Under the pieces are notes generated by a model. It was not told the origin of the DNA, did no database searches, and saw only the letters and a program-made list of their open reading frames with translations. This document shows, piece by piece, positions 1 through 64,000 of a stretch of DNA of 64,000 nucleotides. Origin of the DNA: Escherichia coli (GTDB lineage Bacteria; Pseudomonadota; Gammaproteobacteria; Enterobacterales; Enterobacteriaceae). Within the stretch, counting starts at the first letter, position 1. Each line of letters opens with the position of its first letter. The position numbers and the translations under genes are program-made. The stretch lies in assembly GCF_030384885.1 (NCBI RefSeq), contig NZ_CP128613.1. The stretch is one strand, 5' to 3'.

Positions 1-12
1 ACATTAGTCACA

Positions 13-828
13 ATGACTATGCAGGATCACGCAACATTAAAAGAAATAAAAGATTTAGCGAAGAACATAACACAGCGATACGGTACGCCGGATCTTTGTA
101 TAGAGGCGATGCGTAAAAAGAACCTGAAAACGATGTTATTTATCAGTCAGTTGAAAGCAAAAACGAATTTTCAGGTTGTCGGTTTAACCATGAAGTGCTA
201 TTCCCCTTTGTGTAAGAACGCGTCCCGGATGGATCAGAATCTCAGGGCTCCCGTACCCATGACATGGGCGTTTATGATGCGTGAAGCGGGTTTTCCTGCA
301 GTCAGGCCAATATATGAATTACCATTAAGCGAGCAGGTAATAAATGAAGTACGTGAGGAATTGTGCACTTTAGGATCTTACATTGCGCTTAATTTAGATG
401 GCAGCGTGCAGGAACGCACATTTTCGTTATCAGTAGCTGAGAAACTCATCGCCAAAATTCAAAGTGATAATGATATGCCAATAGTCATTGTTCATGGACC
501 AAAAGGGGAAGATAAAGCCCGGAAATTAGCGGGTTGTTATAATAATGTCTACCGGCTATCCTTATCACCCTCGATTAAACGTTCAGCAGCAATCATAAAA
601 GATGCTTATATCGCAATAACCCCTGATACCTCAATATTACATATGGCAAGTGCCTATAATACCCCCGTCGTTGCAATTTATGCTGATTACAAAACGCGGT
701 GGCCTGCGATGGCAGATATCTCGGAGTCAGTGGTCGTTGGGCAAAAAATTGATCATATAAGTTTGGATGAATTCGGAAAGGCGCTAAAAAGTGCTTTGGA
801 GAGAGTATGTGCCAGTACTTACGTATAG
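13..828 (+). CDS. yeeL: Glycosyltransferase family 9 (heptosyltransferase-like) protein, YeeL homologue. The frame is open back to position 1, so the true 5' end may lie outside the window.
   Basis: 271-aa ORF. The C-terminal half shows a GT9-type pattern (GSYIALNLDGS ... ITPDTSILHMASAYNTPVVAIY). It lies tail-to-tail with yeeJ, as I recall for K-12. Confidence 0.55.
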   Translation: MTMQDHATLKEIKDLAKNITQRYGTPDLCIEAMRKKNLKTMLFISQLKAKTNFQVVGLTMKCYSPLCKNASRMDQNLRAPVPMTWAFMMREAGFPAVRPIYELPLSEQVINEVREELCTLGSYIALNLDGSVQERTFSLSVAEKLIAKIQSDNDMPIVIVHGPKGEDKARKLAGCYNNVYRLSLSPSIKRSAAIIKDAYIAITPDTSILHMASAYNTPVVAIYADYKTRWPAMADISESVVVGQKIDHISLDEFGKALKSALERVCASTYV

Positions 829-1207
829 AAGGTAATGCCGATCTATGCTGAACAGGGGACATTAATACCCTGAGGTTGGTCAATCACCACAAAAAAAACC
901 TTTGAATCAAAGCAATACTCACCGAATAATAAGGCAACCTGAACTTAAATCCCCGTTAACTGGCATACATTATTATGACTTGCACTGATGTAATTAGCTA
1001 AATATTATCGTGATTTGACTAAATAGCAAAAATGATAGCTATCAAAAATAGCTCATATACTTTGTTTCCCGCTGCCGTAGAATAGATGGTCCTTCCATGT
1101 TTCAAGCATTTATTCAAAAAAAAGGGGGCTCGACTGTCTTACGATAAACAGAGAGGGATTGTAAAGTCGAGTGCCCCTAATGGAGCACTCTATAAAAAAA
1201 TCAACAA

Positions 1208-4200
1208 TCAAATGTTTTTATAACATGTCACATGAGAAAATCCAAGTTTTGCCATTACGCTTTGCTCACCTGTTGCCAGGGAAATTTCGTATTGTTCATT
1301 GGAGTTTGCGGGACTAGATGACCAATACATATCTGAATAAAAATCGGCTTCATTCATGTAATGCCCCATATCTCCCCATTCACTGTACAATGTCCCTATA
1401 CCTCGGGAACGACCCTGGCTTAAAAGGCTTGCACGGGGAAGCATGTAGCCATTGCTACTGCAAAAATTTTCAGCAAGGCTGTATATCATGAAAGAATCGC
1501 CGGAGTTTACCCACCAACTCTTCACCCGGATTTCGTATATATAGCCAGGGCCTCCTGATTTTGGCGTCGCTGTAATCGTTACCCAACTGCTTCCGACATT
1601 TTTAAATGTCACTTTACCGGTAGCGTCAACATCGACCCAGGAGGCAGAGCTTGAAAACTCATAATCAGCCGCCGTTTTGCCCGGGGAAAAGTTGTCATTA
1701 TTCAACTGATAATAAGCCCCAGTGAACCCCTGCGAAGGGAATGTAGTTGTCGGTAGGTTAGCACCATTGACTAACACGGTACCGCTCATTATTTTGTCTT
1801 CTGCGCGAGTGAATTGTATTGTGGTACTCAGACCCGCTTGATGAACACCATTCAATACAGGGATCAGCGTTGCGATACCCTCTCCGCCTCCTATAACAGT
1901 GGCTTTGTAATCACCGTTGATATTTTGACTGTAATCAATTGCGCTAATTTTCACATAGGGCACGTTAGTACCTGATTGCACAAATTCCATCCCTTCAGAA
2001 ACTTTGATCGGATTGCCTGATATATCGTGCAAAACAAGATGTAGCTCAGCACTATCGGTATAGTCCCCTTTTAGTGATGACCGATTGTTCTTAAGGACGG
2101 ACTGCGAGGCGTCTGCCGGGCCTGCCACCAGCGTTATATTAGCTGTTTGCGTTGCACCTGTGCTCGTTCCTGCACTAACAGTTACGCTCCCAGTTCGCGC
2201 ACTTTTCAAGGTGGTTGTCGCAAATCCGTGTTGATCGGTCACCGCTGTTAATGACCCTAATGTGGCAGAGCCACTTTTTAATGCGAAGTTCACATTGACG
2301 CCTTCGACTTGGTTACCACTGCCGTCCTCAACAGTAGCCTTCAGCGTGCTGATATCGCTGTCGTTGGCAGTGATAGTTGACGGATCAGCGCTCAGGCTGA
2401 CCACATGGGCTGTGCTTTGGTTGCCAGTAACTTTCACGATTGTCTGCGCCTGAATAATTACGCCACTAGTGATAGATGCTGTAACCGTATACGTACCGAC
2501 TTTATTGCTGGTCAGAACGACTTGTGCCTCCCCGGAAGGATTGGTTTTCATTGTTTCGCTACTTAACGTTGCATCTTCTGGCGTTACGCTAAAGGTAACG
2601 AGTTCATTGTTCACTGGGGCCCCATTTGGATTGGTTAGCCTTACTGTCAGAGTTGAACCTAATGGGTCATTGATGCCGATAAGTGGACTTGATGCTGTGA
2701 GTGTCAGTTTTAAATCGATTACCACCAGGTCCTTCTCATAAGAGGAGCCATTCGCCAGGGATGCTTGCACAGTATACGAACCGTATCTATTGGGCGTCAT
2801 GGTGACCTCGGCTATACCCTGTGTATTCGTAGAGACCGTATCCTGACTAATGACCATGTTAAAAAATGACGGCTCTGCACTGAATGTCACAAGCTGTTCA
2901 GAAACTGGATTGCCAAACTGGTCGTCGACGTGCGCTTTAACCGCCAGGGGGGTTGCGACCATAACCTGACCTTCAGGCATTTCCAGACTGGTGATCGTCG
3001 CAGAATCAGCATCTGCTTTGACAGTCAACGTTTGCATGATGGTATCTGTAGGTGCATTTGCCAGATTAGCCACAACAATTTTCGTCCCTGCAATGGTGCT
3101 TGTTACAAGAATTTCTGCCTTACCCTGAGCATCTGTTTCAGCGGTGGTGTTACTCAGCGTGGCGGATAAGCCGCGGAAATTGACCTTGATGCCTTCTAAT
3201 GGATTGTCATAAGCGTCAGTGACACTTGCCGTCAGGGTCGCACCCTCGGTTGTGCTGGCGATTAATGAGCTTGATGATGCGGTAAAATCAGCCAGTTTAG
3301 CGGTACTCGCATCGGCAAGCAAAGTCACCGGCCTCGTATCACTGACACCATAACTGTCCACGCTGACCGTCACGGGATAGGTGCCGGACTTCGTACCGCT
3401 TAGTGTAACTTCCGCCTTGCCGTTGATGTCAGTAATGGCGGAACCGCCTTCTCCAAGAGTGAAGCTTGCACTCACATCTGCCGGTAGTGTGAATGTCACC
3501 GGCTCATTGGCTAACGGGTTGCCGTGTCCATCAGTCACCGTTGCCTGAAGTTGGGTCATCCCAACGTTATTGGCGATAAAGTTGTTCTCGGTAACGTTCA
3601 GATTAACCTGCGCTGTGAGCGTATCCGCAATAAAGTTCACCACCAACTGCTCACTCTTACCGCCAGCCATCGCTGCTGTCACGGTATGTGCTCCTGCTTT
3701 TGTACCTTTCAGTGTGACTTTCGCTTTGCCTTCAGCATCAGTAACCGCTTTACCGCCATCGCTCAGCGTGAAGTTTGCCCTCACATCTTCCGGGAGAGTA
3801 AATGTTACTTCAGTGTTGGCTATCGCATTGCCCTCTGTATCTGCGACTGTTGCTGTTAATGTCGTGAGATCGTTATTGTCGGCAATCACCGGATCTTTTG
3901 AGGCTCCCAGCGTGATTTCAGCATTCGCCACGTTCGGCACATAGGTCACTGTTTGTTGTATCGAATCGCCATTGTCGAGCGTTGCCGTCACTTGATAAAC
4001 CCCGGCTTTTGTAGCGGTAAAGCTTGCGTAAAAATGGCCGTAGGAGTTGGTAGTATATATAGCGTTATTACTGGGGGTCACACCTTCACTTGGCGAAACG
4101 CTGATGGTCACCTTATGTTGGGGTACACCGTTTCCGTAATTATCGTTTACCACAACATACAGATCGGTCGTGTTGCCTGCGGAGACTGTATCAGTAAGTG

Positions 4201-5281
4201 CTTGTAACAAGGTGATATGTGCCGTAGACGCATCAGCGTTGACATTAATTGATGTGCTAAGCGTGGAGCTACCATTTTCCAGACTGGCCTCAACGGTATC
4301 CGGCCTCCCTCCTGATTCTGCCGAGGAACGGGTATTGGTATAAGTGACGGTTGCCTTACCCTGTTCGTTCGTTACGGCTTGGCCGCCATTCGTCATTTCA
4401 GCAGAGTTTGTACTGCTGGTGAAACTCACAGTTACACCTTTCACCGGAAAGCTATTATTATCAACGACTGTCGCGGTGATGACGCTGCCGGTGCTATTCT
4501 GCGGGGTACCAGCGATTATGCTGTTTGGGACAGACGTCAACCCAATAATTTTTGCCGCAGCTGTGTCGCCAATAAAGTGCACAGTTTTGTGGTCGCTGGC
4601 ACCATTATTAGCAAGTGATACAGTGACCGTCTGCTCACCAAAGGCAACGCCTACGAGAGTGGCCTGCGCGATGCCAGACTCATTGGTATTACTCTCCCCT
4701 GGGGTGAGGGTGAGGCCTGAAGAGGCTGAGCTGAATGTTACCGGAAGATTGTTCACCTCATTGTCGAACTGGTCTTTAACCGTTGCAGTTAACGTTGCAC
4801 TATCGACGCCATTACCCGTGATCTCATCTTTTGACATCTGCAGGGCAACCTGAGCCGAGGTTTTGTCTGCCACAAATGTTACCGGCTGCGATTCACTGGC
4901 ATTGTTATTAATCAGCGTCGCGGTAACTGTATGCGTGCCCGCTTTTTTACCTTTGAGGGTGACATGCGCTTCCCCATTGGCTTGGGTGACGGTAATACCG
5001 TTATTTTCAAGGGTAAAGTTTGCCGCGACGTCTTGTGGCATGGTGAAATTCACCGCTATCCCCGCCACCGGATGATTCGACGGATCTTTCACTGTAGCTG
5101 TCAGCTGCACACTGTCGCTGTTATTCGTCACCACCTGGTGAGCAGGAATGTTCAGCGTGAGCCGCGCGTTGCTGGCATCGGGAGCAATATTGACTGTCTT
5201 CGAATCGCTATTGCCGTTAGGCAGAGTGGCTTCGGCTGTATGAACACCCAATACCGCGCCTTTTAGGGTAACTTCAGCAAA
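1208..5281 (-). pseudogene. yeeJ: yeeJ, 5'-truncated inverse-autotransporter (intimin/invasin family) adhesin. Only about 1350 C-terminal codons remain (Big-domain repeats plus a C-terminal domain); there is no signal peptide or beta-barrel part.
   Basis: 1347-aa ORF built of roughly 100-aa repeats, each with a G(K/E)A.VTLKG.KAG.H.VTA motif. Repeat-type sequence (FAEVTLKGAVLGVHTAEATL) continues upstream of the first possible start to about 5281 and then ends at an in-frame stop (5294-5296). Confidence 0.8.
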
Positions 5282-5286
5282 CCGCC

Positions 5287-5535
5287 ATGGCAGCTAATAT
5301 GCTGGGTGTTGACGTCATTAATCTCGCTAATGAAGGTTGTTTGTGCCTGTTTGTTGAACCTGAGTATGCTCAGAAGGTACTACATTTGCTGCAGGAGCAT
5401 CCTGTCGGCAAGCACGCGACAATTATCGGCGAGATCACCGCTGTCTCGGGTACTGAAGTCTATATGATTGAAGCTGATGGAACACACACAGAAGTCGAGG
5501 AATTATATGGCGCAGAATTACCCAGACTCTGTTGA
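5287..5535 (+). pseudogene. hypE-like fragment (last ~80 codons of a HypE-type carbamoyl dehydratase).
   Basis: By eye the 82-aa ORF matches the extreme C terminus of HypE, including the terminal ...AELPRLC (HypE ends in PRIC with the modified Cys). An in-frame stop lies at 5269-5271 and nothing HypE-like is upstream. Its stop overlaps the hypF-like start. Confidence 0.65.
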
Positions 5536-7885
5536 GCTTCACGAGACGCCGGAAACCCGGCGTTACCGCATCTGTGGGGTCGTTCAGGGCGTTGGATTTC
5601 GTCCCTTTGTTCACCGACTGGCCCGCACCTATGGTGCCACCGGCTGGGTGTTAAACGATTCAGAAGGCGTGTTGCTTGAGCTGCAGGCATCCGGCACGGT
5701 TATTGCCAGAATCATGGACAAACTGGTGACCGAGGCACCACCACTGGCAAAAATCATCAGTACGCAGGAAGTTAGCCCAACGGATACCAGAGCGCACTAT
5801 GAAACGTTCAGCATCCGTAAAAGCCGCGATCATACCAGCATGGACACGATTATCCCGCCAGATACCAACGTCTGCAGCGATTGCCTGCGCGAGATAAGCG
5901 ATCCTGATAATCATCGTTATCGTTACGCTTTCACCAATTGCACCAATTGTGGGCCGCGCTATTCCATTATTCTTGGTATGCCTTACGATCGTGCCCAGAG
6001 CACTATGCGTAAATTCCCTTTATGTCCAACCTGTGAGCGTGAATACAACGATATTGAGGATCGACGCTATCATGCCCAGCCCAATGCCTGCCCAGTTTGC
6101 GGCCCACAGTTGCAACTTACCGATCGACAGGGCACATCCGTTCACACAGATGATATTGTCAAATTTGCCATTACGAAACTAAAAGAAGGCGGAATTCTTG
6201 CAATAAAGAGCCTTGGTGGCTTTCATCTCGTGGCCGATGCTTGCAATGAGAATGCTGTCAATGAACTTCGGCAACGCAAGCGAAGAGACGCCAAACCTTT
6301 TGCAGTGATGGTCGCGGATGTGGAAAGCGCGTCGCGTATTGCTTTCATCCCCCCCTGTAATCACAAATTGCTGGAAAGCCCGCAGCGTCCCATTGTCTTG
6401 TTGTATAAGCGCAACGTCCTGCTGGCGAGTACCGTTGCGCCACATAATCCGAACATCGGTGTAATGCTGCCTTCAACGCCGCTTCAGCATTTATTGCTGG
6501 AAGACCCGTCTCTGCCGATCCTGATTATGACCAGCGGTAATATTTCCGGTCATCCGATCGTCTTTGACAACGACATGGCAATTAAGCAACTCGGGAAAAT
6601 CGCGGATTACTTCATTCTGAATAATCGCGATATTCATACGCGTGTTGACGATTCGGTGGTCCGCACGGTGTTTCGCAACGACGCCATTACCTCGCAGCTA
6701 TCGTTTTTGCGCCGCTCCCGCGGTTACGCGCCATACCCTATTCATCTACCTTACGCAGTGGATTCCGTTATCGCGCTCGGGGCGGAGCTAAAAAACACGA
6801 TCAGCATCGGCAAAGGAAAACAGGTTTTTCTGAGCCAGCATATTGGCGATCTTAAGAATAACGTGACTTTTAAATCACATATCGAATGTATTGATCATCT
6901 TCAAAACCTGCTGAACGTGAAGGCAAATGTCGTGGCCTGCGATTTGCATCCCTCTTTCCGCTCTACCCGGCATGCGCTGGAGAATTTAGAGCATCAGGTT
7001 GTTCAGGTTCAACACCATCACGCGCATATGGCATCCTGCATGGCGGAAAATGGCCTGTCAGGTACTACTCTAGGCGTAATTTTTGACGGTACAGGATATG
7101 GCACCGACGGCACCATTTGGGGCGGTGAGTTTCTCGTTGGTGATTTCGAAAAATTCGAGCGTGCAGGATGCTTGCGTTCAATGACCCTGCCCGGAGGCGA
7201 TCGGGCAGTTAAAGAGCCGCTGCGCGTCGGCATCTCCTTACTGGTGGAAACCTTCGGCGAAGATATCAGTACGCTCGCAGTACCAGGCTTGCAGGCGCTC
7301 CAGCCTCAGCAGCGCGATATATTCAGTAAAATGGCGACCAGAAAAATCAACACCACCACGACCAGCAGCATGGGCAGACTATTTGACGGCATCGCCGCGC
7401 TGATGGGCGTTTGCACTCAGGTGGAGTACGAAGCCCAGGCGGCCATTGAACTGGAAGCGCTGCTGCAGTGTAAACTTCATATGACGGCTCCGTTCAGCTA
7501 CATCATTGCCGATGTCGAGAATAAGCTCGAGGTGGATTATCGCCCGATGATAAGGGAACTGGTGCAATGCTTCAGCCAGCCCGGTTTTGATATGGCCGAA
7601 CTAAGTCGGCGCTTTCACTCTACCATCGTCGACATGATTTGCGAGGTCTGTAAACGTCTGGTGGCACGCTCAGGCACGCAACAAATTGTCCTGAGCGGCG
7701 GCGTGTTCTGCAATGAATTCATCCTCGTTAATTCTCTTAACAGTCTGGAGTCTTGTGGATTCCGGCCTTACAGCCATCAGTTAGTTCCGACTAACGATGG
7801 TGGTATTTCATTGGGGCAAGTGGTTATTGCTACCGCATACACTCGCGCAACGCGCAATAAAAATCTGGAGAGAGAAAATGCATAG
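5507..7885 (+). CDS. HypF-like carbamoyltransferase (acylphosphatase domain, two Zn-finger pairs, YrdC-like and Kae1-like domains).
   Basis: YRICGVVQGVGFRPFVHRLA (acylphosphatase). CSDCLREISDPDNHRYRYAFTNCTNCGPRYSI and CPTCEREYNDIEDRRYHAQPNACPVCGP (4x CxxC). Later HHHAHMASC and GGV motifs. The ATG at 5507 overlaps the hypE' stop. Confidence 0.85.
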   Translation: MAQNYPDSVELHETPETRRYRICGVVQGVGFRPFVHRLARTYGATGWVLNDSEGVLLELQASGTVIARIMDKLVTEAPPLAKIISTQEVSPTDTRAHYETFSIRKSRDHTSMDTIIPPDTNVCSDCLREISDPDNHRYRYAFTNCTNCGPRYSIILGMPYDRAQSTMRKFPLCPTCEREYNDIEDRRYHAQPNACPVCGPQLQLTDRQGTSVHTDDIVKFAITKLKEGGILAIKSLGGFHLVADACNENAVNELRQRKRRDAKPFAVMVADVESASRIAFIPPCNHKLLESPQRPIVLLYKRNVLLASTVAPHNPNIGVMLPSTPLQHLLLEDPSLPILIMTSGNISGHPIVFDNDMAIKQLGKIADYFILNNRDIHTRVDDSVVRTVFRNDAITSQLSFLRRSRGYAPYPIHLPYAVDSVIALGAELKNTISIGKGKQVFLSQHIGDLKNNVTFKSHIECIDHLQNLLNVKANVVACDLHPSFRSTRHALENLEHQVVQVQHHHAHMASCMAENGLSGTTLGVIFDGTGYGTDGTIWGGEFLVGDFEKFERAGCLRSMTLPGGDRAVKEPLRVGISLLVETFGEDISTLAVPGLQALQPQQRDIFSKMATRKINTTTTSSMGRLFDGIAALMGVCTQVEYEAQAAIELEALLQCKLHMTAPFSYIIADVENKLEVDYRPMIRELVQCFSQPGFDMAELSRRFHSTIVDMICEVCKRLVARSGTQQIVLSGGVFCNEFILVNSLNSLESCGFRPYSHQLVPTNDGGISLGQVVIATAYTRATRNKNLERENA

Positions 7886-8618
7886 TTCTGCGAACCGTAT
7901 TGCCGCTGTTTTATTCGATATGGATGGTGTCCTTATTGATTCCAATGCGGTGATTGAGCGCGGCTGGGCTGAAGGCGCACAGATGTTTGGCAAGACGCTA
8001 ACGGAAGAGGATATCGTCAGGCATATTCACGGACAGCCCGGCCCGCATACCATTCGCGCCCTGTTCAGCGACCTTTCCCTGGAAGATCAAAAGAAGGTCC
8101 AGTCACATATCATCCACGTTGAAAATACCGCTGATTACGACCCGATCCCTGGAGTTAGCGAACTTATCCAGGCGTTGCATAAGGCTGGCATCAGTGTGGG
8201 GATTGTCACTAGCGGCTGGCGGTCGAAAATCGATCGTATTATGGAGATGCTGCAAATCACGCCCTGTATTTCAGTGATTGTCGAACGTGATGATGTCGTG
8301 CGCGGCAAGCCTTATCCCGATCCTTATCTGCTTGCCGCAGAGCGGTTTCATCTTGCACCGTCCAGAACACTGGTCTTTGAGGATTCAAGAAGCGGCGTAA
8401 CATCTGCTGTTACAGCAGGCGCAATTTGTGTTGGCATCGGTACAGACAGTCTGAAAGAGTGCGGTGCCGTGCTTGCAATTACAGATTTTCGTAATGTGAA
8501 AATCACCTCACAGACAGGCGAAAAAGTAGTGATTGCCTTTACTCCAGAGCACCAGATGGAGATGGAAACTCAGAGCTCTCGTAAGAAAACATCCTGTACC
8601 ACAAGAGAAGAGTGCTAA
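7878..8618 (+). CDS. HAD-superfamily hydrolase (beta-phosphoglucomutase/phosphatase-like).
   Basis: N-terminal AAVLFDMDGVLIDS (DxDG motif I), VTSG (motif II), FEDSRSGVTSAVTAGA (motif IV). The start overlaps the hypF-like stop by 8 nt. Confidence 0.75.
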   Translation: MHSSANRIAAVLFDMDGVLIDSNAVIERGWAEGAQMFGKTLTEEDIVRHIHGQPGPHTIRALFSDLSLEDQKKVQSHIIHVENTADYDPIPGVSELIQALHKAGISVGIVTSGWRSKIDRIMEMLQITPCISVIVERDDVVRGKPYPDPYLLAAERFHLAPSRTLVFEDSRSGVTSAVTAGAICVGIGTDSLKECGAVLAITDFRNVKITSQTGEKVVIAFTPEHQMEMETQSSRKKTSCTTREEC

Positions 8619-9811
8619 TGAATATCACACAGAAGGGACGCTGGGCTGTCACTATGCTATTTTTTATCAATGGCTTCGTCACCGGAGGTTGGGCTGTGCA
8701 AATTGCACAGCTTGTACCACGCTTTGGCGTGACCGACAAAGTGATCGGCCATTTAATTCTGATCTTCGGATTCGGTGCACTAACCATGATGCCCATATCA
8801 GGCATTCTGATGGAAAAGATGGGGACACAAATCGTAACGCGTATTTTTGCCCTTGCAGCCTCCCTGGCATTAATTCCGGTTGGTTTAGCCACCACCCCAT
8901 TAGTGTTGATGCCAGCGTTATTTGTTCTTGGTGCGATGATTGGTGCCATGAATGTAGCGATGAACTCGAATGCCGTGGCGGTGGAGAGATCACTCTCACA
9001 AGCGATTTTATCCTCCTGCCATTGCTTCTGGAGTATCGGCCTATTTGCGGCGGGCTCGATAGGCGGCCATCTTGTTGAACAATTTGGCTTTTTGACGCAT
9101 ATCTTTTTGATTAGTGCCGTGGCCTTAATACTGACGCTGATTATCGCTCCGGCCATTTTTAAAGACATACAGACGGTTAAATCCACCAGCAGACAGACCA
9201 CCCGGTTGCCTCGTTCTCCGGCGATTTATCTGATTGGATTGATGGCTTTTCTGGCCATGATCCCTGAATGCGCTGTTGTTGACTGGTCGTCACGCTATTT
9301 GATTAAAAATCTCAATGCAAAAACAGAAATCGCCAGCCTTGCCTTCGCCTGCTTTGCTGTAGCAATGGCCTTGTTTCGCTTTATGGGTGACGTGATCCGC
9401 AACCGCTTCGGCGCAATATTAATTATACGAGTCTCCAGCTTACTGGCAGGCGCTAGCCTATTGTTGAGCGCACTGGCACACAATCCCTGGCAGGCGATCT
9501 GCGCATTTACCTTAGCGGGAATCGGCATCGCCAACCTTGTGCCCATTGTCTTTTCCGCAGCGGGAAATCAGCCCAATATTTCCACCAACACAGGAATGAG
9601 CATTGCCACAACCATTGGGTATTTAGGCACGCTAATGGCCCCTGCGCCTATTGGCTATATTGCGGAAATAACCGGTTTTCCAGTGGTTTATTGCGGACTA
9701 GCTTTCATGTCGGGAATTATCTTTTTGCTGGCACCACTGGTTCGGGGGGCAGAAATCTCTGTACAGCGGCAGCGAGCCTCAAACAAACACCAGAATACCG
9801 GAGCGTTGTAA
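8618..9811 (+). CDS. MFS-type transporter (about 12 predicted hydrophobic segments).
   Basis: 397-aa highly hydrophobic ORF. Its ATG overlaps the HAD stop (TAATG), implying translational coupling. Confidence 0.65.
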   Translation: MNITQKGRWAVTMLFFINGFVTGGWAVQIAQLVPRFGVTDKVIGHLILIFGFGALTMMPISGILMEKMGTQIVTRIFALAASLALIPVGLATTPLVLMPALFVLGAMIGAMNVAMNSNAVAVERSLSQAILSSCHCFWSIGLFAAGSIGGHLVEQFGFLTHIFLISAVALILTLIIAPAIFKDIQTVKSTSRQTTRLPRSPAIYLIGLMAFLAMIPECAVVDWSSRYLIKNLNAKTEIASLAFACFAVAMALFRFMGDVIRNRFGAILIIRVSSLLAGASLLLSALAHNPWQAICAFTLAGIGIANLVPIVFSAAGNQPNISTNTGMSIATTIGYLGTLMAPAPIGYIAEITGFPVVYCGLAFMSGIIFLLAPLVRGAEISVQRQRASNKHQNTGAL

Positions 9812-10262
9812 TTTCTGCCTGGCAAATACTGTGAAACGCTGACGCAAATTTTACTTTCCTGCGTATTGTCATCACAGGCCGTACAGACAGTGCGCGGTCT
9901 GTTGGCGGATCTGCCTGGTATTTTGCCGATGAACTGAGGGCGTCCTGCGGGATACGTATCGCCAGGGGCGTGAAACTAATTGATGAGGTGGCGGCATGAT
10001 GCCGGCGGACTAGCATATCTGCCTTTCGCCGCCTGACATGTCCTTTGGGGCCGCTGTCAGTTCAGAGTAAAGGAGAAAAAGATCGATACCGAGGGGGGGC
10101 ACGACGCCCCGGAGACACCCCTGTTTCGTCAGACAGTCTGTACCGCGTACAGCCTGAAACTCCCTAAACCTCAACAAACTGCCACTTCGACGTGAAGGTA
10201 TCGTTCTGGCGCAGCCAAAAAGCACATGCCGGAGACTGTTTTTTAGGTTGTAGAGGGTAGTC

Positions 10263-10400
10263 ATGAGCAAATTAAGTAGTGAAATGAAGGCCCTGACGAA
10301 GAAAGCAGGCGGCAGCTTCAAAACGGTAAATGACCGTATCCATATTACAAAACGGTTCAGTGAGCATTTACGCGAACTGAACATCCAGATCCGGCGGGTA
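10263..10400 (+). pseudogene. N-terminal fragment (~46 codons) of a second, different phage-type integrase.
   Basis: MSKLSSEMKALTKKAGGSFKTVNDRIHITKRFSEHLRELNIQIR resembles the N-terminal domain of an enterobacterial integrase family I remember. Similarity is lost at about 10400, where the P4-type fragment begins on the other strand. Confidence 0.35.
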
Positions 10401-10565
10401 TGCGCCAAGACTGACTCTGGATTCTTTTCCGTTGAAACGATATTTGAGATACCAGATGCGTGAACCGCCCGGATTGACGAGCAGATACAGACCGTGAGAG
10501 TCGGAGAGTTTTACCGGACGGGAAGAGGTTTTTAACTTGCGGATTTTAGAATCGTTTAAAGACAT
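10395..10565 (-). pseudogene. P4-type tyrosine integrase, N-terminal 57-codon fragment.
   Basis: MSLNDSKIRKLKTSSRPVKLSDSHGLYLLVNPGGSRIWYLKYRFNGKESRVSLGAYP is the classic DUF4102/P4-integrase N terminus. It is adjacent to the tRNA-Asn 3' end and transcribed away from it. The rest of the gene is absent. Confidence 0.7.
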
Positions 10566-10726
10566 TTGGGGGTCACTCCAGAATCGAACCAAACTGACCC
10601 CAGATCTGACCACCAAATTATCCCGATGCGGAGAGAAAACCAGATACGCACCGGGGAGGATTTTCACGCTAACTTACTGAACCGTAAACAAATAGAGATG
10701 TACAGATAAGCATGAAAACTTGAATT

Positions 10727-10802
10727 TGGCTCCTCTGACTGGACTCGAACCAGTGACATACGGATTAACAGTCCGCCGTTCTACCGACTGAACTACAGAG
10801 GA
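10727..10802 (-). tRNA. asnT: tRNA-Asn (anticodon GUU).
   Basis: The reverse complement reads TCCTCTGTAGTTCAGTCGGTAGAACGGCGGACTGTTAATCCGTATGTCACTGGTTCGAGTCCAGTCAGAGGAGCCA. It lies between mtfA and yeeJ. Confidence 0.95.
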
Positions 10803-10902
10803 ATCGTGTGAACAGGGCGCATGTTACTTAGCGGTACCTTGTCTGTCAACACTAAATTTCATAAGTCATTTCAATTGGTTAATTAATCTGCAAAGTTGTT
10901 AA

Positions 10903-11700
10903 TTAATGAACATTCGTCGCCGAAAACGAGTCTGTATCATTAGCGTGATGCAGTCTCTGCAAAGGATCTTGTTGATAAAATTGGCAGAAACGTTGCCACA
11001 ATGAAGGGAAACGAGGAGCAAAAAGCTCAGGGGCGCTAAAGAAATATTCAGAAAGTACGGCAAAACACTCAGCAGGATCACTGGCAGCATAAGCATCGAT
11101 GCTCGCCGCATTCTCACCGACTAATTCGATCTCTTCCTGAATGTTGTTCATTGCGGCATGAAGATCGTGTTCCCAGCCAGCAACCTCACGCAACGGAATA
11201 AAGGGAACTCCGCTGGCGCGATCGCCGTTACGGGTGTCCAGCTTATGAGCGACTTCATGAATAATCAGGTTAAAACCAGAAGCATCAAACGAATCTTGTA
11301 TATCCAACCAGTTCAAAACGATTGGCCCTTGCTGCCAGCTCTGACCTGACTGAACAATACGTTGGTTATGCACTAAACCGATATCGTCTTCCCACTCATC
11401 ATCGACTACAAATGGCGCAGGGTAAATTAAGACTTCATGAAAACCATCCAGCCATTCTAGCCCTAACTCCAGAACGGGCAGGCAAAATAGAAGGGCTATC
11501 CGGCAGCTTCTTAATGAATCCAGCTCAAAGCCCTGTAAGGGAACAAGCCGTTTTTGCTGTAAAAAACGTTCGGCAAGAGTGACTAATTTGCTTTGTTCCT
11601 GTTCTGTCAGGCACGTTAAAAGGGGAATCGATAGTGCTTCCTGCCAGGGAAGGGCAGTTTGATGTGCTGATTCTTGTACTTTCCAGGGCCACTTAATCAT
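10903..11700 (-). CDS. mtfA: Mlc titration factor A (glucose-induced peptidase-like regulator).
   Basis: [23 protein letters not shown]... recognised as MtfA/YeeI. HEVAH zinc-peptidase motif present. Confidence 0.9.
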
Positions 11701-11793
11701 CGTTTTGCTCGCAAACTCGTCACTTGAACAAAATTGCACGGACAGGGACTGTTAAAATGCCAAATTTCCTGGCATCATGGCAACCATCTGAAC

Positions 11794-11883
11794 GGAGAGA
11801 TGCCGGAGCGGCTGAACGGACCGGTCTCGAAAACCGGAGTAGGGGCAACTCTACCGGGGGTTCAAATCCCCCTCTCTCCGCCA
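11794..11883 (+). tRNA. serU: tRNA-Ser (anticodon CGA), 90 nt with long variable arm and encoded CCA.
   Basis: GGAGAGATGCCGGAGCGGCTGAACGGACCGGTCTCGAAAACCGGAGTAGGGGCAACTCTACCGGGGGTTCAAATCCCCCTCTCTCCGCCA. The anticodon loop is CT-CGA-AA. Confidence 0.95.
11870..11883 (+). repeat. attL-type copy of the island-flanking direct repeat (3' end of serU).
   Basis: CCCTCTCTCCGCCA occurs identically at 34279-34292. Confidence 0.65.
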
Positions 11884-12161
11884 ATCATTCAACAAAATCA
11901 ATCACTTACAAAGCGTTTTTGATTTTGTCATGCATAAATCCCTGCATTAAAATTCCTTTCGCTCGCTCGATTTTTCTTACTACTGATGCTGTTTTTTACC
12001 ATTTTGCTGCGCGTCGGGCATCCACTTTTATGCTCTCGAGTTCACACTCTTAACAACAACTTAGCCATTCCCCCGTTTCTAATGACAAAACAGTTGAACT
12101 TCAATTGTTCCAAACGGATCCTGTGAAGATATATCAAAGGAAATGGATTGTTGGAGGATGG

Positions 12162-13007
12162 ATGAAAAGAAGTGAAATCAGGAAAGCACTGGAAGCATGG
12201 TTTGATGTAGAACGCTATGAGGCGATAGAGAAACTCACCTTACAGCAGTTTTATGTTGAGGTTGAGCGGCGCATCTTGGCTTACAGAATGTTGTTGAGCC
12301 GGAAAACCATACCTACCTTTAACCGATTAATGCTGGATGATTACCGCAACAAGATCCTCAGCGGTGAAATCTTTTTCAGTGGTGATACTGCCACCATTGG
12401 ACATGAGCTTGCCAGAACCTATGCGGTAAACCCTACGACACGAAGCCATGCGCAATTTTATGCGAAAACCCTGTCATTAACCGAAGCCACGCCTGAACTC
12501 TCTGGGTTAAGCCAGTCTGAATTTCTGTCCGAGTATCTGAAAGAGACATCCCTTAATAATCTTTCACGCATTACTGTCGATATTCATCTGGAAGAAGCAT
12601 CAACCGAAGAGATCATTGAACATCTGAAAGTGCTGCTCCCCCAATGGAAGAGACAGCTCAAGATGAAGTCTCCAGCTCCAAGAGAGTATCGTTTTGGTAA
12701 AAGCACATTCAGAAAAATCATTGAATATCGTCTTATCCCGATGATGGACCTGATCTTCTGGGGAGAAGATAATGGCATTAAAATCCCGCTTTCACTGATT
12801 TCTTCGTTGCTTCACGAGGACAGTGACAACGATCGTGATGAAGGAATGCTCAAGGCTACAGATTACCCGTTAGCAATGGCTTTTCTGACTGACGCGAGCT
12901 ATCTGAAATCGCTTGAAGATTACATGATGGAAAACAACCACTTGAGAGACTCCCCGGTTGAAAAGCATGTAGAAGACGACAGGAATAAGAAAAAAGAAGC
13001 CAAGTAA
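12162..13007 (+). CDS. Hypothetical protein (281 aa), the first island gene after serU.
   Basis: Long ORF with GGAGGA 5-6 nt upstream of ATG 12162. No family recognised. Confidence 0.45.
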   Translation: MKRSEIRKALEAWFDVERYEAIEKLTLQQFYVEVERRILAYRMLLSRKTIPTFNRLMLDDYRNKILSGEIFFSGDTATIGHELARTYAVNPTTRSHAQFYAKTLSLTEATPELSGLSQSEFLSEYLKETSLNNLSRITVDIHLEEASTEEIIEHLKVLLPQWKRQLKMKSPAPREYRFGKSTFRKIIEYRLIPMMDLIFWGEDNGIKIPLSLISSLLHEDSDNDRDEGMLKATDYPLAMAFLTDASYLKSLEDYMMENNHLRDSPVEKHVEDDRNKKKEAK

Positions 13008-13213
13008 AAAGGGTTACGTTCGCTCCGTGCGAACGTGATCGCATCCAGTGTTAACCGTTATCTTTCCATTCGCTTCCCTTCGACATTTTCAAAAAAAACT
13101 TCTTTGAACGTCCCTAAATTGTCATAAGCAAAATCGCTATCATTGTTCACGTCGAAACAACATAGAGAAAACAAAATCTCATAGAGATTACTTACAATAA
13201 TAGAGGACAGACA

Positions 13214-13432
13214 ATGAAAGAAAATATTGAAACCAGCGTAAAACGATTTATCCGCGTTCCTGATGTTTTAAATCGGGTGGGATTCAGTCGCACGACCTTA
13301 TATGAGCGTATTAAGGAAGGAAACTTTCCAGACAGAGTAAAAATAGGTCCGAGGTGTGTCGCTTTTGTTGAAAGTGAGATTGATGAATGGATTGAAGCAA
13401 CTATTCGGAACTCACGCCAGAACGCTGCATAA
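13214..13432 (+). CDS. alpA: AlpA-family transcriptional regulator / excisionase-like HTH protein.
   Basis: RFIRVPDVLNRVGFSRTTLYERIKEGNFPDRVKIGPRCVAFVESEIDEWI is the typical AlpA/phage-Xis MerR-like HTH signature. Confidence 0.8.
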   Translation: MKENIETSVKRFIRVPDVLNRVGFSRTTLYERIKEGNFPDRVKIGPRCVAFVESEIDEWIEATIRNSRQNAA

Positions 13433-13501
13433 AAACAGAAACAAGATCTCGTGTCGAACAGGTAACTGTTAGCACAGGGCATCTTTTTACCCTTAACAAT
13501 A

Positions 13502-13804
13502 ATGGAGAAGATTATGAAGATTGAACTTATTACGACAAAACAGTTTATTGAACAAGCCGAATGTTATTTCAGGAACTATATGGACGGATTGCGGAGGAAT
13601 GCACCAGATGATTTTTATTATTTTCTCAACAATAAATACAATATGAATGACATTATGGAAAGTATCATTAAAAAAACACGGTATCATTTTTATGATGACA
13701 CCGAAGAAGGCAAAAGGAATCGGATTTATGGAGAAGTAAGCCACAGTAAGGTAAAGCAACACCTTCATCAGCTTTGGATTGTCTATAAGTGTGTATATCG
13801 CTAA
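13502..13804 (+). CDS. Hypothetical small protein (100 aa).
   Basis: ORF only. AT-rich, same strand as alpA. Confidence 0.35.
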   Translation: MEKIMKIELITTKQFIEQAECYFRNYMDGLRRNAPDDFYYFLNNKYNMNDIMESIIKKTRYHFYDDTEEGKRNRIYGEVSHSKVKQHLHQLWIVYKCVYR

Positions 13805-13847
13805 TACTACAGCATTTTATTTTAATATTAACCAAAAGGAAAAGCCA

Positions 13848-14144
13848 ATGAATACATTTAAAAATAAAAATACTGAAATCTTTTATGTTGTGTCCTTGCA
13901 TATCTACGCAGAGCTTTTTAACTCAAAGGATAAAACGACCAGTAATATGATTATAACGCATGTAATGGATTATGAGTTTGTCTGTAGGCTAATCGATCTG
14001 GCGATGAGGAATGCTGAGAAGCATCTTCTGAAAAAAGCATGGAAAAAAAACGCTGCTGAAAAACTGTCTGAGGTGGATTTTAAAGGGGTTAAGCAGGCAT
14101 TAGCCAAAATGCATTATACGGTTCTGGCGGAATCAATATGTTGA
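13848..14144 (+). CDS. Hypothetical small protein (98 aa).
   Basis: ORF with AAAGGAAAAG upstream of ATG 13848. It is followed by the hairpin CAGCCCC-TTCTT-GGGGCTG (14162-14180). Confidence 0.35.
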   Translation: MNTFKNKNTEIFYVVSLHIYAELFNSKDKTTSNMIITHVMDYEFVCRLIDLAMRNAEKHLLKKAWKKNAAEKLSEVDFKGVKQALAKMHYTVLAESIC

Positions 14145-14216
14145 TATGTTCTGACGTCTATCAGCCCCTTCTTGGGGCTGATAATAAATCTTATTTATCT
14201 ATCCAAGGAGCAAAAA

Positions 14217-14459
14217 ATGATTGATGAATTTCATGTGATGTATATGTATAAAAAAATCCAAGCAGAAGCCGCAACCACTGACATCAAAACACTTGAACAG
14301 CTTTTGAAAAAGTTCAGGAGCGTGGTTAACGAACGTCGTGAAGAATACTATCAGGAGATTGGTGAGAAAAAAGCGCGTAAGTTGAAAATGAAAAGAGCAC
14401 AAAGATTACTTGAGAAAATGGTATGTGACCGGGTTTCGCCAGAAGATCTCATTGACTGA
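14217..14459 (+). CDS. Hypothetical small charged/coiled-coil protein (80 aa).
   Basis: ORF with AAGGAG 7 nt upstream of ATG 14217. Confidence 0.4.
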   Translation: MIDEFHVMYMYKKIQAEAATTDIKTLEQLLKKFRSVVNERREEYYQEIGEKKARKLKMKRAQRLLEKMVCDRVSPEDLID

Positions 14460-14840
14460 TAAGTGTTCAACCAAAATTTTTTAGAATGTAGTATTACGAC
14501 CAATCGCAATAACATGTGGCATTTATGTATTCAGAAATCTGCTGATATGGAGGTCAACAGTTGTCTCGTGCATCTGCAACCCCCGTGGGATAATGGTGGG
14601 TGTTAACATCTGATTATCAAGAGAATGAGCATTCCCGAAGAAAACATAGAGTCTTTAAACGCGGTTTCGTTTGGTCATTGATGAAGATCTTCACGGGTAT
14701 GGCAGCCTATTTGTTTGTGAAAGAAAACATTATTTTTCAAATGGTTAGTGTAAATGATGATAACACGTCATGTGATCATAACTTATTGATCTTCTAGTTT
14801 TTTTGTGCATAATCCATAATATGAGTACTTAGTGGAACTT

Positions 14841-16682
14841 ATGATGGATTTTTTATATCAGGAATTAGCAAAAGCAGGGATAGCACTTTCTGTCAAAGAG
14901 CTTTTCACTCGCGTGGTATCTGCATGGGATAAAAAAAATTTAAGTGGGAAGCAACTTGTTAGAGAGTTGACTGGTTCAGAGGTATATCTGAACTATCTTG
15001 AGAAACATGTAGCAAGAGTGGTCCGACTAAGAACGATCCATAGTGCTGATTATGATATTCTGCTGACTAATTTATATCATCCATTAGGTATCACATCTTT
15101 ATCTCCCGGTGCAACTGAACATAAAGTCAATGACGGCTTCTATATAGAAAATCAACATATTACTAATATCATAGGAATAGCAGGGCAAGGGAAAAGTACT
15201 ATTTTAAGAAAACTGTTCATAGAACAAATAAAGAATGGAACAAAAATACCATTTTTTATTGAATTACGTAGAACTGGAAATGATGGGATCATTAAATCTC
15301 TTGAAAATACATTAATCAATCTTGGATTATACCCGACGTCCCAAGCAATTGATGAATTGTTATTTAGTAATAAAATATCTTTAATGTTAGATGGATTTGA
15401 TGAGGTCAACTCAAAGCAAAAAGATATTTTACTAAGTGAGATATTGATGCTAAACGTAAAATATGCATTGCAAGTAATAGTTACGTCGAGACCGGGTACA
15501 ACTGTTTGCAATGAACCATCAATTGTTAATTATAAAGTCGAAAAACTTAAAGAAAAAGACATACTGGCAATTATAGAAAAACTCAATACTAACAATGGAG
15601 TTATAGACAAAGAACAATTGCCGAAAATAAAAGATACAATTAAAAATAACAAAAATCTTGTTTCTGTGATGACTTCACCTATTCTGGTAACGCTTTTTCA
15701 TGTCTGTTATCCATTCATGGATATTATCCCCAATAATACAGTAGAATTTTATTCAAATCTGTTTATGACATTATATCTTCGACATGACAAAGTTAAAAAC
15801 TTTGACCGCGAAAAATCTTCCTCTTTAAGTCATAATGAAGCATATGACTGTTTCTGTACATTATGTTTTTACTCAATTTATACGAATAATCATGAATTTA
15901 CAGAGCAGTCACTAAATGAATATACAGAAAAATCAATGAAGTTAAAGGGACGGTTTGGTGAATGCAAAGCGGAGTCATTAGCTCAGGATTTTATTAATGT
16001 AACTTGTTTAATTCAGCGAGAAGGCTTTAATAAATATATCTTTATTCATAAATCGATTCAAGAGTATCATGCAGCAGAATTTATAAAAAATATATCATCA
16101 GATCAGAAAAATAAATTTTATAGTTTTCTTGTTGAAGATATTAAAAAAAATGAATTACGATTTTCTAATGTTATAGTATTCCTTAAAGAAATAGATGTCA
16201 TAGATTGTGCTAAATTCTTAATTATTCCACTGTGCGAATATTTTGGCGTTTCAAAATGGAATGCTTTGACCCCATTGGAATACAAGGATTTATTACGTAC
16301 ATTTTTCTCCGATACCTACATTCATTTATTTAATGACATTAATGATAAAGATATAATGGGGTTCAGTTCATTATCAGGGGTTAGTGGCTGGATGCAATTA
16401 TTAGATATCAGCGGCAATAATGATTTATATACGCCTGTGTTTGAAGTGTTAATAGATGAATCATTGTCAAGTGCGAATTTTAAAGATGTTGTAACCAGTC
16501 AAGATCGGCAAATGGTAAAAGTTTCATTTATGAAGGCAATAATACAATTAGGGATTGAAGACAAAATAGTTGAAGTGTTTATCAAAAATATTAAGAAAAT
16601 ACATAACGAAGTATATTGTGAAGCCATTAATAAAGTAAATAACGAGGATGTTAGTATTAAGGAGTTCTTTGATCTGATTTAA
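14841..16682 (+). CDS. NACHT-type STAND P-loop NTPase (bacterial NLR-like; candidate antiphage sensor).
   Basis: Walker A is IIGIAGQGKSTILRKL. Walker B is ISLMLDGFDEV. The NACHT-typical VIVTSRPG follows about 30 aa later. A C-terminal region of about 300 aa has no recognisable domain. The gene is very AT-rich. Confidence 0.7.
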   Translation: MMDFLYQELAKAGIALSVKELFTRVVSAWDKKNLSGKQLVRELTGSEVYLNYLEKHVARVVRLRTIHSADYDILLTNLYHPLGITSLSPGATEHKVNDGFYIENQHITNIIGIAGQGKSTILRKLFIEQIKNGTKIPFFIELRRTGNDGIIKSLENTLINLGLYPTSQAIDELLFSNKISLMLDGFDEVNSKQKDILLSEILMLNVKYALQVIVTSRPGTTVCNEPSIVNYKVEKLKEKDILAIIEKLNTNNGVIDKEQLPKIKDTIKNNKNLVSVMTSPILVTLFHVCYPFMDIIPNNTVEFYSNLFMTLYLRHDKVKNFDREKSSSLSHNEAYDCFCTLCFYSIYTNNHEFTEQSLNEYTEKSMKLKGRFGECKAESLAQDFINVTCLIQREGFNKYIFIHKSIQEYHAAEFIKNISSDQKNKFYSFLVEDIKKNELRFSNVIVFLKEIDVIDCAKFLIIPLCEYFGVSKWNALTPLEYKDLLRTFFSDTYIHLFNDINDKDIMGFSSLSGVSGWMQLLDISGNNDLYTPVFEVLIDESLSSANFKDVVTSQDRQMVKVSFMKAIIQLGIEDKIVEVFIKNIKKIHNEVYCEAINKVNNEDVSIKEFFDLI

Positions 16683-16893
16683 TATTTGAAATATGTTTTA
16701 ATTAAGTTGATCTGTTTTTATCTGGTTAACTATACAGAAATATCAAGGCACTATTACTTGGCAACAACCCATATAAAAAGGTATGTCCGTAATAAGATTT
16801 GAAAGAGTATTAATAGATTAATATGTATAATATTATTTTGTAACGAGGCTGACATAGTGAGAACAGGCAACCTCGGATCGTATACATAAAATT

Positions 16894-17298
16894 TTAGATG
16901 GCAAAGTCTTCCAGTGTCTTACCAGCTTCGATAGCAGCAGCGATTGCTTTAGGAGTACGGCCCTGACCCGTCCAAGTCTGCTCATTACCGTTTTCATCTG
17001 TATATTTGTATTTAGCAGGACGAGGAGCACGAGTTGATTTGGTTTTAGGCTGGGATGAACCAACTGAAGCGAGTAGTTCTGTAGGATCGATACCGTCTTC
17101 TAATAATTTCTGGCGGAAGGCTTCAAGTTTAGCCTGACGTTCTTCTTGTTCTTTACGGGCTGAATTTTCTTCCTCACGGCGATCTTCAACGATTGTGGTG
17201 AGTTTTTCCAGCATCTCTTCCAGAGTTGCCAGATCTGTTTCACGAGCCTGTGCGCGAAGTGTACGAATATTGTTCAGTGCCTTAAGAGCTTCACTCAT
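16894..17298 (-). CDS. H-NS family nucleoid-associated protein (island-encoded H-NS paralogue).
   Basis: [20 protein letters not shown]... forms the N-terminal coiled coil. The C terminus (...[36 protein letters not shown]) contains the H-NS DNA-binding TWTGQGRTP motif. Confidence 0.9.
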
Positions 17299-17454
17299 AG
17301 TATGTCATCCGGTGTTTTAAAATGGGCGATTAATAAAAATAATGCTTACGGTGCTGTTGGAAAAGTCAAAAAAACAGTCAGTAAATAATATAGTAAACAT
17401 TATCGTTTAAGCAATCTAATACATCTCATTTCACACGAATAGCATAGGGTCGTT

Positions 17455-17934
17455 TTACAGAGATATTTTCCTGCGCTTGTGGCTTGATGGTTCAAACTCT
17501 GACGAGATACGAGATAGTTGCTCAAGACTCTGTTCAATTGAACGCTGGAACTCCATAGCGGCTTCTGTACGCTGTTTTATGACCAAGGCAACTATTTCTT
17601 CATCAGTCTTTTCTGAAATAGCCTTACGGTATAACACGCGTTCGTTAAATAAATCGAGATTACCAGTTGATCTCGCTGATGTGTTAGCTTTTGAACTGCT
17701 GATAGGATTTAACTCGTCAATAAAGTATTCAATAAGAGATCCTCTCTTTTTTTCAAGTCTGCGAAGTTCGGTATGTGCAGACTTAAATTTTTGAGCCTTA
17801 ACCAATGGAATGTCATCGGAACGCAGTTTGCGATATTCATTTCTGTATTCTTCTATAGAAATATGATTTTTTAGTTCTTTGACTGTATTTACGTATTCGA
17901 TTAAATCACTGTTGTCTGTTTTTACTTTTCTCAT
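17455..17934 (-). CDS. Hypothetical charged, probably coiled-coil protein (159 aa).
   Basis: ORF only. The octamer repeat array lies 64 bp upstream of its start. Confidence 0.4.
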   Translation of the reverse strand: MRKVKTDNSDLIEYVNTVKELKNHISIEEYRNEYRKLRSDDIPLVKAQKFKSAHTELRRLEKKRGSLIEYFIDELNPISSSKANTSARSTGNLDLFNERVLYRKAISEKTDEEIVALVIKQRTEAAMEFQRSIEQSLEQLSRISSEFEPSSHKRRKISL

Positions 17935-17997
17935 AAGAATACCTCGTTAATAAATGATGGATATATTTATATTACGAGATATGGTGTTAGTGTCAAA

Positions 17998-18045
17998 TTA
18001 GCTCTTTAGCTCTTTAGCTCTTTAGCTCTTTAGCTCTTTAGCTCT
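17998..18045. repeat. Perfect tandem array, 6 x 8 bp (TTAGCTCT).
   Basis: Read directly: TTAGCTCT repeated six times without mismatch, between the RepL-like gene stop (18127) and the 159-aa gene start (17934). Confidence 0.95.
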
Positions 18046-18126
18046 GTTTCTCTCTTGGTAAGAAAATCCCTTTAGTGTAATAGGAGGTTATTACGGAGAT
18101 ATTTTTGCCTGTTTTTCCGCTGGTAA

Positions 18127-18684
18127 TTAATTTTTGTTATTCACTGTTTTCTTTTTGTCCTTCAAGTAATAAGTTTTCATGAAAGTTAAACGATCACCAT
18201 TAAACATATAGTCTGGATTAATAAAATAATAGTTCTGTATCATGGTCTCAGCAATAAATTTCTTGTCAGCAAGTTCTTTCATCCCTTTGAAATATGTCGT
18301 TCTTGATATTTTTACAATCTCTTGATCAACAATATCGAATGACATTAATATCGTATCTGTATCTTTATTGTCTCTAATAGCAAGATACAGTATCTTAAAT
18401 ACTTTCTTACCTGATGAGGATAAACCCTCAATAGCTGATACGCCATCCACATAAAGCTTCACGAACTGTGTCTTGTCTACTTCCATTGACTGAAAGAAAC
18501 CACCATGCCCAACCTGTTCTCCTGTATTTTCATTTACTACGGCTAAGCGGTCTTTTCCTGTTGTGATACGTCTGATACCTGTTTTTGTATGTATATTTGT
18601 ATCATTAAGGAATGGGTTTTTTACATGGCGAGGTAGACCTCTTCTTGATTTCTTTACTTCCGTTTGTATCTTATTTTCTATCAT
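18127..18684 (-). CDS. RepL-like / winged-helix DNA-binding protein (possible replication or maintenance protein).
   Basis: The pattern FVKLYVDGVSAIEGLSSSGKKVFKILYLAIR ... ISRTTYFKGMKELADKKFI ... YFINPDYMFNGD resembles the RepL-family layout I remember (F.K.Y...L..LS....KV...L, a wHTH, then INP....G). This is remembered similarity only. Confidence 0.4.
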   Translation of the reverse strand: MIENKIQTEVKKSRRGLPRHVKNPFLNDTNIHTKTGIRRITTGKDRLAVVNENTGEQVGHGGFFQSMEVDKTQFVKLYVDGVSAIEGLSSSGKKVFKILYLAIRDNKDTDTILMSFDIVDQEIVKISRTTYFKGMKELADKKFIAETMIQNYYFINPDYMFNGDRLTFMKTYYLKDKKKTVNNKN

Positions 18685-19095
18685 GGTACTTACTCCTTTA
18701 TTTTTTTAGTTATACATTTAAGTAAATACTATATTTTGCGTGCAAGTCAATACTTAAAGTTTATATTTTTTAAAATAACTAACACTTGATGTTTTTACGT
18801 ATAAAACTTGTAGTGCTACAGAATATATACAAATAACACTTTATTATTTTTATTTGAGAATAGTTATCAACTTAAGTACCGGGATTCGGGACTTTAACTC
18901 CCGAGAGTGCGTACTTTGTTTTAAGCTATAGCTGGCTTGAGAGCAGTTTTCTTCTTCATTATTCAAATAGCGAAGCTTTGGATGACATTTTAAAGAATAT
19001 AATATTGGAAATAGTTCTTCTTTTTAGTTGATTGGTGCCTTATCAAAATGGCACCAGTGGTGTTATCTGTGTTATTTTTCCTACTATGTTATTAC

Positions 19096-19143
19096 AGCGA
19101 AGTGATTGTTGTATACAATCACGAACCGCTGCTACTATCGGGA
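19096..19143. repeat. Copy A of a ~46-48-bp repeat carrying an inverted repeat (GTGATTGT...ACAATCAC).
   Basis: AGCGAAGTGATTGTTGTATACAATCACGAACCGCTGCTACTATCGGGA. It matches copy B at most positions. Confidence 0.7.
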
Positions 19144-19233
19144 CTGCTTGATTAATTTTACTTTAACTTTATATGCGTCTACGACGCGATCTTTTTTGGA
19201 TAAATCCAATATTAACAGGGGCAAGCCCTGTTC

Positions 19234-19279
19234 AGCAGAGTGATTGTTCGCAACAATCACGAAGTGCTGCTATCAAGGA
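19234..19279. repeat. Copy B of the same repeat (GTGATTGTT-CGC-AACAATCAC hairpin or palindrome).
   Basis: AGCAGAGTGATTGTTCGCAACAATCACGAAGTGCTGCTATCAAGGA. Confidence 0.7.
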
Positions 19280-19602
19280 TATAGTTTTCCTATACGTTTA
19301 AGAGCAAATGCTATATGTCTAAAGGGAAAAACTATGTTTAAACATAGGATCTAAATTCAGCATCATGAGGAAAAGAGATCAAACAATGATCGAGTACTTT
19401 TCTTTTTATTTAAAAAACAGGAGATGAATAAAATAAAAATATCAGCGTCAGGGCGTAGCCGTGCGTAAGCACAGAGATAAAGATCTTTTCAATAAGAAGT
19501 TTAATAATCAGTAGTGAAATCATAAATAAAATAAAAATATATTTGATTTTTACGCCTGCGATAGAGTATTAAACAGTAATAAAATAATAAAAGGAAAATA
19601 TA

Positions 19603-19872
19603 ATGAACAATACCAAAATGATCACTCTCTTCCATCCACATGACAAAACACCATTTATAATCTGTATTGTAAACAAAGTAGAAGATACAGACCACGGATT
19701 GAAATTAACCCTTGAAAACGGCAACAATATTTGTGTCAATAATTATAGTCATTATCTGTTATCAGAGTCTGTAAGTCGTTGCGATAAACACAGGTTAAAA
19801 AATATTTATATTCGCTTGGTTTCAGAACTCACGCAGATGAGTGAAAAAACTATAAATTCGCAAATGTTATAA
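19603..19872 (+). CDS. Hypothetical protein (89 aa).
   Basis: ORF with AAAGGAAAA upstream. No family recognised. Confidence 0.35.
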   Translation: MNNTKMITLFHPHDKTPFIICIVNKVEDTDHGLKLTLENGNNICVNNYSHYLLSESVSRCDKHRLKNIYIRLVSELTQMSEKTINSQML

Positions 19873-19950
19873 AATATCTATAAAGACATAATAAATATTT
19901 TTGATATTATGATTAGTTGCATGGTATTAAATAAAAACAGGAAAAATATC

Positions 19951-20355
19951 ATGCTAAAAATAAAAACAAAGATCTATATACCTACAACTTTAACAGGAAA
20001 CATGGATAAACACTATATCCCTGTTTTAGAGGATTTAAGAAAAGCGATATACAGCGACAGAATGTTATCAAGGCTTGCAGATAGCGGCAATATTGTTATC
20101 CATAGTTCAGTTGGGTATCCGGTTGCTAAATACAAAAATACGGGTATTAGCATAGGTATAGAACCATTGAATCCAATGATAAGACAAAATCTGACTCTTG
20201 GATATATTATGGTTGTCAGAAACGGAAAAGCATCACAGGAGATTAATGGTTTACTTAACAGGTCATTGCCAAAAGCAATAAGCACTTTTAAGGATCACAT
20301 CAATGAATATGAAGCAGTAAAAAGTAAAATGCGACAACAAACTATGATCTGGTAA
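19951..20355 (+). CDS. Hypothetical protein (134 aa).
   Basis: ORF. ATG 19951 is preceded by ACAGGAAAAA. Confidence 0.35.
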   Translation: MLKIKTKIYIPTTLTGNMDKHYIPVLEDLRKAIYSDRMLSRLADSGNIVIHSSVGYPVAKYKNTGISIGIEPLNPMIRQNLTLGYIMVVRNGKASQEINGLLNRSLPKAISTFKDHINEYEAVKSKMRQQTMIW

Positions 20356-20385
20356 AATATTTAGTCTGATAACTACAGGAGAAGG

Positions 20386-21432
20386 ATGAGCAATGGAAGG
20401 TAAGTTAATTTTTGTTCCGATGCAATACTACGGTTTCAATCCAATTACGATGAAACCGCTGCCGTTCCATTGCTATCCATCCAGAACGTCATAGCCAATA
20501 CCGATCCGTTCTTTCTTCTCCGGTTCTTCCACCATACCGTTCTGATTGAAGAAGGAACAACGCTGGCAAGTATCTTTCTGGCAATAGAACCATGGAAGGC
20601 TTTGTTAGCAGCTTATCTGGACAGAGATGTTGGTGCTTATATAGATGAGGTAAGAAAACCGTCCGGGCCAACGGCATGGGATATTGAATGGATCGGAATT
20701 GACCGTCGAAGTTCGGTTTATCGCGCTTACAAGCGTCAGGATATGGAAGAAGGGGAGGATTTTTCGACCTATTTTAATCGCGAGCGCTTCCCGACTGATG
20801 AGCTTGACATAGAAAGTAGCTGTGATGCTTCCGGCTTTATCAAAGGAGATAAAGAACGCTGGAGTATCAGCGGCGATATTCAACAAATTAAAAATCTTCC
20901 TGTAATCCTCTATAGCAAACAGACATTAATGACTTCACCGAAAGACGGTTTGCTGAAGAAAAACGTATCGGGTGTGAAGAGTTCCAAGCACAGTTGCTTT
21001 GTTTATGGCGATACCTCGTTTTCTTTTAGAGAGGTTATGGAAGCCATCTTCATTAGTAGGCTGTTCTTCTATGCACCAAAAGACGCAGCCAGCAGCCTTG
21101 ATGAGCTGAAAGCGAGTCTGGCTGAACTGGAAGAAGAACGTGCTGAAAGCACAAATACGGAGTCGATCGGCAATGAAACAGGTGAAGAACCTACCATCGT
21201 CGTAGCCGACGGTGCTTTTGATTCGCTCGCTGCTCACATGGAGTCTGAAAAGCGGAGTGGCAATCCATTAAGAAGTTGTGCCAGCAGGAAGGAGGGCTGC
21301 CCATACGTATTGGCAACATCAAAATGGCTGAGCCTCCAGCGTTATAGCTATTTTAAGAAAAGAAATGATGTAAATATGCATCTGGTTTTTCTTTATAATG
21401 TAAGGATGTCCGATGAAACATCAGCATCGTGA
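20386..21432 (+). pseudogene. Hypothetical gene interrupted by an in-frame TAA at codon 6 (or re-initiating at TTG 20470).
   Basis: ATG 20386 has a strong RBS (AGGAGAAGG) and is in the same frame as the 320-aa ORF starting at 20470. Only one stop (20401-20403) separates them. This gene is noticeably less AT-rich than its neighbours. Confidence 0.4.
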
Positions 21433-21640
21433 ATGTTATCTGGTTAATAATTTTCTTATGTAATATTATCTATGCCATCTGGCTATGTTTTCAATTGTTT
21501 TAGTTCTCGACAACTGTTTTTATATCCAGTATGATTTTACTCGTATCCGGCAGAATATTTTTAGATGCTGTTTCATGAACTCCGGTTGAAAGGTTTATTC
21601 TCTACTTTTGGGAATAATAGTTAAAATGGAGATAAGTGTA

Positions 21641-23077
21641 ATGACGTTTAGTAATGAAATTGAAGTTTTCATAAAAGATTTTGTTAAAGATCTTGAAAAT
21701 GATTGTGCTGCTATTTTTTCTGGCGCAGGAATGTCTAAAAGTCAAGGTTATGTTGATTGGAAAGAATTACTTAGCGATATAGCAGAAGAACTTAGTTTAG
21801 ACATTAATAAAGAAGACGATCTAATATCGCTTGCTCAATTTCATGTTAATGAAAAGAAAGGGGCTACAAAACTCACAAGGAAGATAATCGAAGAGTTTTC
21901 TGAGCAAGCCGAGCCATCAGAGGTTCATAATATAATTGCTCGTTTACCGATTAAGACATTTTGGACAACAAACTATGACACTTTAATTGAAGATAGTCTG
22001 CGGAAAGTTTACAAAATTGCAGATGTAAAAAGAAACATAGATGATTTAAATACAACACGACCTAAGCGAGACGCGATAGTATATAAAATGCATGGTGATA
22101 TTTCGTCCCCATCCAAGGCTATTTTATATAAAGAGCAGTATGAAAAATACTACAGAACACACGCTTCATTTATCACCGCACTTAGCGGAGATTTAATATC
22201 AAAAACCTTTCTATTCATAGGGTTTAGTTTTACCGACCCAAATCTGGATTACATTTTGAGTCGTTTGTATACTCATTCTGGGGACAAGAGGACACACTAT
22301 TGCTTTATGAAGAATGAGGCTAATAATTCCCTAGATGATGAAGAAACAGTAAATTATAAGATCAGAAAACAAAAACTGCGAATCGATGATCTCAAGAGAT
22401 TTGGTATACAAGTATTATTAATAGATGAATATTCTGACATCCCTAAAATTCTAGCTAAGATAGAGCAATCATTTAAAAAGAAAACGATATTTATTTCTGG
22501 TAGTGCAGAAAAATATGGGGATCTTGAAAGACCTAAAGCATTAGATTTTATTCACACATTAGCATATGAGATTATAAAGAATAATTATAGGATAGTGAAT
22601 GGATTTGGATGGGGCGTCGGAAGTTCTGTGATAAATGGTGCGTTGGATGCAATTTATAGTAGGCCAGATAAATTATCAGAAGAACAGCTCATTGTTAGAC
22701 CATTTCCACAAACTGTCAGTAAGGGGAAAGATATTCAAGAACTTTGGGAGGAGTATAGACAGAGAATGATTCCTCTTGGTGGTATTGCATTGTTTATTTT
22801 TGGAAATAAACAAGAGGAAAATAATGATATAGTTAATGCTAGGGGAGTATTTAGAGAGTTTGAGATTGCTGTTCAACATGGCCTTGTACCAATTCCTTTA
22901 CCCAATACCGGGTATATGTCTAAATATATATTTGAACAAATATCACAAGATCCTAAGAAATATTATGGAAGTAATGAATGGATATATAATGATTTGTCTG
23001 AGCTTACTGAAAAAGATTTTTCGGTAAAAAAAACAATAGAAGTTGTAATAAAAATCATAAACAAACTGAATAAATAA
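21641..23077 (+). CDS. thsA: Thoeris ThsA: N-terminal SIR2-like NADase domain plus C-terminal SLOG-like ligand-binding domain.
   Basis: SIR2-type motifs are IFSGAGMSKSQGYVDWKELL, FWTTNYDTLIE, IVYKMHGDIS and LFIGFSFTDPNLDYI. The C-terminal half has IFISGSAEKYG...NGFGWGVGSSVINGAL (SLOG/LOG-like). At about 478 aa it is close to my memory of the Bacillus ThsA size (roughly 475 aa). Confidence 0.85.
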   Translation: MTFSNEIEVFIKDFVKDLENDCAAIFSGAGMSKSQGYVDWKELLSDIAEELSLDINKEDDLISLAQFHVNEKKGATKLTRKIIEEFSEQAEPSEVHNIIARLPIKTFWTTNYDTLIEDSLRKVYKIADVKRNIDDLNTTRPKRDAIVYKMHGDISSPSKAILYKEQYEKYYRTHASFITALSGDLISKTFLFIGFSFTDPNLDYILSRLYTHSGDKRTHYCFMKNEANNSLDDEETVNYKIRKQKLRIDDLKRFGIQVLLIDEYSDIPKILAKIEQSFKKKTIFISGSAEKYGDLERPKALDFIHTLAYEIIKNNYRIVNGFGWGVGSSVINGALDAIYSRPDKLSEEQLIVRPFPQTVSKGKDIQELWEEYRQRMIPLGGIALFIFGNKQEENNDIVNARGVFREFEIAVQHGLVPIPLPNTGYMSKYIFEQISQDPKKYYGSNEWIYNDLSELTEKDFSVKKTIEVVIKIINKLNK

Positions 23078-23093
23078 TATATTAGGTGAAGTT

Positions 23094-23705
23094 ATGGCTC
23101 ATGAAACATTCATATCATATAAATATAGTGAAGCACAGGATTTAAGAGACAAAATTGTCAAGGCATTAGGAGATGACGCTGTTTACTATAAAGGGGAGAC
23201 ATCGGAGTCTCCTGATATAAGTAATACAACAGTAGATAATATAAAGAACAATCTTAAAAATATGATTTTCGGGACATCTGTTTTAATTGTTATTATTTCC
23301 CCGAATATGATTAAAAGTAAATGGATTGACTGGGAAATTGAATATGCATTGAAAGAATACAAGAGAGGAGGAACCACTTCCCGAACTAATGGCATTGTTG
23401 GTGTGATAATGAAGGTTAATAATAGCTATGACTGGTTAGTATCTTCTTCAATCAAGCCTGATGGATGTTCATCAAGAACTATTGATACAACTAAACTATA
23501 TGACATTATTAATAATAATAGGTTTAATTTAACTTCAGAAGATAAATATTGTTGCCCTGAGTGCAAATCATATGATCAATTGACTGGTTCTTATATTTCA
23601 TTGATAGAAGAAGACCGATTTTTAGCAGATGTATCTTCATACATTGAAAATGCCTATGAGAAATCTAAAAAATTAAGTTCCTACGATTTATATAAACAAA
23701 AATAG
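23094..23705 (+). CDS. thsB: Thoeris ThsB: TIR-domain protein.
   Basis: FISYKYSEAQDLRDKI... and ...SVLIVIISPNMIKSKWIDWEIEYAL give a TIR-like fold with the conserved Glu in WEIE. It lies 17 bp downstream of thsA on the same strand. Confidence 0.8.
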   Translation: MAHETFISYKYSEAQDLRDKIVKALGDDAVYYKGETSESPDISNTTVDNIKNNLKNMIFGTSVLIVIISPNMIKSKWIDWEIEYALKEYKRGGTTSRTNGIVGVIMKVNNSYDWLVSSSIKPDGCSSRTIDTTKLYDIINNNRFNLTSEDKYCCPECKSYDQLTGSYISLIEEDRFLADVSSYIENAYEKSKKLSSYDLYKQK

Positions 23706-23720
23706 ATGATAACGGAAAAG

Positions 23721-23740
23721 GGCCACAATTATTTGTGGCC
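23721..23740. terminator. Hairpin between the convergent thsB and lipoprotein genes (probable bidirectional terminator).
   Basis: GGCCACAA-TTAT-TTGTGGCC, a perfect 8-bp stem flanked by A/T-rich sequence. Confidence 0.5.
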
Positions 23741-23754
23741 TATATATACACATA

Positions 23755-24132
23755 TTAATCAAGCAGGCCACGAGATGTCTTACTTGCAGTCTGACGAAAA
23801 TCATAACGTTCCGCAATATCACCTTTAAACCAGATATCCAGTGATTTAATGTGCGCCGTGTTGCTATTGGTCAACAGAGCAAGGCCCGGTATGTAGTTAG
23901 ATAGTTGGCTTTCTCCCGTCATACTTGAGTAGTTCCACATCTCCTGACCATCAGTCGTAGCGCGTGTTTGAGGCTCTCCAAAGGCAGCAAGAATTTCTTG
24001 TTGGGTAGTTTTTCCCTTGACGATTTTTAATTTAACCGTTTGATGATTTTCATCAGTTAGGGATTTATTACCATGAACGGTACAGCCACTAAGTGGTAAT
24101 ATGATAAAAATAGCAAGTAATAATTTTTTCAT
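23755..24132 (-). CDS. Small lipoprotein (BamE/SmpA-like fold suspected).
   Basis: Signal peptide plus lipobox MKKLLLAIFIILPLSGC. The pattern KGKTTQQEILAAFGEPQ...W.Y is reminiscent of SmpA/OmlA-type lipoproteins. Confidence 0.65.
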   Translation of the reverse strand: MKKLLLAIFIILPLSGCTVHGNKSLTDENHQTVKLKIVKGKTTQQEILAAFGEPQTRATTDGQEMWNYSSMTGESQLSNYIPGLALLTNSNTAHIKSLDIWFKGDIAERYDFRQTASKTSRGLLD

Positions 24133-24163
24133 TTTGTTCCATAATTAGATGAAAGGTGAGACG

Positions 24164-24652
24164 TTAGAAAACATACTTTTTAAATACCAGCATCCATCGC
24201 TCACAAAGTTCGTGATTTGAAGTGCTTTTATTTTTCAAGGGAACATTAACTTTCCACATGGGATTTTTAATATCATCGGTTAAAATATTTAGACCAGACC
24301 GTTTGTTTGCTGAAAGTTGTTCTCTCCAGTTAGCAATGGCCGCATTATTCATACCTCGTAATGTTCCATTGCCGTAAAACTTACCACCTTCTGAAAGCGT
24401 ATAATTTATTTCTCGAATTTGATCAAAAGTATATGTGCTATCTTTATCTTTATTGAAAATACGGACAGTATGTTTTTGAGTATCAATGACAATACCTGTC
24501 TGTTGGCATTGATACGAAAGAATGTCGCCGTCCAGAACTTCCGTGAAGCTGTTGTAGTGCTTTTTCTTCTGTATATCTGCTGCGGTCATGATAATGACGA
24601 AGAGCACCACTAAAAATACGATACCTGTTGCTTCCACTTTTACTTCCTCCAT
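24164..24652 (-). CDS. Single-pass membrane protein, function unknown.
   Basis: N-terminal TM segment GIVFLVVLFVIIMTAA. It is 31 bp upstream of the lipoprotein gene on the same strand, so the two are a likely operon. Confidence 0.5.
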   Translation of the reverse strand: MEEVKVEATGIVFLVVLFVIIMTAADIQKKKHYNSFTEVLDGDILSYQCQQTGIVIDTQKHTVRIFNKDKDSTYTFDQIREINYTLSEGGKFYGNGTLRGMNNAAIANWREQLSANKRSGLNILTDDIKNPMWKVNVPLKNKSTSNHELCERWMLVFKKYVF

Positions 24653-24771
24653 GTAAATGAGTTAAAGAGACTGAACCCGCTCACAGAGCTTTGCTTCGTT
24701 TTATACGTCCTACAGCACCAAACTCATGGCGTCGGTCTCGGCGTTGCAAGGCTATCAGAACTTGAAATCAT

Positions 24772-24910
24772 GATCGATATAAAAGATCGATAATTGCTTA
24801 TTGATAGATTCTAACGATTAAACAGATGATATCGATCGGCAATTAATTGTTATTATCGATCGAATATCAACTTATGATAGCTGCAAGCTATCATGTGGTC
24901 GTTTTTGATC
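24772..24910. promoter_or_regulatory. Divergent-promoter region with five GATC sites, four ATCGAT motifs and a 21-bp perfect palindrome.
   Basis: GATC occurs at 24772, 24785, 24834, 24858 and 24907. The palindrome ATGATAGCT-GCA-AGCTATCAT is at 24874-24894. TGATAG/CTATCA half-sites also occur at 24752 and 24802. Confidence 0.4.
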
Positions 24911-25069
24911 GTTTTAAACGATATGACGAGACGCTAAAAGAATTGAATCCTATCAATTGGTTAAGCGGTGGTTTTGCCATGTGATATCAGCCGGATCCCG
25001 CAACAACTCAAGCCCTGACCGGATTAGGTCAAAAATTTAGGCACTTTGATTATCAGGATGGACAAGCAG

Positions 25070-25600
25070 ATGAAGAAGATTTTACTCGTTGTAGGCGCAA
25101 CTCTGGCACTGGCGGGATGTGGTGAGAAAGGTGATTTTGAGAAGGCGATCAATGCCAAGATAGGGCAGGACAAATATTGCTTCTCGCTGGATAACAATAA
25201 CACCAGCTTCCCCATCCGTCTTGCCAAGCCACGACTTGATTCGACTGGCACAGGGACGAATTCAGTGATCCTCGACGGTTTTATTGAGCAGGGCCTGATG
25301 GTTTTTGAACAGGGCTATGATTCGAACGTATTAGGGATAACAGAGGAAGGCAAAAAAGCCAAAGTCTGGAGCACAAGAGACGGTGCTTGTGTAGGTCGTC
25401 GTGCTGTTGATGAGATTAAGGAATGGACGGAGCCGGGAAACGGTAATCAGAAAGTAGTTCGCGTGACTTATACGTGGAAGTTGGTTGACGTTCCGGGCTG
25501 GATTGACAAAAAAGCCTTCGCCAGCGTTAAAGGAATGAATGAACCTGCTGATGGTGCAATGAATCTTGTTAAAACAAGTAATGGCTGGAAAGCTAACTAA
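25070..25600 (+). CDS. Lipoprotein, function unknown (176 aa).
   Basis: MKKILLVVGATLALAGC gives a signal peptide plus lipobox. Confidence 0.65.
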   Translation: MKKILLVVGATLALAGCGEKGDFEKAINAKIGQDKYCFSLDNNNTSFPIRLAKPRLDSTGTGTNSVILDGFIEQGLMVFEQGYDSNVLGITEEGKKAKVWSTRDGACVGRRAVDEIKEWTEPGNGNQKVVRVTYTWKLVDVPGWIDKKAFASVKGMNEPADGAMNLVKTSNGWKAN

Positions 25601-25695
25601 AAGGATGCTGGATCGTTAAATGCCCCTGCTACGCTGTGGAAAGTGACAGAAGGGGCATGAATTGTATTTCATTTAATGTAGTGAATGATATTTTA

Positions 25696-26268
25696 TTATA
25701 TCGATTTGTTAGATACTTTCATCAATTTCTCTTGAATTTTTCTTATTCTTTCAAGTTCTTCAACAATGGGATTTTTCTCGCCTTCACTTTGCATGAAAGG
25801 GCTTAAGTCTATATTGTTTTTTTCAACAACTTCTTTATTCATATAACTGTACGTTGCGGTTATTGTAAATTGTTGTGGTAACGGATTTTTCGATTCTCCA
25901 AAAATAACCCAACCTTGACCAAGGGCGAAGAATAACTCTTGATTGGGCGCTAAGCTATCAATAGTCGATGTAAAAATACTTGTTTCTTTTAGGTTTTTAG
26001 TTGGCTCATCGAACTGATAAAAATCCTTATCTAATTCTAATTTTACATTCAGGGCTGGTGTCTTACCGCTATTATAAATTTTCAGGTATAGGAATTGCGA
26101 GTGAGGTCTTACCATTGGCTGGATTATTATATAAGGACGAGACATTGCCTCGGTTTGCTCATTCATTATCTGAGCTGTTCGTTCGCTTATTCTCGACATC
26201 TTGTATGTCAAAAATGCATAAATTCCTGTAATGATAACAAGAATTGCTGTAAGTATTTCCATTGTCAT
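25696..26268 (-). CDS. N-terminally membrane-anchored protein, function unknown (190 aa).
   Basis: TM segment ILTAILVIITGIYAFLTY. It is the last gene of a same-strand run: mobA, then the 164-aa gene, then this gene. Confidence 0.45.
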   Translation of the reverse strand: MTMEILTAILVIITGIYAFLTYKMSRISERTAQIMNEQTEAMSRPYIIIQPMVRPHSQFLYLKIYNSGKTPALNVKLELDKDFYQFDEPTKNLKETSIFTSTIDSLAPNQELFFALGQGWVIFGESKNPLPQQFTITATYSYMNKEVVEKNNIDLSPFMQSEGEKNPIVEELERIRKIQEKLMKVSNKSI

Positions 26269-26314
26269 GATTAACTCCTAAGTATAATGATTCATACCAG
26301 TAAGGTATAATATT

Positions 26315-26809
26315 TTAACTATTATTGCATTTTTTTCTGTTGAATAGTTGATTATATCCAAGTTCCATTTCTTCAATAAAATCTTCATTAAATGTTGGAA
26401 ATCCACACGCCAGTGGTTCTTTCCCTCGAATTTTGAATAAGTTATAAAGATAACTACTTTCTTTATATGCGACATGAATGGCAGGATATGGCCTATTTTT
26501 TATAATCTTATTGTTTAGTTCCTTATCATTGATAATGTTATATTGATCCCCCGTTATATCAACTACAATATTATCTATCTCAAGCCAGTAATGGGTTATT
26601 TGACTATTTTTTCCGGTAGTTGCGCTAACTCCTTTTAGCTCACATTCAGGCCATAGGGTCAGAAAATGGTAAGAAAGAAGCATTGAGGTAAGCTTACAAC
26701 TCATAACAGGAAAACAGTCTATAACAAGACTGGTGTTCTTTTTATCACAACTTTCAATTAATCTACGAAGCTTAACTGCTTCTTCTTTTATTTCGATAAT
26801 GGTTGGCAA
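26315..26809 (-). CDS. Putative transglutaminase-like / papain-fold cysteine peptidase-like protein (164 aa).
   Basis: The spacing of C (VMSCKLTSMLL), H (ITHYWLEI) and D (VVDITGDQ) matches the Cys-His-Asp arrangement of transglutaminase-like cores as I remember them. Inference only. Confidence 0.4.
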   Translation of the reverse strand: MPTIIEIKEEAVKLRRLIESCDKKNTSLVIDCFPVMSCKLTSMLLSYHFLTLWPECELKGVSATTGKNSQITHYWLEIDNIVVDITGDQYNIINDKELNNKIIKNRPYPAIHVAYKESSYLYNLFKIRGKEPLACGFPTFNEDFIEEMELGYNQLFNRKKCNNS

Positions 26810-26887
26810 GATCAGCTCCCTAACTACATGATGTGCCGAGCATTTAATATATACGATACATAGGTCATTAAAAAGTATGTTCTAAAT

Positions 26888-28369
26888 TTAGTGTTTCTTA
26901 TGGCTCGGTGGACTCAGTTTTGGCGCGCTTCCTTGCCTCATGTGTTCTGGTGGCATTGAAGGTGTGAGATTTATGCTTCTATTAACTTCCGGCTGTTCCT
27001 GATTAGGACGGCTTGGTAAACGTTTGATTTCATCAGGTGTTAATTTATAGTCACCATTGTTAAATTTGGTACGTTTTTCAAACTCCGAGCGTGGAACATT
27101 GACACCCAGCACTTCATCATAGACATAGTTCTCTGCGATACGCTTATCATGGTCAGCATCAATGGTATCGGGTTTCCTTCTGGCCCATACAAATCTCTCT
27201 TTGAAGAAGCCCACCACAAGCAGTGTGAAACGCTTAAACAAACCATTTTGTCGTGGCTTAGTCTGTTTCCTACTTCTCATCGGAGCACGGTTTATCGCTC
27301 TGGTGTTTCGAGAAGAAGGGGTTTCCAGTTTAGTGGATGCAGTTGGTTCAGGAACAATCAGAACGGGAGATTTCTTCCCTGAAATACTTACTTTACTGAC
27401 CTTATTGGGATCACGGTAAGATTTTGCTGCTGGTCTTCTGCTTGTGGCGTGTGTCTTCATAACAGGCTGCTGTTCTACTGTTGCCGGGTAGTCAGGGATA
27501 ACGATTTCTTCGGGTTCAGCAAGATGTGTAATCGTAAAGCTTCTGACATCAACCACGATCTCCAGTGGTAGCTCACTGAATGTGGTGTAGACCTTTTTGG
27601 CCTCTTCAATTTGCTGATCGCGTTGAGCTTGTTCAGTAGCTCGCTGTTCCTGAGACTCGGTGTCATTCCATTTAGCACGATGAACACGCTGCATTGCCGG
27701 GCGGTTAGTTTCTGTTGCTTTGGCAAGCCAGAATGCTTTCTCTTCAGCGCTGAATGCTTCTTCTGCCTGAGCAAGGGCATCAGCACATTGCGTCCTGAGA
27801 GAACGGTGATCGATACGTTCTTCACTGCCTGCGGCTTCAAGGTAGCTGTTTGACATCGTGGCCCACGACTCACGCCATTGGATCATTATCTTCTTATCAT
27901 TCCAGCTTCTTTCTTTTTTACCGAAGCCTTCGGGACCAATGGTTTTCAGGGTTAACATGACGTGAGCATGGGGATTCTTACCATCTAAATCGTGGAATGC
28001 GATATCAGCTATCATTCCTTTCTCAACAAAGTTCTTCTGGCAGTATTCGGCAACCAATTTTTTCTTGTCATCATTACTGAGTTCTACGGGAATAGCGACA
28101 TCAAAATAACGGGCTGTTTGACCATTGTTCTGGCGTTCCACTCTTTCAACTTCATTCCATAGTGCTGAGGAGCTTTCAACAATATGAGCAGGTGCGGAAA
28201 CGGGCGCTAATATAATATGACCATGAAGATCTCTTCTGCGTCTGAAATCAAATGTTTCGCCAATGCGATTATCTATAATACGTGTACGGGCATGGTAGGC
28301 AGCTTTCGCAACGGAAGTCATGCCTTCGCTTCGTTTCACAATTTTAAAATCCAGATGAAAAATCGCCAT
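26888..28369 (-). CDS. mobA: MobA/MobL-family (MOBQ-type) relaxase.
   Basis: MAIFHLDFKIVKRSEGMTSVAKAAYHAR carries the catalytic Tyr region, cf. RSF1010 MobA MAIYHLTAK. ARYFDVAIPVELS and FHDLDGKNPHAHVMLT give the 3-His motif. Confidence 0.85.
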   Translation of the reverse strand: MAIFHLDFKIVKRSEGMTSVAKAAYHARTRIIDNRIGETFDFRRRRDLHGHIILAPVSAPAHIVESSSALWNEVERVERQNNGQTARYFDVAIPVELSNDDKKKLVAEYCQKNFVEKGMIADIAFHDLDGKNPHAHVMLTLKTIGPEGFGKKERSWNDKKIMIQWRESWATMSNSYLEAAGSEERIDHRSLRTQCADALAQAEEAFSAEEKAFWLAKATETNRPAMQRVHRAKWNDTESQEQRATEQAQRDQQIEEAKKVYTTFSELPLEIVVDVRSFTITHLAEPEEIVIPDYPATVEQQPVMKTHATSRRPAAKSYRDPNKVSKVSISGKKSPVLIVPEPTASTKLETPSSRNTRAINRAPMRSRKQTKPRQNGLFKRFTLLVVGFFKERFVWARRKPDTIDADHDKRIAENYVYDEVLGVNVPRSEFEKRTKFNNGDYKLTPDEIKRLPSRPNQEQPEVNRSINLTPSMPPEHMRQGSAPKLSPPSHKKH

Positions 28370-29012
28370 TAAAAATATAACCTCAAATAAAAATGCTGCT
28401 GTTAGTTTTTCGTAAGAAAAACTTTGGGGTTGACGTTGACCTTGGTTTTGCTTTTAGCCTGCGGCAGCAACCGTCGGTAGACCCCACACACTGCGTAGCA
28501 GTGTATAGGTGGGCATTGTCTTTAAGAAAATAAGCCAATGTAAAATGCCCCTCTTAATAATCAATACGAAATATATGTATGGTTGTAAAATAATACGCCG
28601 GGTTAAGCGGCGCAAACTGGATTAAAGGTGTAGGTTTCACGTCTGCAGGACAAAAAGAGTAAAGAAAAGGCCCGTAAGGGCAAAAGAAGTATTAATTATT
28701 CCCGCCGTAAGGCGGGATAGCGTTAATTGAAGAAAAAAGCTAATAAAACACGGAGTGTTATGTGTTGCACAATTCACAGGTTGAGGTGGAGAAATAGAGT
28801 TAAAGTTGACAGGTGAAAATAAAAGCACGAATGCGCAAAAATAAGTAACGCGTAGAGTGCGGGGTATTTTAAGTTAGTAATTACTATCACATGTGTTGCA
28901 CTATTTTATTTATGGACGTTCCAGAACTATTTTCTTTGACAAAACGGTGTAAATTTGACGTTATTCATCTTTGTGATAATTAAATACGTATAAACAACAA
29001 GAGGTGATAACT
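28370..29012. other. Intergenic region between divergent mobA and a small accessory gene; probable oriT-containing region.
   Basis: The position is analogous to RSF1010-type oriT, between divergent mob genes. The inverted repeat ACACTGC-GTA-GCAGTGT (28488-28504) is followed by ATAGGTGGGCATTG. There are a tandem GTTGACGTTGAC (28428-28439), an 11-bp direct repeat ATGTGTTGCAC (28759 and 28890), and hairpins at 28701-28716. Confidence 0.35.
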
Positions 29013-29317
29013 ATGGATGATAATATAAAAAAACCAAGAACAGAAAAAACATTAAAGCAAAAGGTTGCTTTTGCTCAGCTTGAACTTAATCGTCTTAAGT
29101 CTCTGGAAAAATCAGAACGAAAAAAGTTGAAACAAGGCTAAAGATTATACTTGGTGCGGAAGTGGCTAAGGCTATGCAGTGTGATATCGAACAGGTGGAT
29201 AAAGAACTCGTTATGGGGATTTTGCTTTCAGCATCTGACCTGAATGATATTGAAAAAATAACGTATATAAAAGCAGGCAGAAAGTTTCTTGCTCAAATGG
29301 ATGGAAGACAAAAATAA
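29013..29317 (+). CDS. Small basic coiled-coil protein (putative relaxosome accessory protein) split over the 0 and -1 frames at an A_AAA_AAG heptamer.
   Basis: ORF1 runs 29013-29141 (42 codons) and ends ...SERKKLKQG*. The -1 frame continues from 29126 as VETRLKIILGAEVAKAM... to the stop at 29315-29317. The heptamer A AAA AAG is at 29120-29126. Confidence 0.45.
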
Positions 29318-29574
29318 AAATCTTTAAATTTATTATGATTCAGGTATTGATATCTAATTATTATCTGTTATCTATATAAAAGAACAGAACGCAGGATCAT
29401 CCTTTATTAATATTTTTTCCTTTTCAATCATGCGTTCTGTTCGACCAGTAATCTGTTAATTTTTATCTTTATGTAGTGAACGTTATTATTACTTTTTCAT
29501 CAGATGTGAGAAATATCCCATGAGGAAGTAATAATGACAGTAGTGATAACAAATGTTGTTTTTAAATCTCCCGG

Positions 29575-29602
29575 AAGGCAAAGAGAAATCTTTGCCTTTT
29601 TT
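29575..29602 (+). terminator. Rho-independent terminator.
   Basis: AAGGCAAAGA-GAAA-TCTTTGCCTT is a perfect 10-bp stem with a GNRA loop, followed by TTTT. Confidence 0.6.
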
Positions 29603-29712
29603 AATTCATCCGTCTGTCAGATAGAGTTAAATATATCTTGCTATTTCTATTGCCAGATATGAGAGAAGCGTTATAACAGGAGTTATCATTAAAACAAAAA
29701 AAGGAGATAATA

Positions 29713-30270
29713 ATGGTTTTATTAAAGAACAAAAGAAAAAGCAAGAAAGGTTTCTCACTACTCGAACTATTACTTGTTTTGGGCATCATTGCTGCATTAG
29801 TGGTAGCGGCTTTTATCGTTTATCCCAAGGTTCAGGCTTCACAAAGAGCGCAGGCAGAATCCAATAACATTGCCACCATACAGGCAGGTGTTAAAGCATT
29901 ATACACGTCGGCTTCAAGTTTTACTGGCCTGACAAATACTGTGGCTGTTCAGGCAAAAATCTTCCCTGACAATATGTTAAGTGGAACAGGCAATGCAGCT
30001 AAACCCATCAATGCCTTTAAAGGTAATGTGACGCTGGCTGCGGCAGCAACTGGCCCGTCATCAGCGGCTGGCTCTTCTTTCACTATTACATACGATAATG
30101 TGCCAGCAGCGGAATGTGTGAAAATAACCACTGCGGCGGCAGGCAACTTTTATACCGCTAAAGTCGGTTCAAAAGTTGTGAAGGCTTCGGATGGAACACT
30201 TGATGTGGCGGCTACGGCAGCAGCCTGTAATAACGCCACAAGTAATACATTAGTTTTCACGTCTATTTAA
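29713..30270 (+). CDS. pilS: Type IVb prepilin, PilS-like (R64 thin-pilus / SPI-7-type major pilin).
   Basis: Long basic leader, then KKG|FSLLELLLVLGIIAALVVAAF (Gly-1, Glu+5). The C-terminal Cys pair is ECVK...AACN. Confidence 0.8.
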   Translation: MVLLKNKRKSKKGFSLLELLLVLGIIAALVVAAFIVYPKVQASQRAQAESNNIATIQAGVKALYTSASSFTGLTNTVAVQAKIFPDNMLSGTGNAAKPINAFKGNVTLAAAATGPSSAAGSSFTITYDNVPAAECVKITTAAAGNFYTAKVGSKVVKASDGTLDVAATAAACNNATSNTLVFTSI

Positions 30271-30275
30271 TGAAG

Positions 30276-30299
30276 AGGGCGTAAGCCCTTTTCTTTCTT
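30276..30299 (+). terminator. Weak or attenuating terminator hairpin between pilS and pilV.
   Basis: AGGGC-GTAA-GCCCT followed by TTTCTTTCTT. Confidence 0.45.
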
Positions 30300-30322
30300 A
30301 TTGCTAAAACAGGGAGATAATT

Positions 30323-31759
30323 ATGATAAAGAAAAAAGGATTTACCTTACTGGAAGTCAGTATTGTTTTAGGTATTGGAACGCTTATCGTTTTTATGAAG
30401 TTTCAGGATATGAGAAACGATCAGGAAGCAGTATTGGCTGATAATGTCGGAACACAGATTAAACAGCTTGGTGAAGCAGTTAACCGCTATATCAGTATTC
30501 GCTATGACAAGATTTCCACACTGTCATCATCTAATAATCAAAGCAGCGATCCGGGGCCAAGAACCTGTTCGGCTGCTGGTTGCGAAATCACTTACCAGAC
30601 GTTAATTAATGAAGGTCTGTTGCCTGTAGGCTATACAGGAACTAACGCGCAAAAAGCATCCTACAAGATTGTGTTAAAACGTTCAGGAACAGCGCCGGAT
30701 TACGTCATTAATGGCCTTATAACAACCGCCAGCCCGTGGGAAGAAGGTGGTCGTATTCGTTATGACCTGTTAGGTAAAGCGGTTCAGGCGGCTGGTGTTG
30801 ATGGTGGGATGAGCAGAAACACCAAGATAGCTTCCGGCTATGGTGGTCAGTGGAGTGAGAACTCTAATAGCTACAGCAATATCACGGGTGGTGGATTGCT
30901 GGCTTACCGCGTGGGGTATAACTCTTCAATGTATTCTGTTTATCTGCGTCGTGATGGAACGTTGCCAATGACGGGTGATCTGAATCTTGGTGGGAAGAGC
31001 ATCAAAAACATCAAAGATATTACTGCATCAGGGACAACAACAACCGGGGCACTTAAGACAACGGGTAATGCGTCTGTTGCATCAGATCTGACTGTGGGTG
31101 GAACCTCGACCCTTAATGGTCCTGTAAATATCAACAACAACCTCAAGGTAAAATCCGATACCTATCTGAACACGCTATCAACAACAGGTCTGGCGAAGTT
31201 TGGTAGCCGTATTGCGACGAACGGACTTAATCCAAACGATTTGCCTGCTGGCTGGGCTGGCGGTGTTCGCACCTATGATTTGTATGCGTCGGGGACTGTT
31301 GGTGTTGGAACCGGTAAAACAGTTAAAGCTTACATGAACAATGCGGGTAATATTTATGCGTCAGGTAATCTTACCGCCGGGACGATAAAATCCAACGGAA
31401 CAATTGAATCAACAGGCAGAATCAAAGCAGGTGAATATCTCCACCTGAATGGTCAGGCAACGTTGAATGCGAAATGTACGCCTAATGGTCTGGTGGGGCG
31501 AGATAGTGTGGGGAAAATATTATCATGTGTCAGTGGAAAGTGGTCTGATCTTACACCCGCAGCAGCGTCAGGTATCTATGTTCGTTATTATAATAGCATC
31601 CAGTGGTCATGTCCTGTGCCTAACCGAGCAACCGGAGGCTGTTCATGTTCGACAGGTCTTAAAAGTATCATCATCAATACAGATTCAACTGAAACGTGTT
31701 CAGGAGTTAAAAACACGCACTGTAGAACATCGACAAAATACTTTTATGCTTGTGTTTAA
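30323..31759 (+). CDS. pilV: PilV-like type IVb minor pilin / tip adhesin (shufflon-type protein, but with a fixed C terminus here).
   Basis: MIKKKG|[18 protein letters not shown] is a prepilin N terminus. It is 478 aa with a Cys-rich C-terminal region and lies immediately after pilS, as in R64-type pil operons. Confidence 0.7.
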
Positions 31760-31921
31760 ATTGGATTTTCAATAAATGATATATTATTTAATAAATGTCT
31801 TTTAAAGATATTCACTTCAATGAAGTATCTGATTGCCCATATATGGGGAGTGGTTTACAGCCCAATGGGTTGATTCTGTCACCCCAACTTTGCAAATGTT
31901 GAAGGAGTATTCTATCGAGAA

Positions 31922-31937
31922 AGGGCCGTGAGGCCCT
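31922..31937. terminator. Hairpin between the convergent pilV and TIR-like genes.
   Basis: AGGGCC-GTGA-GGCCCT followed by TTGTTTC. Confidence 0.5.
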
Positions 31938-31966
31938 TTGTTTCTGAGAATTATCTTGGATTTTGT

Positions 31967-32797
31967 CTAAATTATATTATTCATATCTATTGAATATCCT
32001 GCCTCTTTTAATTCTCTTGCTAAACGCATTTTCCACCCTTCATTAGAGTCTATTTTTTCATACGTAATACCAAGAGCATCAGTTGGAATTTCGATATCTC
32101 CCTTTATGAGAACCATTGTTTTTTCTCTACCTAACAATGCGGTAAAATATCCAAGTTCGAGAATGACATTCTGACGGGCTCGAAGGCTTTTATTTTGCTC
32201 ATTGTTAATCGGGTATCCATAATCATCGGGAGTCATCAAGATTACTGCAAAACCCGCTCTTTTTGCAAACTCCTGAAACTTTTCAATTATGGTCATTCCT
32301 TTGTTTATTTGCTCTTGTAAAATGACGGGTTCAACGCCCAGTTTTTCTAGAAATCTCGCAACTGAATGTTTTGTGCCTTCATCATGACCATGAACTAAAA
32401 AAACTGAATTACTTTCAGGTAATTCGGTTTTTAATTCTGATTCATCAAATTTTTCGGCAGTGAATACACCTTCAGTTCCAATGCTAGATCTCCATTTACC
32501 TCTTAATTTATTATTATTGACTAAGCTACAAATTACCGTAACTTTCCCTAACATAACCATCGGGTTTTTATTTCCGGGAGTTAGTTCAATAAACAGGTTT
32601 TCGCTTATTTTTCCTGAAATACTGTATTCATATGCTCCAAGTGCAAGTTCATGTATCTTCGCTGAACCGCTTACATTATTACCGTCTACATTTAGAGTAA
32701 AACTAATCCCACCTTGGTTGGTTCCGGAGATATCACCAGTCCAATAGCCTGAATATACATCATTTAGCATATAACTCCCCTCGCGATAATATTCCAT
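31967..32797 (-). CDS. TIR-like nucleotide-binding/NADase-type protein of the CAP12/PycTIR kind, with an unrecognised ~130-aa N-terminal domain.
   Basis: The C-terminal half (VFLVHGHDEGTKHSVARFLEKLGVEPVILQEQINKGMTIIEKFQEFAKRAGFAVILMTPDD...RARQNVILELGYFTALLGREKTMVLIKGDIEIPTDALGITY) matches the remembered consensus of the TIR-like effector domain seen in CBASS Cap12 and Pycsar PycTIR. Confidence 0.65.
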   Translation of the reverse strand: MEYYREGSYMLNDVYSGYWTGDISGTNQGGISFTLNVDGNNVSGSAKIHELALGAYEYSISGKISENLFIELTPGNKNPMVMLGKVTVICSLVNNNKLRGKWRSSIGTEGVFTAEKFDESELKTELPESNSVFLVHGHDEGTKHSVARFLEKLGVEPVILQEQINKGMTIIEKFQEFAKRAGFAVILMTPDDYGYPINNEQNKSLRARQNVILELGYFTALLGREKTMVLIKGDIEIPTDALGITYEKIDSNEGWKMRLARELKEAGYSIDMNNII

Positions 32798-32896
32798 GTG
32801 AATGTTTTATTATTGCAACATACGTCGGATCGTAGCGTAATTATCAATTTAGTATACATTCGAAAAAACGTTTAGCCTTCAACCTCCATTATTTCA

Positions 32897-34114
32897 CTAT
32901 TTACAGTAATCAGTCCACTCATCCATCAGTGCCACCCGCTTAGGCCATAACGTCCCACGTTGATACGCAGCCTCTGCCTTATCTGCCAACTGGTGAGCTA
33001 ACGCATGTTCAATTACTTCACGCGGGTAGTTGGTCGTTTCACCAGCCCAATCACGGAATGTCGATCTAAAACCATGCTGCGTTAAATCTGTGTATCCCAT
33101 TCGTTTTAGGACTGCCAGTAAAGCCGTATCCGAGAGTTGTCCCTTCCGAGTGGCAGGGAATACAAAATTGATACCCTTAAAGCGTGGTAAAGCCTTTAAC
33201 AGGACAACAGCAGCATCAGACAGAGGAACTCGATGCTCCTTCGCTGCTTTCATTCGGCTTGCAGGTATGGTCCACGTTTTACCTTCAAGATCGATCTCTG
33301 ACCACTCGGCACCACGAATTTCTCCTGAGCGTGCCGCGGTCAGTATGGCAAACTCAAGCGCACGAGGCGAAACGCCGCTTCGTTCACGTAGTTCTTTCAT
33401 AAAGGAGCCGATCTGGTTATAGGGAAGAGCGGCATGGTGCTTGGTGATCTGAACTTTACTTGGCTGAGGCAACAGAGGTTTCAACATACCTTTCCATGCG
33501 GCAGGATTATCACCTTCAAAGTATTCTTTGGCCTTAGCGTAATCAATCACCGTTTCAATACGTCCACGTAGACGACTGGCGGTTTCATTCTTGGTTAACC
33601 AGATAGGTTCCAGTATTGCCAGAAGATCCACTTTGGTGATTTCACTAACGGCCTTTTTGCCAATGAAAGGGTAGGCATAGGTCTCCAGTGTGGAACGCCA
33701 TTGAGCGAGATGTTTTTTGTTCTTCATCTCACTGTCTTTGACTTCCAGCACTTCTTCACAACACTCGGCAAAGGTCTTTTTCTTCCGGGCCAGTATTTCC
33801 TGCCGGGATTTTTGCTCGTGTTTTTCTTGAAGGGGATTAATACCATTACGGATTTGTTTACGTAGCTCACGCGCTTTGTCACGCGCTTCGGCTAAGGAGA
33901 CTTCCGGGTAAGGGCCAAGCCCCATATTCAAACGTCTTGGAACTGTTCTACCGAGATTGTTGATTCGGGTTCCCATAGCTACACAAAGAACCCATGCACG
34001 GGACTGATTCCGGATGCGAAGGTATAAACCATCCACACCACCTACGGCATACATACCTTCGGATTTTAATCGTGATACGACGAGTCCTGAGAGTTCCTTG
34101 GCCTTCTTTGGCAT
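32897..34114 (-). CDS. int: P4-type tyrosine integrase (DUF4102 arm-binding N terminus plus catalytic domain).
   Basis: GLYLRIRNQSRAWVL...LGPYPEVSLAEARDKARELRKQIRNGINP in the N-terminal part. The catalytic residues are in ...LTAARSGEIRGAEW..., HGFRSTFRDW and ALAHQ...AAYQRG. Confidence 0.9.
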   Translation of the reverse strand: MPKKAKELSGLVVSRLKSEGMYAVGGVDGLYLRIRNQSRAWVLCVAMGTRINNLGRTVPRRLNMGLGPYPEVSLAEARDKARELRKQIRNGINPLQEKHEQKSRQEILARKKKTFAECCEEVLEVKDSEMKNKKHLAQWRSTLETYAYPFIGKKAVSEITKVDLLAILEPIWLTKNETASRLRGRIETVIDYAKAKEYFEGDNPAAWKGMLKPLLPQPSKVQITKHHAALPYNQIGSFMKELRERSGVSPRALEFAILTAARSGEIRGAEWSEIDLEGKTWTIPASRMKAAKEHRVPLSDAAVVLLKALPRFKGINFVFPATRKGQLSDTALLAVLKRMGYTDLTQHGFRSTFRDWAGETTNYPREVIEHALAHQLADKAEAAYQRGTLWPKRVALMDEWTDYCK

Positions 34115-34278
34115 AGCAAAATCCTGTCATACAACCCGCCATACATACGGTACTGCATAAAATAGCTGATTGTTTGCACAGTAGCAATACACTACCGAAC
34201 AAAAAAATAATGACAATATTTTGTTTTTAAAGGAAAAATAGCACTTGGGTGGGCATTATCGAACACTAAAAATTTAGA

Positions 34279-34292
34279 CCCTCTCTCCGCCA
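34279..34292 (+). repeat. attR-type direct repeat of the serU 3' end.
   Basis: CCCTCTCTCCGCCA is identical to 11870-11883. It lies 165 bp upstream of the integrase start. Confidence 0.65.
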
Positions 34293-34851
34293 CTTTATCA
34301 ATGACTTATCTCCTAACTTCCCGCCTTGCTTTTTCTTAACAGAACAATCGTAGAATATTCTTGAAGGGTTAGATCGTCACTGTTTTCTGTTCGATACTGT
34401 GACATTCAGCACTTGATTCGCTATGGATCAGACAGGAAGGTTTCGAGCGAAAATCTACTGTTATTCAGTCGTTTTCTTATCGGTCACCATTATTCTTCTC
34501 ATCTTATGCTTTAGATATTGATCCTATGAAACCGATGTTACGTTAGTGGGCGGGAACTGAAGTTACGGAGTAAAAGGGTTAATAATTGAGCCAAAAAAGG
34601 AACGCGGCCGTCAGATTAAAGCCGCGGGACAAAGTCCATAATTTCCAAGAGTTGTTGAATTTCCCAGCTTTTTTGAAAGCCTTTGTATCATACTAACAAG
34701 TAAAAAAGGTTTAAATACCAAAATTAACCTATATTTCTGGTTAGCTTTACCATGACAGATGACTTGCTCCTGGAGACATTGGCGCTACCAGTCTGTATTG
34801 GTGAGTTGTGTATTTATTGTTCGCCGTTTCCTCAGTTTTTTTCTACAGACA

Positions 34852-34887
34852 TAATAAAAAAGACACGTCTCAAGCATGAGCGTGTCT
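34852..34887 (-). terminator. zinT rho-independent terminator.
   Basis: On the minus strand, AGACACG-(13 nt)-CGTGTCT is followed by TTTTTTATT, about 90 nt after the zinT stop. Confidence 0.55.
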
Positions 34888-34975
34888 GAGTTTGTCTTAT
34901 TTATTTGTCTTGGTAAATTATTGTCGTTACTACCAGGCACTGTTCTGTTAAATAACTGAAGTCAGCGCAAAAAAA

Positions 34976-35626
34976 TCAATGAGACATCATCTCCTCGACC
35001 ACTTCTTCGCTACTCAACTGATAGGGATAATACGTTGGCCAGTTTTCCATTTCATTCAATAAAGATTGCTGTGAATCATTACCCATAAAAATGTGAAAAT
35101 GAGATGATTTTCGTGGTGCAATTATATGATCGCTAAACTGTATATATTTAGGAGCTTTGCTTTTAGGATCTTTACATTCGAATAAGTAACGAACGCCTTT
35201 CTTGCCTGATTTATAGGTGAGTATTTTGTAGCCATCGTAATCATATTTACAGGATGTAGTTTCGTTATTTCTATGGAATTCAACAATGCCGTCCTCAATA
35301 CCAATCATTTCGATATCTGTCGCGTAGCCTTTCTGATAATAATCTTTAACTTCTGCGAATGTTTTGGTTTTATCTGCATTCGCTTTCTTTCGAAAGACGG
35401 GGTCAAGCTTGCCATTTTGCAGTAAGGGATAAACGGATTGCCAGACTCCATCCCAGTCACTGAGCGTTCGGTTTTGTACATTGGCATCATCAAAAACACC
35501 GTTAGCCGCTTTTTGTTCGACCTCTGTTAGGGGGTTACCGTGTGAGTGATGACCATGCGAAAAGGCAGGACCGCTAACAATAAATACACCTAAAGCAATA
35601 GCCATTTTATGAAGACGAATCGCCAA
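34976..35626 (-). CDS. zinT: Periplasmic zinc/cadmium-binding protein ZinT (YodA).
   Basis: [60 protein letters not shown]... is recognised. The apparent start is TTG with GGAGGA upstream. Confidence 0.9.
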
Positions 35627-35662
35627 AACAGTTTCCTCCAGAGTTATTGTACATGATGTGTT

Positions 35663-35679
35663 ATGTTATATTGTAACAT
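35663..35679. promoter_or_regulatory. Zur box in the zinT promoter.
   Basis: The palindrome ATGTTATATTGTAACAT fits the Zur consensus core (TGTTATA.TATAACA) and lies about 40 bp upstream of the zinT start. Confidence 0.7.
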
Positions 35680-35817
35680 ATGACGAAATGCAATAACTTT
35701 TAGGAAACAAGAGCATAGTTTTCTCAGGTGTATTTACCTATCTTATTGAAATGAAATAAATTATGTCGATGATTTGAGGTTGATGACAAACGAAACATAA
35801 CTTGATGCGATCTGTGT

Positions 35818-35851
35818 GGGCCGGATAAGGCGCTCACGCCGCATCCGGCAG
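35818..35851. repeat. REP (repetitive extragenic palindromic) element.
   Basis: GGGCCGGATAAGGCGCTCACGCCGCATCCGGCAG is a typical E. coli REP sequence. Confidence 0.7.
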
Positions 35852-35882
35852 GGATAACGCGTACTTTGTCGGCAATATGAAG

Positions 35883-36518
35883 TTATAGAGATAATTTGTT
35901 GTGAACCTGCTTGCGTAGCCGGTTGAAAAGGGAAAGCAACTTCTTATACCGTAAGGCTAAAAGCAGTACAGCCAGCCCTGCGTAGATGAGTGGCTGCGGT
36001 GAAATAATCTTCACTGACCACAGATAATGTATTGGGGCCAGGATCGCGACAAGATAGACGAAGTTATGCAACTGTTGCCAGTGTTTACCGAGTTTTCGTT
36101 GCATCGCCTGGGTTGAAGTGGACGCTAAAGCAAGCAAAACTACCCAGCTAATAATACCTAACGTTAAATAAGGTCGGGTGATTAACTCCTTACCTAATAG
36201 CGCCAGATTATTCACGCCCAGCTCCAGTAATGCGTAACTGGTTAAATGCAGTGTCGCCCAGGCAAAGCACCATAAGCCTAACAGGCGGCGAGTGCGTATC
36301 AATAATGGCTGCTTTGCGTAACGTGCCAGAGGTGTAACTAACAAGGTCGCCAGCAAAAATTTCAGTGCAGTGCGTCCGGTAAAATGCTGAATATCTTTCA
36401 CCGGATCGGCTCCCAGTCCACCGTGATTGATCGCCCAGGCAAGCCAGAGCAACGGCAACAATCCGGCAAGATGCAGGCAAAGTTTTAGCCATGTCACCTG
36501 TTTTGCTGTCAGACGCAT
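35883..36518 (-). CDS. msrQ: Methionine sulfoxide reductase heme-binding membrane subunit MsrQ (YedZ).
   Basis: [26 protein letters not shown]... is recognised. It lies directly after msrP. Confidence 0.9.
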
Positions 36519-37529
<1,011 letters not shown>

Positions 37530-37625
37530 TCACACTGTTTTGTCGTTAACCAGTAAGAGATTGTTAATCTGTCAGGGAGTCTCCTCCCTAACAGTAGCAG
37601 AGATCTGCTTTTACATATTTACGCA

Positions 37626-38039
37626 TTAACTGCCACGATAGGTTGAATACCCATATTGGCTAAGTAACAAAGGTACATGATAATGCTCGTTCACTTTATT
37701 AATTTGAAACTCAACAGGGATCTCAGGGAAGAAACTTTCAAGATTTTGTTTCTTAAAATATTCTCCAGTTTTAAATACAACACGGTAATCGCCCGTGGTT
37801 GCAGTTTGCTCGGGCCACAGTGCCTTGATTCGTCCATCCTTATCTGTTTTGGCGGTATTAAGTTGTAACCAGCCGTTATCCGCTTTCTTTTCCAGAGTGA
37901 CTGTCACGTCGGCAGCGGGTTTTCCTGTTTGCTGGTTCAAAATGTGCACGCTAAGAATGTTTTGTTGTGCGGCATAAACCAAAGAAGGTAATGAAAATGC
38001 AGCCGTTGCAACCGAGAGTAGTAAATAACGCTTTAACAT
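37626..38039 (-). CDS. hiuH: 5-hydroxyisourate hydrolase (transthyretin-like) HiuH (YedX).
   Basis: [23 protein letters not shown]... and the C-terminal ...[19 protein letters not shown] are characteristic. Confidence 0.9.
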
Positions 38040-38108
38040 GTTTATATCCTTGTCATGTGAATGAGTTTTGAGGATAGCGAAAAAACGTCTGTGATAACCT
38101 TACAGAAG

Positions 38109-38126
38109 CATTACAATTTTGTAATG
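38109..38126. promoter_or_regulatory. HprR (CusR-like) box in the hiuH/hprR divergent promoter region.
   Basis: CATTACAATTTTGTAATG has perfect 8-bp inverted-repeat arms (CATTACAA/TTGTAATG) around a TT centre. It matches the HprR/CusR box as I recall it. Confidence 0.65.
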
Positions 38127-38171
38127 AACCAGGCTGTTTCTATAACATATGATTTATGGCATATTATTTTC

Positions 38172-38843
38172 ATGAAGATTCTACTTATTGAAGATAATCA
38201 AAGGACCCAGGAATGGGTAACGCAGGGGCTTTCAGAAGCAGGTTATGTCATTGATGCGGTTTCTGATGGCAGAGATGGGCTTTATCTTGCGCTGAAGGAT
38301 GATTATGCATTGATCATTCTGGATATTATGCTTCCGGGTATGGATGGCTGGCAGATCTTACAAACGTTACGAACGGCAAAGCAAACCCCCGTTATTTGCC
38401 TTACAGCAAGGGATTCTGTCGATGACAGAGTCAGAGGGCTGGACAGTGGGGCAAATGATTATCTGGTAAAACCTTTTTCATTTTCTGAGTTGCTGGCGAG
38501 GGTTCGGGCACAATTAAGGCAACATCATGCGCTGAATTCAACATTAGAAATCAGCGGATTAAGAATGGACTCTGTCAGCCAAAGTGTGAGCAGGGACAAT
38601 ATCAGTATTACACTGACGCGCAAGGAGTTTCAATTACTTTGGCTACTGGCCTCCAGAGCTGGCGAAATTATACCCAGAACGGTTATTGCGAGTGAAATTT
38701 GGGGAATCAATTTCGATAGTGATACTAATACGGTGGATGTCGCTATTCGCAGGCTCCGCGCAAAAGTTGATGATCCTTTTCCTGAAAAGCTAATCGCTAC
38801 AATCCGGGGAATGGGGTATTCATTTGTAGCGGTAAAAAAATAA
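38172..38843 (+). CDS. hprR: OmpR-family response regulator HprR (YedW).
   Basis: MKILLIEDNQRTQEWVTQGLSEAGYVIDAVSDGRDGLYLAL... is recognised. Confidence 0.9.
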   Translation: MKILLIEDNQRTQEWVTQGLSEAGYVIDAVSDGRDGLYLALKDDYALIILDIMLPGMDGWQILQTLRTAKQTPVICLTARDSVDDRVRGLDSGANDYLVKPFSFSELLARVRAQLRQHHALNSTLEISGLRMDSVSQSVSRDNISITLTRKEFQLLWLLASRAGEIIPRTVIASEIWGINFDSDTNTVDVAIRRLRAKVDDPFPEKLIATIRGMGYSFVAVKK

Positions 38844-40201
38844 TGAAAAGATTATCTATAACCGTCCGTTTAACCTTGCTTTTTATATTGCTACTGTCTG
38901 TCGCTGGCGCTGGAATTGTCTGGACTCTCTATAATGGCCTGGCAAGTGAGTTGAAATGGCGCGATGATACAACACTCATTAACCGGACTGCACAGATCAA
39001 GCAGTTACTAATTGATGGGGTAAATCCAGATACTTTACCTGTCTATTTTAACCGGATGATGGATGTTAGTCAGGATATCTTGATCATTCATGGTGATGGC
39101 ATCAATAAAATTGTTAACCGGACGAATGTCAGTGATGATATGTTAAATAACATACCTACGACTGAGGCAATCAGTGCAGCTGGCATTTACAGAAGCATTA
39201 TTAATGACACAGAGATAGATGCTTTACGAATTAACATTGATGAAATTTCGCCATCATTAACGGTTACTGTGGCTAAATTGGCTTCAGCCAGACATAACAT
39301 GCTTGAACAGTATAAAATTAATAGCATTATAATTTGCATCGTCGCCATTATACTGTGCTCAGTATTAAGTCCGCTGTTAATCAGAACGGGATTACGAGAG
39401 ATCAAAAAGTTGAGTGGGGTAACGGAAGCATTAAATTATAACGACACCCGAGAGCCTGTTGAGGTTATCGCACTACCGAGTGAATTAAAACCTCTTGGTC
39501 AGGCGTTGAATAAAATGCACCATGCTTTAGTAAAAGATTTTGAGCGCCTTAGCCAATTTGCTGACGATCTCGCTCATGAACTTAGAACGCCAATTAATGC
39601 ATTACTGGGTCAGAATCAGGTGACGCTCAGTCAAACCCGAAGTATCAGTGAATATCAAAAAACAATTGCCGGAAATATTGAAGAGCTGGAAAATATTTCG
39701 CGGTTAACAGAGAATATACTGTTTCTTGCCAGAGCAGATAAAAGCAATGTTTTGGTGAAACTGGATTCGCACTCTCTTAACAAGGAAATTGGGAATTTGT
39801 TAGACTATCTGGAATACCTTTCAGAAGAGAAAGAGATTCGTTTTCAGGTCGAGTGCAATCAGCAAATCTTTGCGGATGAAATTTTACTTCAACGAATGTT
39901 ATCGAATCTTATTGTTAACGCCATTCGATATTCACCAGAAAAATCGTGCATTCATATAACCAGTTTTCTTGATGCCAACGGCTCTCTTAATATTGATATC
40001 GCCAGCCCTGGATCGAAAATTAATGAGCCGGAAAAACTCTTCCGTAGATTTTGGCGGGGAGATAATTCGCGTCATTCTGCAGGTCAGGGGCTTGGCCTTT
40101 CTTTAGTCAAAGCAATTGCCGAATTGCATGGGGGAAGTGCTACGTATCACTATTTAAATCAACATAATGTGTTCCGTATTACGTTACCGCAAAGAAATTA
40201 A
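38843..40201 (+). CDS. hprS: Sensor histidine kinase HprS (YedV).
   Basis: H-box FADDLAHELRTPINAL and G-box GQGLGLSLVKAI. The start overlaps the hprR stop. Confidence 0.9.
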   Translation: MKRLSITVRLTLLFILLLSVAGAGIVWTLYNGLASELKWRDDTTLINRTAQIKQLLIDGVNPDTLPVYFNRMMDVSQDILIIHGDGINKIVNRTNVSDDMLNNIPTTEAISAAGIYRSIINDTEIDALRINIDEISPSLTVTVAKLASARHNMLEQYKINSIIICIVAIILCSVLSPLLIRTGLREIKKLSGVTEALNYNDTREPVEVIALPSELKPLGQALNKMHHALVKDFERLSQFADDLAHELRTPINALLGQNQVTLSQTRSISEYQKTIAGNIEELENISRLTENILFLARADKSNVLVKLDSHSLNKEIGNLLDYLEYLSEEKEIRFQVECNQQIFADEILLQRMLSNLIVNAIRYSPEKSCIHITSFLDANGSLNIDIASPGSKINEPEKLFRRFWRGDNSRHSAGQGLGLSLVKAIAELHGGSATYHYLNQHNVFRITLPQRN

Positions 40202-40233
40202 CCTAGGGCTTCAGTACGCCACAGGTTAACCGT

Positions 40234-40272
40234 GAAAAAACGCAGCCACGTCGTGAGTACTCACGTGGCTGC
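40234..40272 (-). terminator. hchA terminator.
   Basis: The stem GCAGCCACG...CGTGGCTGC (9 bp) is followed on the minus strand by GTTTTTTC. Confidence 0.55.
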
Positions 40273-40308
40273 GATTGATTATGCGCTTATATTACAATGT
40301 AACAGGGA

Positions 40309-41160
40309 TTAACCCACGTAAGCTGCCAGCATTTCCTGTGCTGCCAGTTTACCCAACGCATTCGCAGCGAAAGGACTGTCGCCGGTGAGCAGTTTACGGT
40401 CTTTATGAACTCGCCCGGTGATGTCGTCATTAATAATGTTCATGCCCATTTTCTTCAGCTCTTCGCCGAAGTACCAGGTGAGATGACCCGGCATATAGCC
40501 AATATCTGGCGTTTGTTTGTCTGCGGCGTCTGGGAATGCGCAAATGGAATAACCGTTCAGTGGGTTATCGCTGTGGCGAAGCGCCAGAAATGCCGCTGGG
40601 CCGTGGCAAAGGGAGATAACAAAACGGTCATTTTTGATTGCCCACTGTAAAGCGGCAGCTACGTCCTGGCTTTCTGGTAAACCAATAAGTGCGCCATGAC
40701 CACCAGGAACAAAGATTGCTGCATATTCGCTGTCAGCATTGAGGCTGGCGACAATATCCGCGAGTTTCTTCGGATTGCGGAACAACGATTTATGCTGCTC
40801 AAAGAACGGCATTACTTTTTCATCTTTGTGTGGCATAGCCCAGTATTCAAACTTGGTCATCAGGCCGGAAATGGTCGCCACTTCGAATTCGAAACCTGCC
40901 GCATGGAGATGATACAACGGTAGCAACGTTTCAATCGGATGGTTACCGGTTGAGAACAATTTGCCATTGTCGGTCGGCAAATAACGTTCGTCCGCGGCGA
41001 TCACCAGAATTTTGTGTTTACCGCGATACGGTTTTGGGTAGTCCACGCCATCAAGATCAGAGACGGGACTGGTATATTGGCTAAGCGAATATTCTGAAGG
41101 GAAGAATGCATTATCTTCAGCAGTATCGACCTGCGGATCTTTACTTTTTTGAACAGTCAT
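40309..41160 (-). CDS. hchA: Glyoxalase III / Hsp31 chaperone HchA.
   Basis: MTVQKSKDPQVDTAEDNAFFPSEYSLSQYTSPVSDLDG... is recognised. The DJ-1/PfpI Cys is in ISLCHGPAA. Confidence 0.9.
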   Translation of the reverse strand: MTVQKSKDPQVDTAEDNAFFPSEYSLSQYTSPVSDLDGVDYPKPYRGKHKILVIAADERYLPTDNGKLFSTGNHPIETLLPLYHLHAAGFEFEVATISGLMTKFEYWAMPHKDEKVMPFFEQHKSLFRNPKKLADIVASLNADSEYAAIFVPGGHGALIGLPESQDVAAALQWAIKNDRFVISLCHGPAAFLALRHSDNPLNGYSICAFPDAADKQTPDIGYMPGHLTWYFGEELKKMGMNIINDDITGRVHKDRKLLTGDSPFAANALGKLAAQEMLAAYVG

Positions 41161-41243
41161 AGTGTATTCCTTGTTGTTGCTTAGTTAGGTTAGTCACTAT
41201 ATTTGCGACTGAGCTGGTCGCTATTTTTAACCAGGCTGGAAAA

Positions 41244-41468
41244 ATGAGTCAATATATCGAAAGCGGTAGGCGACGAGGGAAAATATGTAATGATGATGCT
41301 GCACTGATGTTGAATGTTTCTCACGCCAAATTTTCCTTTTTGAGTCATGTGGTCACAAGTGACTTCAATGATTTTAGACCATTATCAGAGATCTGGGACG
41401 ACGATGAGAGATTTAGTGCTATGGAATATTGCTATTCTGTTGAATATTTATATCCCGAACTGCTGTAG
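41244..41468 (+). CDS. Hypothetical 74-aa ORF (weak HTH-like stretch).
   Basis: ORF only. It lies just before the IS3 remnant and may be a gene fragment. Confidence 0.2.
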   Translation: MSQYIESGRRRGKICNDDAALMLNVSHAKFSFLSHVVTSDFNDFRPLSEIWDDDERFSAMEYCYSVEYLYPELL

Positions 41469-41661
41469 AAAAGGCTTTTTTCATGCACTATTTTTGCAAA
41501 TATTTTTATATGGGAGGTGGTTTTGTTGCGGATTAATTCATAAAGAAATGCATTTGGGGTGGCTGGAAGAGTCGCTGGTAGATGTTATTGTGCCAGGAGG
41601 GGCAGGGTAAGGTGCTGTATCGATATGTTTGGCAATTGCGTGTGCCGTAGATGGAGATGAA

Positions 41662-42162
41662 ATGATCTTACCCAGTAATAGTGGACACTCGGCTAAGTGA
41701 GTAAACTCTCAGTCAGAGGTGACTCACATGACAAAATCTGTATCAACCAGCAAAAAAGCACGTAAACAACATTCGCCTGAATTTCGCAGTGAAGCCCTGA
41801 AACTTGCTGAACGCATCGGTGTGCTGCCGCAGCCCGTGAACTCAGCCTGTATGAATCACAGCTCAACAACTGGCGCAGTAAACAGCAACATCAGCAGACT
41901 TCTTCTGAACGTGAGCTGGAGATGCCCACCGGGGTTGCACGTCTCAAACGCCAGCTGGCAGAGCGGGATGAAGAGCTGGCCATCCTCCAAAAGGCCGCGA
42001 CATACTTCGCGAAGCACCTGAAATGAAGTATGTCTTTATTGAAAAACATCAGGCGGAGTTCAGCATCAAAGCAATGTGCCGTGTGCTCCGGGTGGCCCGC
42101 AGCGGCTGGTATACATGGTGTCAGCGGCGTACAAGGATAAGCAAGCGTCTGCAGTTCCGCCA
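41662..42162 (+). mobile_element. IS3 remnant: left inverted repeat, frameshifted orfA (insE-like) and the first ~45 codons of orfB (insF-like); the 3' part is deleted.
   Basis: TGATCTTACCCAGTAATAGTGGACA... is the IS3 left end as I recall it. MTKSVSTSKKARKQHSPEFRSEALKLAERIGV then shifts frame. [40 protein letters not shown] loses similarity at about 42160. Confidence 0.8.
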
Positions 42163-42237
42163 TCAGGTGTGTGCGCTGCTAATGTCATACTCACAGACCA
42201 GCCTTGAACGATGACCATGACGTTACAGGACTGAGAA

Positions 42238-42540
42238 TTGGGTAACGTTGAGCAGCCAGAAGAAGTCTGTCAGTCCTATCAGGTAAATATTTCAGCAGAT
42301 CAAAACCTTCAGTGTGAAGTTGTGGATGTATCCGGCACGGCGTGTTTCGGCCTCATTCTTGAGATCGACCGGGGTGTACCGACGCTGCATATCGACACAG
42401 GGAGTGATTCACTGCTGCATATTCACGCAGCTCACAACGGACTGGTACTAATACCGGATTCACCAAGCCATGGATATGAAAATGCCCCAGTAGATCGTTT
42501 TTCGTATAACAGCCCGTCCCTGTGGGTGCCAGGGGTGTAA
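42238..42540 (+). CDS. Hypothetical 100-aa ORF (TTG start).
   Basis: ORF only. No family recognised. Confidence 0.25.
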   Translation: MGNVEQPEEVCQSYQVNISADQNLQCEVVDVSGTACFGLILEIDRGVPTLHIDTGSDSLLHIHAAHNGLVLIPDSPSHGYENAPVDRFSYNSPSLWVPGV

Positions 42541-42826
42541 CAAGGTATTAAACCCAGCGGCATAGAAGCCAAGGGTAATTAAACAAACAACTAAATAGCT
42601 CAGGGGATTACTGATGAGCGATTTTTGATAGTTCCGTTCAGATATATAAGGTGTAATTGTGCCAGAGATCATCTCAGGCACAATTTATTAGCCCAGGACG
42701 TTAATTTAAGTCGCTGCACTGGTAACTTGGGTGTTGACAGTTAGGGCTAAGATATTCAGCGATGGTGTTAAATTCGGATTGTTGTGTATAAATTAATAGT
42801 TCATCGTGAGGAATAGCGAGGTTACT

Positions 42827-44203
42827 ATGGTTAGTGTGACGAGTAATATATATCCAAATAAAACAGAGAATGATAATAGCCAGTTACAAAATCAGAATCT
42901 AAGGGAGAGTATCGAAAAAAGCCTCGAGAGTAATATTTCTAAGTTAAATGCGATGGAACAAAGTGGCCTGCTCGATAATTATAGGGCAAGGTCTCACGAT
43001 GACAGTTTTCGTGAAGTTTTTCGCAGTTTATTATTATACATTTTAGATTCTTTTCATATCTATCGGCATGATATTAGTGATAAATTGGTTCCTTATTTTC
43101 ATGTTACGCCTGAATCGGAGAATGAGAATTATAAGACATGGATTGCCGTTACAGGCATGGATAGTTATACAAAAATTGAGCAGACCGGAAGTAATAAATT
43201 TAAAGTCACTGATATGTATCGTGAGCTCAATAACAAAAAAACATGTTTTGATCAAAAGAGTAGGGAAAAGGATTTTAGTGGTCGAAATGTAAAAGAGTTT
43301 ATAAGGTTATTATCAGATCACGATCAATTTGAAAAACATCAACTCTCAGAATTAACAGTTGCTGCAAATGCTCTTAAGCTGGAAGTTGCTAAAAATAACT
43401 ATAACATGTCCTCCTGTACTGATAAGCAAATCGAATGCCGAATGATCGAGCTTCTAAAGGAACAAAAAGATTTAATTCCAGAACAGTATTTACATCAATC
43501 AGGTATGGAAAACCTTACGCTTGGAGAGGCGGAATTTAGCTCACTCTTTGCAGATGCAGAAAGACAAGTTCTGGAGGGAAGTTCATTTGTTTTATGTTGT
43601 GGTGAAAAAATAAACAGCACTATAAGAGACTTACTTAGCGAAAAATTTCATGCCAACGAATCTTTCACTCGCTCTGGATCTCTTTCTCATGATGTTTATG
43701 AGGAAATATTCAAGAAATTTATTTTCAAATCTGATGAATGTCATCTGGTGAGAGAGTCTTTAGAGCAGGATCGTATAACGCCAGAAAAAAGAGAAGAAAT
43801 TATTTCTTGTTTATCCAGTCCTACCGGGATTGGAAATTTGTTTTATGCTTGTTCACAAGCATTTCATGTTGCTAATGATAACGCTGCACATGATGTGCGT
43901 AGCGCCGCTCTAGCTGTTAGCGATAAATTAATTGATTGTCCGAGTTTTGTTGCTTTGAATGGTAGACATAACCATCTTCATGCCGATTTCTCAGCAAACG
44001 GATTCACACAAACCCTTTACGTTTTAAGAGCAGTCGTAAATAGCGAGAATAACAACTTTGATATTGCTAATTATATCTATACCACTAAAGGCGAAAGTAT
44101 CATCCATAACAACGCTGAAGATGATAATCGGTCAAGGGATAATGATATCCGCAATATAAAGAGAAATTTCTCTGGCAATATTACGATTGCAACTTACAAA
44201 TAA
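42827..44203 (+). CDS. AT-rich orphan protein (458 aa), function unknown.
   Basis: Long ORF. ATG 42827 is preceded by GAGG. The N terminus is polar and S/T/N/Q-rich with no signal peptide or TM segment. IS remnants flank it. Confidence 0.5.
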   Translation: MVSVTSNIYPNKTENDNSQLQNQNLRESIEKSLESNISKLNAMEQSGLLDNYRARSHDDSFREVFRSLLLYILDSFHIYRHDISDKLVPYFHVTPESENENYKTWIAVTGMDSYTKIEQTGSNKFKVTDMYRELNNKKTCFDQKSREKDFSGRNVKEFIRLLSDHDQFEKHQLSELTVAANALKLEVAKNNYNMSSCTDKQIECRMIELLKEQKDLIPEQYLHQSGMENLTLGEAEFSSLFADAERQVLEGSSFVLCCGEKINSTIRDLLSEKFHANESFTRSGSLSHDVYEEIFKKFIFKSDECHLVRESLEQDRITPEKREEIISCLSSPTGIGNLFYACSQAFHVANDNAAHDVRSAALAVSDKLIDCPSFVALNGRHNHLHADFSANGFTQTLYVLRAVVNSENNNFDIANYIYTTKGESIIHNNAEDDNRSRDNDIRNIKRNFSGNITIATYK

Positions 44204-44387
44204 TTCGCTTTTTTCAGTAATACGCGCAAAACGCTTACCTCTTAGGTAAGCGTTTTGACGATAAACCCAACATCATTAGGCCAATACATACCCCATATCT
44301 ACTTGAACAACATCGCGCTTATCGTTAAGGTATGCGCGTTTTTATCCGCCAGGATCCAATCATGATCACCGTTGCCCTTACATACCC

Positions 44388-45678
44388 TTACCCACAAGTT
44401 TTCTGGGATATTTCTATGTCATTAATTGACAACATTAATCGTGTTAATCCTGACCATATTGCTTTTGGGCCTGGTGGCGAATCATTTTTTCTTGCCAGAT
44501 ATCCTCCAGGTCTCGCCAACATTACTGTTGCTGTTTTTATATCAGGAGGATTTTTCGGAGGTGCTGTATTTTCAACAAGAAGCCAGAGGTATTTCCACTC
44601 ATCTCCGGGGGAAATAAATTTGCTAGATATTTCTGGCATAGTTTTATACAATGAGATTATATACATGATTCGCCAGGCTATTATTAAATATAGCGCGAGA
44701 CTGTTCTGGGTTCTTTCAAACGTTTCAAGCTATAATGTCTCAACCTGACATCCACTTTTTAATACTTAAAAAAAACTTCAATTTGCCAGCGTTGTAAATA
44801 CCACTGAATAAGTTGTGCTGGTTCCGTTAAATCTTCAACAGGAATACTACTCATTAACTACCAGATAAGAGGTTGGGTCCCTTTCGGTGGGTTTCTTTCT
44901 TTTGCAAGCAAAACTGTTACGGTTACCGGAACACAACGAAGCTTTCCTCTACGTCCGGTGGGGGGATGCAGTGTCAGTCTGGCCAGGCGCAATTCCTGTG
45001 TCACTGTTCTGACTAGCTGCCCCCGCCCATCTGGTATAGCGAATTCAACCAGTTGCTGCGGTGTAATCTCCATGATTCTTTCGTGCAACAACCTATGATC
45101 CCGTTTTCCATGGATATTCAGCGTGGCTCTGTTATTAAATTTCATTCTGACAAGCCAGTCAGCTTTTATTCCGGGAGTCTGTTCTGCGTGTTCAAACAGA
45201 TCATAAAAATCGCCTTCGCGCTCAGAAATTGACAATACATGGGTAGCAGGGCATTGGCGGGCCAGTTCTGTTGCTTTATTATATCCTTCAACCCAACGCC
45301 AGGTTTCTTTTTCACTGACATGTTTTTATGAAGTAAATCATTGCAGATTTCTTATCGGGTATTTTTACTGGTCTTTAATTCATCCCTGAACCACTGATAG
45401 TCATCATAAACACCAAGGCAAACACCTGACTCACTGATGACGAGTTGAGGATGAAGAAATAAGTTTCTTTCATCTTTATATTTTTTAGGACCAACTCCCT
45501 GTTTTTCATTCAGACCAGAATAATTAAGTTCAATTGTATCCTGTAAAACTAAAACTCTTTTAAACTGCTGAGCTCTTTCAATGATGTTTTCTTTGTGAGG
45601 AGCCATGATTTTATTAGGCTGTGTCCCGTAATAGTTTGAGCTATAGTAACGGTCTGTTTCCACAACATATTGAACCAT
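44388..45678 (-). mobile_element. IS4-family (Tn5/IS50-like DDE) transposase gene, degraded by frameshifts.
   Basis: There are three collinear minus-strand ORF pieces. The segment between them reads ...WYLQRWQIEVFF / KVLKSGCQVE (the Y-R-E-K region). The C-terminal piece has ARPGGYLARKNDSPPGPKAIWSGLTRL. Confidence 0.65.
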
Positions 45679-45681
45679 AGC

Positions 45682-46519
45682 TCGCTACGACCTCCCCGAT
45701 GAAGCATGGGCCATCATCAAGCCCTTGTTGCCCCCTGAACCTGCCACACGACGGGCCGGGCGCCCATGTGCAGAGCATCGTAAAATCATCAACGGCATGT
45801 TCTGGGTATTGTGTTCCGGCGCACCATGGCGCGATTTACCCGAACGATATGGGCCATGGAAAACCGTTTATAACCGCTTTAACAGGTAGTCAAAGTCAGG
45901 CGTGATTAACATCATTTTCAACAGATTGCTTTCACTACTTGATGCGAACGGCTTTGTTGACTGGTCTGCCACAGCGCTGGATGGCAGTAATATCCGGGCA
46001 CTAAAATGCGCCGCCGGAGCTCAAAAAAAATTCCGATATCGACGGAGATAATGGGCTGGGTCGCTCTCGAGGCGGTTTGGGCACCAAAATCCATCTGGCA
46101 ACAGACGGAAGCGGGCTCCCGTTAAATATCGTGCTAAGCCCCGGGCAGTCTCATGAAGCCAGTTCGCGCAACGACTTCTGGACGGCATTGGCGTTCATCG
46201 TCAGAACGGTTGCATGAAACGCCGTGGTCATGTTGTGCTGGCCGACAAAGCGTACTCGGGACACACATTGCGCAACGAGCTGAAAAATAAAGGCATAAAG
46301 GCAGTCATCCCCCGAAAATCAAATGAAAAAATGGCATCGGATGGACGAGCACGACTTGATCGCGATGCGTATCGCAATCGCAACGTCGTTGAACGGTGCT
46401 TTGGTCGCCTGAAAGAATACCGCCGCATCGCTACGCGTTACGACAAAACGGCGAGAAATTATCTGGCGATGGTGAAACTGGGCTGCATCCGACTCTTTTA
46501 TCAACGGTTGCGTAATTAA
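45682..46519 (+). mobile_element. IS5-family (IS427-group-like) transposase gene, degraded: no start codon, an in-frame TAG and frameshifts.
   Basis: The segment reads ARYDLPDEAWAIIKPLLPPEP...GRP..HRKIINGMFWVLCSGAPWRDLPERYGPWKTVYNRFNR(TAG)SKSG. The C-terminal piece is VLADKAYSGHTLRNELKNKGIKAVIPRKSNE...RNVVERCFGRLKEYRRIATRYDKTARNYLAMVKL. Confidence 0.7.
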
Positions 46520-46573
46520 GGGACACAGCCTAGTGTTATGTTTTACAGTAACACGCCGAGGCGTGTTGGCTGA

Positions 46574-47767
46574 TTAGAACTGGTAGACTAAGCCCACAGC
46601 AACGATATCATCGGTAGCGATGCCGTTTGCTTCGTAGAAGTCATCATCGTTGTCCAGCAGGTTAATTTTGTAATCAACATAGGTGGACATATTTTTGTTG
46701 AAGTAGTAGGTCGCACCGACTTCAACGTATTTAACCAGATCTTTGTTAGTGTAACGCGGGTCGCCGTTGCCGTCATGAGCCCAGCCGCCTAAATCCTTAC
46801 CTTTAGATTGCAGGTAAGCGATGGACGGGCGCAGGCCGAAGTCGAACTGATACTGAGCAACAACTTCAAAGTTTTGGGTTTTGTTAGCGATGGCTGATCT
46901 TGATTCACCATTATCAAACTCGCCACCACCATATGGGGTCATATTGCGAGTTTCAGCGTACATAGCTGCTAAATACACATTATTAGCATCATATTTTGCA
47001 CCAACAGTCCATGCTTCAGCGGTTTCACCACCAGCATTTCTGTTGCTATGGTTACGATCATTTAAACCAACTCCAACCTGGCGATCTGAGCGATCAGAGT
47101 TTGAATATGCAGCACCCAGACTTAAACCGAAGTCGAAGTCGTAGGATGTAGACATACCGAAACCATCACCATTTTCTTTGGAAAGGCTACGGCCATCACC
47201 ACTACCGGAACCTTCCTGCCCGAAGGGGCCACCACTTTCATTATTACCCTGATATTGCAGAGCAAAGTTCAGACCATCAACCTGACCAAAGAAGCCATTG
47301 TTACGGTAGGTTGCAACGCCGTTGGTACGACCGTTCATGAAATTGTCGGCACCAGCATAGGTATCACCACCAAATTCTGGCAGCATATCGGTCCATGCTT
47401 CGATATCATATACGACACCGTAGTTACGACCATAGTCGAAAGTACCATTCTGACCAAAACCTAAACCTGCGAATGCCAGACGGGTAGCAGAGTTATCGCC
47501 ATCGCCTTCTGTGCCATTTGCCTGCAGGTTGTATTCCCACTGACCGTAACCAGTGAATTGATCAGCGATCTGAGTTTCACCTTTGAAACCGATACGAGCA
47601 TATGACATATCGCCATCAGCGCCCGAGTTGTCAGAGAAGTAGTGCAGACCTGCTACTTTTCCGTAGAAATCCAGTTTATTACCATCTTTATTATAGACTT
47701 CAGCCGCATTTGCTGCGCCAGCAACTAATAACGCCGGGACCAGCATTGCCAGAACTTTTCTTTTCAT
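46574..47767 (-). CDS. yedS: OmpC/OmpF-family general porin, apparently an intact YedS.
   Basis: [37 protein letters not shown]... with the C-terminal ...VAVGLVYQF. The position between hchA and yedR matches yedS. Confidence 0.8.
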
Positions 47768-48077
47768 TATGTATTCCCTTGTGATTATAATCTTCATGAA
47801 TATATCAATAAGTGCCGTTATCCAAAAAAAAGCACATTTGGATACTATTCTATGAAGTTCATTTTATTTTAAGGATTACATGTAACAAATGTATTTAAAA
47901 GATTTCAAAATGTTTCCAATCTATTTAATATAATTCAGAATTATGAATTCTAGATATATACATTCATGAAAATTATGAATATATATCAATATGTTATGAG
48001 TTGATTGAAAAGATAGGAAGTGTCAATGATTTTTGCGCCAGACGGCCTATGTGATCGCGCGCACATTAATGAAGGCA

Positions 48078-48105
48078 TAAAAAAAGCCGGCATCATGCCG
48101 GCCCA
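48078..48105 (-). terminator. Rho-independent terminator on the minus strand in the yedR-yedS intergenic region. It is possibly the 3' end of the sRNA RseX, which I recall maps to this intergenic region.
   Basis: On the minus strand, GCCGGCAT-G-ATGCCGGC is followed by TTTTTTTA. No protein-coding ORF ends upstream of it. Confidence 0.45.
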
Positions 48106-48395
48106 AAAAATATAAACAAGACGATAAAAGGCTAATAACGGGGTTATCATGACACAGAAATCTAAAAAGGTATAATTGTATTCAGTGCTAATGTATTTTT
48201 TGGGTGAATTAATAAAACCATTATCCAAGATAAAAATAAATCTTTATTGCTGTTTTTCCGGTAATTATTGCCGTTGCGCAAAAACTATCTATTTGCTCAA
48301 AAAATGATTGAGTCTTGACTGACTCATCCAATGTGGAAAAATGTGACTTTTATCACATAATAGTACTAAGTTTGAATTTTCCGGGTTATCTCAAA

Positions 48396-48698
48396 ATGGA
48401 ATACGGTTCGACAAAGATGGAAGAGAGACTCTCTCGCAGCCCTGGCGGCAAATTGGCTTTGTGGGCTTTCTATACATGGTGTGGCTATTTCGTCTGGGCA
48501 ATGGCGCGATACATCTGGGTGATGAGCCGGATCCCCGATGCCCCCGTGTCGGGATTTGAAAGTGATTTAGGATCTACTGCGGGGAAGTGGTTAGGAGCAT
48601 TGGTCGGATTTCTGTTTATGGCCCTGGTTGGTGCCTTGCTAGGCGGCATTGCCTGGTACACCCGACCTCGTCCCGCACGTAGCAGACGCTATGAATAA
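48396..48698 (+). CDS. yedR: Inner-membrane protein YedR.
   Basis: MEYGSTKMEERLSRSPGGKLALWAFYTWCGYFVWAMARYIW... is recognised. Confidence 0.8.
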   Translation: MEYGSTKMEERLSRSPGGKLALWAFYTWCGYFVWAMARYIWVMSRIPDAPVSGFESDLGSTAGKWLGALVGFLFMALVGALLGGIAWYTRPRPARSRRYE

Positions 48699-48737
48699 AA
48701 ACTGCTAAGGTTGCGACTCTTTGGCAACGGAGCGCGT

Positions 48738-49433
48738 ATGGATTTACAACACTGGCAGGCACAGTTCGAAAACTGGTTGAAAAACCATCATCAACATCAG
48801 GACGCGGCACATGACCTGTGTCATTTTCGCCGCGTCTGGGCTACGGCACAGAAACTAGCGGCAGATGACGACGTTGATATGCTGGTGATTTTAACCGCCT
48901 GTTATTTTCACGATATCGTGAGCCTGGCGAAAAATCATCCGCAACGGCAGCGTTCTTCAATACTGGCAGCAGAAGAGACGCGTCGCCTGCTGCGTGAAGA
49001 ATTCGCGCAATTTCCAGAGGAGAAAATTGAGGCTGTTTGCCATGCCATTGCCGCACACAGTTTTAGCGCGCAAATTGCCCCTTTAACGGTGGAAGCTAAA
49101 ATCGTACAGGATGCGGATCGGCTGGAAGCTCTGGGGGCGATTGGCCTGGCGCGTGTGTTTGCCGTTTCGGGGGCGTTGGGCGTGGCATTGTTTGATGGCG
49201 AAGATCCGTTCGCGCAGCATCGCCCACTTGATGATAAACGTTACGCGCTGGATCATTTTCAGACTAAGTTGCTGAAGCTACCGCACACCATGCAAACCAT
49301 AAAAGGCAAACAACTGGCGCAGTACAACGCGCAATTTTTAGTCGAGTTTATGGCGAAGCTCAGTGCCGAGCTGGCGGGAGAGAATGAAGGTATCGATCAC
49401 AAAGTGATTGATACGTTTTCACCGGTTGGCTGA
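48738..49433 (+). CDS. yedJ: HD-domain phosphohydrolase YedJ.
   Basis: [34 protein letters not shown]... and [12 protein letters not shown] (HD motif). Confidence 0.85.
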
Positions 49434-49499
49434 GCGCGTGGCCCTAAATGATGGTAATTATGTTAACCTGTCGACCATCTCAGATGGCCGGTTAAATCT

Positions 49500-50918
49500 A
49501 TGCAGGAAAATATATCAGTAACCGATTCATACAGCACCGGGAATGCCGCACAGGCAATGCTGGAGCAACTGCTGCAAATTTATGATGTCAAAACGCTGGT
49601 GGCGCAGCTTAATGGTGTGGGTGAGAATCACTGGAGCGCGGCAATTTTAAAACGTGCGCTGGCGAATGACTCAGCATGGCACCGTTTAAGTGAGAAAGAG
49701 TTCGCCCATCTGCAAACGTTGTTACCCATTCCACCGGTACATCATCCGCATTATGCATTTCGCTTTATCGATCTATTTGCCGGGATTGGTGGTATTCGTC
49801 GCGGTTTTGAATCGATTGGTGGGCAGTGCGTGTTTACCAGCGAATGGAACAAACATGCGGTACGCACTTATAAAGCCAACTATTATTGCGACCCGGCGGT
49901 GCATCACTTTAATGAAGATATTCGCGACATCACTCTCAGCCACAAAGAGGGTATAGGTGATGACGCGGCGGCGGAACATATCCGTCAACATATTCCTGAG
50001 CACGATGTTTTACTGGCCGGTTTTCCTTGTCAGCCGTTTTCTCTGGCTGGCGTATCGAAAAAGAACTCACTCGGACGAGCGCACGGTTTTGCCTGTGATA
50101 CCCAGGGCACGCTGTTCTTCGATGTGGTGCGTATTATCGACGCGCGTCGCCCGGCGATTTTTGTGCTCGAAAACGTCAAAAACCTGAAAAGCCACGACCA
50201 GGGGAAAACGTTCCGTATCATCATGCAGACGTTGGATGAACTGGGCTATGACGTGGCAGATGCAGAAGATAATGGCCCGGACGATCCGAAAATCATTGAC
50301 GGTAAACATTTCCTTCCGCAGCACCGTGAACGCATCGTGCTGGTGGGTTTTCGTCGCGACCTGAATCTGAAAGCCGATTTTACCCTGCGTGAGATCAGCG
50401 AATGTTTCCCTGCACAGCGAGTGACACTGGCGCAGTTGCTGGACCCGATGGTTGAGGCGAAATATATCCTGACGCCGGTGCTGTGGAAGTACCTCTATCG
50501 TTATGCGAAAAAACATCAGGCGCGCGGTAACGGCTTCGGTTATGGAATGGTTTATCCGAACAATCCGCAAAGCGTCACGCGTACGCTTTCTGCTCGTTAT
50601 TACAAAGATGGCGCGGAAATTTTAATTGATCGCGGCTGGGATATAGCCACGGGTGAGAAAGACTTTGACGATCCGCAGAACCAGCAACACCGCCCACGTC
50701 GGTTAACGCCTCGTGAATGTGCGCGCTTAATGGGCTTTGAAGCACCAGGAGAAGCGAAATTTCGCATTCCGGTTTCGGACACTCAGGCCTATCGCCAGTT
50801 CGGTAACTCGGTGGTCGTGCCGGTCTTTGCCGCGGTGGCAAAACTGCTTGAGCCAAAAATCAAACAGGCAGTGGCGTTGCGTCAGCAAGAAGCAAAACAT
50901 GGCCGACGTTCACGATAA
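49500..50918 (+). CDS. dcm: DNA-cytosine C5 methyltransferase Dcm (CCWGG).
   Basis: [15 protein letters not shown] (motif I), [11 protein letters not shown] (motif IV), ENVKNL (motif VI), [10 protein letters not shown] (motif X). Confidence 0.95.
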
Positions 50919-51369
50919 GGCTACACGCAGCAAAAATATGCGCGCAATTGCCACGCGCGATACGGCGATTGAGAAGCGCCTCGCCAGTTTGTTAACCGGG
51001 CAGGGACTGGCGTTTCGCGTTCAGGACGCCAGTTTGCCCGGACGCCCGGATTTTGTTCTTGATGAATATCGCTGCGTGATATTTACCCACGGCTGCTTCT
51101 GGCACCATCATCACTGCTATCTGTTTAAAGTGCCTGCGACTCGAACCGAGTTCTGGCTGGAGAAGATAGGTAAAAATGTTGAGCGCGATCGCCGCGACAT
51201 TAGCCGCTTGCAGGCGCTCGGCTGGCGTGTATTGATTGTCTGGGAGTGCGCGTTACGCGGGCGCGAAAAATTGACGGATGCGGCACTTACCGAGCGTCTG
51301 GAAGAGTGGATCTGCGGCGAAGGTGCCAGCGCGCAGATCGACACGCAGGGGATTCATTTACTCGCTTGA
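50899..51369 (+). CDS. vsr: Very-short-patch repair endonuclease Vsr.
   Basis: [32 protein letters not shown]... is recognised. It overlaps the dcm 3' end by 20 nt in another frame, which is the known arrangement. Confidence 0.9.
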
Positions 51370-52278
51370 TGAGTCCTGAATAACTGGCGCAACTACGGGT
51401 TTTGCCGGGAAGAGATATTTTCCCAACGTGACCAGTACCACCGCGAAGACAATCACGCCGAGCGCCAGCCATTCAATCTTCGACAGCGTCTCTCCGCCCA
51501 GTCCCGTACCCAGCAAGACCGCGACCACCGGGTTAACGTAGGCGTAGCTGGTGGCGAGAGCCGGACTGACGTTGCGGATTAAATACATATAAGCGTTAAT
51601 GGCGATAATCGAACCAAACAGCGCCAGATAGCCGACCGCAAGGAAGCCTGAAAGGGAAGGGATCGTCGTGAGTTTTTCACCCGCAATCATCGACGCAATC
51701 ATTAACACCACGCCAGCCGCCAGCATCTCAATCGCACCCGCCATCATCCCTACAGGTAAGGTAATGCGCGAGCCATAAACCGAGCCAAACGCCCAGCTAA
51801 TCGAGCCGATTAAAATCAGAATCGCACCCCACGGATTGCCGCTTAAATTTCCACCGCTATTGAGCATGATGATTCCGGCAAGCCCAATGGCGATACCCAT
51901 CCATTCCAGTTTGCGCGTTTTAATGCCAAACAGGCGGCTGAAGCACAGGGTAAAGAGGGGCACGGTTGCAACCACTACGGCGGCGATGCCGGAAGGAACA
52001 TTTTGATGTTCGGCAACCGTTACCATGCCATTACCGACAGCCAGCAATAACAGGCCAATCAGCGCGGCATTGAGCAGCGGACGTAGCGGGGGGAGTTTGT
52101 GTCCGCGCAGTAGCAAAAATGCCAGCAATAAAATACCGGCTGTCAGGAATCGAACGCCCGCCATCATTAACGGAGGCCAGCTTTCCACGCCAATCCGAAT
52201 GACAAAATAGGTTGAGCCCCAAATGATATACAACGCAAACAGCGCGCCAAAAAGCGGTAACAACTGGCGGAAACGCAT
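51358..52278 (-). CDS. yedA: EamA/DMT-family transporter YedA.
   Basis: MRFRQLLPLFGALFALYIIWGSTYFVIRIGVESWPPLMMAG... is recognised. Confidence 0.85.
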   Translation of the reverse strand: MRFRQLLPLFGALFALYIIWGSTYFVIRIGVESWPPLMMAGVRFLTAGILLLAFLLLRGHKLPPLRPLLNAALIGLLLLAVGNGMVTVAEHQNVPSGIAAVVVATVPLFTLCFSRLFGIKTRKLEWMGIAIGLAGIIMLNSGGNLSGNPWGAILILIGSISWAFGSVYGSRITLPVGMMAGAIEMLAAGVVLMIASMIAGEKLTTIPSLSGFLAVGYLALFGSIIAINAYMYLIRNVSPALATSYAYVNPVVAVLLGTGLGGETLSKIEWLALGVIVFAVVLVTLGKYLFPAKPVVAPVIQDSSSE

Positions 52279-52450
52279 AATCCCTCACGGTGGAAATAAA
52301 AAGGTGGTTCATAGTAAACGTGAAAATCATTCTGCTGGCGAGAGATATAATTGCACTTGATTGTTAAAAAAATGTTGACCTATGAAGCAAGTATCAGAGC
52401 TGCCGTTTTTGCTTCATACTTACTCCCTTCAACAATAAAAATGAGAGGGA

Positions 52451-53368
52451 ATGCTTTTGGCCGGGAGTAGTTTACTGACGTTGCTCGATGATATCGCCAC
52501 ACTGCTGGACGATATCTCCGTGATGGGCAAACTGGCGGCGAAGAAAACCGCCGGTGTACTAGGGGATGATTTATCGCTCAATGCACAACAAGTTTCAGGT
52601 GTGCGTGCCAACCGGGAACTTCCCGTGGTCTGGGGAGTGGCGAAAGGATCGCTGATCAATAAAGTGATTCTGGTGCCGCTGGCGCTGATCATCAGTGCAT
52701 TTATCCCGTGGGCGATTACGCCTTTGTTGATGATTGGCGGCGCGTTTCTCTGCTTTGAAGGGGTAGAGAAAGTGCTGCATATGCTGGAGGCGCGTAAACA
52801 CAAAGAAGATCCGGCGCAGAGTCAGCAGCGTCTGGAGAAGCTGGCGGCGCAGGATCCGCTGAAGTTTGAAAAGGACAAAATAAAAGGGGCGATTCGTACC
52901 GATTTTATTTTGTCTGCGGAAATCGTCGCCATCACGCTGGGGATTGTGGCAGAAGCGCCGTTGCTTAATCAGGTGCTGGTGCTTTCAGGCATCGCACTGG
53001 TAGTGACCGTGGGCGTCTATGGGCTGGTAGGGGTTATTGTTAAGATTGATGACCTGGGGTATTGGCTGGCGGAAAAATCCAGCGCGCTGATGCAGGCATT
53101 GGGTAAAGGGTTATTGATTATCGCGCCCTGGCTGATGAAAGCGTTATCGATTGTCGGCACGTTGGCGATGTTCCTCGTCGGTGGCGGGATTGTGGTTCAT
53201 GGTATTGCGCCGCTGCATCACGCCATTGAACATTTCGCCGGGCAGCAAAGTGCAGTGGTGGCGATGATATTACCGACTGTTTTAAATCTGATACTTGGTT
53301 TTATCATCGGCGGCATTGTGGTGCTGGGAGTGAAAGCGGTAGCGAAAATGCGCGGTCAGGCACATTAA
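52451..53368 (+). CDS. yedI: Inner-membrane protein YedI (DUF808).
   Basis: [41 protein letters not shown]... is recognised. Confidence 0.85.
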
Positions 53369-53446
53369 TACTCGCACTGGCTATTATGCAAAATTCGCCA
53401 TCTTCAACTAAGGTGAACAAGTTTCACTCGAAAAAAGGAGGCGAGT

Positions 53447-53629
53447 ATGAGCTTTATGATTAGTGAGGAAGTTACGGTTAAAGAGGGCGGCCCGCGGATG
53501 ATTGTCACCGGCTATTCCAGCGGTATGGTTGAGTGTCGTTGGTATGACGGTTATGGGGTCAAGCGGGAAGCTTTTCATGAAACCGAGCTTGTTCCGGGGG
53601 AGGGGAGTCGTCCTGCGGAAGAAGTTTGA
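53447..53629 (+). CDS. yodC: Small protein YodC.
   Basis: MSFMISEEVTVKEGGPRMIVTGYSSGMVECRWYDGYGVKREAFHETELV is recognised. Confidence 0.8.
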   Translation: MSFMISEEVTVKEGGPRMIVTGYSSGMVECRWYDGYGVKREAFHETELVPGEGSRPAEEV

Positions 53630-53645
53630 AAGAGTATCATTAACA

Positions 53646-53670
53646 TCAGGCCGGATCACATCCGGCCTGA
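53646..53670. terminator. Stable hairpin after yodC.
   Basis: TCAGGCCGGAT-CAC-ATCCGGCCTGA is a perfect 11-bp stem. There is no clear T-run. Confidence 0.4.
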
Positions 53671-53799
53671 TATGCCAATGCCTGCAATGAATGATTGTCG
53701 CGTCTTGTTATGTCACCATTATAAAATTATGACTGTTTTGCGGTACGCTATCGCCAGGTTATGCCAGAATCATAAAAAAGCAGGTTGGGAGTCGTCAGG

Positions 53800-56324
<2,525 letters not shown>

Positions 56325-56503
56325 TTACCAGGATGATTCTCAAAACAGCACAAATTATCAAAGATAATTTTTTCGTGAGCGATCCCGTTGACGCCAGAGC
56401 CACCAAGGGGTGACGCGCGTCACATTTCTATTCATAAGTAGCGTTAATCATTCATATCACGAATATTTTCTTGTCAGCGAAAAAAATTGCGGATAAGGTG
56501 ATG

Positions 56504-56590
56504 AACACATCAGATTTCCTGGTGTAACGAATTTTTTAAGTGCTTCTTGCTTAAGCAAGTTTAATCCCGACCCCCTCAGGGTCGGGATTT
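56504..56590 (+). ncRNA. dsrA: DsrA small regulatory RNA.
   Basis: AACACATCAGATTTCCTGGTGTAACGAATTTTTTAAGTGCTTCTTGCTTAAGCAAGTTT.ATCCCGACCCCCTCAGGGTCGGGATTTTT matches the DsrA sequence I remember, including the terminator hairpin. Confidence 0.9.
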
Positions 56591-56603
56591 TTTTATTGTG
56601 CAT

Positions 56604-56831
56604 TCAACGATTCACTTCAGAGACGCTGAAGTCATGAATATCCAGTTCGAAGGCATCCGCCAATTCACGCCATGTATGATATTCACGTCCATCGACACTA
56701 ACGTGTTCAGGATCGTGCTGGCTGCGATGAACTTCGCTTTCGCTAATTTCATTGATCGCCGCCAGCAGGGCATCGACATCGACACTGACCTCACGTTTTG
56801 CGGTATCGCTGTACTCTTTTGCGGTTTTCAT
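56604..56831 (-). CDS. yodD: Stress-induced small protein YodD.
   Basis: MKTAKEYSDTAKREVSVDVDALLAAINEISESEVHRSQ... is recognised. Confidence 0.8.
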   Translation of the reverse strand: MKTAKEYSDTAKREVSVDVDALLAAINEISESEVHRSQHDPEHVSVDGREYHTWRELADAFELDIHDFSVSEVNR

Positions 56832-56902
56832 CATCTTTCCTCGCAACCGTTACTCTGTTGTTGCCGCCAGTCGTTAAGTCCGCTGGCATCTCTTAAGTAT
56901 AG

Positions 56903-57181
<279 letters not shown>

Positions 57182-57224
57182 TCTAATTCAGCCTGACTGG
57201 TGGGAAACCACCAGTCAGAATGTG

Positions 57225-57848
57225 TTAGCGCATGTTGACAAAAATACCATTAGTCACATTATCCGTCAGTCGGACGACATGGTAGATAACCTGTTTATTA
57301 TGCGTTTTGATCTTACGTTTAATATTACCTTTATGCGATGAAACGGTCTTGGCTTTGATATTCATTTGGTCGGAGATTTGAATGGTTCCCTGACCTGCCA
57401 TCCACATTCGCAACATACTCGATTCGGTTCGGCTCAATGATAACGTCGGCATATTTAAAAACGAGGTTATCGTTGTCTCTTTTTTCAGAATATCGCCAAG
57501 GATATCGTCGAGAGATTCCGGTTTAATCGATTTAGAACTGATCAATAAATTTTTTCTGACCAACAGATATTCATCAAAATGAACATTGGCAATTGCCATA
57601 AAAACGATAAATAACGTATTGGGATGTTGATTAATGATGAGCTTGATACGCTGACTGTTAGAAGCATCGTGGATGAAACAGTCCTCATTAATAAACACCA
57701 CTGAAGGGCGCTGTGAATCACAAGCTATGGCAAGGTCATCAACGGTTTCAATGTCGTTGATTTCTCTTTTTTTAACCCCTCTGCTCAACAGATACCCGGT
57801 TAAACCTAGTCGGGTGTAACTACATAAATCCATAATAATCGTTGACAT
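57225..57848 (-). CDS. rcsA: Colanic-acid capsule co-activator RcsA (LuxR-type HTH).
   Basis: [43 protein letters not shown]... is recognised. Confidence 0.9.
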
Positions 57849-58098
57849 GGCATACCCTCACTCAATGCGTAACGATAATTCCCCTTACCTGAATATTTCA
57901 TCATGACTAAACGGAACAACATGGGTCACCTAATGCGCCACTCTCGCGATTTTTCAGGCGGACTTACTATCCCGTAAAGTGTTGTATAATTTGCCTGGAA
58001 TTGTCTTAAAGTAAAGTAAATGTTGCGATATGTGAGTGAGGTTAAAACAAATATTTCGCCACAGGAGTATCCTGGAAGATGTTCGTGGGTATTATTTT

Positions 58099-58112
58099 TC
58101 AGATAATCCTTA
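58099..58112 (-). promoter_or_regulatory. Candidate RcsAB box upstream of rcsA.
   Basis: The minus strand reads TAAGGATTATCTGA, close to the remembered RcsAB consensus TaAGaat.tTCctA. Confidence 0.4.
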
Positions 58113-58137
58113 GGATAACAAGATAAACATTAGGGAA

Positions 58138-58923
58138 TCATATTACAGGTAATTCGCTGATAATATCTGCCAGCAAATTAAAAATTTCACTGAATAAATG
58201 TTCGCAAAAAGGAGCAATTAACGGCATTAATGCCGCCATTAATGAGATACCGACAGTCAGAGTTAATGGAAATCCAATAACAAAAATGGATAATTGCGGG
58301 GCCATACGATTCAGTAAACCTAATGCCAGATTCAGTGTCAGCAGCAGAGTAATGAGCGGTAACGCCAGCATCAGTCCATTGAGGAAAATCAAACTCCCTG
58401 CTTTGGTGAGTGCCAGAAACGCATTGCTATTTAGCGGCTCGCCACCAATAGGCAGGGTGTGAAAGGTATCCACCAGCAGTGAAATCAGCCATAAATGACC
58501 GTTAAATGTCAGGAACAGCAGTAACGCCAGCATATCCATGATGCGCGCTAAAACGGGCATATTGAGATGGCTGGCCGGATCGACAAACGTCGCAAATGAC
58601 AGTCCCATTTGCAGACCGATAATTTCGCCAGCGGTTCGCACAGCGGCAAAAGCAAACTGCATGGTAAAACCAAGCGCAATGCCGATCAGAATCTGCTGCA
58701 CGGCCAGCCACAGAGCAAAGAACGAAAAAACAGGAACATCGTTGGCAGGTAATGATGGGGCAATGGCGAACGTGATCATCATTGCCAGACCCAGTTTTAC
58801 CCGTTTCGGCACGCTGCGTTCGCTCAGAATTGGCGCGGTAGAAATGAGCGCCAGCACGCGCAGTAACGGCCAGAAGTACAGACTTAGCCAGGAAAGCCAT
58901 TGATCGCTTGTCACCTGCAACAT
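58138..58923 (-). CDS. fliR: Flagellar export apparatus protein FliR.
   Basis: [35 protein letters not shown]... is recognised. Confidence 0.9.
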
Positions 58924-58931
58924 TGTACGGG

Positions 58932-59201
58932 CTACCCGATGATATACGGCAGGTTAGTGAACAAGGTACGGACGTAATCCAGCAACAGATTGAGCATCCA
59001 CGGTCCGGCAATAATAATGGCGATAAATACGGCGATGATTTTCGGAATAAACGACAGCGTCATTTCATTAATCTGCGTGGCGGCCTGCAAAATACTGATG
59101 ATCAGGCCCGTGACCAACGCCACCAGCAACAGCGGGGCAGCCAACGCCAGCGCGACTTTCATCGCTTCAGTCCCCATCATCATGACCGATTCAGGTGTCA
59201 T
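58932..59201 (-). CDS. fliQ: Flagellar export apparatus protein FliQ.
   Basis: [46 protein letters not shown] is recognised. Confidence 0.9.
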
Positions 59202-59210
59202 TTTGCCTCT

Positions 59211-59948
59211 CTAGCTGTAAAAGCTCTGCGCCAGCGAACCGACCAGCAATTGCCAGCCATCCACCAGTACAAACAGCATCAGTTTAAAGGGCAGAGCAAT
59301 GGTGGCAGGGGGGACCATCATCATCCCCAATGCCATCAGCACGCTGGCAATCACCAGGTCGATAATCAAAAAAGGAATGAAAATCGTGAAGCCTATCTGA
59401 AATGCGGTTTTCAGCTCGCTGGTCACGTAGGCCGGGAGCAAAATGCGCATTGGCACGGCTTCAGGTCCCTGCAACGGGCCGGTATTCGCTAGTCTGGCAA
59501 ACAACCCTAAATCTGCCTCGCGGGTCTGACGCAGCATAAACTCACGCAGCGGCTGCGCCCCTTTTTCCAGCGCCTCCTGCATTGAGATTTTCTCTTCGCT
59601 GAACGGCTGGTACGCATCGACATAAATTTTGTCGATCACCGGCGACATTATAAAAAAGGTCAAAAACAGTGCCAGCCCCAGCAATACCTGGTTGGGTGGT
59701 GCGGAGGGCGTGCCCAGCGCGTTTCGCAATAATCCAAAAACAATGATGATACGGGTGAAACTGGTCATCATCAGTAAAATCGCTGGAATAAACGTCAACG
59801 AGGTAATGAACACCAGCGTCTGCACCGGGAGGGACCAACTTTGTCCACCGCCAGGCAGCGGCTGACTGGTGATACCCGGCAGTTGTGCGAAGGCGAGGGG
59901 GGTAACCAGCCAGAGAAGAACAGGTGCGACAGACAACAAACGACGCAT
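59211..59948 (-). CDS. fliP: Flagellar export apparatus protein FliP.
   Basis: [47 protein letters not shown] is recognised. Confidence 0.9.
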
Positions 59949-60313
59949 CAGGATCTCCCGCTACGCTTAAGCAAGTTTTTCATGACCGACTGAAAATCGG
60001 TCTGCGGTATCTCTTCCGTTGGCGCAGAAGGGGGAAGTTTATGCAGCAGATTGATTTGCCCTGCGGTAACGCCGAGCACTAGGCGTGCATCTTCCACATC
60101 GACCACCACGACCCTTTCACGGGCGCCCAGCGAAGCACTGGCGCTAATTTTCAGACCGTTAACGCCAGTTCGTTTGGGGGCAAATCCCAGCCGTTTTACC
60201 AGCCAGGCAGCAGCGAGGATCAGGGCAATAATGGCGATCAGTGCGCCGCTCACCTGCAGCAGCGGTGCAGCAGAAACCGGCGCGGACGGTTGCACAGTAG
60301 CGTGGTTATTCAT
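59948..60313 (-). CDS. fliO: Flagellar protein FliO.
   Basis: Position between fliN and fliP. Single TM segment [16 protein letters not shown]. Confidence 0.85.
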
Positions 60314-60315
60314 CG

Positions 60316-60729
60316 CTAACGGCTCAGGCGGCGCATTCGCTCAGACGGAGTAATGATATCGGTGATACGCACGCCATATTTATCGGCAACGACCACCACT
60401 TCGCCCTGGGCGATTAAATAACCGTTGATCAGAATATCCAGCGGTTCGCCTGCCAGGCCGTCCAGCGCTACGACTGATCCTTGTGTCAGGCGCAACAGCT
60501 CTTTGATGGTCATCCGCGTGCGGCCCAGTTCGACGGTCAGCTTAACCGGAATATCCATAATCAGGTCGATATCCTGCAACGTTCCGCTGACATCACCGCC
60601 GCCAAATTGCTGGAATACCGCGTCTGCAGCGCTTTTACTGCTGGTTGATTTTTGTTCGCTCAACGCTTCAGCCCACAGATCGTCCATTGCGCCGTTGTTA
60701 TCATCGGCCGGATTATTCAAGTCACTCAT
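60316..60729 (-). CDS. fliN: Flagellar motor switch protein FliN.
   Basis: MSDLNNPADDNNGAMDDLWAEAL... with the C-terminal SpoA domain ...DILINGYLIAQGEVVVVADKYGVRITDI. Confidence 0.9.
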   Translation of the reverse strand: MSDLNNPADDNNGAMDDLWAEALSEQKSTSSKSAADAVFQQFGGGDVSGTLQDIDLIMDIPVKLTVELGRTRMTIKELLRLTQGSVVALDGLAGEPLDILINGYLIAQGEVVVVADKYGVRITDIITPSERMRRLSR

Positions 60730-61730
60730 TTGGGCTGTTCCTCGTTCAGAGAATTCAAAATCGGGTTAATCAAATGTTCAATCCGTAACGCATACTGGCC
60801 GTTGAGGGTGCCGTACTGGCTGGTCAGCACCGGAACGCCGTCAACATGGGCGATGATGCGATCGGGTTTTTCTATCGGCAGGACGTCGCCGGGTTTCAGT
60901 TTTAAAATCTGCGACAGACGCAGCGATATATCGGCAAAGTTAGCGACCAGCTCCAGCTGTGAGTGCTGCACCTGACGCACCAGGTTATCGCGCCAGTTCT
61001 GATCTTCATTTCGTGAGTTTTCCAGCGGCGGGTTAACCAACAATTCCCGTAGCGGCTCGATCATGCTGAATGGCAGACAGATATTAAATTCGCCGGTCAG
61101 GTTGCCAATCTCCACATGGAACGGTGTGTTAACCACGATGTCGTTCGGCGAGGTGGTGATATTGGTAAATTTCACCTGCATTTCCGAACGCACGTACTCG
61201 ACATCCAGCGGATTAATTGCCTTCCAGGCGTCGCTATAGCCTTCCAGCGCCAGCTTCAACATACGGTTGATGACGCGCTGTTCAGTATGGGTAAACTCGC
61301 GACCTTCCACTTTGGTTGGGAAGCGTCCATCGCCGCCAAACAGGTTATCCACGGCAATAAACACCAGACTCGGCGAGAACACCACCAGCCCTGTGCCGCG
61401 TAGCGGTTTCAGGTGGATTAGGTTCAGGTTGGTCGGCACCGGCAGGTTGCGGGCAAATTCATGGTACGGCTGAATGCGGATGGCCCCGACGGTAATGTCC
61501 GGGCTACGGCGCAATAGGTTGAACAGCCCCATACGGAAATGGCGGGCAAAACGCTCATTAATGATTTCCAGCGCCTGCAAACGTTCGCGTACAACCCGTC
61601 GTTGGGTATTCGGATCGTACGGACGAATGTCACTATCGCCGCTAACACTGGCCGTCGGTTCGTCTTTGACTTCGCTGTCACCATTCAACAGCGCATCAAT
61701 TTCAGCTTGAGAAAGAATACTATCGCCCAT
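60726..61730 (-). CDS. fliM: Flagellar motor switch protein FliM.
   Basis: MGDSILSQAEIDALLNG... (the CheY-P binding N terminus) is recognised. The longer ORF in the track starts upstream at a non-native start. Confidence 0.9.
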   Translation of the reverse strand: MGDSILSQAEIDALLNGDSEVKDEPTASVSGDSDIRPYDPNTQRRVVRERLQALEIINERFARHFRMGLFNLLRRSPDITVGAIRIQPYHEFARNLPVPTNLNLIHLKPLRGTGLVVFSPSLVFIAVDNLFGGDGRFPTKVEGREFTHTEQRVINRMLKLALEGYSDAWKAINPLDVEYVRSEMQVKFTNITTSPNDIVVNTPFHVEIGNLTGEFNICLPFSMIEPLRELLVNPPLENSRNEDQNWRDNLVRQVQHSQLELVANFADISLRLSQILKLKPGDVLPIEKPDRIIAHVDGVPVLTSQYGTLNGQYALRIEHLINPILNSLNEEQPK

Positions 61731-61734
61731 GTCG

Positions 61735-62199
61735 TTATCGCAGAATAAAAGCGGTATACAGCACGTCGGTGACATCCTGTTTCGGTTGCCCGGCAACAAG
61801 CGGGGTGGAAAGTGTGGCTTTAATCTCAGCAATCAGGCTTTTCTTGCCTTCTTCTGTCGCCAGTACGACAGCATCCTGACGAGAAAACAGTAACAGCAAG
61901 CGGCTACGGACTTCCGGCAAATACTCACTTAGCCGCGAGCGGGTAGCTTCATCTTTTAGCCGCAGAGTTATGCCGATATAAAGCACGCGATCCGCATCAC
62001 CCAAATTGACCGTAAAGGTATCCAGCGCATAGAAGACCGGGGAGGGCACGACGCGTTGCTGCGCTTTGTCGTCAGCAGCAACCTGATGCGAATGCCAGTA
62101 GCTGTAACCTGCGCTGGCACAGGCCGCGAGGGTAATGAATACCAGAATCGGGATCCAAAGCGATCGCTTGCTTTTCTTGCTTATCGCGTAATCAGTCAT
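61735..62199 (-). CDS. fliL: Flagellar basal-body-associated protein FliL.
   Basis: [35 protein letters not shown] is recognised. Confidence 0.9.
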
Positions 62200-62228
62200 G
62201 TGTTGCGGTCTTCCTGTGTCGCTACTGC

Positions 62229-62255
62229 TTATCGGCTAATTATCCTGCGTCTTGA
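62229..62255 (-). promoter_or_regulatory. fliL operon promoter element (sigma-28-like -10 GCCGATAA with upstream TCAAGACG at 11-nt spacing).
   Basis: The minus strand reads TCAAGACG-N11-GCCGATAA about 30 nt upstream of the fliL start. Confidence 0.5.
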
Positions 62256-62303
62256 ACGCAACAAAGCGGGGAAAAGACGCGGATTACGGTGCTACCTCTG
62301 ACG

Positions 62304-63440
62304 TTAGGCGAAAATATCAACGCCACTGTTGCCTGTTACGCGCCCTTGTAAAGAGACGGGAACGGGTAGCGTATCGTCGTCTTCACCCGCCAGAGGTTCA
62401 TGATTTGCTGTGCGCTGGCTTTGCTGTTGCTGTGAAGCGGCCTGTTGCTGACCACTAAAGCTTTCGCCACTGATGTTGCTTTGCCCTAACTGAATGCCAC
62501 TTTCTGCCAGCTGCGTACGCAGTACCGGTAGCGCAGCTTCCAGTGCGGCGCGTACGTGCTGATGCGGTGACACCATCTGGATTTGCGCCTGGCTATCATC
62601 CACTTTGAGGGAGATTTGTACTTCACCTAAATCCTGCGGGTGCAGACGCAACTCTGCACTTTGTTGCCCCTGGCGGGTAAACAGCGAAATATGCTGGCTT
62701 AATGATTGTTGCCATTCGTGAGAACCCAGCGGCGCACTCAAAACAGGTGCTGCGACGGTGGGCAGCGGCTGTGTCTGGTGCGGAGTGATGAGCGGGCTGA
62801 CGGCAGCGGTCACCGGCGAAGGTGTGCTGATGACTTCCGCTTTACTCTGGGCCTCTGCTACCAGCGGTGTTACTGGCTGAGCTTGCGCGTCAGGGGCGTC
62901 ATCAGGCTGTGCGGTTGTGAATTGCGCCGTAGTCAGTTTTGTGTAGAGAGTTGGTTTCTCTGTCGGTAACACGGTTGACGGCGCATCAGCCACTTTGGGC
63001 GTATTGTCAAAACCCGGCAACATCGCAAAAAGGGCGCTCAGGCTTGCGGTGACGTCTTCATTAAGCTCATCCGCTTTTTCGTCTTTTGTCGTATTTTTGT
63101 CAGCCACCGCAGCCACCGCAGCCAACGTCATCGCCTGAGCGGTGGTTAACGGTGTTGATGTGGATTGTTCGTCGTTGATGACAGGCGGTATTTCATCCAC
63201 AGGGATCAGTAAATCCGCTTGTTGCGCGTCGGAAACAATATCGCTGACCAGCGGCTCGCCTTTTGTCGTGGGCTTATCTGTTGCCACCAGCACCTGGGGG
63301 GCCGCTTTGTCAGTCGTTGTCTCGCCTGCTAATGCTTCGCTCAACAACGCGAGAAAATCTTGTGCAGCATCGCTGGCTTTGCCGCCAGGCAATGTGGTGG
63401 TGTCAACGTCGGCGGTAATCAAGGGCGCTAAGCGAATCAT
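62304..63440 (-). CDS. fliK: Flagellar hook-length control protein FliK.
   Basis: [37 protein letters not shown]... with a Pro/Gln/Ala-rich middle and the conserved C-terminal ...[21 protein letters not shown]. Confidence 0.9.
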
Positions 63441-63880
63441 TCAGGTTTCCTCATGGCGGCGCGCTGGGCGAACTCATCCATCTTTTTCTGATCGAGACGG
63501 TTTTCTGCAAGCAGTGCCGCCGTGGATTGCCGTTCCTGCAGTGTCTGCCAGGCCTGCAAACGTTGTTTCTTTTCTCGCCAGCTGTTCAGGGCAATGTCAA
63601 CTTTCTGCGTCCACTGATTAAGTTGCTGGCGATGCTGAGTAATGGCTTTTTCCAGCGTCTGGATAAACTGCTGATAGTTGATCCAGCGGTTACTGGTCAT
63701 CCCGGCACTCATATCGCTGTTGAGGTTATTGCGATATTCATTCTGATAATCGATCAGCATTTTGAGTTGTTCCTCTGCCTGCTGGCATCCGCGACGCATT
63801 TCACCCAGCAGGCGCGCGGCATCTTCTACCTCTTTTTCTGCCAGATCTTTCAGGGTCGCCAGCGCGCCATGTTCTGCCAT
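63437..63880 (-). CDS. fliJ: Flagellar export chaperone/escort protein FliJ.
   Basis: [42 protein letters not shown] is recognised. Confidence 0.9.
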
Positions 63881-63901
63881 CTGCCGTTATCTCCTGCGTT
63901 T

Positions 63902-64000
63902 TCACACTGAAGGGAATATGCGCTCCAGCCCCTGGAGAGACTCTTCCCAGTCCGCGCGTTCAAAAATGCCTTGTTGCAAATAGCCCTCCAGCTGCGGCCA
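63902..64000 (-). CDS. fliI: Flagellum-specific ATPase FliI, last 32 codons plus stop (the gene continues beyond the window).
   Basis: The minus-strand translation [32 protein letters not shown] matches the FliI C terminus. Confidence 0.8.

Follow-up and report, generated by a model that had tools for sequence, protein, structure and literature searches.

A deletion-damaged Escherichia coli gene island with a HypE-HypF pair and a candidate role outside hydrogenase maturation

Results

The DNA analysed here (the window) is a stretch of 64,000 nucleotides from one strand of an Escherichia coli genome (NZ_CP128613.1). Positions 5507-9811 contain an intact hypF gene followed by genes for a HAD phosphatase and an MFS transporter, joined by overlapping stop and start codons, with the 3'-terminal 82 codons of a hypE gene upstream. 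The hypF gene (5507-7885, plus strand) encodes 792 residues and matches TIGR00143 with 788 bits (cut-off 466) over model positions 2-740 of 741. Pfam assigns acylphosphatase, Sua5/YrdC, HypF_C and HypF_C_2 domains and two zf-HYPF fingers, whose four CxxC motifs can be read in the translation; the acylphosphatase, zinc-finger, YrdC-like and Kae1-like parts are all there, as the original prediction of a complete HypF had it. An exact match to cluster P0001 (100% identity), the protein can be aligned end to end with the solved structures 3VTH (E = 4e-191), 4G9I and 3TSP. Loss of catalytic residues had been named as a possible refutation, but the metal- and nucleotide-binding motifs of the Kae1 domain are kept in the 3VTH/4G9I alignment: HHHAH (in 'vqhhhahmascmae') and DGTGYGTDG (in 'dgtgygtdgtiwgge').

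The sugar-phosphatase-like HAD-IA family protein (7878-8618, plus strand; 246 residues) scores 112 bits against HAD_2 and 67 bits against TIGR01509 (cut-off 29.4), and has the DxDG nucleophile motif (DMDG in 'LFDMDGVL'). Among equivalogs, the sugar phosphatase PRK11587 comes closest, with 114 bits against a cut-off of 282; no substrate-specific equivalog was reached. The MFS transporter (8618-9811, plus strand; 397 residues) matches MFS_1 (PF07690) with 96.5 bits (cut-off 33.4) over residues 16-344; the NCBIfam model search reached no specific transporter family. A base-by-base check confirmed the predicted overlaps at 5507/5535, 7878/7885 and 8616/8618. The hypE stop codon ends at 5535, giving a 29-bp overlap with hypF; the hypF stop codon (TAG, 7883-7885) and the HAD ATG at 7878 overlap by 8 bp, and the HAD stop codon (TAA, 8616-8618) and the MFS ATG at 8618 by 1 bp (TAATG). 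RefSeq gene limits on the identical DNA of E. coli 2013C-4282 (CP027579) agree with the calls in the window.

The gene tail noticed ahead of hypF does belong to a hypE. Frame analysis and the translation of the intact gene identify the remnant (5281-5535, plus strand) as residues 262-343 of a 343-residue protein, ending in GAELPRLC and matching TIGR02124 positions 251-332 of 332. The ATG at 5287 encodes Met262, an internal residue, and is closely preceded by an in-frame stop codon. At 78 bits (cut-off 251.6), the window HypE falls short of a complete protein, whereas the intact PurM-like HypE of CP027579 scores 415 bits and has both AIRS domains.

Compared with CP027579, the window is identical except for two differences, a 7,160-bp deletion and a 22.4-kb island at tRNA-Ser. 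Alignment and exact extension of both flanks place the deletion junction at 5279-5280, with a 2-bp microhomology (AA); positions 1-5270 are identical to CP027579. The missing 7,160 bp comprise the 5' half of yeeJ, lysR, cysH, the intergenic region with the operon promoter, and hypE codons 1-261. The 3' part of yeeJ, an Ig-like/inverse-autotransporter adhesin gene, lies at 1208-5280 on the minus strand (ten Pfam Big_1 domains, Invasin_D3 and Invasin_D4). The gene measures 7,989 bp in CP027579; about 1,357 of its 2,662 codons are left, without the start codon and N-terminal domains, cut by the same deletion as hypE. A promoter-like site was sought upstream of hypF in the window and none was found, hence no replacement promoter. 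Judged from the sequence, the deletion is illegitimate and leaves a promoterless hypF-HAD-MFS operon with an 82-codon hypE stub. With its regulator and promoter region deleted along with cysH and 76% of hypE, the operon is dead and the pathway inactive in the present strain. The original prediction of a defective pathway was right but understated the damage. The extent of the deletion, which took lysR, cysH and half of yeeJ besides part of hypE, is not visible from the window alone.

Of 5,426 complete E. coli genomes, 16 carry the intact island, in which a divergent lysR gene is followed by cysH-hypE-hypF-HAD-MFS and which adjoins tRNA-Asn; in all 16, the match to the island starts at window position 5279. 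This comparison shows that 5279-10667 of the window is the right-hand part of an accessory island of ~7.7 kb integrated at tRNA-Asn. The end of the island is marked at 10263-10667 by integrase pseudogene fragments, an arm DNA-binding domain on the minus strand (PF13356) and a short N-terminal fragment on the plus strand, both annotated by RefSeq as pseudogenes in CP027579. The integration site, tRNA-Asn (GTT), was located by ARAGORN at 10727-10802 on the minus strand. In CP148331, the same cassette sits at a second tRNA-Asn copy, with a longer but frameshifted integrase. Integrase fragments beside tRNA-Asn, a patchy strain distribution and the use of two different tRNA-Asn copies are the marks of a tRNA-associated island; on these features, the locus is what the deletion has left of a small, mobile E. 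coli island. The island regulator is of the LysR family, and no amine-forming enzyme is encoded by the island. PADLOC defence-system models gave no match (E <= 0.001) to any of the six proteins of the island.

CysH is an isochorismatase-family cysteine hydrolase, with an Asp-Lys-Cys triad (D10/K97/C130) invariant in 91 sequences. Its closest characterised relatives are hydrolases of carbamoyl or ureido amides (N-carbamoylsarcosine amidase-related enzymes, RutB and biuret hydrolase), but it scores far under every equivalog cut-off (54 bits versus 378 for RutB). It forms a family of its own, of at least 530 clusters named just 'cysteine hydrolase', and hardly ever occurs away from HypE and HypF. 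When genomes were scanned with the CysH alignment, 80 loci were retained, the neighbours of which were then checked by tblastn; in almost all of them CysH, HypE and HypF are adjacent and in the same order. The trio occurs in Proteobacteria (Enterobacterales, Burkholderiaceae), Myxococcota (Sorangium) and Actinobacteria (Streptomyces, other actinomycetes and Solirubrobacterales). By this distribution, the three-gene module is widespread in bacteria. In the literature we searched, we found no described function for the module and no paper characterising the trio. One NRPS cluster contains the trio in a different gene order, and one metagenome contig carries it without accessory genes. Such a trio-only locus fits a free small product, for example cyanide, equally well as transfer to an acceptor.

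The HypE proteins of these cassettes are 59-67% identical among themselves across phyla; their identity to canonical HypE, the paralogue encoded on the same Paraburkholderia phymatum plasmid among them, is only 39-43%. They end in GAELPRLC in 79 of 86 sequences and in PRLC in 83 of 86. The terminal cysteine of canonical HypE is thus present, but PRLC takes the place of PRIC, the C-terminus of HypE in K-12, P. phymatum and Caldanaerobacter (from sequences compared here and a passage in PMC12130793). HypF behaves differently. A phylogeny had been suggested as a route to a non-hydrogenase clade, but no clean clade was obtained: a HypF 55% identical to that of the window adjoins a group-4 [NiFe]-hydrogenase and groups among the cassette HypFs in a neighbour-joining tree lacking support. 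HypF is therefore not separable by sequence from hydrogenase-linked HypFs, and as far as the sequences tell, the discriminating markers are HypE and the cysteine hydrolase.

The genes around the trio vary by taxon. Loci of the actinobacterial, Hafnia and Paraburkholderia type combine the trio with an EctB-family diaminobutyrate transaminase, often together with a GNAT protein; this GNAT matched no NCBIfam model, the EctA models included. EctB/Dat-family transaminases score above family cut-offs in 44 loci (606 bits for P. phymatum EctB; cut-off 552). In one Streptomyces type, aspartokinase and Asd accompany the trio. DdaF-like ATP-grasp ligases and EamA exporters also lie near the trio in related loci, and Sorangium loci contain an NRPS together with a cyclic-peptide ABC exporter. 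Burkholderia clusters add a protein consisting of the GlmS isomerase domain only (GlmS residues 277-587, 287 bits), an AguB-like N-carbamoyl-amine amidase, an amidohydrolase and an MFS protein. This gene context (transaminases, ATP-grasp ligases, NRPS, GlmS domain, AguB-like amidase and exporters) supports, but does not prove, the earlier reading of a small-molecule pathway.

We then have to consider whether the pair could simply be a spare or alternative HypE/HypF still serving the maturation of [NiFe]-hydrogenases, for instance under certain conditions, with the HAD and MFS proteins as unrelated passengers. Every catalytic feature of HypF and HypE is canonical, and the 55%-identical HypF mentioned above is hydrogenase-linked. 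On P. phymatum plasmid pBPHY02 the trio adjoins a complete hup/hyp cluster, and transcripts of the cassette fall in a nifA mutant, as do those of the adjacent hydrogenase genes (PMC8305402). However, that hup/hyp cluster has its own hypF and hypE, and E. coli likewise has a separate canonical pair (b2712 and b2730). The predicted absence of hydrogenase structural genes from the window was borne out by tblastn with ten K-12 proteins, which found no further Hyp or Hyc homologue in the 64 kb. A conventional [NiFe]-hydrogenase beside the intact island, named beforehand as a possible refutation, was not encountered: the 16 intact E. coli islands encode no hydrogenase, HypC or HypD, and 89 related loci contain no homologue of hypA, hypB, hypC, hypD, hycG or hycI up to 10 kb on either side. 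Linkage of hypF to hypCDE, hypAB or hydrogenase genes was accordingly found neither in the window nor in the intact islands nor in the 89 loci. The link to a cysteine hydrolase in nearly all loci, the distinct GAELPRLC tail and the presence of the trio inside NRPS and ATP-grasp clusters also speak against a spare maturation pair, which we regard as very unlikely.

Discussion

On balance, we lean towards the intact system being a hydrogenase-independent donor of cyano or carbamoyl groups to small amine metabolites, with a chemistry that we infer as follows. HypF would transfer a carbamoyl group, at the expense of carbamoyl phosphate and ATP, to the cysteine that ends the GAELPRLC tail of its dedicated HypE. 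HypE would dehydrate the carbamoyl group in an ATP-dependent reaction to a protein-bound thiocyanate, by analogy with hydrogenase maturation, where the two enzymes normally produce the cyanide ligand of the hydrogenase. Instead of being passed to HypC/HypD and iron, the C/N unit may be taken by the linked CysH with its Asp-Lys-Cys triad and delivered to the primary amine of a small metabolite, as gene neighbourhood and family resemblance suggest. The same evidence points to a product of the N-cyano kind, which hydration or amination could turn into a ureido or guanidino compound. For the enterobacterial and Burkholderia type, an amino-sugar phosphate is the probable acceptor; the HAD phosphatase would dephosphorylate the product, the MFS transporter would export it, and LysR would control the operon. 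In clusters of the actinobacterial, Hafnia and Paraburkholderia type, the group is probably accepted by 2,4-diaminobutyrate or by a peptide made from it.

The group transferred might instead be carbamoyl or carbonyl. CysH would then act as a reverse amidase, moving the S-carbamoyl group from HypE, mainly a carrier, via its own cysteine to the amine. The products would be N-carbamoyl (ureido) compounds or cyclic ureas or carbamates, for instance of the N-carbamoyl-glucosamine or ureido-diaminobutyrate type. The intermediate on the CysH cysteine would be of the same covalent kind as in N-carbamoylsarcosine amidase and RutB, and the best characterised CysH relatives all act on carbamoyl or ureido amides. 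The AguB-like N-carbamoyl-amine amidase of the Burkholderia clusters fits as well, and N-carbamoyl-glucosamine antibiotics exist. A mere carrier would have no need of the PurM-like ATP-dependent dehydratase, which is nevertheless complete in cassette HypE (TIGR02124, 415 bits), a protein 59-67% conserved across phyla; moreover, ordinary O- and N-carbamoyltransferases manage the same chemistry without HypE. We therefore consider a carbamoyl donor rather unlikely.

Protein-based cyanogenesis, in which the trio makes HypE-thiocyanate and CysH frees cyanide, cyanate or thiocyanate to act as a toxin or a signal or to be built into other compounds, would explain why the trio is the sole invariant part of otherwise very different clusters, and why it can stand alone on a metagenome contig. 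The variable neighbours would use or tolerate the released compound, and a nitrilase-superfamily enzyme does accompany the trio in Burkholderia. Against this, close linkage of the trio to amine-producing enzymes and exporters of polar metabolites recurs again and again, and these would be superfluous for a diffusible gas. The translational coupling of HAD to hypF through the 8-bp overlap likewise suggests that there is an organic intermediate carrying a phosphate. This explanation seems to us unlikely. A catabolic or salvage operon appears highly improbable: the MFS protein would import a carbamoylated, ureido or cyano compound for degradation by CysH and HAD, with LysR induced by the substrate. 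A LysR regulator and a cysteine amidohydrolase are what one would expect of a catabolic operon, and Burkholderia adds an amidohydrolase and the AguB-like amidase, but HypF and HypE spend two ATP on building rather than breaking a C-N unit, and the trio is found within clearly biosynthetic clusters (NRPS, ATP-grasp ligases, exporters).

Our preferred reading, a donor of cyano or carbamoyl groups, can be set beside several known systems. The actinobacterial, Hafnia and Paraburkholderia type, with its EctB-family transaminase and frequent GNAT, resembles the front end of the ectoine pathway (Ask/Asd, EctB, EctA-like GNAT), but EctC is absent, and the E. coli island is without any ectoine-type genes. 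Streptomyces homologues of hypE and hypF without other hyp genes, beside an ATP-grasp ligase, have been noted as 'suggesting a novel function' by Kloosterman et al. (2020; PMC7794033), who treat the cluster as a candidate RiPP cluster; the passage concerned mentions no cysteine hydrolase, no spread beyond Streptomyces and no experimental characterisation.

The cassette shares with canonical HypF/HypE (E. coli b2712/b2730; 3VTH/3VTI, 2I6R, 2Z1E) a four-domain HypF, a PurM-like HypE and a carbamoylatable C-terminal cysteine; its two genes are adjacent and translationally coupled, and both proteins (HypE in its intact form) pass the NCBIfam equivalog models. It differs in being only 39% identical to HypE and HypF of E. 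coli K-12, in its GAELPRLC tail (versus PRIC), in lacking hypA, hypB, hypC, hypD and hydrogenase, and in its link to an isochorismatase-family cysteine hydrolase among phosphatase, transaminase, ligase and exporter genes. CysH itself has the fold and Asp-Lys-Cys triad of N-carbamoylsarcosine amidase, RutB, the biuret hydrolase BiuH and nicotinamidase, and its best matches are enzymes forming an S-carbamoyl or thioester enzyme intermediate.

Carbamoyltransferases of the TobZ, NodU, CmcH and GdmN class, located in biosynthetic clusters, use carbamoyl phosphate and ATP to decorate secondary metabolites via carbamoyl-adenylate. They have YrdC-like and Kae1-like domains without the acylphosphatase and zinc-finger domains, and act directly on the small molecule with no HypE partner. 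Unlike this class, the island keeps the full HypF architecture together with a dedicated HypE.

Results

The original prediction described a hypF-HAD-MFS operon preceded by the tail of a hypE gene, and ORF listing together with profile searches recovered this arrangement in the window. The hypF gene (5507-7885) encodes 792 residues that match TIGR00143 over the whole length, scoring 788 bits against a cut-off of 466; it is followed by genes for a HAD-IA phosphatase (7878-8618) and an MFS transporter (8618-9811). The hypE remnant upstream of hypF comprises the C-terminal 82 residues (TIGR02124 positions 251-332 of 332). From hypE to the MFS gene, consecutive genes overlap by 29, 8 and 1 bases, a feature on which our sequence check and the RefSeq annotation of identical DNA agree. 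HypF contains an acylphosphatase domain, two zf-HYPF fingers (four CxxC pairs), a YrdC-like domain and both Kae1-like subdomains, as judged by profile search. Alignment with three solved structures of HypF (3VTH, 4G9I and 3TSP) extends from one end of the protein to the other, and the catalytic motifs, whose loss had been considered a possible objection, are intact (HHHAH and DGTGYGTDG are kept). Sugar phosphatases are the nearest matches of the HAD enzyme, which scores under their profile cut-offs. At the sequence level, the family assignment of the island proteins is unambiguous; RefSeq names them 'carbamoyltransferase HypF', 'hydrogenase expression/formation protein HypE', 'cysteine hydrolase', 'HAD family hydrolase' and 'MFS transporter'. 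Other Hyp or Hyc homologues are absent from the whole 64 kb. An anti-phage defence system was ruled out, as PADLOC returned no matches (E <= 0.001) for the six island proteins.

Integrase fragments, a tRNA-Asn gene (10727-10802), mtfA and a tRNA-Ser gene lie 3' of the operon. The 3' terminus of this tRNA-Ser (CGA) is the exact insertion point of a 22,395-bp integrative element (11884-34278), and the 14-bp sequence CCCTCTCTCCGCCA is directly repeated on either side of the element, at 11870-11883 and 34279-34292. Its integrase ORF is on the minus strand (32897-34114), and the GC content is about 30% at 13-20 kb of the window. Relatives of the element occur in E. coli (94.6% identity over 84% of the query), and the genes annotated in related copies include those for a MobQ relaxase, PilV shufflon adhesin and SIR2-family protein. 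CP027579 (strain 2013C-4282), otherwise identical, lacks the element.

The island cluster is present in 16 of 5,426 complete E. coli genomes searched by megablast, and all matches begin at window position 5279. Neighbourhood comparison recovered the intact island in CP027579, where the order is yeeJ (7,989 bp), a divergent lysR, a cysteine hydrolase gene (cysH), hypE (343 residues), hypF, HAD, MFS, integrase fragments and tRNA-Asn. Thus, hypE is preceded by the cysteine hydrolase gene and then the divergent lysR, and there are no hydrogenase genes. Every base of window 1-5270 and 5291-11883 is identical in CP027579, as is 36001-60000 (100% identity). At the junction (5279-5280), which shows a 2-bp 'AA' microhomology, 7,160 bp of CP027579 sequence are absent: about 3.9 kb of the yeeJ 5' end, lysR, the lysR-cysH intergenic region (presumably the site of the operon promoter), cysH and hypE codons 1-261. 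An in-frame stop codon lies immediately 5' of the hypE remnant, and a consensus scan, which is weak evidence, found no replacement promoter before hypF in the window. Given these losses, the stop codon and the lack of a promoter-like site, the operon is dead in the window strain, which bears out the earlier suggestion of a defective pathway. The surviving part has so far accumulated no mutations relative to CP027579. With the same deletion yeeJ (1208-5280, minus strand), which encodes an Ig-like, inverse-autotransporter adhesin, lost its start codon and the N-terminal region for secretion and anchoring; yeeJ is therefore a pseudogene in this strain. The window copy of the operon is a dead remnant; its worth is that it leads to the intact system and adds to the examples of cassette loss, of which there are several.

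HypF relatives that are 50-67% identical to the window protein (from Burkholderia, Sorangium, Enterobacter, Streptomyces and Hafnia) all have an isochorismatase-family protein and HypE encoded directly 5'. Using an alignment of four such hydrolases (61-78% identical) as the CysH query, we scanned one genome per species and found relatives encoded in 123 stretches, of which 80 loci were retained. The order CysH, HypE, HypF was seen by tblastn in nearly all 80; the few exceptions are decayed or cut copies and one locus with HypE and HypF about 4 kb upstream of CysH (L080). One MbtH/NRPS cluster has the alternative order HypE-HypF-CysH, and one metagenome contig carries the trio by itself. The hosts include Enterobacterales, Burkholderia, Trinickia, Paraburkholderia, Sorangium, many Streptomyces and other actinomycetes, Solirubrobacterales MAGs, Psychromonas and Photobacterium. 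Plasmid-borne trios occur in Citrobacter, Salmonella, Paraburkholderia, Rhizobium and Streptomyces. One Citrobacter freundii record (NZ_CP056259.1, 82 kb), typed as a non-mobilizable plasmid, has housekeeping-like genes around the cassette (ndh, nagZ, thiK, lpoB, hinT) and may represent part of a chromosome or a wrongly assigned contig. At 90% identity the CysH homologues fall into at least 530 clusters, all with generic names in the source records, such as 'cysteine hydrolase' or 'nicotinamidase-related amidase'. The catalytic triad Asp10/Lys97/Cys130 is invariant in 91 of 91 sequences, and the nearest characterised relatives are the N-carbamoylsarcosine amidase-related 3EEF, RutB and biuret hydrolase.

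We searched 89 loci, with flanks of up to 10 kb on either side, for hydrogenase genes using E. coli K-12 (NC_000913) HypA, HypB, HypC, HypD, HypE, HypF, HycE, HycG, HycI and HydN as queries. HypA, HypB, HypC, HypD, HycG and HycI had no match in these regions, and the single large-subunit match was in Paraburkholderia phymatum. On one strand of its symbiotic plasmid, pBPHY02, lies a complete hupSL...hypABFCDE cluster; adjoining this and divergent on the other strand is the cassette operon ectB-GNAT-orf-cysH-hypE-hypF (record positions 18316-25618). The hydrogenase set has its own HypF and its own HypE, which ends in MLPRIC; the cassette HypE ends in GAELPRLC. This plasmid is a natural control for hydrogenase independence, and continued service of the cassette pair to a hydrogenase is unlikely. 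According to a transcriptome table in PMC8305402, the cysteine hydrolase, hypE and hypF transcripts drop strongly in nodules of a P. phymatum nifA mutant; the cassette is thus expressed in symbiosis.

Cassette proteins from E. coli, Paraburkholderia, Streptomyces and Sorangium are 59-67% (HypE) and 50-60% (HypF) identical among themselves, compared with 39-43% and 33-41%, respectively, to canonical proteins including the paralogue on the same plasmid. The cassette HypE tail is GAELPRLC in 79 of 86 sequences and ends in PRLC in 83 of 86. A neighbour-joining tree of 104 HypFs, which carries no support values, puts the three solved canonical HypFs outside and the group of P0104, P0106 and P0117 among the cassette HypFs. 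The P0106 HypF, 55% identical to the window protein, adjoins a group-4 [NiFe]-hydrogenase and HypA. Because this hydrogenase-linked protein groups with the cassette sequences, HypF alone defines no non-hydrogenase clade and is ruled out as a discriminator; the HypF phylogeny proposed earlier as a check does not give a clean clade of this kind. The discriminating markers are HypE identity, the PRLC tail and linkage to CysH. Two clostridial HypFs (Clostridium cellulovorans and a Clostridia MAG), 52-54% identical to the window protein, occur without HypE or CysH, each gene following one for an aminoacyl-tRNA-synthetase-like protein (HisRS-like or SerRS-like) and one for a protein without a Pfam match. 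This arrangement may be a further non-hydrogenase use of HypF.

Naive longest-ORF calling and clustering was abandoned because it produced antisense shadow ORFs in high-GC loci, which GC3 filtering only partly remedied; neighbour content was instead assessed by tblastn with annotated neighbours. Type B, to which the window island belongs, is found in Enterobacterales and Burkholderiaceae and consists of LysR, the trio and HAD (at least 58% identity), usually followed by the MFS gene. Several Burkholderia and Trinickia loci of this type have extra genes, not all three in each locus: a protein corresponding to the isomerase half of GlmS only (287 bits to GlmS residues 277-587), an Amidohydro_1 enzyme and an AguB-like N-carbamoyl-amine amidase of the nitrilase superfamily. 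Type A occurs in actinomycetes, Solirubrobacterales, Hafnia, Photobacterium and Paraburkholderia. An EctB/Dat-family 2,4-diaminobutyrate transaminase accompanies the trio in 44 loci with scores above the family cut-offs, and frequent companions are a GNAT, DdaF-like ATP-grasp amino-acid ligases, an EamA exporter and a LysR regulator. In one Streptomyces subtype there are also genes for aspartokinase, Asd and glutamate mutase. Identification of the GNAT as EctA was unsupported, there being no NCBIfam match. In Type C, from Sorangium, the trio is flanked by an NRPS and a cyclic-peptide-type ABC exporter. The common theme is a primary-amine-making enzyme and an exporter. A catabolic role of the island is unlikely.

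Broken cassettes were found in Raoultella terrigena, Gilliamella sp., Lonsdalea britannica and Acerihabitans sp., where decay was independent. In R. terrigena hypE ends after codon 112, and in Gilliamella a deletion from hypE to about codon 743 of hypF has left cysH-HAD-MFS. In L. britannica and Acerihabitans, the tblastn matches of hypE, hypF, HAD or MFS are split, which suggests frameshifts. Given decay in several genomes, presence of the island in 0.3% of complete E. coli genomes and its occurrence at two different tRNA-Asn sites, the cassette is a dispensable, often lost accessory trait. At the second site, adjoining nac, it is found in two E. coli genomes, one of them that of Z1323HEC0462 (CP148331). 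There, the upstream 10 kb or so contains genes for a PTS, a sugar-phosphate isomerase, rpe and hxlB, and a longer, frameshifted integrase is present.

Discussion

Our analysis establishes the gene content and its conservation, and shows that the catalytic motifs are intact, that the terminal cysteine is conserved and that hydrogenase partners are absent. With carbamoyl and ureido amides, the nearest characterised relatives of CysH give enzyme intermediates of the S-carbamoyl or thioester type. In the known biochemistry of HypE and HypF (PMC4506123, PMC12130793), HypF uses carbamoyl phosphate and ATP to S-carbamoylate the C-terminal cysteine of HypE, and HypE dehydrates this group to a thiocyanate in an ATP-driven reaction. 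The near-invariance of the eight-residue tail and the obligatory presence of CysH suggest that the modified HypE tail is presented to the active-site cysteine of CysH. The C-N unit would then pass to an amine acceptor: diaminobutyrate in Type A, and in Type B an amino-sugar phosphate, whose product would be dephosphorylated by HAD and exported by MFS. We favour cyano transfer, since the full dehydratase is conserved; carbamoyl transfer instead of cyano transfer is a live alternative, as is release of free cyanide. Assuming cyano transfer, we tentatively propose, as a reading that may well prove wrong, that the trio is a horizontally mobile three-protein machine, repurposed from the hydrogenase cyanide-ligand pathway, which takes an electrophilic cyano group off a protein thiocyanate and transfers it to amine metabolites. 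Diaminobutyrate and its peptides would be the substrates of one version (Streptomyces, Hafnia, Paraburkholderia symbiotic plasmids), amino-sugar phosphates those of the other (E. coli, Citrobacter, Enterobacter, Salmonella, Burkholderia). Such a cyano hand-over, if true, would amount to a new route in the biosynthesis of N-cyano, guanidino or ureido natural products.

In a passing remark, Kloosterman et al. 2020 (PMC7794033) suggested a novel function for Streptomyces hypE/hypF homologues located beside an ATP-grasp gene. Apart from this remark and the P. phymatum transcriptome table, we found nothing relevant: no paper on a module of HypE/HypF and a cysteine hydrolase, and no description of the trio's PRLC signature, cross-phylum spread or product, in a full-text literature that mostly excludes subscription journals. 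If confirmed, our proposal would add a further bacterial way to install cyano, ureido or guanidino groups. It would also correct the automatic label 'hydrogenase expression/formation protein' of many genes, with the PRLC tail and an adjacent CysH as markers, and point to secreted metabolites yet to be found, both in Enterobacterales of the gut (Citrobacter, Enterobacter, some E. coli and Salmonella) and from legume-symbiont plasmids.

HypE and HypF are the textbook single-purpose makers of the CN ligands of [NiFe]-hydrogenase. The family described here is coherent across phyla, tied to a cysteine hydrolase, without HypC or HypD in the loci searched, and located in metabolite-type clusters, which implies that the chemistry of protein-bound thiocyanate or thiocarbamate is put to a second use. 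What is new is HypEF chemistry in another partnership and context, of which the window copy is an inactivated example.

What the first reader, a model, noticed from the sequence alone, without database searches (positions are those of the whole stretch)
11884..34292. 22.4-kb serU island: an apparently mobilizable element loaded with immune-type genes
The island is bounded by tRNA-Ser(CGA) and a 14-bp direct repeat of its 3' end. The mobility and maintenance functions are a P4-type integrase, AlpA, a MOBQ relaxase with divergent accessory gene and probable oriT, a RepL-like protein with nearby repeats, and an H-NS paralogue. At least three NTPase- or NADase-type defence candidates sit alongside them: a NACHT protein, Thoeris ThsAB and a stand-alone TIR-like protein. 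There are also several unknown membrane, lipoprotein and peptidase-like genes. No conjugation (T4SS) genes are present, only pilS-pilV. That fits an integrative mobilizable element that hijacks a helper plasmid such as an IncI-type plasmid. The unknown genes wedged between known defence genes are prime guilt-by-association candidates for undescribed systems.
Basis: partly seen in the sequence, partly recalled or inferred. Interest (0 to 1): 0.65.

Follow-up and report, generated by a model that had tools for sequence, protein, structure and literature searches.

The report
Known serU island, new defence cargo
This 22.4-kb insertion is a copy of the already described E. coli "serU island", a ROD21-like mobilizable genomic island sitting in a catalogued defence-island hotspot; only its particular mix of anti-phage genes is new, so it is a new member of a known kind.

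Summary
tRNA-Ser(CGA) ends at 11883, and its last 14 nt recur at 34279-34292. E. coli 2013C-4282 matches both flanks at 99.99-100% and has an empty serU. Its two alignments overlap by exactly those 14 nt, so the window carries one precise 22,395-bp insertion.

However, the element is not new. It is the "serU island" reported in 2005 in UPEC CFT073 and 536. That island is a relative of the ROD21-like (EARL) islands with a different integrase. The mtfA-zinT/tRNA-Ser(CGA) locus is hotspot #17 in the 2023 E. coli defence-island catalogue.

The element has a conserved backbone and four variable slots. Here the slots hold a bNACHT01-like NACHT protein, type I Thoeris, a CAP12-type TIR candidate (PDC-S35) and two unknown genes. 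No complete E. coli genome searched has this combination.

- The TraD-like accessory gene is frameshifted.
- An IncI helper is barely supported.
- The membrane and lipoprotein genes belong to the backbone, not the cargo.
- A truncated H-NS antagonist gene (H-NST) was missed.

Interest is low to moderate.

The parts
11794..11883 (+). serU, tRNA-Ser(CGA), the integration target. Its 3' end is restored by island DNA (attL).
   Evidence: ARAGORN, Rfam tRNA at 57 bits, and alignment to K-12 serU.
11870..11883 (.). attL core, CCCTCTCTCCGCCA.
   Evidence: The overlap between the two alignments to the empty-site strain 2013C-4282 is exactly these 14 nt.
12162..13007 (+). DUF6387 gene. This is the conserved roughly 843-bp unknown gene that accompanies the RDF in EARL islands.
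   Evidence: Pfam PF19924 at 181 bits. EARL description. Present in CFT073 and L001 at 97% aa identity.
13214..13432 (+). AlpA-family recombination directionality factor (excisionase).
   Evidence: Pfam Phage_AlpA at 67.5 bits. The ROD21 homologue SEN1998 binds both att regions (PMC8844411).
13514..14144 (+). Two small backbone genes of unknown function, at 13514-13804 and 13848-14144.
   Evidence: No Pfam or PADLOC hit. Conserved at 82-98% aa in the other serU islands and in the Salmonella serW island.
14217..14459 (+). H-NST, a truncated H-NS of 80 aa with the N-terminal oligomerisation domain only. It acts as an H-NS antagonist.
   Evidence: Pfam Histone_HNS_N at 43.8 bits. Role described in PMC7074111.
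14844..16682 (+). Cargo slot A (14450-16893). It holds a single-gene NACHT NTPase that is bNACHT01-like, with a NACHT module followed by a divergent short C-terminal region.
   Evidence: Pfam NACHT at 40 bits. It is 58% identical over its full length to a 609-aa Klebsiella/Gammaproteobacteria protein whose Walker-A Lys is K115, as reported for bNACHT01. It is 98% identical to a Salmonella protein in the same slot of a serW island. The segment is absent from 5,426 E. coli genomes by megablast.
16894..17298 (-). Hfp/H-NSB, a full-length H-NS paralogue.
   Evidence: Pfam Histone_HNS_N plus Histone_HNS. 134/134 aa identical to the CFT073 protein. Literature.
17455..17934 (-). DUF4756 backbone gene.
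   Evidence: Pfam at 218 bits. Present in all sampled islands that cover this region.
18127..18684 (-). RepL-like replication or maintenance protein.
   Evidence: Pfam RepL at 24.2 bits against a cutoff of 20.3. RefSeq gives homologues the same name.
19095..19272 (.). Two 40-nt direct repeats, 80% identical. Each contains the palindrome GTGATTGT-N5-ACAATCAC. They lie in the 0.9-kb AT-rich spacer upstream of repL and may be an operator or origin.
   Evidence: the repeat finder family D1 and inverted repeat I1. Function is inferred only.
19603..20355 (+). Two small unknown backbone genes, of 89 aa and 148 aa.
   Evidence: No hits in Pfam, PADLOC or NCBIfam. Conserved in L001, L008, L105 and L106.
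20470..21432 (+). Unknown 320-aa protein that is semi-conserved. It is present in CFT073, L001 (frameshifted there) and L105, and is replaced in L008.
21641..23077 (+). Cargo slot B (21344-23752). ThsA, a SIR2 NADase fused to a SLOG/STALD domain, from type I Thoeris.
   Evidence: Pfam STALD at 242 bits and SIR2_2 at 104 bits. PADLOC ThsA1 at 672 bits. The TTNYD and MHGD motifs are visible in the translation.
23094..23705 (+). ThsB, the TIR-domain sensor and signal synthase of Thoeris.
   Evidence: Pfam ThsB_TIR at 46 bits. PADLOC ThsB1 at 285 bits.
23755..25600 (.). Backbone envelope genes: a lipoprotein at 23755-24132 (-), the DUF4755 membrane protein at 24164-24652 (-), and a lipoprotein at 25070-25600 (+).
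   Evidence: In L105 RefSeq names the homologues SEN1984-family and SEN1982-family lipoproteins, after ROD21 genes. They are 91-98% conserved in most sampled serU-type islands, though a few copies are divergent or frameshifted.
25696..26268 (-). Cargo slot C (25601-27055). Unknown 190-aa single-pass membrane protein with an Ig-like beta-sandwich.
26315..26809 (-). Cargo slot C. Unknown 164-aa protein with a transglutaminase/papain-like fold and invariant Cys38, His73, Asp84 and Asp88.
26888..28369 (-). MOBQ (MobA/MobL) relaxase.
   Evidence: Pfam at 185 bits. Tyr25 and FHDLDGKNPHAH are in the translation. The relaxase domain is 50% identical to those of 3.4-4.1-kb MOBQ plasmids.
28482..28517 (-). 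Probable oriT. A hairpin (ACACTGC/GCAGTGT) lies next to the conserved AATGCCCACC box, 113 nt upstream of mobQ.
   Evidence: The same motif sits upstream of mobQ in small MOBQ plasmids with otherwise unrelated spacers. Stem changes there are compensatory: ACACTCG/CGAGTGT, and in L094 GCATTGT/ACAATGC. Nicking has not been shown.
29014..29318 (+). TraD-like (Ti-plasmid type) relaxosome accessory gene, a pseudogene here. A 1-nt deletion in an A-run at about 29131 puts a stop after 42 codons.
   Evidence: Alignment with the intact 101-aa genes of L001 and CFT073. Weak Pfam TraD hit on the downstream frame.
29713..30270 (+). PilS-type type IVb major pilin.
   Evidence: Pfam PilS at 103 bits plus N_methyl.
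30323..31759 (+). PilV-type pilus tip adhesin. The N-terminal 407 aa are conserved. The C-terminal 71 aa (from nt 31544) form a divergent cassette.
   Evidence: Pfam Shufflon_N at 54 bits. The N-terminal part is 95-98% identical to other serU islands and the C-terminal part only 28%.
31967..32797 (-). Cargo slot D (31544-32901). A 276-aa protein with an unknown N-terminal domain followed by a CAP12/Pycsar-type TIR domain. It matches the PADLOC candidate PDC-S35.
   Evidence: Pfam PF10137 at 128 bits. PADLOC PDC-S35 at 227 bits. Weak matches to solved Cap12 and PycTIR structures. No cyclase gene is present in the island.
32897..34114 (-). P4-type tyrosine integrase of the serU class, at the tRNA-distal end.
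   Evidence: Pfam Arm-DNA-bind_3, Phage_int_M and Phage_integrase. 98% aa identity to the CFT073 integrase. Found in 420 of 5,426 E. coli genomes, always on the chromosome.
34279..34292 (.). attR core, the displaced original 3' end of serU.

Best explanation
The region is a copy of the E. coli serU island. This is an integrative mobilizable element (IME) related to the ROD21-like (EARL) islands of Enterobacterales.

Shown here:
- A P4-type tyrosine integrase has recombined the element into the last 14 nt of tRNA-Ser(CGA), leaving attL and attR cores.
- A near-isogenic strain has the intact empty site.
- The element has a conserved backbone: DUF6387-AlpA, H-NST, Hfp, DUF4756, RepL, envelope lipoproteins with DUF4755, MobQ-oriT-TraD, PilS-PilV and the integrase.
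- The backbone is interrupted by four slots whose content differs between islands.

Inferred:
- AlpA and the integrase excise the element as a circle.
- The MOBQ relaxase nicks the hairpin oriT at 28482-28517 and pilots one strand through the T4SS of a co-resident conjugative plasmid or ICE, because the island has no T4SS or coupling protein.
- RepL may keep the circle alive for a time.
- H-NST and Hfp tune H-NS silencing of the AT-rich island.
- The integrase then inserts the element into serU of the recipient.

Cargo in this copy:
- Slot A holds a bNACHT01-like NLR-type NTPase, a single-gene phage sensor whose way of stopping infection is still unknown.
- Slot B holds type I Thoeris. By the established mechanism, ThsB makes a cyclic ADP-ribose isomer on infection, this binds the ThsA SLOG domain, the SIR2 domain depletes NAD+, and infection aborts.
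- Slot D holds a stand-alone CAP12-type TIR protein, a presumed NADase of unvalidated function.
- Slot C holds two unknown genes, a transglutaminase/papain-like Cys-His-Asp protein and a single-pass membrane protein.

In this copy the TraD-like accessory gene is frameshifted. Mobilisation may therefore be impaired.
For: Boundaries and the empty site.

Identity with the published island:
- The island is colinear with the CFT073 serU island at 87-96% nt over seven backbone blocks.
- Hfp is 100% identical and the integrase 98% identical at the protein level.
- The literature describes a 22.5-kb serU island that encodes H-NST and Hfp, is related to ROD21, and has a different integrase and site (PMC7074111).

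EARL gene set: a P4-like integrase, an RDF with an 843-bp unknown gene, a MobA/MobL relaxase with TraD, a type IV pilin with a pilus protein, and full-length and truncated H-NS (PMC6035254 and PMC10763509). All are found here.

Experimental support from relatives: excision has been shown for ROD21, IE3 and ICEKp258.2, and low-frequency helper-dependent transfer for ROD21.

oriT: the hairpin and box are conserved with compensatory stem changes in small MOBQ plasmids that share the mobQ<>TraD layout.

Variable slots hold defence-type genes in other islands:
- TcpC, a TIR protein and a macro-domain protein (CFT073).
- Drt5, DUF4238 and DUF6602.
- DUF3800 and a TIR protein.
- AbiGi, a TIR protein and AAA+HNH genes.
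- A NACHT protein, a dsDNA nuclease and DUF262+HEPN.

Hotspot: mtfA-zinT/tRNA_Ser_CGA is hotspot #17, occupied in 116 of 816 genomes (PMC10121019 Table S1).

Cargo identities.

An integrase of 78-81% identity, together with PilV, MobQ and in most loci PilS or Hfp, occurs in Citrobacter, Klebsiella, Mangrovibacter and Cedecea. An Enterobacter locus instead has the alternative arrangement, with DUF6387-AlpA next to the integrase. The att cores match the 3' ends of serT or serW.
Against: No excision, transfer or phage-resistance experiment exists for this copy, and sequence analysis cannot supply one.

The TraD-like gene is frameshifted.

In ROD21, transfer was about 1e-8 and was unaffected by deleting the relaxase. 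Relaxase-driven mobilisation is therefore unproven even within this family.

No helper can be named. PilS is unlike IncI pilins at tblastn E<=1e-5.

PADLOC 2.0 has no hit for the NACHT protein. Its link to bNACHT01 rests on 58% identity to a protein that I identified as bNACHT01-like only from species, length and the K115 position. The accession was not verified.

PDC-S35 is a candidate system, not a validated one.

RepL support is weak, at 24 bits.
Confidence: 0.85

Rival explanations
1. This is a decaying, effectively immobile island remnant. It integrated once through its integrase, can no longer be mobilised, and is now kept for its cargo and H-NS modulators as a domesticated defence or fitness island.
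For: The TraD-like relaxosome gene is frameshifted. There is no T4SS or coupling protein. Other copies show decay: IS insertions in pilV, loss of pilS-pilV and integrase fragments, and an integrase with an internal stop. ROD21 transfer is extremely rare at 1e-8.
Against: The integrase, AlpA, the relaxase catalytic motifs and oriT are all intact here. A strain with only 2 mismatches in 31 kb of flank lacks the island, and the junction is exact. Gain or loss was therefore very recent and site-specific. The single-base frameshift lies in an A-run, so it could be a sequencing error or be reversible.
Confidence: 0.2
2. This is primarily a pathogenicity island. On this view its TIR proteins act on host Toll/IL-1 signalling, as claimed for TcpC of the CFT073 serU island and TlpA of ROD21, rather than against phages.
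For: The serU island and ROD21 were first described as pathogenicity islands, and TcpC and TlpA as Tcp virulence factors.
Against: This copy lacks tcpC. Slot C holds other genes. One of its TIR proteins is a ThsB located next to a full ThsA, at 285 and 672 bits in PADLOC. The other is a CAP12/Pycsar-type TIR. The same slots in other islands hold Drt5, AbiGi, NACHT proteins and nucleases. The locus is catalogued as a defence hotspot.
Confidence: 0.08
3. This is a phage satellite of the P4-like or PICI-like kind. On this view the integrase and AlpA belong to a satellite that is packaged by a helper phage rather than conjugated.
For: A P4-type integrase plus AlpA at a tRNA site is typical of Gram-negative satellites. 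A homologue of the 164-aa protein lies near an Ogr/Delta gene in Gibbsiella.
Against: No ORF hit a primase/helicase, capsid-remodelling, terminase-small or cos/pac-related family. A complete MOBQ-oriT-TraD module and pilin genes point to conjugative transfer.
Confidence: 0.03

Closest known systems
The serU island of uropathogenic E. coli CFT073 and 536 (first reported 2005; encodes H-NST, Hfp/H-NSB and, in CFT073, TcpC)
   Same: The insertion site and 14-bp core are the same. The integrase is 98% identical at the protein level and Hfp is identical. The backbone order is the same and aligns at 87-96% nt over seven blocks. The size is about 22.4 kb.
   Different: The cargo differs in all four slots. 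This copy has a NACHT protein where CFT073 has DUF6404, and ThsAB where CFT073 has a ComEA-family gene. It has the 190-aa and 164-aa unknowns where CFT073 has TcpC, a TIR protein and a macro-domain protein. It has a CAP12-type TIR where CFT073 has a 606-aa unknown. It also has a different PilV C-terminal cassette and a frameshifted TraD.
[quoted passage not shown]
   Same: The conserved gene set matches. It comprises the RDF with an 843-bp DUF6387 gene, a MobA/MobL relaxase with TraD, a type IV pilin with PilV, full-length and truncated H-NS, and lipoproteins that RefSeq names after SEN1982 and SEN1984. Both are low-GC, 19-41 kb and excisable.
   Different: EARL islands insert in Asn-tRNA genes, have 24-37-bp repeats and carry their integrase next to the tRNA. 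This island inserts in serU with a 14-bp core. It uses a different integrase, located at the tRNA-distal end.
E. coli defence-island hotspot #17 (mtfA-zinT, tRNA_Ser_CGA) of Hochhauser, Millman and Sorek 2023
   Same: The chromosomal locus is the same. IMEs are listed there as common carriers of defence systems.
   Different: The catalogue treats the locus statistically. The held copy of its S2 table is cut before hotspot 17, so I could not see which systems were recorded there.
SGI1/MGI-type integrative mobilizable elements mobilised by IncA/C or SXT-type helpers
   Same: The lifestyle is the same: an integrase with an RDF, the element's own mobilisation functions, no T4SS, and reliance on a helper. 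SGI1 also replaces helper mating-apparatus parts with its own. This last point is from my own knowledge and parallels the island's own pilin and adhesin.
   Different: The integrase, site and relaxase families are unrelated. No helper is known for serU islands, and pilus remodelling here is only a hypothesis.
bNACHT01 (Klebsiella pneumoniae MGH 35; Kibby et al., bacterial NLR-related anti-phage proteins, clade 14)
   Same: It is a single gene of about 610 aa. The NACHT module has its Walker-A lysine at the equivalent position, and the short C-terminal region is divergent. It is 58% identical over its full length to the probable bNACHT01 cluster member.
   Different: The sequence is only 58% identical, and the last roughly 130 residues are much more diverged. 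No phage test exists. PADLOC 2.0 gives no hit.
Type I Thoeris (ThsA SIR2-SLOG plus ThsB TIR)
   Same: Both genes are adjacent and co-oriented, and both give very strong profile matches. The ThsA protein is identical to the one in the 48-genome E. coli island variant.
   Different: Nothing notable. This is an ordinary member.

Membership tests
E. coli serU island | Inserted at the 3' end of serU (tRNA-Ser CGA), between mtfA and zinT. | tested here: met
E. coli serU island | About 22.5 kb, and encodes both truncated H-NST and full-length Hfp/H-NSB. | tested here: met
   The insertion is 22,395 bp. H-NST lies at 14217-14459 and Hfp at 16894-17298. Hfp is 134/134 identical to the CFT073 protein. 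Definition taken from PMC7074111.
E. coli serU island | serU-class integrase and a backbone colinear with the CFT073 island. | tested here: met
   The integrase is 98% identical at the protein level. Seven colinear blocks align at 87-96% nt.
EARL (ROD21-like) islands, strict sense | [quoted passage not shown] | tested here: not met
   The site is serU and the core is 14 bp. The criterion is given.
EARL (ROD21-like) islands, strict sense | ROD21-type P4-like integrase located directly downstream of the tRNA. | tested here: not met
   The integrase lies at the distal end, at 32897-34114 on the - strand. The review states that the serU island has a different integrase. A direct comparison with SEN1970 was not made.
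EARL (ROD21-like) islands, strict sense | Conserved modules: RDF with an 843-bp gene, MobA/MobL with TraD, and type IV pilin with a pilus protein. | tested here: met
   TraD is present but frameshifted.
Integrative mobilizable element (IME) | Own integration and excision module, and att sites. | tested here: met
Integrative mobilizable element (IME) | Own relaxase and/or oriT, but no T4SS or coupling protein. | tested here: met
   MobA/MobL at 185 bits. oriT is supported comparatively. No ORF of the island hit a T4SS or T4CP family.
Integrative mobilizable element (IME) | Transfer in the presence of a helper conjugative element. | not testable with these tools
   The only data come from ROD21: about 1e-8, dependent on pSLT, and independent of the relaxase.
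Type I Thoeris | ThsA with a SIR2 domain and a SLOG/STALD domain. | tested here: met
   Pfam SIR2_2 at 104 bits and STALD at 242 bits. PADLOC ThsA1 at 672 bits.
Type I Thoeris | An adjacent ThsB TIR protein. | tested here: met
   It starts 17 nt downstream on the same strand. PADLOC ThsB1 at 285 bits.
Type I Thoeris | Confers phage resistance through gcADPR signalling and NAD+ depletion. | not testable with these tools
   Established for the family (my own knowledge), but not assayed for this copy.
bNACHT01-like bacterial NLR (clade 14) | NACHT module with an intact Walker A, no fused enzymatic effector, and a short divergent C-terminal (SNaCT) region. | tested here: met
   Pfam finds only a NACHT domain, at residues 113-251. 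GQGKST is present. The core is 85-90% identical and the tail diverged relative to the K115-bearing Klebsiella protein. Features are described.
bNACHT01-like bacterial NLR (clade 14) | Sequence membership in the clade of WP_015632533.1. | tested here: inconclusive
   The comparison protein P0121 could not be tied to that accession. PADLOC 2.0 gave no hit. The DefenseFinder model was not available.
CBASS Cap12 / Pycsar PycTIR effectors | TIR domain of the CAP12/PycTIR type. | tested here: met
   PF10137 at 128 bits. Weak PDB matches to Cap12 and PycTIR.
CBASS Cap12 / Pycsar PycTIR effectors | A partner cyclase (CD-NTase or pyrimidine cyclase) in the same operon, and a nucleotide-sensing N-terminal domain. 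| tested here: not met
   No cyclase is present among the island ORFs. Residues 1-120 hit no family. NCBIfam Cap12 scores are 39 and 35 bits against a cutoff of 450. The gene is filed only as PADLOC candidate PDC-S35.
Phage satellites (P4-like / PICI) | Replication primase/helicase and genes that redirect helper-phage packaging. | tested here: not met
   None found in the Pfam, NCBIfam or PADLOC scans of the island ORFs.

The most novel reading that the evidence does not exclude
The PilS-PilV pair may not be a leftover. It may be the island's own device for choosing recipients. On this reading the element loads its pilin and tip adhesin onto a helper's type IVb mating pilus. Islands would then exchange the roughly 70-residue C-terminal PilV cassette at the conserved ...VSGKW junction. 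The cassette is 28% identical here, against 95-98% for the rest of the protein. That would be a population-level equivalent of the IncI shufflon. A mobilizable island would thereby control the host range of its helper's conjugation.
Probability: 0.12. Interest if true: 0.6.

Novelty: new member of a known kind. Interest (0 to 1): 0.25.

Why it matters
The value here is mainly organisational. An island long treated as a pathogenicity island (serU island, ROD21 family, TcpC/TlpA) is built as a fixed backbone with four exchange slots, and those slots mostly hold anti-phage genes. That architecture yields a short, well-defined list of candidate unknown cargo. In this copy it is the transglutaminase-like 164-aa protein and the 190-aa membrane protein in slot C. 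Other copies add DUF6602, DUF4238, DUF3800 and a 606-aa protein.

It also removes the backbone membrane and lipoprotein genes from the candidate list.

A near-isogenic strain with an empty site (2013C-4282) provides a ready natural control for fitness and phage-resistance comparisons.

The integrase clade targets the 3' ends of three different tRNA-Ser genes, which makes it a tidy system for studying how att specificity shifts.

None of this overturns current views.

Tried and rejected
1. Source organism. I first suspected a cryptic Escherichia species, because the flanks are only about 95% identical to K-12. The best GTDB representative, Escherichia sp. MOD1-EC7003, is 94-96% identical. I rejected this because E. 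coli 2013C-4282 matches the flanks at 99.99-100%. The locus is simply polymorphic within E. coli.

2. Second copy of the oriT box. GGTGGGCATT recurs 22 nt from attR, at 34248-34257. I tested whether it is a second nick site or an integrase arm site. It is conserved only in the closely related serU islands, and is absent at the equivalent place in the serT and serW relatives. I treat it as unexplained and probably coincidental.

3. Shufflon recombination site at the PilV junction. I searched using the R64 sfx consensus as I remembered it. There was no match near 31543, and the total count was no higher than in shuffled sequence.

4. PADLOC, NCBIfam and PDB sequence searches for the NACHT protein. 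All found nothing.

7. Rfam scan of the island. Only the two tRNAs were found.

8. Table S2 of the hotspot paper. The held copy is cut before hotspot 17, so the recorded systems could not be read.

9. Literature search for TcpC together with anti-phage and genomic island. No paper was found.

10. A 393-kb 'plasmid' record (CP088875.1) carries island-like pilS, pilV and mobQ. I did not pursue it. It may be a misassigned chromosomal piece.

Full report
**1. The observation**

ARAGORN and Rfam place tRNA-Ser(cga) at 11794-11883 on the + strand. Its last 14 nt, CCCTCTCTCCGCCA, recur exactly at 34279-34292. A chance second copy in 64 kb is expected about 2e-4 times.

The interval has 37.7% G+C against 49.7% in the left flank.

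In K-12, serU-mtfA-asnT aligns to window 11883..10722. The DNA just downstream of serU, including its last 14 nt, aligns to window 34753..34279.

The decisive control is E. coli 2013C-4282 (NZ_CP027579.1). It matches window 5279-11883 at 100% over 6,605 bp, and window 34279-59000 at 99.992% with 2 mismatches in 24,722 bp. The two alignments overlap by exactly the 14-bp core. That strain is a natural empty attB. The window differs from it by one precise 22,395-bp insertion with a 14-bp duplication.

It is, so the test is passed.

**2. Gene content**

- DUF6387 (12162-13007).
- AlpA (13214-13432).
- NACHT (14844-16682).
- Full-length H-NS (16894-17298).
- DUF4756.
- RepL-like, weak at 24 bits.
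- ThsA (SIR2 + STALD, PADLOC 672 bits) and ThsB (285 bits).
- Two lipoproteins and DUF4755.
- MobA/MobL relaxase (26888-28369).
- PilS and PilV.
- A CAP12/Pycsar-type TIR protein (31967-32797; PADLOC candidate PDC-S35, 227 bits).
- An integrase with the P4-type domain architecture (32897-34114).

No ORF hit any T4SS or coupling-protein family. The 'TraD' here is the small Ti-plasmid-type relaxosome protein, not a coupling protein.

The relaxase keeps Tyr25 and the HxDx5NPHxH motif.

**3. What it is**

The literature search led directly to a known element. The 'serU island' was first reported in 2005. It is a 22.5-kb island of UPEC CFT073 and 536 that encodes H-NST and Hfp/H-NSB. It is described as related to ROD21 but with a different integrase and integration site, and as probably derived from IE3 of EPEC E2348/69 (PMC7074111). 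tcpC of CFT073 lies in it (PMC8835471).

The ROD21-like (EARL) family has a defined conserved set (PMC6035254; PMC10763509):
- A P4-like integrase.
- An AlpA-like RDF accompanied by an 843-bp unknown gene.
- A MobA/MobL relaxase plus a TraD homologue.
- A type IV pilin plus a pilus protein.
- Often, full-length and truncated H-NS.

I fetched the CFT073 island. The window aligns to it in seven colinear backbone blocks at 87-96% nt. The Hfp proteins are identical and the integrases are 98% identical.

The serU-class integrase occurs in 420 of 5,426 complete E. coli genomes, always once and always on the chromosome. A 48-genome variant covers 83% of the window island at 94.9%.

The mtfA-zinT/tRNA_Ser_CGA locus is hotspot #17 in the E. 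coli defence-island catalogue. It was detected in 816 genomes and occupied in 116 (PMC10121019 Table S1). That paper already lists IMEs as common carriers of defence systems.

The island as such is therefore already known. It also fails two strict EARL criteria, the Asn-tRNA site and the ROD21-type integrase next to the tRNA. It is best filed as a serU island and a close relative of EARL.

**4. Architecture: backbone and slots**

I compared the window with CFT073, L001, L008, L009, L010, L105 and L106. The comparison gives the following backbone:
- DUF6387, AlpA, two small genes, H-NST, Hfp, DUF4756 and RepL.
- Two small genes (89 aa and 148 aa).
- A lipoprotein, DUF4755 and a second lipoprotein.
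- MobQ, oriT, TraD, PilS, PilV and the integrase.

There are four variable slots:

| Slot | Window coordinates | This copy | Other islands |
|---|---|---|---|
| A | 14450-16893 | NACHT | DUF6404; DUF6602; a different NACHT |
| B | 21344-23752 | ThsAB | ComEA-family gene; DUF4238 |
| C | 25601-27055 | 190-aa and 164-aa unknowns | TcpC/TIR/macro; Drt5; DUF3800; AbiGi |
| D | 31544-32901 | CAP12-type TIR | VOC; 606-aa unknown; other TIRs; dsDNA nuclease; AAA+HNH |

The slots are the lowest-GC parts of the island, at 31-36%.

This has a practical consequence. In L105 RefSeq names them SEN1982-family and SEN1984-family lipoproteins, after ROD21 genes. They are more likely to serve the element's own biology.

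Only 25696-26809 is unknown cargo confined to a variable slot here. 20470-21432 is an unknown gene of variable presence.

**5. The cargo**

*NACHT.* The closest relative is 98% identical and comes from Salmonella enterica (636 cluster members). It sits in the same position, after H-NST, in an island next to clpA. The att core of that island matches the 3' end of serW.

A 70% homologue in Serratia is a solitary gene.

The protein is 58% identical over its full length to a 609-aa Klebsiella/Gammaproteobacteria protein whose Walker-A lysine is K115. K115 is the residue mutated in bNACHT01 of K. pneumoniae. bNACHT01 is a single-gene system active against T4, T5 and T6, with a rapidly diversifying short C-terminal domain (bioRxiv 10.1101/2022.07.19.500537). 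As in that description, the core here is highly conserved and the last roughly 130 residues are not.

I could not verify the accession of the comparison protein, and PADLOC 2.0 gives no hit. I therefore rate family membership as probable, not proven.

The NACHT segment has no megablast match in any of the 5,426 complete E. coli genomes.

*Thoeris.* This is an ordinary type I pair. The ThsA protein is identical to the one in the 48-genome variant.

*TIR protein.* It has a Cap12/PycTIR-type TIR domain. It has no cyclase partner and no recognisable sensor domain, so it is not a CBASS or Pycsar effector. It is only a PADLOC candidate.

*Slot C, the 164-aa protein.* It belongs to a well-conserved family (mean column identity 62%) with invariant Cys38, His73, Asp84 and Asp88.

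A homologue lies directly downstream of a MobA/MobL relaxase in another island that carries Lamassu-like genes.

*Slot C, the 190-aa protein.* It is a single-pass membrane protein with an Ig-like sandwich (pLDDT 84) and no informative structural neighbour. Its homologues are solitary, next to TA modules, integrases or transposases in distant Proteobacteria.

**6. Mobility functions**

*oriT.* The spacer upstream of mobQ holds a hairpin, ACACTGC-N3-GCAGTGT, next to the box AATGCCCACC (28482-28517).

The same arrangement lies upstream of mobQ in 3.4-4.1-kb MOBQ plasmids. Their relaxase domains are 50% identical to this one, and they share the mobQ<>(hyp-hyp-)TraD layout. Their spacers are otherwise unrelated, and the stem changes are compensatory: ACACTCG/CGAGTGT, and in L094 GCATTGT/ACAATGC. 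This is good comparative evidence for an oriT. Nicking itself is inferred.

*TraD.* The TraD-like gene at 29014-29318 has lost one A from an A-run, and its frame stops after 42 codons. Either mobilisation efficiency is compromised or this is a homopolymer sequencing error.

*Helper.* PilS matched only 66 of 72,556 plasmid records. These are mostly 30-55-kb records from Klebsiella, Citrobacter and Enterobacter; 65 are typed non-mobilizable and none conjugative. The one record I inspected carries type III R-M and H-NS-family genes.

PilV matches 2,320 conjugative plasmids, annotated as shufflon-type PilV. Nearly all of these matches cover only residues 338-451, at about 40-51% identity in most listed matches.

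In ROD21, transfer was about 1e-8, needed the F-like pSLT plasmid, and was unaffected by deleting the relaxase (PMC3976249).

*Excision.* The ROD21 AlpA homologue SEN1998 binds both att regions (PMC8844411). Excision has been shown for ROD21, IE3 and ICEKp258.2. The near-isogenic empty site shows that gain or precise loss happened very recently in this lineage.

**7. Wider distribution**

One scan of GTDB species representatives with the integrase found three groups:
- A 98% relative in Escherichia sp. MOD1-EC7003.
- 76-81% relatives in Citrobacter, Klebsiella, Mangrovibacter and Cedecea, next to PilV, MobQ and in most loci PilS or Hfp, and in Enterobacter next to DUF6387-AlpA in the alternative arrangement.
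- 50-69% relatives far beyond the Enterobacterales.

Aligning the DNA upstream of these integrases shows that each carries the displaced 3' end of a tRNA-Ser gene:
- serU, CCCTCTCTCCGCCA.
- serT, CTGCGCTTCCGCCA.
- serW, C(C/A)CCTCACCGCCA.

I assigned the serT and serW sequences from my own knowledge of the E. coli tRNA sequences.

**8. Verdict**

The island is, however, a textbook-type member of a described family at a catalogued hotspot. What is new is the particular mosaic of bNACHT01-like NACHT, Thoeris I, PDC-S35 TIR and two unknown genes, together with a divergent PilV C-terminal cassette. I score it as a new member of a known kind, with low to moderate interest.

The most novel reading still open is that PilS and PilV let the island re-arm a helper's mating pilus, with an adhesin cassette that islands exchange among themselves. 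I give that about 12%.

Noticed in passing
window 31544-31759 (PilV codons 408-478): The PilV N-terminal 407 aa are 95-98% identical to those of other serU islands. The C-terminal 71 aa are only 28% identical, although the cysteines are conserved. The break falls right after ...VSGKW, which is also roughly where similarity to the shufflon-type PilV of conjugative plasmids fades. No rci recombinase or sfx-like repeat was found.
   Followed up: partly
window 29014-29318: The TraD-like relaxosome accessory gene has lost one A from an A-run at about 29131. It is split into a 42-codon ORF and an out-of-frame remainder. It is intact in CFT073, L001 and L008.
   Followed up: yes
window 34248-34257 and 28508-28517: The 10-mer GGTGGGCATT of the oriT box has its only other exact copy in the window 22 nt inside attR. 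With its flanks, the match is 12 of 13 nt. It is conserved in close serU islands but not in the serT or serW relatives. It remains unexplained.
   Followed up: partly
window ~5279-5283: Relative to the near-isogenic E. coli 2013C-4282, the window lacks 7.2 kb (L104 5534-12688). That stretch covers the N-terminal part of a giant Ig-like (YeeJ-type) adhesin gene, a LysR regulator, a cysteine hydrolase and most of hypE. The junction shares 5 nt. The window ORF at 1208-5251 is the truncated adhesin.
   Followed up: partly
window ~10263-10565, next to tRNA-Asn at 10727-10802: In 2013C-4282 the equivalent stretch is annotated as two fragments of a P4-type integrase, an N-terminal and an Arm-binding piece. 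It is probably the remnant of an asnT island, which is the site used by HPI and the EARL islands.
   Followed up: no
window 34293-34975: yodB (cytochrome b561), which lies between serU and zinT in K-12, is absent. About 1 kb of K-12 sequence is replaced by 222 bp. The same is true of the empty-site strain 2013C-4282 and of several island-bearing strains. The O103 strain ML775 has both the island and yodB, so the deletion is independent of the island.
   Followed up: partly
window 40252-46523: A low-GC stretch lies between hchA and the porin gene. It contains unknown ORFs of 465, 138 and 125 aa with no Pfam hit. It is absent from Escherichia sp. MOD1-EC7003 and present in 2013C-4282, where it is flanked by transposase fragments. 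It looks like another small insertion.
   Followed up: no
L005 (Salmonella enterica GCA_006803475.1) and L012 (Enterobacter adelaidei): Here the integrase (81% aa identity) lies directly upstream of DUF6387-AlpA, in the same orientation. That is the opposite end and strand compared with the window. In L005 the same H-NST-NACHT arm follows, with NACHT 98% identical. The left arm of the island thus travels between elements that have different integrase placement and a different tRNA-Ser target.
   Followed up: partly
window 19095-19134 and 19233-19272: Two 40-nt repeats, 80% identical, each hold the palindrome GTGATTGT-N5-ACAATCAC. They lie in the 0.9-kb AT-rich spacer upstream of the RepL-like gene and may be an operator or origin.
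   Followed up: no
L091 (K. pneumoniae AR_0148 'plasmid', 42.8 kb) and similar 30-55-kb records: The only plasmid-database relatives of the island pilin, at 45-50% identity, are records typed non-mobilizable. The one inspected (L091) carries two pilin genes, an H-NS-family gene and a type III R-M system. They might be excised or misassembled island-like elements.
   Followed up: no
L106 (E. coli strain 1500, NZ_CP040269.1): This is an IE3-like island at a tRNA-Asn gene. It carries both an Asn-type integrase and a serU-type integrase with an internal stop, with DUF262 and HEPN genes between them. A different NACHT protein (28% identical) sits in slot A.
   Followed up: partly

Follow-up and report, generated by a model that had tools for sequence, protein, structure and literature searches.

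The serU genomic island and its gene content

The window analysed here, a 64,000-nucleotide stretch of an Escherichia coli contig (NZ_CP128613.1), contains a 22.4 kb genomic island (11870–34292) at tRNA-Ser(cga) (11794–11883), bounded by a direct repeat of the 3' end of the tRNA-Ser gene (11870–11892 and 34279–34301). An Rfam scan of positions 11500–21500 found the tRNA alone. The island carries an integrase gene (32897–34114, minus strand), a MobA relaxase gene and a RepL-like gene, and a 22.5-kb serU island with H-NST and Hfp has already been described (PMC7074111). The initial annotation called this region rich in defence genes, and the island does contain a Thoeris system (ThsA, 21608–23077; ThsB, 23094–23705) and a PDC-S35 TIR protein (31967–32797, minus strand).

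Two H-NS-family genes lie in the left part of the island. The first, hnsT (14217–14459, plus strand), encodes an 80-aa truncated H-NS with the oligomerisation domain only (Pfam Histone_HNS_N, E = 2.4e-11) and no C-terminal DNA-binding domain. The second, hfp/hnsB (16894–17298, minus strand), encodes a full-length H-NS paralogue of 134 aa (Histone_HNS_N, E = 5e-25; Histone_HNS, E = 3e-17). Between them is an intact open reading frame on the plus strand (14844–16682) that converges on hfp/hnsB, as had been noted before; scans for terminators and inverted repeats between the two convergent genes gave nothing convincing. Three start codons are in frame (GTG 14832, ATG 14841 and ATG 14844) and the stop codon is at 16680–16682, giving a product of 612 aa from ATG 14844 or 613 aa from ATG 14841. 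The GC content of the ORF is 30.5%, compared with ∼49–51% for the backbone, so that its description as extremely AT-rich is borne out; the region upstream of the ORF has 36% GC.

A megablast search with this gene against 5,426 complete E. coli genomes returned zero copies, and the same search in 'distant' mode recovered the plasmids carrying bNACHT12 and bNACHT02. A phage collection searched with the gene yielded no close copy. Close copies of the NACHT-bearing version of the island are present in Salmonella enterica and Klebsiella oxytoca, where the NACHT proteins are 98% identical to the one described here and belong to a cluster of 636 sequences. Purifying selection acts on the gene (dN/dS ∼0.09), with values of 0.08–0.09 against the Salmonella and K. 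oxytoca alleles. No positive selection was seen in the C-terminal SNaCT domain (see below) among these near-identical alleles (dN/dS 0.10–0.15).

The cassette between hnsT and hfp

The closest described relative of the island is that of uropathogenic strains (the UPEC serU, or H-NST/Hfp, island), which occupies the same tRNA-Ser serU site, has the same size of ∼22.4 kb, and shares a backbone that is ∼93–94% identical and includes DUF6387, AlpA, two small ORFs, hnsT, hfp, DUF4756 and the RepL-like gene. Homology to this NACHT-less island ends at 14468 and resumes at 16894, the stop codon of hfp; the NACHT gene is thus the cargo of a 2.4-kb cassette that exactly replaces the DNA separating hnsT from hfp. 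The backbone is matched in 678 complete E. coli genomes, and in every one of them the NACHT gene is missing from the hnsT-hfp slot; in one NACHT-less E. coli island examined the slot carries two unannotated ORFs of 138 and 249 aa.

The upstream part of the cassette (14469–14843, plus strand) contains a promoter-like site at 14786–14813 (TTGATC-16 nt-CATAAT), a match that is not above chance expectation, and a Shine-Dalgarno-like GTGGA at 14832–14836. Conservation of this stretch in Salmonella and K. oxytoca is 97%, and both promoter-like hexamers and the two adjacent ATGs are kept there. The downstream part (16683–16893, plus strand) runs to the point where homology to the UPEC island resumes. 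Across 32 loci from other species the slot after hnsT is empty in eight and holds diverse cargo in about 13; none of the cargo in these 32 species is a NACHT gene, and most of the ORFs have no Pfam or PADLOC match, while one matches PDC-S60 and two are ArsR/Csa3-like HTH proteins.

The NACHT module

GIAGQGKST, LMLDGFDEV and VTSRPG had been read from the sequence as NACHT signatures. All three are found at their assigned places, and a profile search agrees: Pfam NACHT (PF05729) matches aa 110–248 with 40.3 bits (E = 3.7e-10), above the curated gathering cutoff of 26.7. Counting residues from ATG 14844, as throughout, the Walker A motif is aa 111–119 (nt 15174–15200, with K117), Walker B is aa 180–188 (nt 15381–15407, with D183, D186 and E187), and VTSRPG is aa 213–218 (nt 15480–15497), its TSRPG motif carrying R216, the conserved Arg after the sensor strand. 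K117, R216, D183, D186 and E187 are invariant across 82 homologues, and K117 and R216 align with K115 and R214 of bNACHT11.

The AlphaFold2 model of the protein is confident (pLDDT 85.4, pTM 0.82), and a Foldseek search of the PDB with it returned the eukaryotic NLRs, namely NLRC4 (4kxf, E = 1.1e-12), NOD2 (5irm, 2.8e-11) and NLRP3 (∼1e-9 to 1e-10). The module, comprising the nucleotide-binding domain (NBD), helical domain and winged helix, spans aa ∼46–418 (14979–16097, plus strand) and has a predicted NLR-like fold; by profile score, motifs and predicted structure, the protein is a NACHT-module STAND NTPase. The likeness to NLRC4, NOD2 and NLRP3 is confined to the NBD-HD1-WHD fold (TM ∼0.5 normalised to the query) and sequence identity is only 14–18%; the LRR sensor and CARD/PYD effector of those proteins are absent, and a small SNaCT and an N-terminal extension of ∼45 aa are present instead. 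A sequence search of the PDB gave no match, and the bNACHT11 entry 9ORF was absent from both the sequence and the Foldseek results.

Relationship to bNACHT clade 14

The sensor region was originally described as unrecognised, but the architecture is that of clade 14, 'NACHT+SNaCT', of Kibby et al., in whose Table S1 bNACHT01, 02, 11 and 12 are filed under that heading. For comparison we used P0121 as the bNACHT01 reference, which is 609 aa long, as is WP_015632533.1, and agrees with the ∼400 aa of that protein shown in Table S2, WP_021519735.1 (on plasmid pEC012-4) as bNACHT12, and a bNACHT11-like protein that is 93% identical to bNACHT11 over the ∼400 aa printed in Table S2. The alignments to bNACHT12 and bNACHT01 span 100% of the length, with E = 1e-226 for the bNACHT01 cluster. 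Identity to bNACHT12 and bNACHT01 respectively is 61% and 58% overall, 70% and 66% in the NBD, 79% and 82% in the helical and winged-helix domains (HD/WHD), and 38% and 32% in the SNaCT. We place the protein in clade 14 by these pairwise identities and by best hits to references assigned in Table S1. The gene is very likely an allele of this characterised group of single-gene phage sensors, and the system type is not new; the initial proposal of a bacterial NLR-like defence protein is strengthened by this homology, which makes an antiphage sensor very probable.

The nearest of the tested relatives, bNACHT12 from E. coli HVH 41, has the same length of 612 aa and the same architecture, is likewise a single gene, and protects against T4, T6 and MS2 (Kibby et al., Table S2). 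It differs in its setting, an IncFII plasmid with IS elements alongside, as opposed to the hnsT-hfp interval of a chromosomal serU island; the two genes have unrelated regulatory DNA upstream, and nucleotide similarity begins at the start codon. Because the SNaCT is only 38% identical to that of bNACHT12, phage specificity is probably different. The clade-14 type member bNACHT01, from K. pneumoniae MGH 35, protects against T4, T5 and T6 and needs its Walker A residue K115 (Kibby et al.), which is K117 here. It too lacks an effector domain, its C-terminal tail reads …EFFDL compared with …EFFDLI, and it adjoins a CBASS operon on large Klebsiella plasmids. Table S2 gives bNACHT01 and bNACHT12 each as an operon of one gene, and expression of bNACHT01 was driven by the native promoter (Kibby et al.).

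The third characterised relative, bNACHT11 (WP_114260439.1; cryo-EM structure PDB 9ORF according to the preprint), is more distant, at ∼40% identity overall and ∼22% in the SNaCT, albeit with the same domain order and predicted SNaCT topology. D2, a hydrophobic C-terminal tail and hydrophobic residues at the equivalent interface positions are present in both, although the bNACHT11 SNaCT is 27 aa longer with an extra helix and its N-terminal motif is MDPIT rather than MDFLY. DnaJ is dispensable for T4 defence in the two clade-14 proteins examined for this, bNACHT11 and bNACHT12. For bNACHT04 and bNACHT22, clade-14 members with no annotated SNaCT, the 'Phage Defense' column of Table S2 names no phages.

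A scan of the protein against PADLOC-DB v2.0.0, which covers Avs/AVAST and other STAND systems, gave nothing at E ≤ 0.1. As controls, bNACHT01, bNACHT12 and close homologues of bNACHT02 and bNACHT11 also had no meaningful match, showing that the library has no clade-14 model and that its negative result is uninformative. An NCBIfam scan gave only a faint EruA match (13.7 bits against a cutoff of 1000).

The SNaCT domain

Some 300 C-terminal residues were at first thought to match no repeat type. The model does lack repeats, but aa ∼250–418 of this stretch belong to the NACHT module, as its helical and winged-helix subdomains, and the separate C-terminal domain starts only at about aa 419/445 and runs to aa 612. 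We assign this part (aa ∼419–612; 16098–16679, plus strand) as the SNaCT (Short NACHT-associated C-terminal) sensor domain. Searched alone, aa 445–612 match bNACHT12 (E = 3e-32) and bNACHT01 (E = 1e-25) over their annotated SNaCT, and the region is modelled as a mixed alpha/beta fold. Mean column entropy across the 82 homologues is 2.90 bits in the SNaCT compared with 1.59–1.68 in the NACHT module (Welch t = −15.3, p ∼1e-43), and this much greater variability reproduces the published hallmark of clade 14 (Kibby et al.).

At the sequence level only the first 28 aa of the domain align with the bNACHT11 SNaCT (E = 8e-4 to 0.017). We compared the two as the order of predicted secondary-structure elements, model against model, and the order of helices and strands is the same as in the model of the bNACHT11-like protein. 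The experimentally defined ligand strand of bNACHT11 coincides with the equivalent predicted strand, which in the protein described here is aa 501–509 (nt 16344–16370). The bNACHT11 interface residues S518, I519, F522, I549 and I553 correspond to G506, F507, L510, F533 and I537; as the domains are barely alignable, this mapping rests on a gapped alignment and predicted secondary structure. In bNACHT11 the SNaCT binds at least five unrelated phage proteins, and a hydrophobic C-terminal tail (residues 633–639) docks into the neighbouring SNaCT (bioRxiv 10.1101/2024.12.17.629029). The corresponding tail here, KEFFDLI (nt 16659–16679), aligns with LKDILGF of the bNACHT11-like protein, and in its F609 column 59 of the 82 homologues have F and 19 have L.

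The N-terminal extension

Ahead of the NACHT module is an extension of ∼45–60 aa, considerably shorter than the ∼110 aa given originally. Its first 45 residues (MDFLYQELAKAGIAL...; 14844–14978, plus strand) are presumed to be the cell-death effector region, in a proline-less variant of the 'MDPIT/MEPIS' motif. No additional Pfam, PADLOC or NCBIfam domain was found in the protein, enzymatic domains included, and the earlier observation that it has no recognisable effector domain stands. The accompanying suggestion that the short N terminus is itself the effector agrees with findings for bNACHT11, of the same clade, the only protein in which this role has been demonstrated: its short extension starting "MD…" is a death effector that requires both D2 and P3, and N-terminal additions abolished its activity (bioRxiv 10.1101/2024.12.17.629029). 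BLASTP of aa 1–60 gives E = 9e-25 against bNACHT12 and 3e-9 against the bNACHT11-like protein. D2 is conserved in 56 of the 82 family members; position 3, which is F here, is P in 34. The P3 essential in bNACHT11 is also replaced by L in the functional bNACHT12 (MDLVF…), whose N terminus is of the same type, and is missing from the functional bNACHT01 (MDIIQ…). With two adjacent ATGs, the product could carry an extra N-terminal Met.

Genomic neighbourhoods of NACHT homologues

Homologues of the gene occur in five different neighbourhoods, among which no neighbour is conserved; these include a plasmid locus next to CBASS, sites among housekeeping genes in Citrobacter and Serratia, and a locus flanked by IS elements. 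Another clade-14 gene, bNACHT02, follows a plasmid hha-hns operon at a distance of 82 bp, in a topB-hha-hns-bNACHT02 arrangement seen on E. coli plasmids of 40–50 kb. We considered adjacency to H-NS genes as a family-wide rule and rejected it, since no such neighbour accompanies bNACHT01, the bNACHT11-like gene or the homologues in Citrobacter and Serratia.

Proposed mechanism and alternative explanations

By homology to bNACHT01, bNACHT12 and bNACHT11, we propose with good confidence that the protein acts as a stand-alone clade-14 antiphage sensor. In the uninfected cell it would probably stay monomeric and inactive, the usual resting state of STAND NTPases. The SNaCT would directly bind at least one small phage protein through an exposed beta-strand (∼aa 501–509) and a hydrophobic patch formed by F507, L510, F533 and I537. 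Ligand binding would then drive assembly of an ATP-dependent, wheel-like oligomer for which K117 of Walker A and R216 would be needed, and in which the hydrophobic tail (…EFFDLI) probably docks into the adjacent protomer. The oligomer would cluster the N-terminal extensions (MDFLY…), and these may act as a death effector at the inner membrane, leading to plasmolysis and abortive infection. No partner gene would be necessary. In bNACHT11, binding of phage proteins to the SNaCT triggers formation of an ATP-dependent heptamer, the C-terminal tail is required, and cells are killed by plasmolysis (bioRxiv 10.1101/2024.12.17.629029).

The low GC content of the ORF and its position among H-NS-family genes raise the possibility of transcriptional silencing under some conditions. 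A possible but less favoured elaboration, and one compatible with the sensor reading, is that a functional sensor is held under xenogeneic silencing by H-NS and Hfp acting on the AT-rich cassette and is freed by H-NST or by a phage or stress signal, with hnsT-[cargo]-hfp serving as a regulatory module for toxic cargo. The base composition of the ORF and its upstream region is consistent with this, as are the placement of the cassette exactly between the hnsT and hfp stop codons, the variable occupancy of the slot in other species, and the position of bNACHT02 behind hha-hns; moreover, H-NST is an antagonist of H-NS, with which Hfp forms heteromers (PMC7074111). Against it, the homologues cited above against a family-wide rule have no H-NS-family neighbour, bNACHT01 was protective under its native promoter in an hns+ E. 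coli host, and upstream DNA is also present in the remaining tested clones. The adjacency may be chance, given that mobile elements often bear H-NS paralogues together with AT-rich cargo, and most other genes occupying the slot carry no annotation linked to defence.

A role outside defence is improbable, for instance in addiction to or stabilisation of the island, as is the view of the gene as a decaying remnant. The island is mobile, to judge from its integrase, MobA relaxase and RepL-like gene, and a death effector could in principle stabilise such an element, but the ORF is intact and full length with every catalytic residue invariant, it is under purifying selection, its nearest characterised relatives are bona fide antiphage proteins, and most serU islands persist without it.

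The initial annotation also offered the alternative that the effector is supplied by a small ORF nearby (13502–14459), which would make a system of two components; this is extremely unlikely, as it has only proximity and shared orientation in its favour, and we rejected it on comparing the neighbourhoods of NACHT homologues with NACHT-less islands, because the three ORFs concerned (two conserved hypothetical ORFs of ∼96–100 and 98 aa, and H-NST, itself a truncated H-NS) are island backbone at 94% identity in the 678 NACHT-less E. coli genomes, and are absent beside the homologues in Citrobacter, Serratia and Klebsiella plasmids, and because the tested relatives are listed as one-gene operons.

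Implications for clade-14 systems and serU islands

The stand-alone sensor reading has a direct consequence for annotation, in that this gene and its counterparts in Salmonella enterica and Klebsiella oxytoca (98% identity) can be named as a clade-14 bNACHT antiphage sensor; PADLOC-DB v2.0.0 overlooks clade-14 genes, including the validated bNACHT01 and bNACHT12. The gene opens no long-standing problem, and what is mildly new is its divergent SNaCT and the fact that clade-14 genes are found more than once beside genes of the H-NS family. At only 32–38% identity to the tested alleles, the SNaCT is a reasonable extra data point on how this domain varies and on phage specificity. It is a rather doubtful extension that the hnsT-hfp gap is an exchangeable slot providing silencer and anti-silencer control of AT-rich, potentially self-toxic defence genes, that clade-14 genes may be recurrently recruited beside H-NS-family genes, and that the divergent SNaCT would recognise phage proteins unlike any mapped so far. 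The clean swap of the cassette between hnsT and hfp nonetheless suggests a small, testable question about the xenogeneic silencing of abortive-infection genes.

Identification of a clade 14 NACHT gene

The NACHT gene is one long plus-strand open reading frame (ORF) with in-frame starts at GTG 14832, ATG 14841 and ATG 14844 and a stop codon at 16680-16682; residues are numbered here from ATG 14844. All three motifs quoted in the initial annotation are found in the translation, with Walker A (GIAGQGKST) at aa 111-119, Walker B (LMLDGFDEV) at aa 180-188 and VTSRPG at aa 213-218. The NACHT assignment is upheld by a profile search, in which aa 110-248 score 40.3 bits (E = 3.7e-10) against Pfam NACHT (PF05729), above the gathering score of 26.7 bits. 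The GC content of the ORF is 30.5%, that of the surrounding island 37.7%, and that of the chromosomal backbone 49-51%.

A protein-collection search returned 167 relatives from Enterobacterales, Vibrionales, Aeromonas and Pseudoalteromonas, the best 120 of the 167 being mostly ~610-650 aa long. One cluster, whose representative (P0009) is 58% identical to the window protein at 100% coverage, includes P0121, which matches bNACHT01 (WP_015632533.1, K. pneumoniae MGH 35, 609 aa) over the stretch that Kibby et al. give in their Table S2. Among E. coli replicons, only plasmid pEC012-4 matches the gene over a long stretch of nucleotides (70% over 77% of the gene), and the product of its gene, WP_021519735.1, is bNACHT12. 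Kibby et al. report that bNACHT01 defends against T4, T5 and T6 and needs its Walker A lysine, K115; their Table S2 lists bNACHT12 with T4, T6 and MS2, and predicts a one-gene operon for each of the two. Their Table S1 assigns bNACHT01, 02, 11 and 12 to clade 14 (architecture 'NACHT+SNaCT'), which they describe as the sole bacterial NACHT clade in which no effector domain is fused, and as having a short C-terminal domain, SNaCT, that diversifies rapidly. Homology to the antiphage proteins bNACHT01 and bNACHT12 supports the core of the earlier reading, an NLR-like antiphage sensor; the sensor region that had been called unrecognised is the SNaCT domain of clade 14. The window protein belongs to a well-studied family, of which it is an uncharacterised allele.

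Searches of PADLOC-DB v2.0.0 with bNACHT01 and bNACHT12, both experimentally validated, and with close homologues of bNACHT02 and bNACHT11 gave no meaningful match, and pipelines built on that database will overlook clade 14 bNACHT genes.

The window gene differs from its Salmonella and K. oxytoca alleles by 40-42 synonymous and 13-16 non-synonymous substitutions (dN/dS 0.08-0.09). Low dN/dS, the full-length ORF and conservation of the promoter-like hexamers and of a double ATG at the start argue for a functional gene.

Domain organization and structure

The window protein was compared by domain with bNACHT12, bNACHT01 and a bNACHT11-like protein (93% identical to bNACHT11 across the ~400 aa of the latter printed in Table S2). 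The respective identities are 62%, 51% and 31% for aa 1-45; 70%, 66% and 50% for the nucleotide-binding part; 79%, 82% and 52% for the helical and winged-helix part; and 38%, 32% and 22% for SNaCT. Searched alone (aa 445-612), the SNaCT domain is clearly homologous to those of bNACHT12 (E = 3e-32) and bNACHT01 (E = 1e-25), and its similarity in sequence to SNaCT of the bNACHT11/02 subclade is marginal. Mean column entropy in an 82-sequence alignment is 2.90 bits for SNaCT versus 1.59-1.68 for the NACHT module (t = -15.3), reproducing the published clade 14 hallmark of a fast-diverging SNaCT.

An AlphaFold2 model of the window protein is confident (pLDDT 85.4, pTM 0.82), and in the PDB it best matches NLRC4, NOD2 and NLRP3; for the bNACHT11 structure, too, NLRC4 is listed among the leading structural matches (bioRxiv 10.1101/2024.12.17.629029). 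The 300 C-terminal residues previously left unassigned divide into the NACHT helical and winged-helix part (to ~aa 418) and a ~190-aa alpha/beta SNaCT. Relative to the Salmonella and K. oxytoca alleles, dS in SNaCT (16098-16679) is 0.21-0.22, ~2.6x that of the rest of the gene (0.08), and dN/dS there is low (0.10-0.12); the raised dS may reflect recombination in the sensor region. The divergent SNaCT of this allele is mildly interesting.

Genomic context in the serU island

The window backbone is Escherichia, its mtfA/tRNA-Ser/tRNA-Asn segment sharing ~97% identity with practically every complete E. coli genome. Repetition of the tRNA-Ser 3' end at 34279-34301 bounds an island of 22.4 kb, matching the published 22.5 kb serU island that encodes H-NST and Hfp (PMC7074111). 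It carries a complete type I Thoeris pair (21608-23705; ThsA SIR2-STALD, E = 9e-203; ThsB TIR, E = 1e-85), a PDC-S35/CAP12-PCTIR TIR-domain protein (31967-32797, minus strand), and DUF6387, AlpA, DUF4756 and RepL-like genes. A MobA/MobL relaxase, a PilS-type (type IV) pilin and a shufflon/PilV-like protein (26888-28369, minus strand, and 29713-31759), and an integrase at the end distal to the tRNA (32897-34114, minus strand) suggest a mobilisable element. Between the DUF4756 and RepL-like genes (17990-18053) lie ~7 tandem copies of the 8-bp unit TTAGCTCT, which could be an iteron-like or slippage-prone tract. Beside tRNA-Asn (10727-10802), where E. coli MCJCHV-1 has a full-length integrase, the window has no more than a 99-aa ORF (10368-10667, minus strand) similar to the N-terminal part of a P4-type integrase; it looks like a remnant of another island. 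A match to Rfam 'Plastid-psbl-rps4' antisense to tRNA-Ser (11829-11880, minus strand; 40.9 bits, below the gathering score of 68) almost certainly arises artefactually from the tRNA sequence.

The window stays collinear with the common UPEC island up to 9 bp past the stop codon of hnsT (14468), the truncated H-NS gene upstream, and becomes so again exactly at that of hfp (16894), the convergent H-NS paralogue gene. The slot holds a 2,425-bp NACHT cassette (14469-16893) in the window and 1,450 bp in the UPEC island (L015, 4280-5729), where two ORFs (138 and 249 aa) match nothing in Pfam or PADLOC; this is a clean cassette exchange between the two stop codons. At the megablast level the NACHT gene was found in none of 5,426 complete E. 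coli genomes, 678 of which match the flanking island backbone. The exact protein occurs in 15 public contigs, in the same context as in the window. Among 32 loci of other Enterobacterales species none has a NACHT gene after hnsT; the slot is empty (48-57 bp) in eight, and ~13 have diverse, mostly unannotated cargo of 0.7-3.9 kb that includes one PDC-S60-like protein and ArsR/Csa3-like HTH proteins.

The placement between H-NS-family genes is echoed by bNACHT02, also of clade 14, which on plasmid pISHS7_3 (NZ_CP092255.1; L056, 4548-7203) lies 82 bp 3' of the hha-hns operon in the order topB-hha-hns-NACHT. The hns and NACHT genes occur together in 16 E. coli records, nearly all if not all of them plasmids, and the hns part alone in ~420. 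This is a second, independent adjacency of a clade 14 gene to an H-NS-family gene.

The neighborhoods of the homologues are completely different from one another. bNACHT01 adjoins CBASS on Klebsiella plasmids, Citrobacter and Serratia homologues (63-70% identical) stand alone amid housekeeping genes, the bNACHT11-like gene has IS elements on both sides, and bNACHT12 is flanked by IS remnants on an IncFII plasmid. Only the alleles of Salmonella and K. oxytoca, 98% identical, have the window's context, because the whole island module is shared. It had been proposed that neighboring small ORFs (13502-14459, plus strand) might supply an effector. These are two conserved hypothetical ORFs and an 80-aa protein that matches in Pfam only the H-NS N-terminal oligomerisation domain and is thus H-NST, a known H-NS antagonist of the serU island (PMC7074111). 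All are present at ~94% identity in E. coli islands lacking the NACHT gene, so they belong to the island backbone and the proposal is not supported.

Proposed mechanism

In bNACHT11, SNaCT makes direct contact with at least five small, mutually unrelated phage proteins, binding them through beta-augmentation and a hydrophobic patch, which triggers formation of an ATP-dependent heptameric wheel; the C-terminal seven residues are essential and dock into the adjacent SNaCT, and the first ~45 residues are the effector, causing plasmolysis and cell death (Robbins et al., bioRxiv 10.1101/2024.12.17.629029). Its N terminus has the consensus MDPIT, in which D2 and P3 are essential and additions are not tolerated (same source); the literature also ties the N-terminal region to a Bell/HeLo-type 'MEPIS' membrane-targeting motif.

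By homology, the window protein most likely works in the same way. K117 and R216, the counterparts of bNACHT11 K115 and R214, are invariant across the 82-sequence family alignment and D2 is conserved. Position 3 is F, not P; bNACHT12, which is functional, has L there, and bNACHT01 (MDIIQ…) likewise lacks the proline. The tail reads …KEFFDLI, and 59 of 82 sequences have F in the F609 column. Interface residues S518, I519, F522, I549 and I553 of bNACHT11 align to G506, F507, L510, F533 and I537. Because SNaCT sequence similarity between the two subclades is weak, we also modelled the bNACHT11-like protein (pLDDT 85.0), and its SNaCT has helices and strands in the same order as in the window protein. 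The ligand strand of bNACHT11, as defined by experiment (518-519), lies within strand 516-520 predicted in this model, which in turn aligns to the window protein's predicted strand 501-509. The models support, albeit without proving, that the bNACHT11 mechanism may be transferred to the window protein.

The proline-less N-terminal motif and the ambiguity of the start codon are mildly interesting. Two adjacent ATGs (14841-14846) open the ORF, and the copies in Salmonella and K. oxytoca retain both. Family proteins begin with 'MD', so that ATG 14844 fits best as the start; the spacing of an SD-like GTGGA relative to ATG 14841 equals that in bNACHT01. The choice between the two could matter, since N-terminal additions inactivate bNACHT11.

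Follow-up and report, generated by a model that had tools for sequence, protein, structure and literature searches.

The window analysed here is a stretch of 64,000 nucleotides from Escherichia coli (contig NZ_CP128613.1), and all positions refer to it. Two adjacent genes, thsA and thsB, lie on its + strand. The initial annotation had placed both open reading frames at the ends given below, which stand, and had described them as a two-gene arrangement with a 17-bp gap; the adjacency is as described, and the actual gap is 16 nt. The features of the pair and of its immediate surroundings are as follows.

21507..21535, + strand: weak candidate for a sigma-70-like promoter, TCGACA-17-TATGAT, located 5' of thsA
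21641..23077, + strand: thsA, predicted SIR2-SLOG NADase effector, 478 aa, ATG start (PADLOC ThsA and PDB phmmer matches)
21956..22336, + strand: SIR2_2 domain of ThsA, aa 106-232 (Pfam E 1.3e-29, above the gathering score)
22436..23065, + strand: STALD/SLOG domain of ThsA, predicted to bind the signal, aa 266-475 (Pfam STALD E 6.6e-72)
23078..23093, + strand: thsA-thsB spacer, 16 nt, TATATTAGGTGAAGTT, read directly
23094..23705, + strand: thsB, predicted TIR-domain sensor/cyclase, 203 aa (PADLOC ThsB, Pfam ThsB_TIR, AF2 model)
23109..23408, + strand: TIR domain of ThsB, aa 6-105 (Pfam ThsB_TIR E 5.8e-12)
23409..23702, + strand: beta-rich C-terminal extension of ThsB, aa 106-203, with invariant C125, C154 and C157
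23720..23741, no strand assigned: hairpin rich in GC, situated between thsB and a convergent lipoprotein gene and resembling a terminator in either direction

The two genes and their products

The ATG of thsA is preceded, 8 nt to its 5' side, by the sequence GGAG. An alternative, longer frame opens with a TTG at 21608; the RefSeq homologues start at the ATG at 21641. The predicted protein is identical in amino acids to WP_001519853.1 and matches the PADLOC ThsA model PDLC00407 from end to end (residues 3-478, E 8.2e-203). Both SIR2 motifs that had been read in the sequence are present, TTNYD at residue 109 and KMHGD at residue 149, and the Pfam SIR2_2 match agrees with them. In the phmmer alignment to the PDB, the predicted catalytic residues N111 (21971-21973) and H151 (22091-22093) align with N112 and H152 of BcThsA, the Bacillus cereus protein, in which replacement of either residue by alanine abolishes NADase activity (PMC7272460).

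The C-terminal half of ThsA, noted earlier as SLOG-like, is assigned to STALD by a Pfam match that spans positions 1-210 of the 211 in the profile. Seven of the eight residues with which BcThsA contacts 3'cADPR (G289, S290, Q359, R371, K388, G399 and E403) are identical in ThsA, their counterparts being G287, S288, the Q of the PFPQ motif, R373, K390, G402 and E406. At the eighth position L326 of BcThsA is replaced by W324, and a tryptophan is also found there in the solved E. coli ThsA, 8wc0. Four solved ThsA structures, 8wc0, 6lhx, 8bto and 7uxt, align with the protein over its full length. Neither Pfam nor PADLOC yields a macro-domain match in ThsA, which has SIR2 and STALD domains only, and on this ground we exclude a type II Thoeris assignment for thsAB. 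NCBIfam holds no ThsA or ThsB model; in that collection ThsA gives a partial match, far under the cut-off, to the SIR2 part of Dsr2, and ThsB gives none.

ThsB differs by a single residue from WP_001519852.1 and matches the PADLOC ThsB model PDLC00428 over its full length (E 1.1e-85). The profile check proposed by the initial annotation thus comes out positive for both genes, with the SLOG and TIR domains assigned by Pfam. The glutamate that had been read in the WEIE motif, which begins at residue 80, is E81 (23334-23336); it lies in the pattern W77-x-x-x-E81 and is presumably catalytic, as we take from general knowledge of TIR NADases. Among 28 homologues from several phyla W77, D79, W80 and E81 are all invariant, and E81 aligns with the Glu of the WEI or YEI motif in 9vyl and 8wcf. 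In the same 28 homologues there are 40 invariant columns in the TIR half and 18 in the C-terminal extension, and this Cys-containing extension is a candidate for the infection-sensing domain. The AF2 model of ThsB is of moderate confidence (pTM 0.73, mean pLDDT 69). A Foldseek search with it returned 9vyl_A, 'BdThsB1 with NAD', as the top match (TM 0.76), followed by other ThsB and TIR structures.

A Shine-Dalgarno sequence, AGGTGA, is located at 23084-23089, 4 nt 5' of the thsB ATG, and a terminator scan found no terminator-like site on the + strand between the two genes. The promoter candidate listed above is the best + strand match in the 208 nt upstream of thsA. We do not claim it as the thsA promoter, since 15 promoter-like matches were found and 14.0 were expected from shuffled sequences. 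Downstream of thsB, the hairpin folds with -15.5 kcal/mol in RNAfold (z -4.1), and none of 200 shuffled sequences folds equally well; the match of the terminator scan at this site falls on the - strand. When thsAB is compared with its counterpart in one other E. coli strain, seven of the eight coding substitutions are synonymous, which fits purifying selection on thsA and thsB. The possibility that the pair is a decayed remnant was rejected, as the catalytic residues are intact and the substitutions mostly synonymous.

The serU island and its cargo slots

The pair is carried by a 22.4-kb integrative mobilizable element of the integrase/MobQ kind, inserted at the tRNA-Ser gene serU. This site is empty in K-12. 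The elements that define the island, and the cassette within it, are these:

11870..11883, + strand: attL, first copy of a 14-bp direct repeat, at the 3' terminus of tRNA-Ser(cga) (repeat family D7, CCCTCTCTCCGCCA)
21344..23752, + strand: thsAB cargo cassette of 2.4 kb, a variable slot between backbone blocks (blastn against three related islands)
26888..28369, - strand: MobQ/MobA-MobL relaxase of the island (Pfam MobA_MobL E 2.6e-54)
32897..34114, - strand: tyrosine integrase of the island (Pfam Arm-DNA-bind_3, Phage_int_M and Phage_integrase)
34279..34292, + strand: attR, the second copy of the 14-bp repeat (D7), which bounds the 22.4-kb island

ARAGORN places the tRNA-Ser(cga) gene at 11794-11883. 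The sequences that flank the island are contiguous in K-12 and in most E. coli, where a 292-bp match marks the empty site, and the relaxase is annotated in related genomes as a member of the MobQ family. The E. coli setting proposed at the outset is borne out by the flanking genes (mtfA, tRNA-Ser, zinT, DsrA and rseX). It is also borne out by a comparison with 5,426 complete E. coli genomes, 48 of which contain nearly the same DNA, all with the same island variant. These 48 strains came from sewage, cattle, dogs, surface water and humans. In the phage collection searched, thsAB has no homologue at the DNA level.

In blastn comparisons with three related islands, the backbone breaks off on either side of thsAB at about 21343 and 23753. 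In other islands the same slot holds different genes, a ComEA-family gene in ATCC 25922 and other hypothetical genes in MEI2O1-23. The island has four such variable cargo slots, of which thsAB fills one, and two others contain defence-like genes, encoding a NACHT protein and a TIR protein of the PDC-S35/CAP12 type. To this extent the description of the region as a defence island stands, and it is more exactly an integrative mobilizable element of the size given above. The NACHT frame and two frames in slot 3 match nothing in PADLOC or NCBIfam, and the uncharacterised genes at 25696-26809 in the cargo slots are candidates for new defence functions. A 320-aa open reading frame at 20470-21432, which has no Pfam, PADLOC or NCBIfam match, was considered as a third component of the system and rejected: the ATCC 25922 island has no thsAB and yet conserves this frame, which is thus a backbone gene. 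The thsAB cassette is low in GC (31-33%) and the island encodes an H-NS paralogue, so that the genes may be silenced in laboratory conditions.

Type I Thoeris and the alternatives

A SIR2 domain with its Asn and His, a STALD/SLOG pocket and an adjacent TIR-domain ThsB with its Glu together make up the sequence signature of type I Thoeris, and the pair also recurs: adjacent and in the same order, thsA and thsB are found in Flavobacterium, Cupriavidus and Pectobacterium, and plasmid-borne SIR2 and TIR pairs occur in several genera. The type I architecture suggested by the initial annotation is thereby upheld by the domains, by the catalytic and pocket residues and by the recurring same-strand adjacency. 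We consider it very probable (about 0.88) that thsA and thsB constitute an intact type I Thoeris system, carried as a complete unit within a mobilizable island. Systems of this kind are already known and well described, which makes the call correct but ordinary. A literature search found no publication on exactly this thsAB system, and its anti-phage function, the depletion of NAD+ and any protection by thsAB are predicted from homologues.

The mechanism of type I Thoeris has been described (bioRxiv 10.64898/2025.12.03.692087; Manik et al.; Ka et al.; Roberts et al.), and by analogy the steps in the present system would be the following. In an uninfected cell ThsB would be inactive and ThsA would form an inactive oligomer. 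On infection a phage cue would be sensed by ThsB, possibly through its Cys-containing C-terminal half; in staphylococcal and streptococcal Thoeris the cue is the major capsid protein. The TIR domain of ThsB, with E81, would then convert NAD+ to 1''-3' glycocyclic ADP-ribose (3'cADPR), which would be taken up by the SLOG pocket of ThsA, formed by the seven conserved contact residues together with W324. The ThsA oligomers would rearrange and the SIR2 site, with N111 and H151, would be switched on. The resulting depletion of NAD+ would leave the infected cell unable to support phage replication, an outcome known as abortive infection.

The distribution of relatives of thsB bears on the identity of the signal. 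We inspected 80 species-level loci, with flanks of up to 6 kb, although some contigs are shorter. A SIR2-SLOG thsA lies directly upstream of the related thsB (a tblastn gap under 150 nt) in 27 of the 80 and within 6 kb in 37. In the remaining 43 no SIR2-SLOG gene was found in the flank, within 6 kb or up to a nearer contig end. Directly upstream of about a quarter of the related ThsB genes examined is, in place of thsA, one for a conserved membrane protein of about 140 aa; this protein, a possible type V effector, has only sub-threshold matches, to DUF2270 and DUF3278 (E 0.003-0.18). Other neighbours include extra TIR genes, SLOG-only proteins and patatin-like genes. Since 43 of the 80 loci are without a SIR2-SLOG gene and their neighbours differ, the signal is not readable from ThsB alone. 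One alternative is a non-canonical wiring, in which this ThsB clade makes another ADPR signal, such as 2'cADPR or N7-cADPR, or ThsA answers to something other than 3'cADPR. Its attraction is that homologues as close as 57-63% identity often have no SIR2-SLOG gene nearby, that, according to published work, systems of types I, IV and V can draw on a single TIR cluster, and that the pocket position occupied by leucine in BcThsA is a tryptophan here. However, the other pocket contacts are identical to those of BcThsA, the ThsA proteins of four species all favour 3'cADPR (Manik et al.), and the effector of type V, a type with TIR clusters in common with type I, responds to 3'cADPR as well (bioRxiv 10.64898/2025.12.03.692087). 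We regard such a wiring as improbable.

A second alternative accepts that the cassette is intact and supposes that it mainly serves the island, as an addiction or exclusion module against island loss or rival mobile elements, or that it is silent cargo. Its location on an integrase/MobQ island with H-NS paralogues of its own, its very low GC content and its restriction to one island variant are all in keeping with this idea. Yet purifying selection on both genes and the occurrence of the pair across phyla outside islands fit a phage defence that benefits the host, and no Thoeris system is known to work in this way. We judge this alternative very unlikely.

The weakest alternative, that ThsB is a Tcp-type virulence factor aimed at the host which, like TcpC and TlpA, acts against mammalian TLR/MyD88 signalling, recalls that a sibling serU island of UPEC carries tcpC and that TIR proteins of ROD21-like islands have been interpreted as virulence factors in the literature, but it was rejected as highly implausible, given the tight coupling of ThsB to a SIR2-SLOG effector, its ThsB-specific best family matches, the presence of the same pair in free-living Flavobacteria, in Cupriavidus and in plant-associated Pectobacterium, the varied sources of the carrier strains, and the fact that TcpC itself is now regarded in the literature as the ThsB1 component of type II Thoeris. 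One backbone, then, has type I Thoeris as cargo in some strains and a TcpC-containing type II system in UPEC, and this sharing supports a view of the serU TIR cargo as anti-phage and not anti-host.

Returning to the type I reading, the 203-aa ThsB clade shows 57-91% identity among members from Pseudomonadota, Bacteroidota, Bacillota and other phyla, a higher conservation than that of its partner ThsA. Taken jointly, the data allow a broader and distinctly tentative proposal, to which we would give less than even odds. The clade may be conserved and effector-promiscuous, with a three-Cys C-terminal domain that senses a broadly conserved infection cue and is not a fast-evolving phage-specific receptor, and the serU island may offer four slots to defence cassettes that can replace one another, type I Thoeris and type II Thoeris with TcpC being alternatives.

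The value of the locus as a discovery is small, because the type I mechanism is well understood and the family is already in the PADLOC models and in RefSeq. Its interest lies in being a type I Thoeris native to E. coli, with a ThsB from a subfamily on which no functional study has been published. With its empty serU site, K-12 offers a background in which thsAB is directly testable against coliphage collections, and the island marks four cargo slots in which to search for defence genes.

Comparison with known systems

The type I Thoeris of B. cereus MSX-D12 (BcThsA, 6LHX; BcThsB, 6LHY) likewise consists of two genes, for a ThsA with SIR2 and SLOG/STALD domains and a ThsB with a single TIR domain. 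BcThsA has the same catalytic Asn and His, aligns over its full length (phmmer E 7e-136) and, as described above, shares all but one of the 3'cADPR contacts. BcThsB, in contrast, belongs to another subfamily; it gives no match at the sequence level and ranks only 14th in Foldseek (E 1e-2). The present system further differs from that of MSX-D12 in the C-terminal extension of about 100 residues on ThsB, in its gammaproteobacterial host and in its location on a mobilizable island.

The closest solved ThsA is EcThsA (8WC0), from the same species and with the same architecture (phmmer E 8e-191, 59% identity) and the same pocket tryptophan. In the portions of the literature that mention it, 8WC0 is cited solely as 'E. 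coli ThsA'. EcThsB (8WCF, 160 aa), however, is from another clade of TIR proteins (E 0.065 by sequence, TM 0.47 in Foldseek), so that the two systems combine similar effectors with different sensors. The closest solved ThsB is BdThsB1 (PDB 9VYL, 'cyclic ADP-D-ribose synthase TIR1', with NAD), which has the same fold of TIR domain and C-terminal extension over the whole protein (phmmer E 1e-17, with the TM score given above). It is only 27% identical, though, and lacks C154 and C157 of the Cys residues invariant in the 203-aa clade. A literature search found no papers describing PDB 9VYL, 8WCF or BdThsB.

At the level of the island, the nearest relative is the serU element of UPEC CFT073 and ATCC 25922, which carries a type II Thoeris composed of a TM-macro ThsA, TcpC/ThsB1 and ThsB2. 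The two islands share the tRNA-Ser serU site, the integrase, the MobQ relaxase and the pilin/PilV, RepL and H-NS genes, and their backbone blocks are 87-96% identical in nucleotides. The UPEC system also signals through TIR proteins, but it has a macro-TM effector and a different class of signal, and it occupies another cargo slot, which corresponds to 25601-27055 of the window and not to 21344-23752. The ROD21-like (EARL) islands are similar in their size of about 20-30 kb, their low GC content, a 134-aa H-NS homologue, a relaxase and pilus genes, as well as in a lipoprotein of the 'SEN1984 family' and TIR-domain cargo. They differ in that they have been described at Asn-tRNA genes, whereas the present island is inserted at a tRNA-Ser gene.

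The thsA-thsB gene pair

Two open reading frames make up the candidate anti-phage system, and both lie where the initial annotation had placed them:

thsA, 21641-23077, + strand: SIR2-SLOG NADase effector, 478 aa, ATG start, stop codon ending at 23077
thsB, 23094-23705, + strand: TIR protein, 203 aa

The assignment of this pair to type I Thoeris was correct, since every defining feature that can be tested in sequence was found and profile searches (Pfam, PADLOC) assigned the SIR2, SLOG and TIR domains. Type I Thoeris is a well-described system that is already known. PADLOC models dated 2023 cover ThsA and ThsB at full length, and RefSeq already holds both proteins under the generic names "SIR2 family protein" and "TIR domain-containing protein". 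The literature searched yielded no functional work on this ThsB subfamily or on the present E. coli system.

A mechanical ORF list gives a longer thsA that begins with TTG at 21608. We place the start at the ATG at 21641 because a GGAG precedes it by 8 nt and because RefSeq homologues begin there. The spacer between the genes, initially reported as 17 nt, measures 16 nt (TATATTAGGTGAAGTT) and contains AGGTGA, 4 nt ahead of the thsB start. A terminator scan found no terminator-like site on the + strand between thsA and thsB. A 9-bp GC-rich hairpin (-15.5 kcal/mol; z = -4.1) lies 3' of thsB at 23720-23741, and beyond it is a convergent lipoprotein gene. The arrangement is operon-like, with putative co-transcription. 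A -35/-10 candidate is present upstream of thsA at 21507-21535; in a promoter scan, promoter-like matches in this upstream region were no commoner than in shuffled sequence. The pair is intact. ThsA has the amino acid sequence of WP_001519853.1 unchanged, and a single substitution (S182L) separates ThsB from WP_001519852.1. Between this copy and that of strain 2016C-3878, 7 of the 8 coding nucleotide differences are synonymous, and in this small sample thsAB appears to be under purifying selection.

Effector pocket and candidate sensor domain

Pfam assigns aa 106-232 of ThsA to SIR2_2 (E 1.3e-29) and aa 266-475 to STALD, the "Sir2- and TIR-associating SLOG" family (E 6.6e-72, with the profile covered almost entirely); the PADLOC ThsA model covers residues 3 to 478 (E 8.2e-203). 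In a PDB search the full length of ThsA aligned with E. coli ThsA (8WC0; E 8e-191, 59% identity), with B. cereus ThsA (6LHX/8BTO; E about 1e-135) and with 7UXT. Alanine mutants of BcThsA N112 and H152 have no NADase activity, and N112A abolishes defence (PMC7272460); by alignment, the equivalent residues here are N111 and H151. The motifs quoted initially were all located, TTNYD at residue 109 and KMHGD at residue 149 of ThsA and WEIE at residue 80 of ThsB. The signal 3'cADPR (1''-3' glycocyclic ADP-ribose) is contacted in BcThsA by G289, S290, L326, Q359, R371, K388, G399 and E403 (Manik et al.). These contacts are identical in the window ThsA (G287, S288, the Q of a conserved PFPQ motif, R373, K390, G402 and E406) except that L326 is replaced by W324, and the solved E. 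coli ThsA likewise has W at this position.

ThsB matches ThsB_TIR (E 5.8e-12) and also TIR_2 in Pfam, and its full length matches the PADLOC model PDLC00428 (E 1.1e-85). An AlphaFold2 model built with 28 homologues as input was of moderate confidence (mean pLDDT 69, pTM 0.73). The nearest structure by Foldseek was 9VYL, "BdThsB1 with NAD" (TM 0.76, E 9e-12), followed by EcThsB (8WCF) and then by the TIR domains of MyD88, BtTir, AbTir and BcThsB. W77, D79, W80 and E81 are invariant in the alignment of 28 homologues and E83 is nearly so; W77...E81 is the W-x-x-x-E arrangement of TIR NADases. The TIR half contains 40 invariant columns, compared with 18 in the C-terminal half (aa 106-203). C125, C154 and C157 (encoded within 23466-23564), together with D123, are invariant in these homologues, which span several phyla, whereas BdThsB1 lacks two of the three cysteines. 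In the putative sensor domain, the cysteines may bind a metal or make up a redox-sensitive site. The architecture of thsAB and the conservation of its residues are directly observed.

Most likely, thsAB follows the mechanism of characterised type I systems, from which we infer its trigger, its signal, NAD+ depletion and protection. ThsB would sense infection, with the C-terminal domain as the candidate sensor; in staphylococcal and streptococcal Thoeris systems the trigger is the major capsid protein. The TIR domain would then make 3'cADPR from NAD+ and this would bind the SLOG domain of ThsA. ThsA oligomers would reorganise, the SIR2 site (N111/H151) would hydrolyse NAD+ and phage replication would be aborted.

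Partners of ThsB across genomes

Flavobacterium seoulense, Cupriavidus pauculus and Pectobacterium polaris also have thsA followed by thsB, with unrelated genes around the pair. In Bacillus, Phocaeicola, Vibrio and further genera, plasmids carry SIR2 + TIR pairs at 65-70% nucleotide identity; none were found in the phage collection searched. A one-genome-per-species scan yielded 210 ThsB relatives, of which the best 80, from many phyla and with 57-70% identity, were examined. Among these 80 loci, a SIR2-SLOG gene lies within 6 kb of the ThsB relative in 37, and in 27 of the 37 it immediately precedes that gene in the same orientation, the tblastn gap being less than 150 nt. No SIR2-SLOG gene was found in the other 43 within the available flank, which in some cases ends, with the contig, at most 1.5 kb from thsB. 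In 22 of the 43, a conserved protein of ~140 aa with 2-3 hydrophobic helices is encoded directly upstream:

Loci in which thsB is preceded by the ~140-aa protein
L020, L024, L025, L028-L030, L032, L036, L038, L047, L051
L054, L056, L057, L060, L064, L065, L071, L073, L075-L077

This protein has the N-terminal motif HLE.IQ.VI.RM..NSF..KGW and gave only sub-threshold Pfam matches, to DUF2270 or DUF3278. Together with the related ThsB it probably constitutes a different Thoeris type that uses the same TIR clade, and the frequent pairing of this clade with a small membrane protein in place of ThsA is a by-product of interest in itself. At a few further loci the neighbours are extra TIR genes, SLOG-only proteins or patatin-like proteins. 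This variety agrees with the published finding that one TIR cluster can partner type I, IV and V effectors.

Because the partners vary from locus to locus, ThsB by itself does not reveal which signal is made. It is possible that thsAB uses a non-canonical signal, as the effector promiscuity of the ThsB clade would allow, but the conserved SLOG pocket of ThsA speaks against this. The case for the canonical signal rests mainly on this 3'cADPR pocket in the partner, as read from the alignment.

Loci L007-L086 were chosen by similarity to ThsB. In those of them with both genes, identity to the window proteins is consistently higher for ThsB (57-70%) than for ThsA (42-56%); on this choice of loci, the ThsB clade is unusually highly conserved across phyla, above its ThsA partners. 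In the usual picture sensors are variable and effectors conserved, and the relation observed here is the reverse.

The serU island and its cargo

The 22.4-kb island that houses thsAB has a GC content of 37.7% (thsA 32.6%, thsB 30.7%), compared with 47-49% in the flanks. The island has inserted at the 3' end of tRNA-Ser(cga), adjoining mtfA. Copies of a 14-bp direct repeat, CCCTCTCTCCGCCA, mark its two ends (11870-11883 and 34279-34292), and a tyrosine integrase lies at the far end. It also encodes a MobQ/MobA-MobL relaxase, a pilin, PilV, a RepL-like protein, a 134-aa H-NS paralogue, and DUF4756 and DUF4755 proteins. Between the DUF4756 and RepL-like genes, an 8-bp unit, TTAGCTCT, is repeated six times in tandem (17990-18053) and may be iteron-like or origin-associated. 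The site is empty in K-12 and most E. coli. The exact variant with thsAB is present in 48 of 5,426 complete E. coli genomes, always chromosomal and at ≥99% identity. Block comparison with three related islands defined four variable slots.

Variable slots of the serU island
14450-16893: NACHT-domain gene; in 2016C-3878 and ATCC 25922, a short H-NS homologue and a DUF6404 gene; in MEI2O1-23, a NACHT gene
21344-23752: thsAB with upstream region and hairpin; in ATCC 25922, a ComEA-family gene
25601-27055: two unannotated ORFs; in ATCC 25922, type II Thoeris including TcpC
31544-32901: 276-aa CAP12/Pycsar-type TIR protein matching PADLOC PDC-S35; in relatives, a VOC-family gene, a 606-aa hypothetical protein or a dsDNA nuclease gene

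A more fitting description than the initial "defence island" is a mobilizable island whose cargo is interchangeable and largely defence-like. The NACHT NTPase domain (Pfam E 3.8e-10) belongs to a 616-aa ORF (14832-16682, +) that has no PADLOC or NCBIfam match and may be a bacterial NLR-like defence gene. The second TIR protein of the island (31967-32797, -) adjoins the integrase and matches CAP12-PCTIR_TIR (Pfam E 2.3e-37) and the candidate single-gene system PDC-S35 (E 6.5e-68). Its N-terminal ~120 aa lie outside the assigned domains, and sibling islands hold unrelated genes in this slot. The adjacent ORFs at 25696-26268 (-) and 26315-26809 (-), of 190 and 164 aa, have no match in Pfam, PADLOC or NCBIfam and are candidates for an uncharacterised defence or toxin-antitoxin pair.

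Directly upstream of the thsAB cassette is a 320-aa backbone ORF (20470-21432, +) without a family match, of which the final ~90 nt already belong to the variable slot; it is intact in the window and in ATCC 25922 and annotated as frameshifted in 2016C-3878. Outside the island, the left flank at 5279-10802, beside tRNA-Asn (10727-10802), contains hypF/hypE paralogues, an MFS transporter, a HAD hydrolase, a truncated "Arm DNA-binding domain" integrase fragment and the EFASI sRNA (10078-10207), and resembles what is left of a second tRNA-associated island. In no complete E. coli genome did coverage of 1-10700 exceed 51%.

As a passenger of such an element, thsAB could instead be island-selfish or silenced cargo. 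A role for ThsB as a Tcp-like virulence protein, hinted at only by the kinship of the island with the tcpC island and ROD21-like islands, is contradicted by its tight coupling to ThsA and by the fact that environmental bacteria have the pair as well.

B2-group strains have an island with this backbone, the "serU island", in which tcpC is located (PMC8147327), and the island of ATCC 25922 has backbone blocks in common with that of the window at 87-96% identity. The ATCC 25922 island carries tcpC alongside genes for a macro-domain and a TIR protein, a trio characterised as type II Thoeris in CFT073 (PMC11204291). In ATCC 25922 and CFT073 these genes (macro ThsA, ThsB2 and TcpC) occupy the slot that holds the ORFs at 25696-26809 in the window. 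A further by-product of interest is the four-slot architecture of the serU island, whose alternative cargo includes type I and type II Thoeris.
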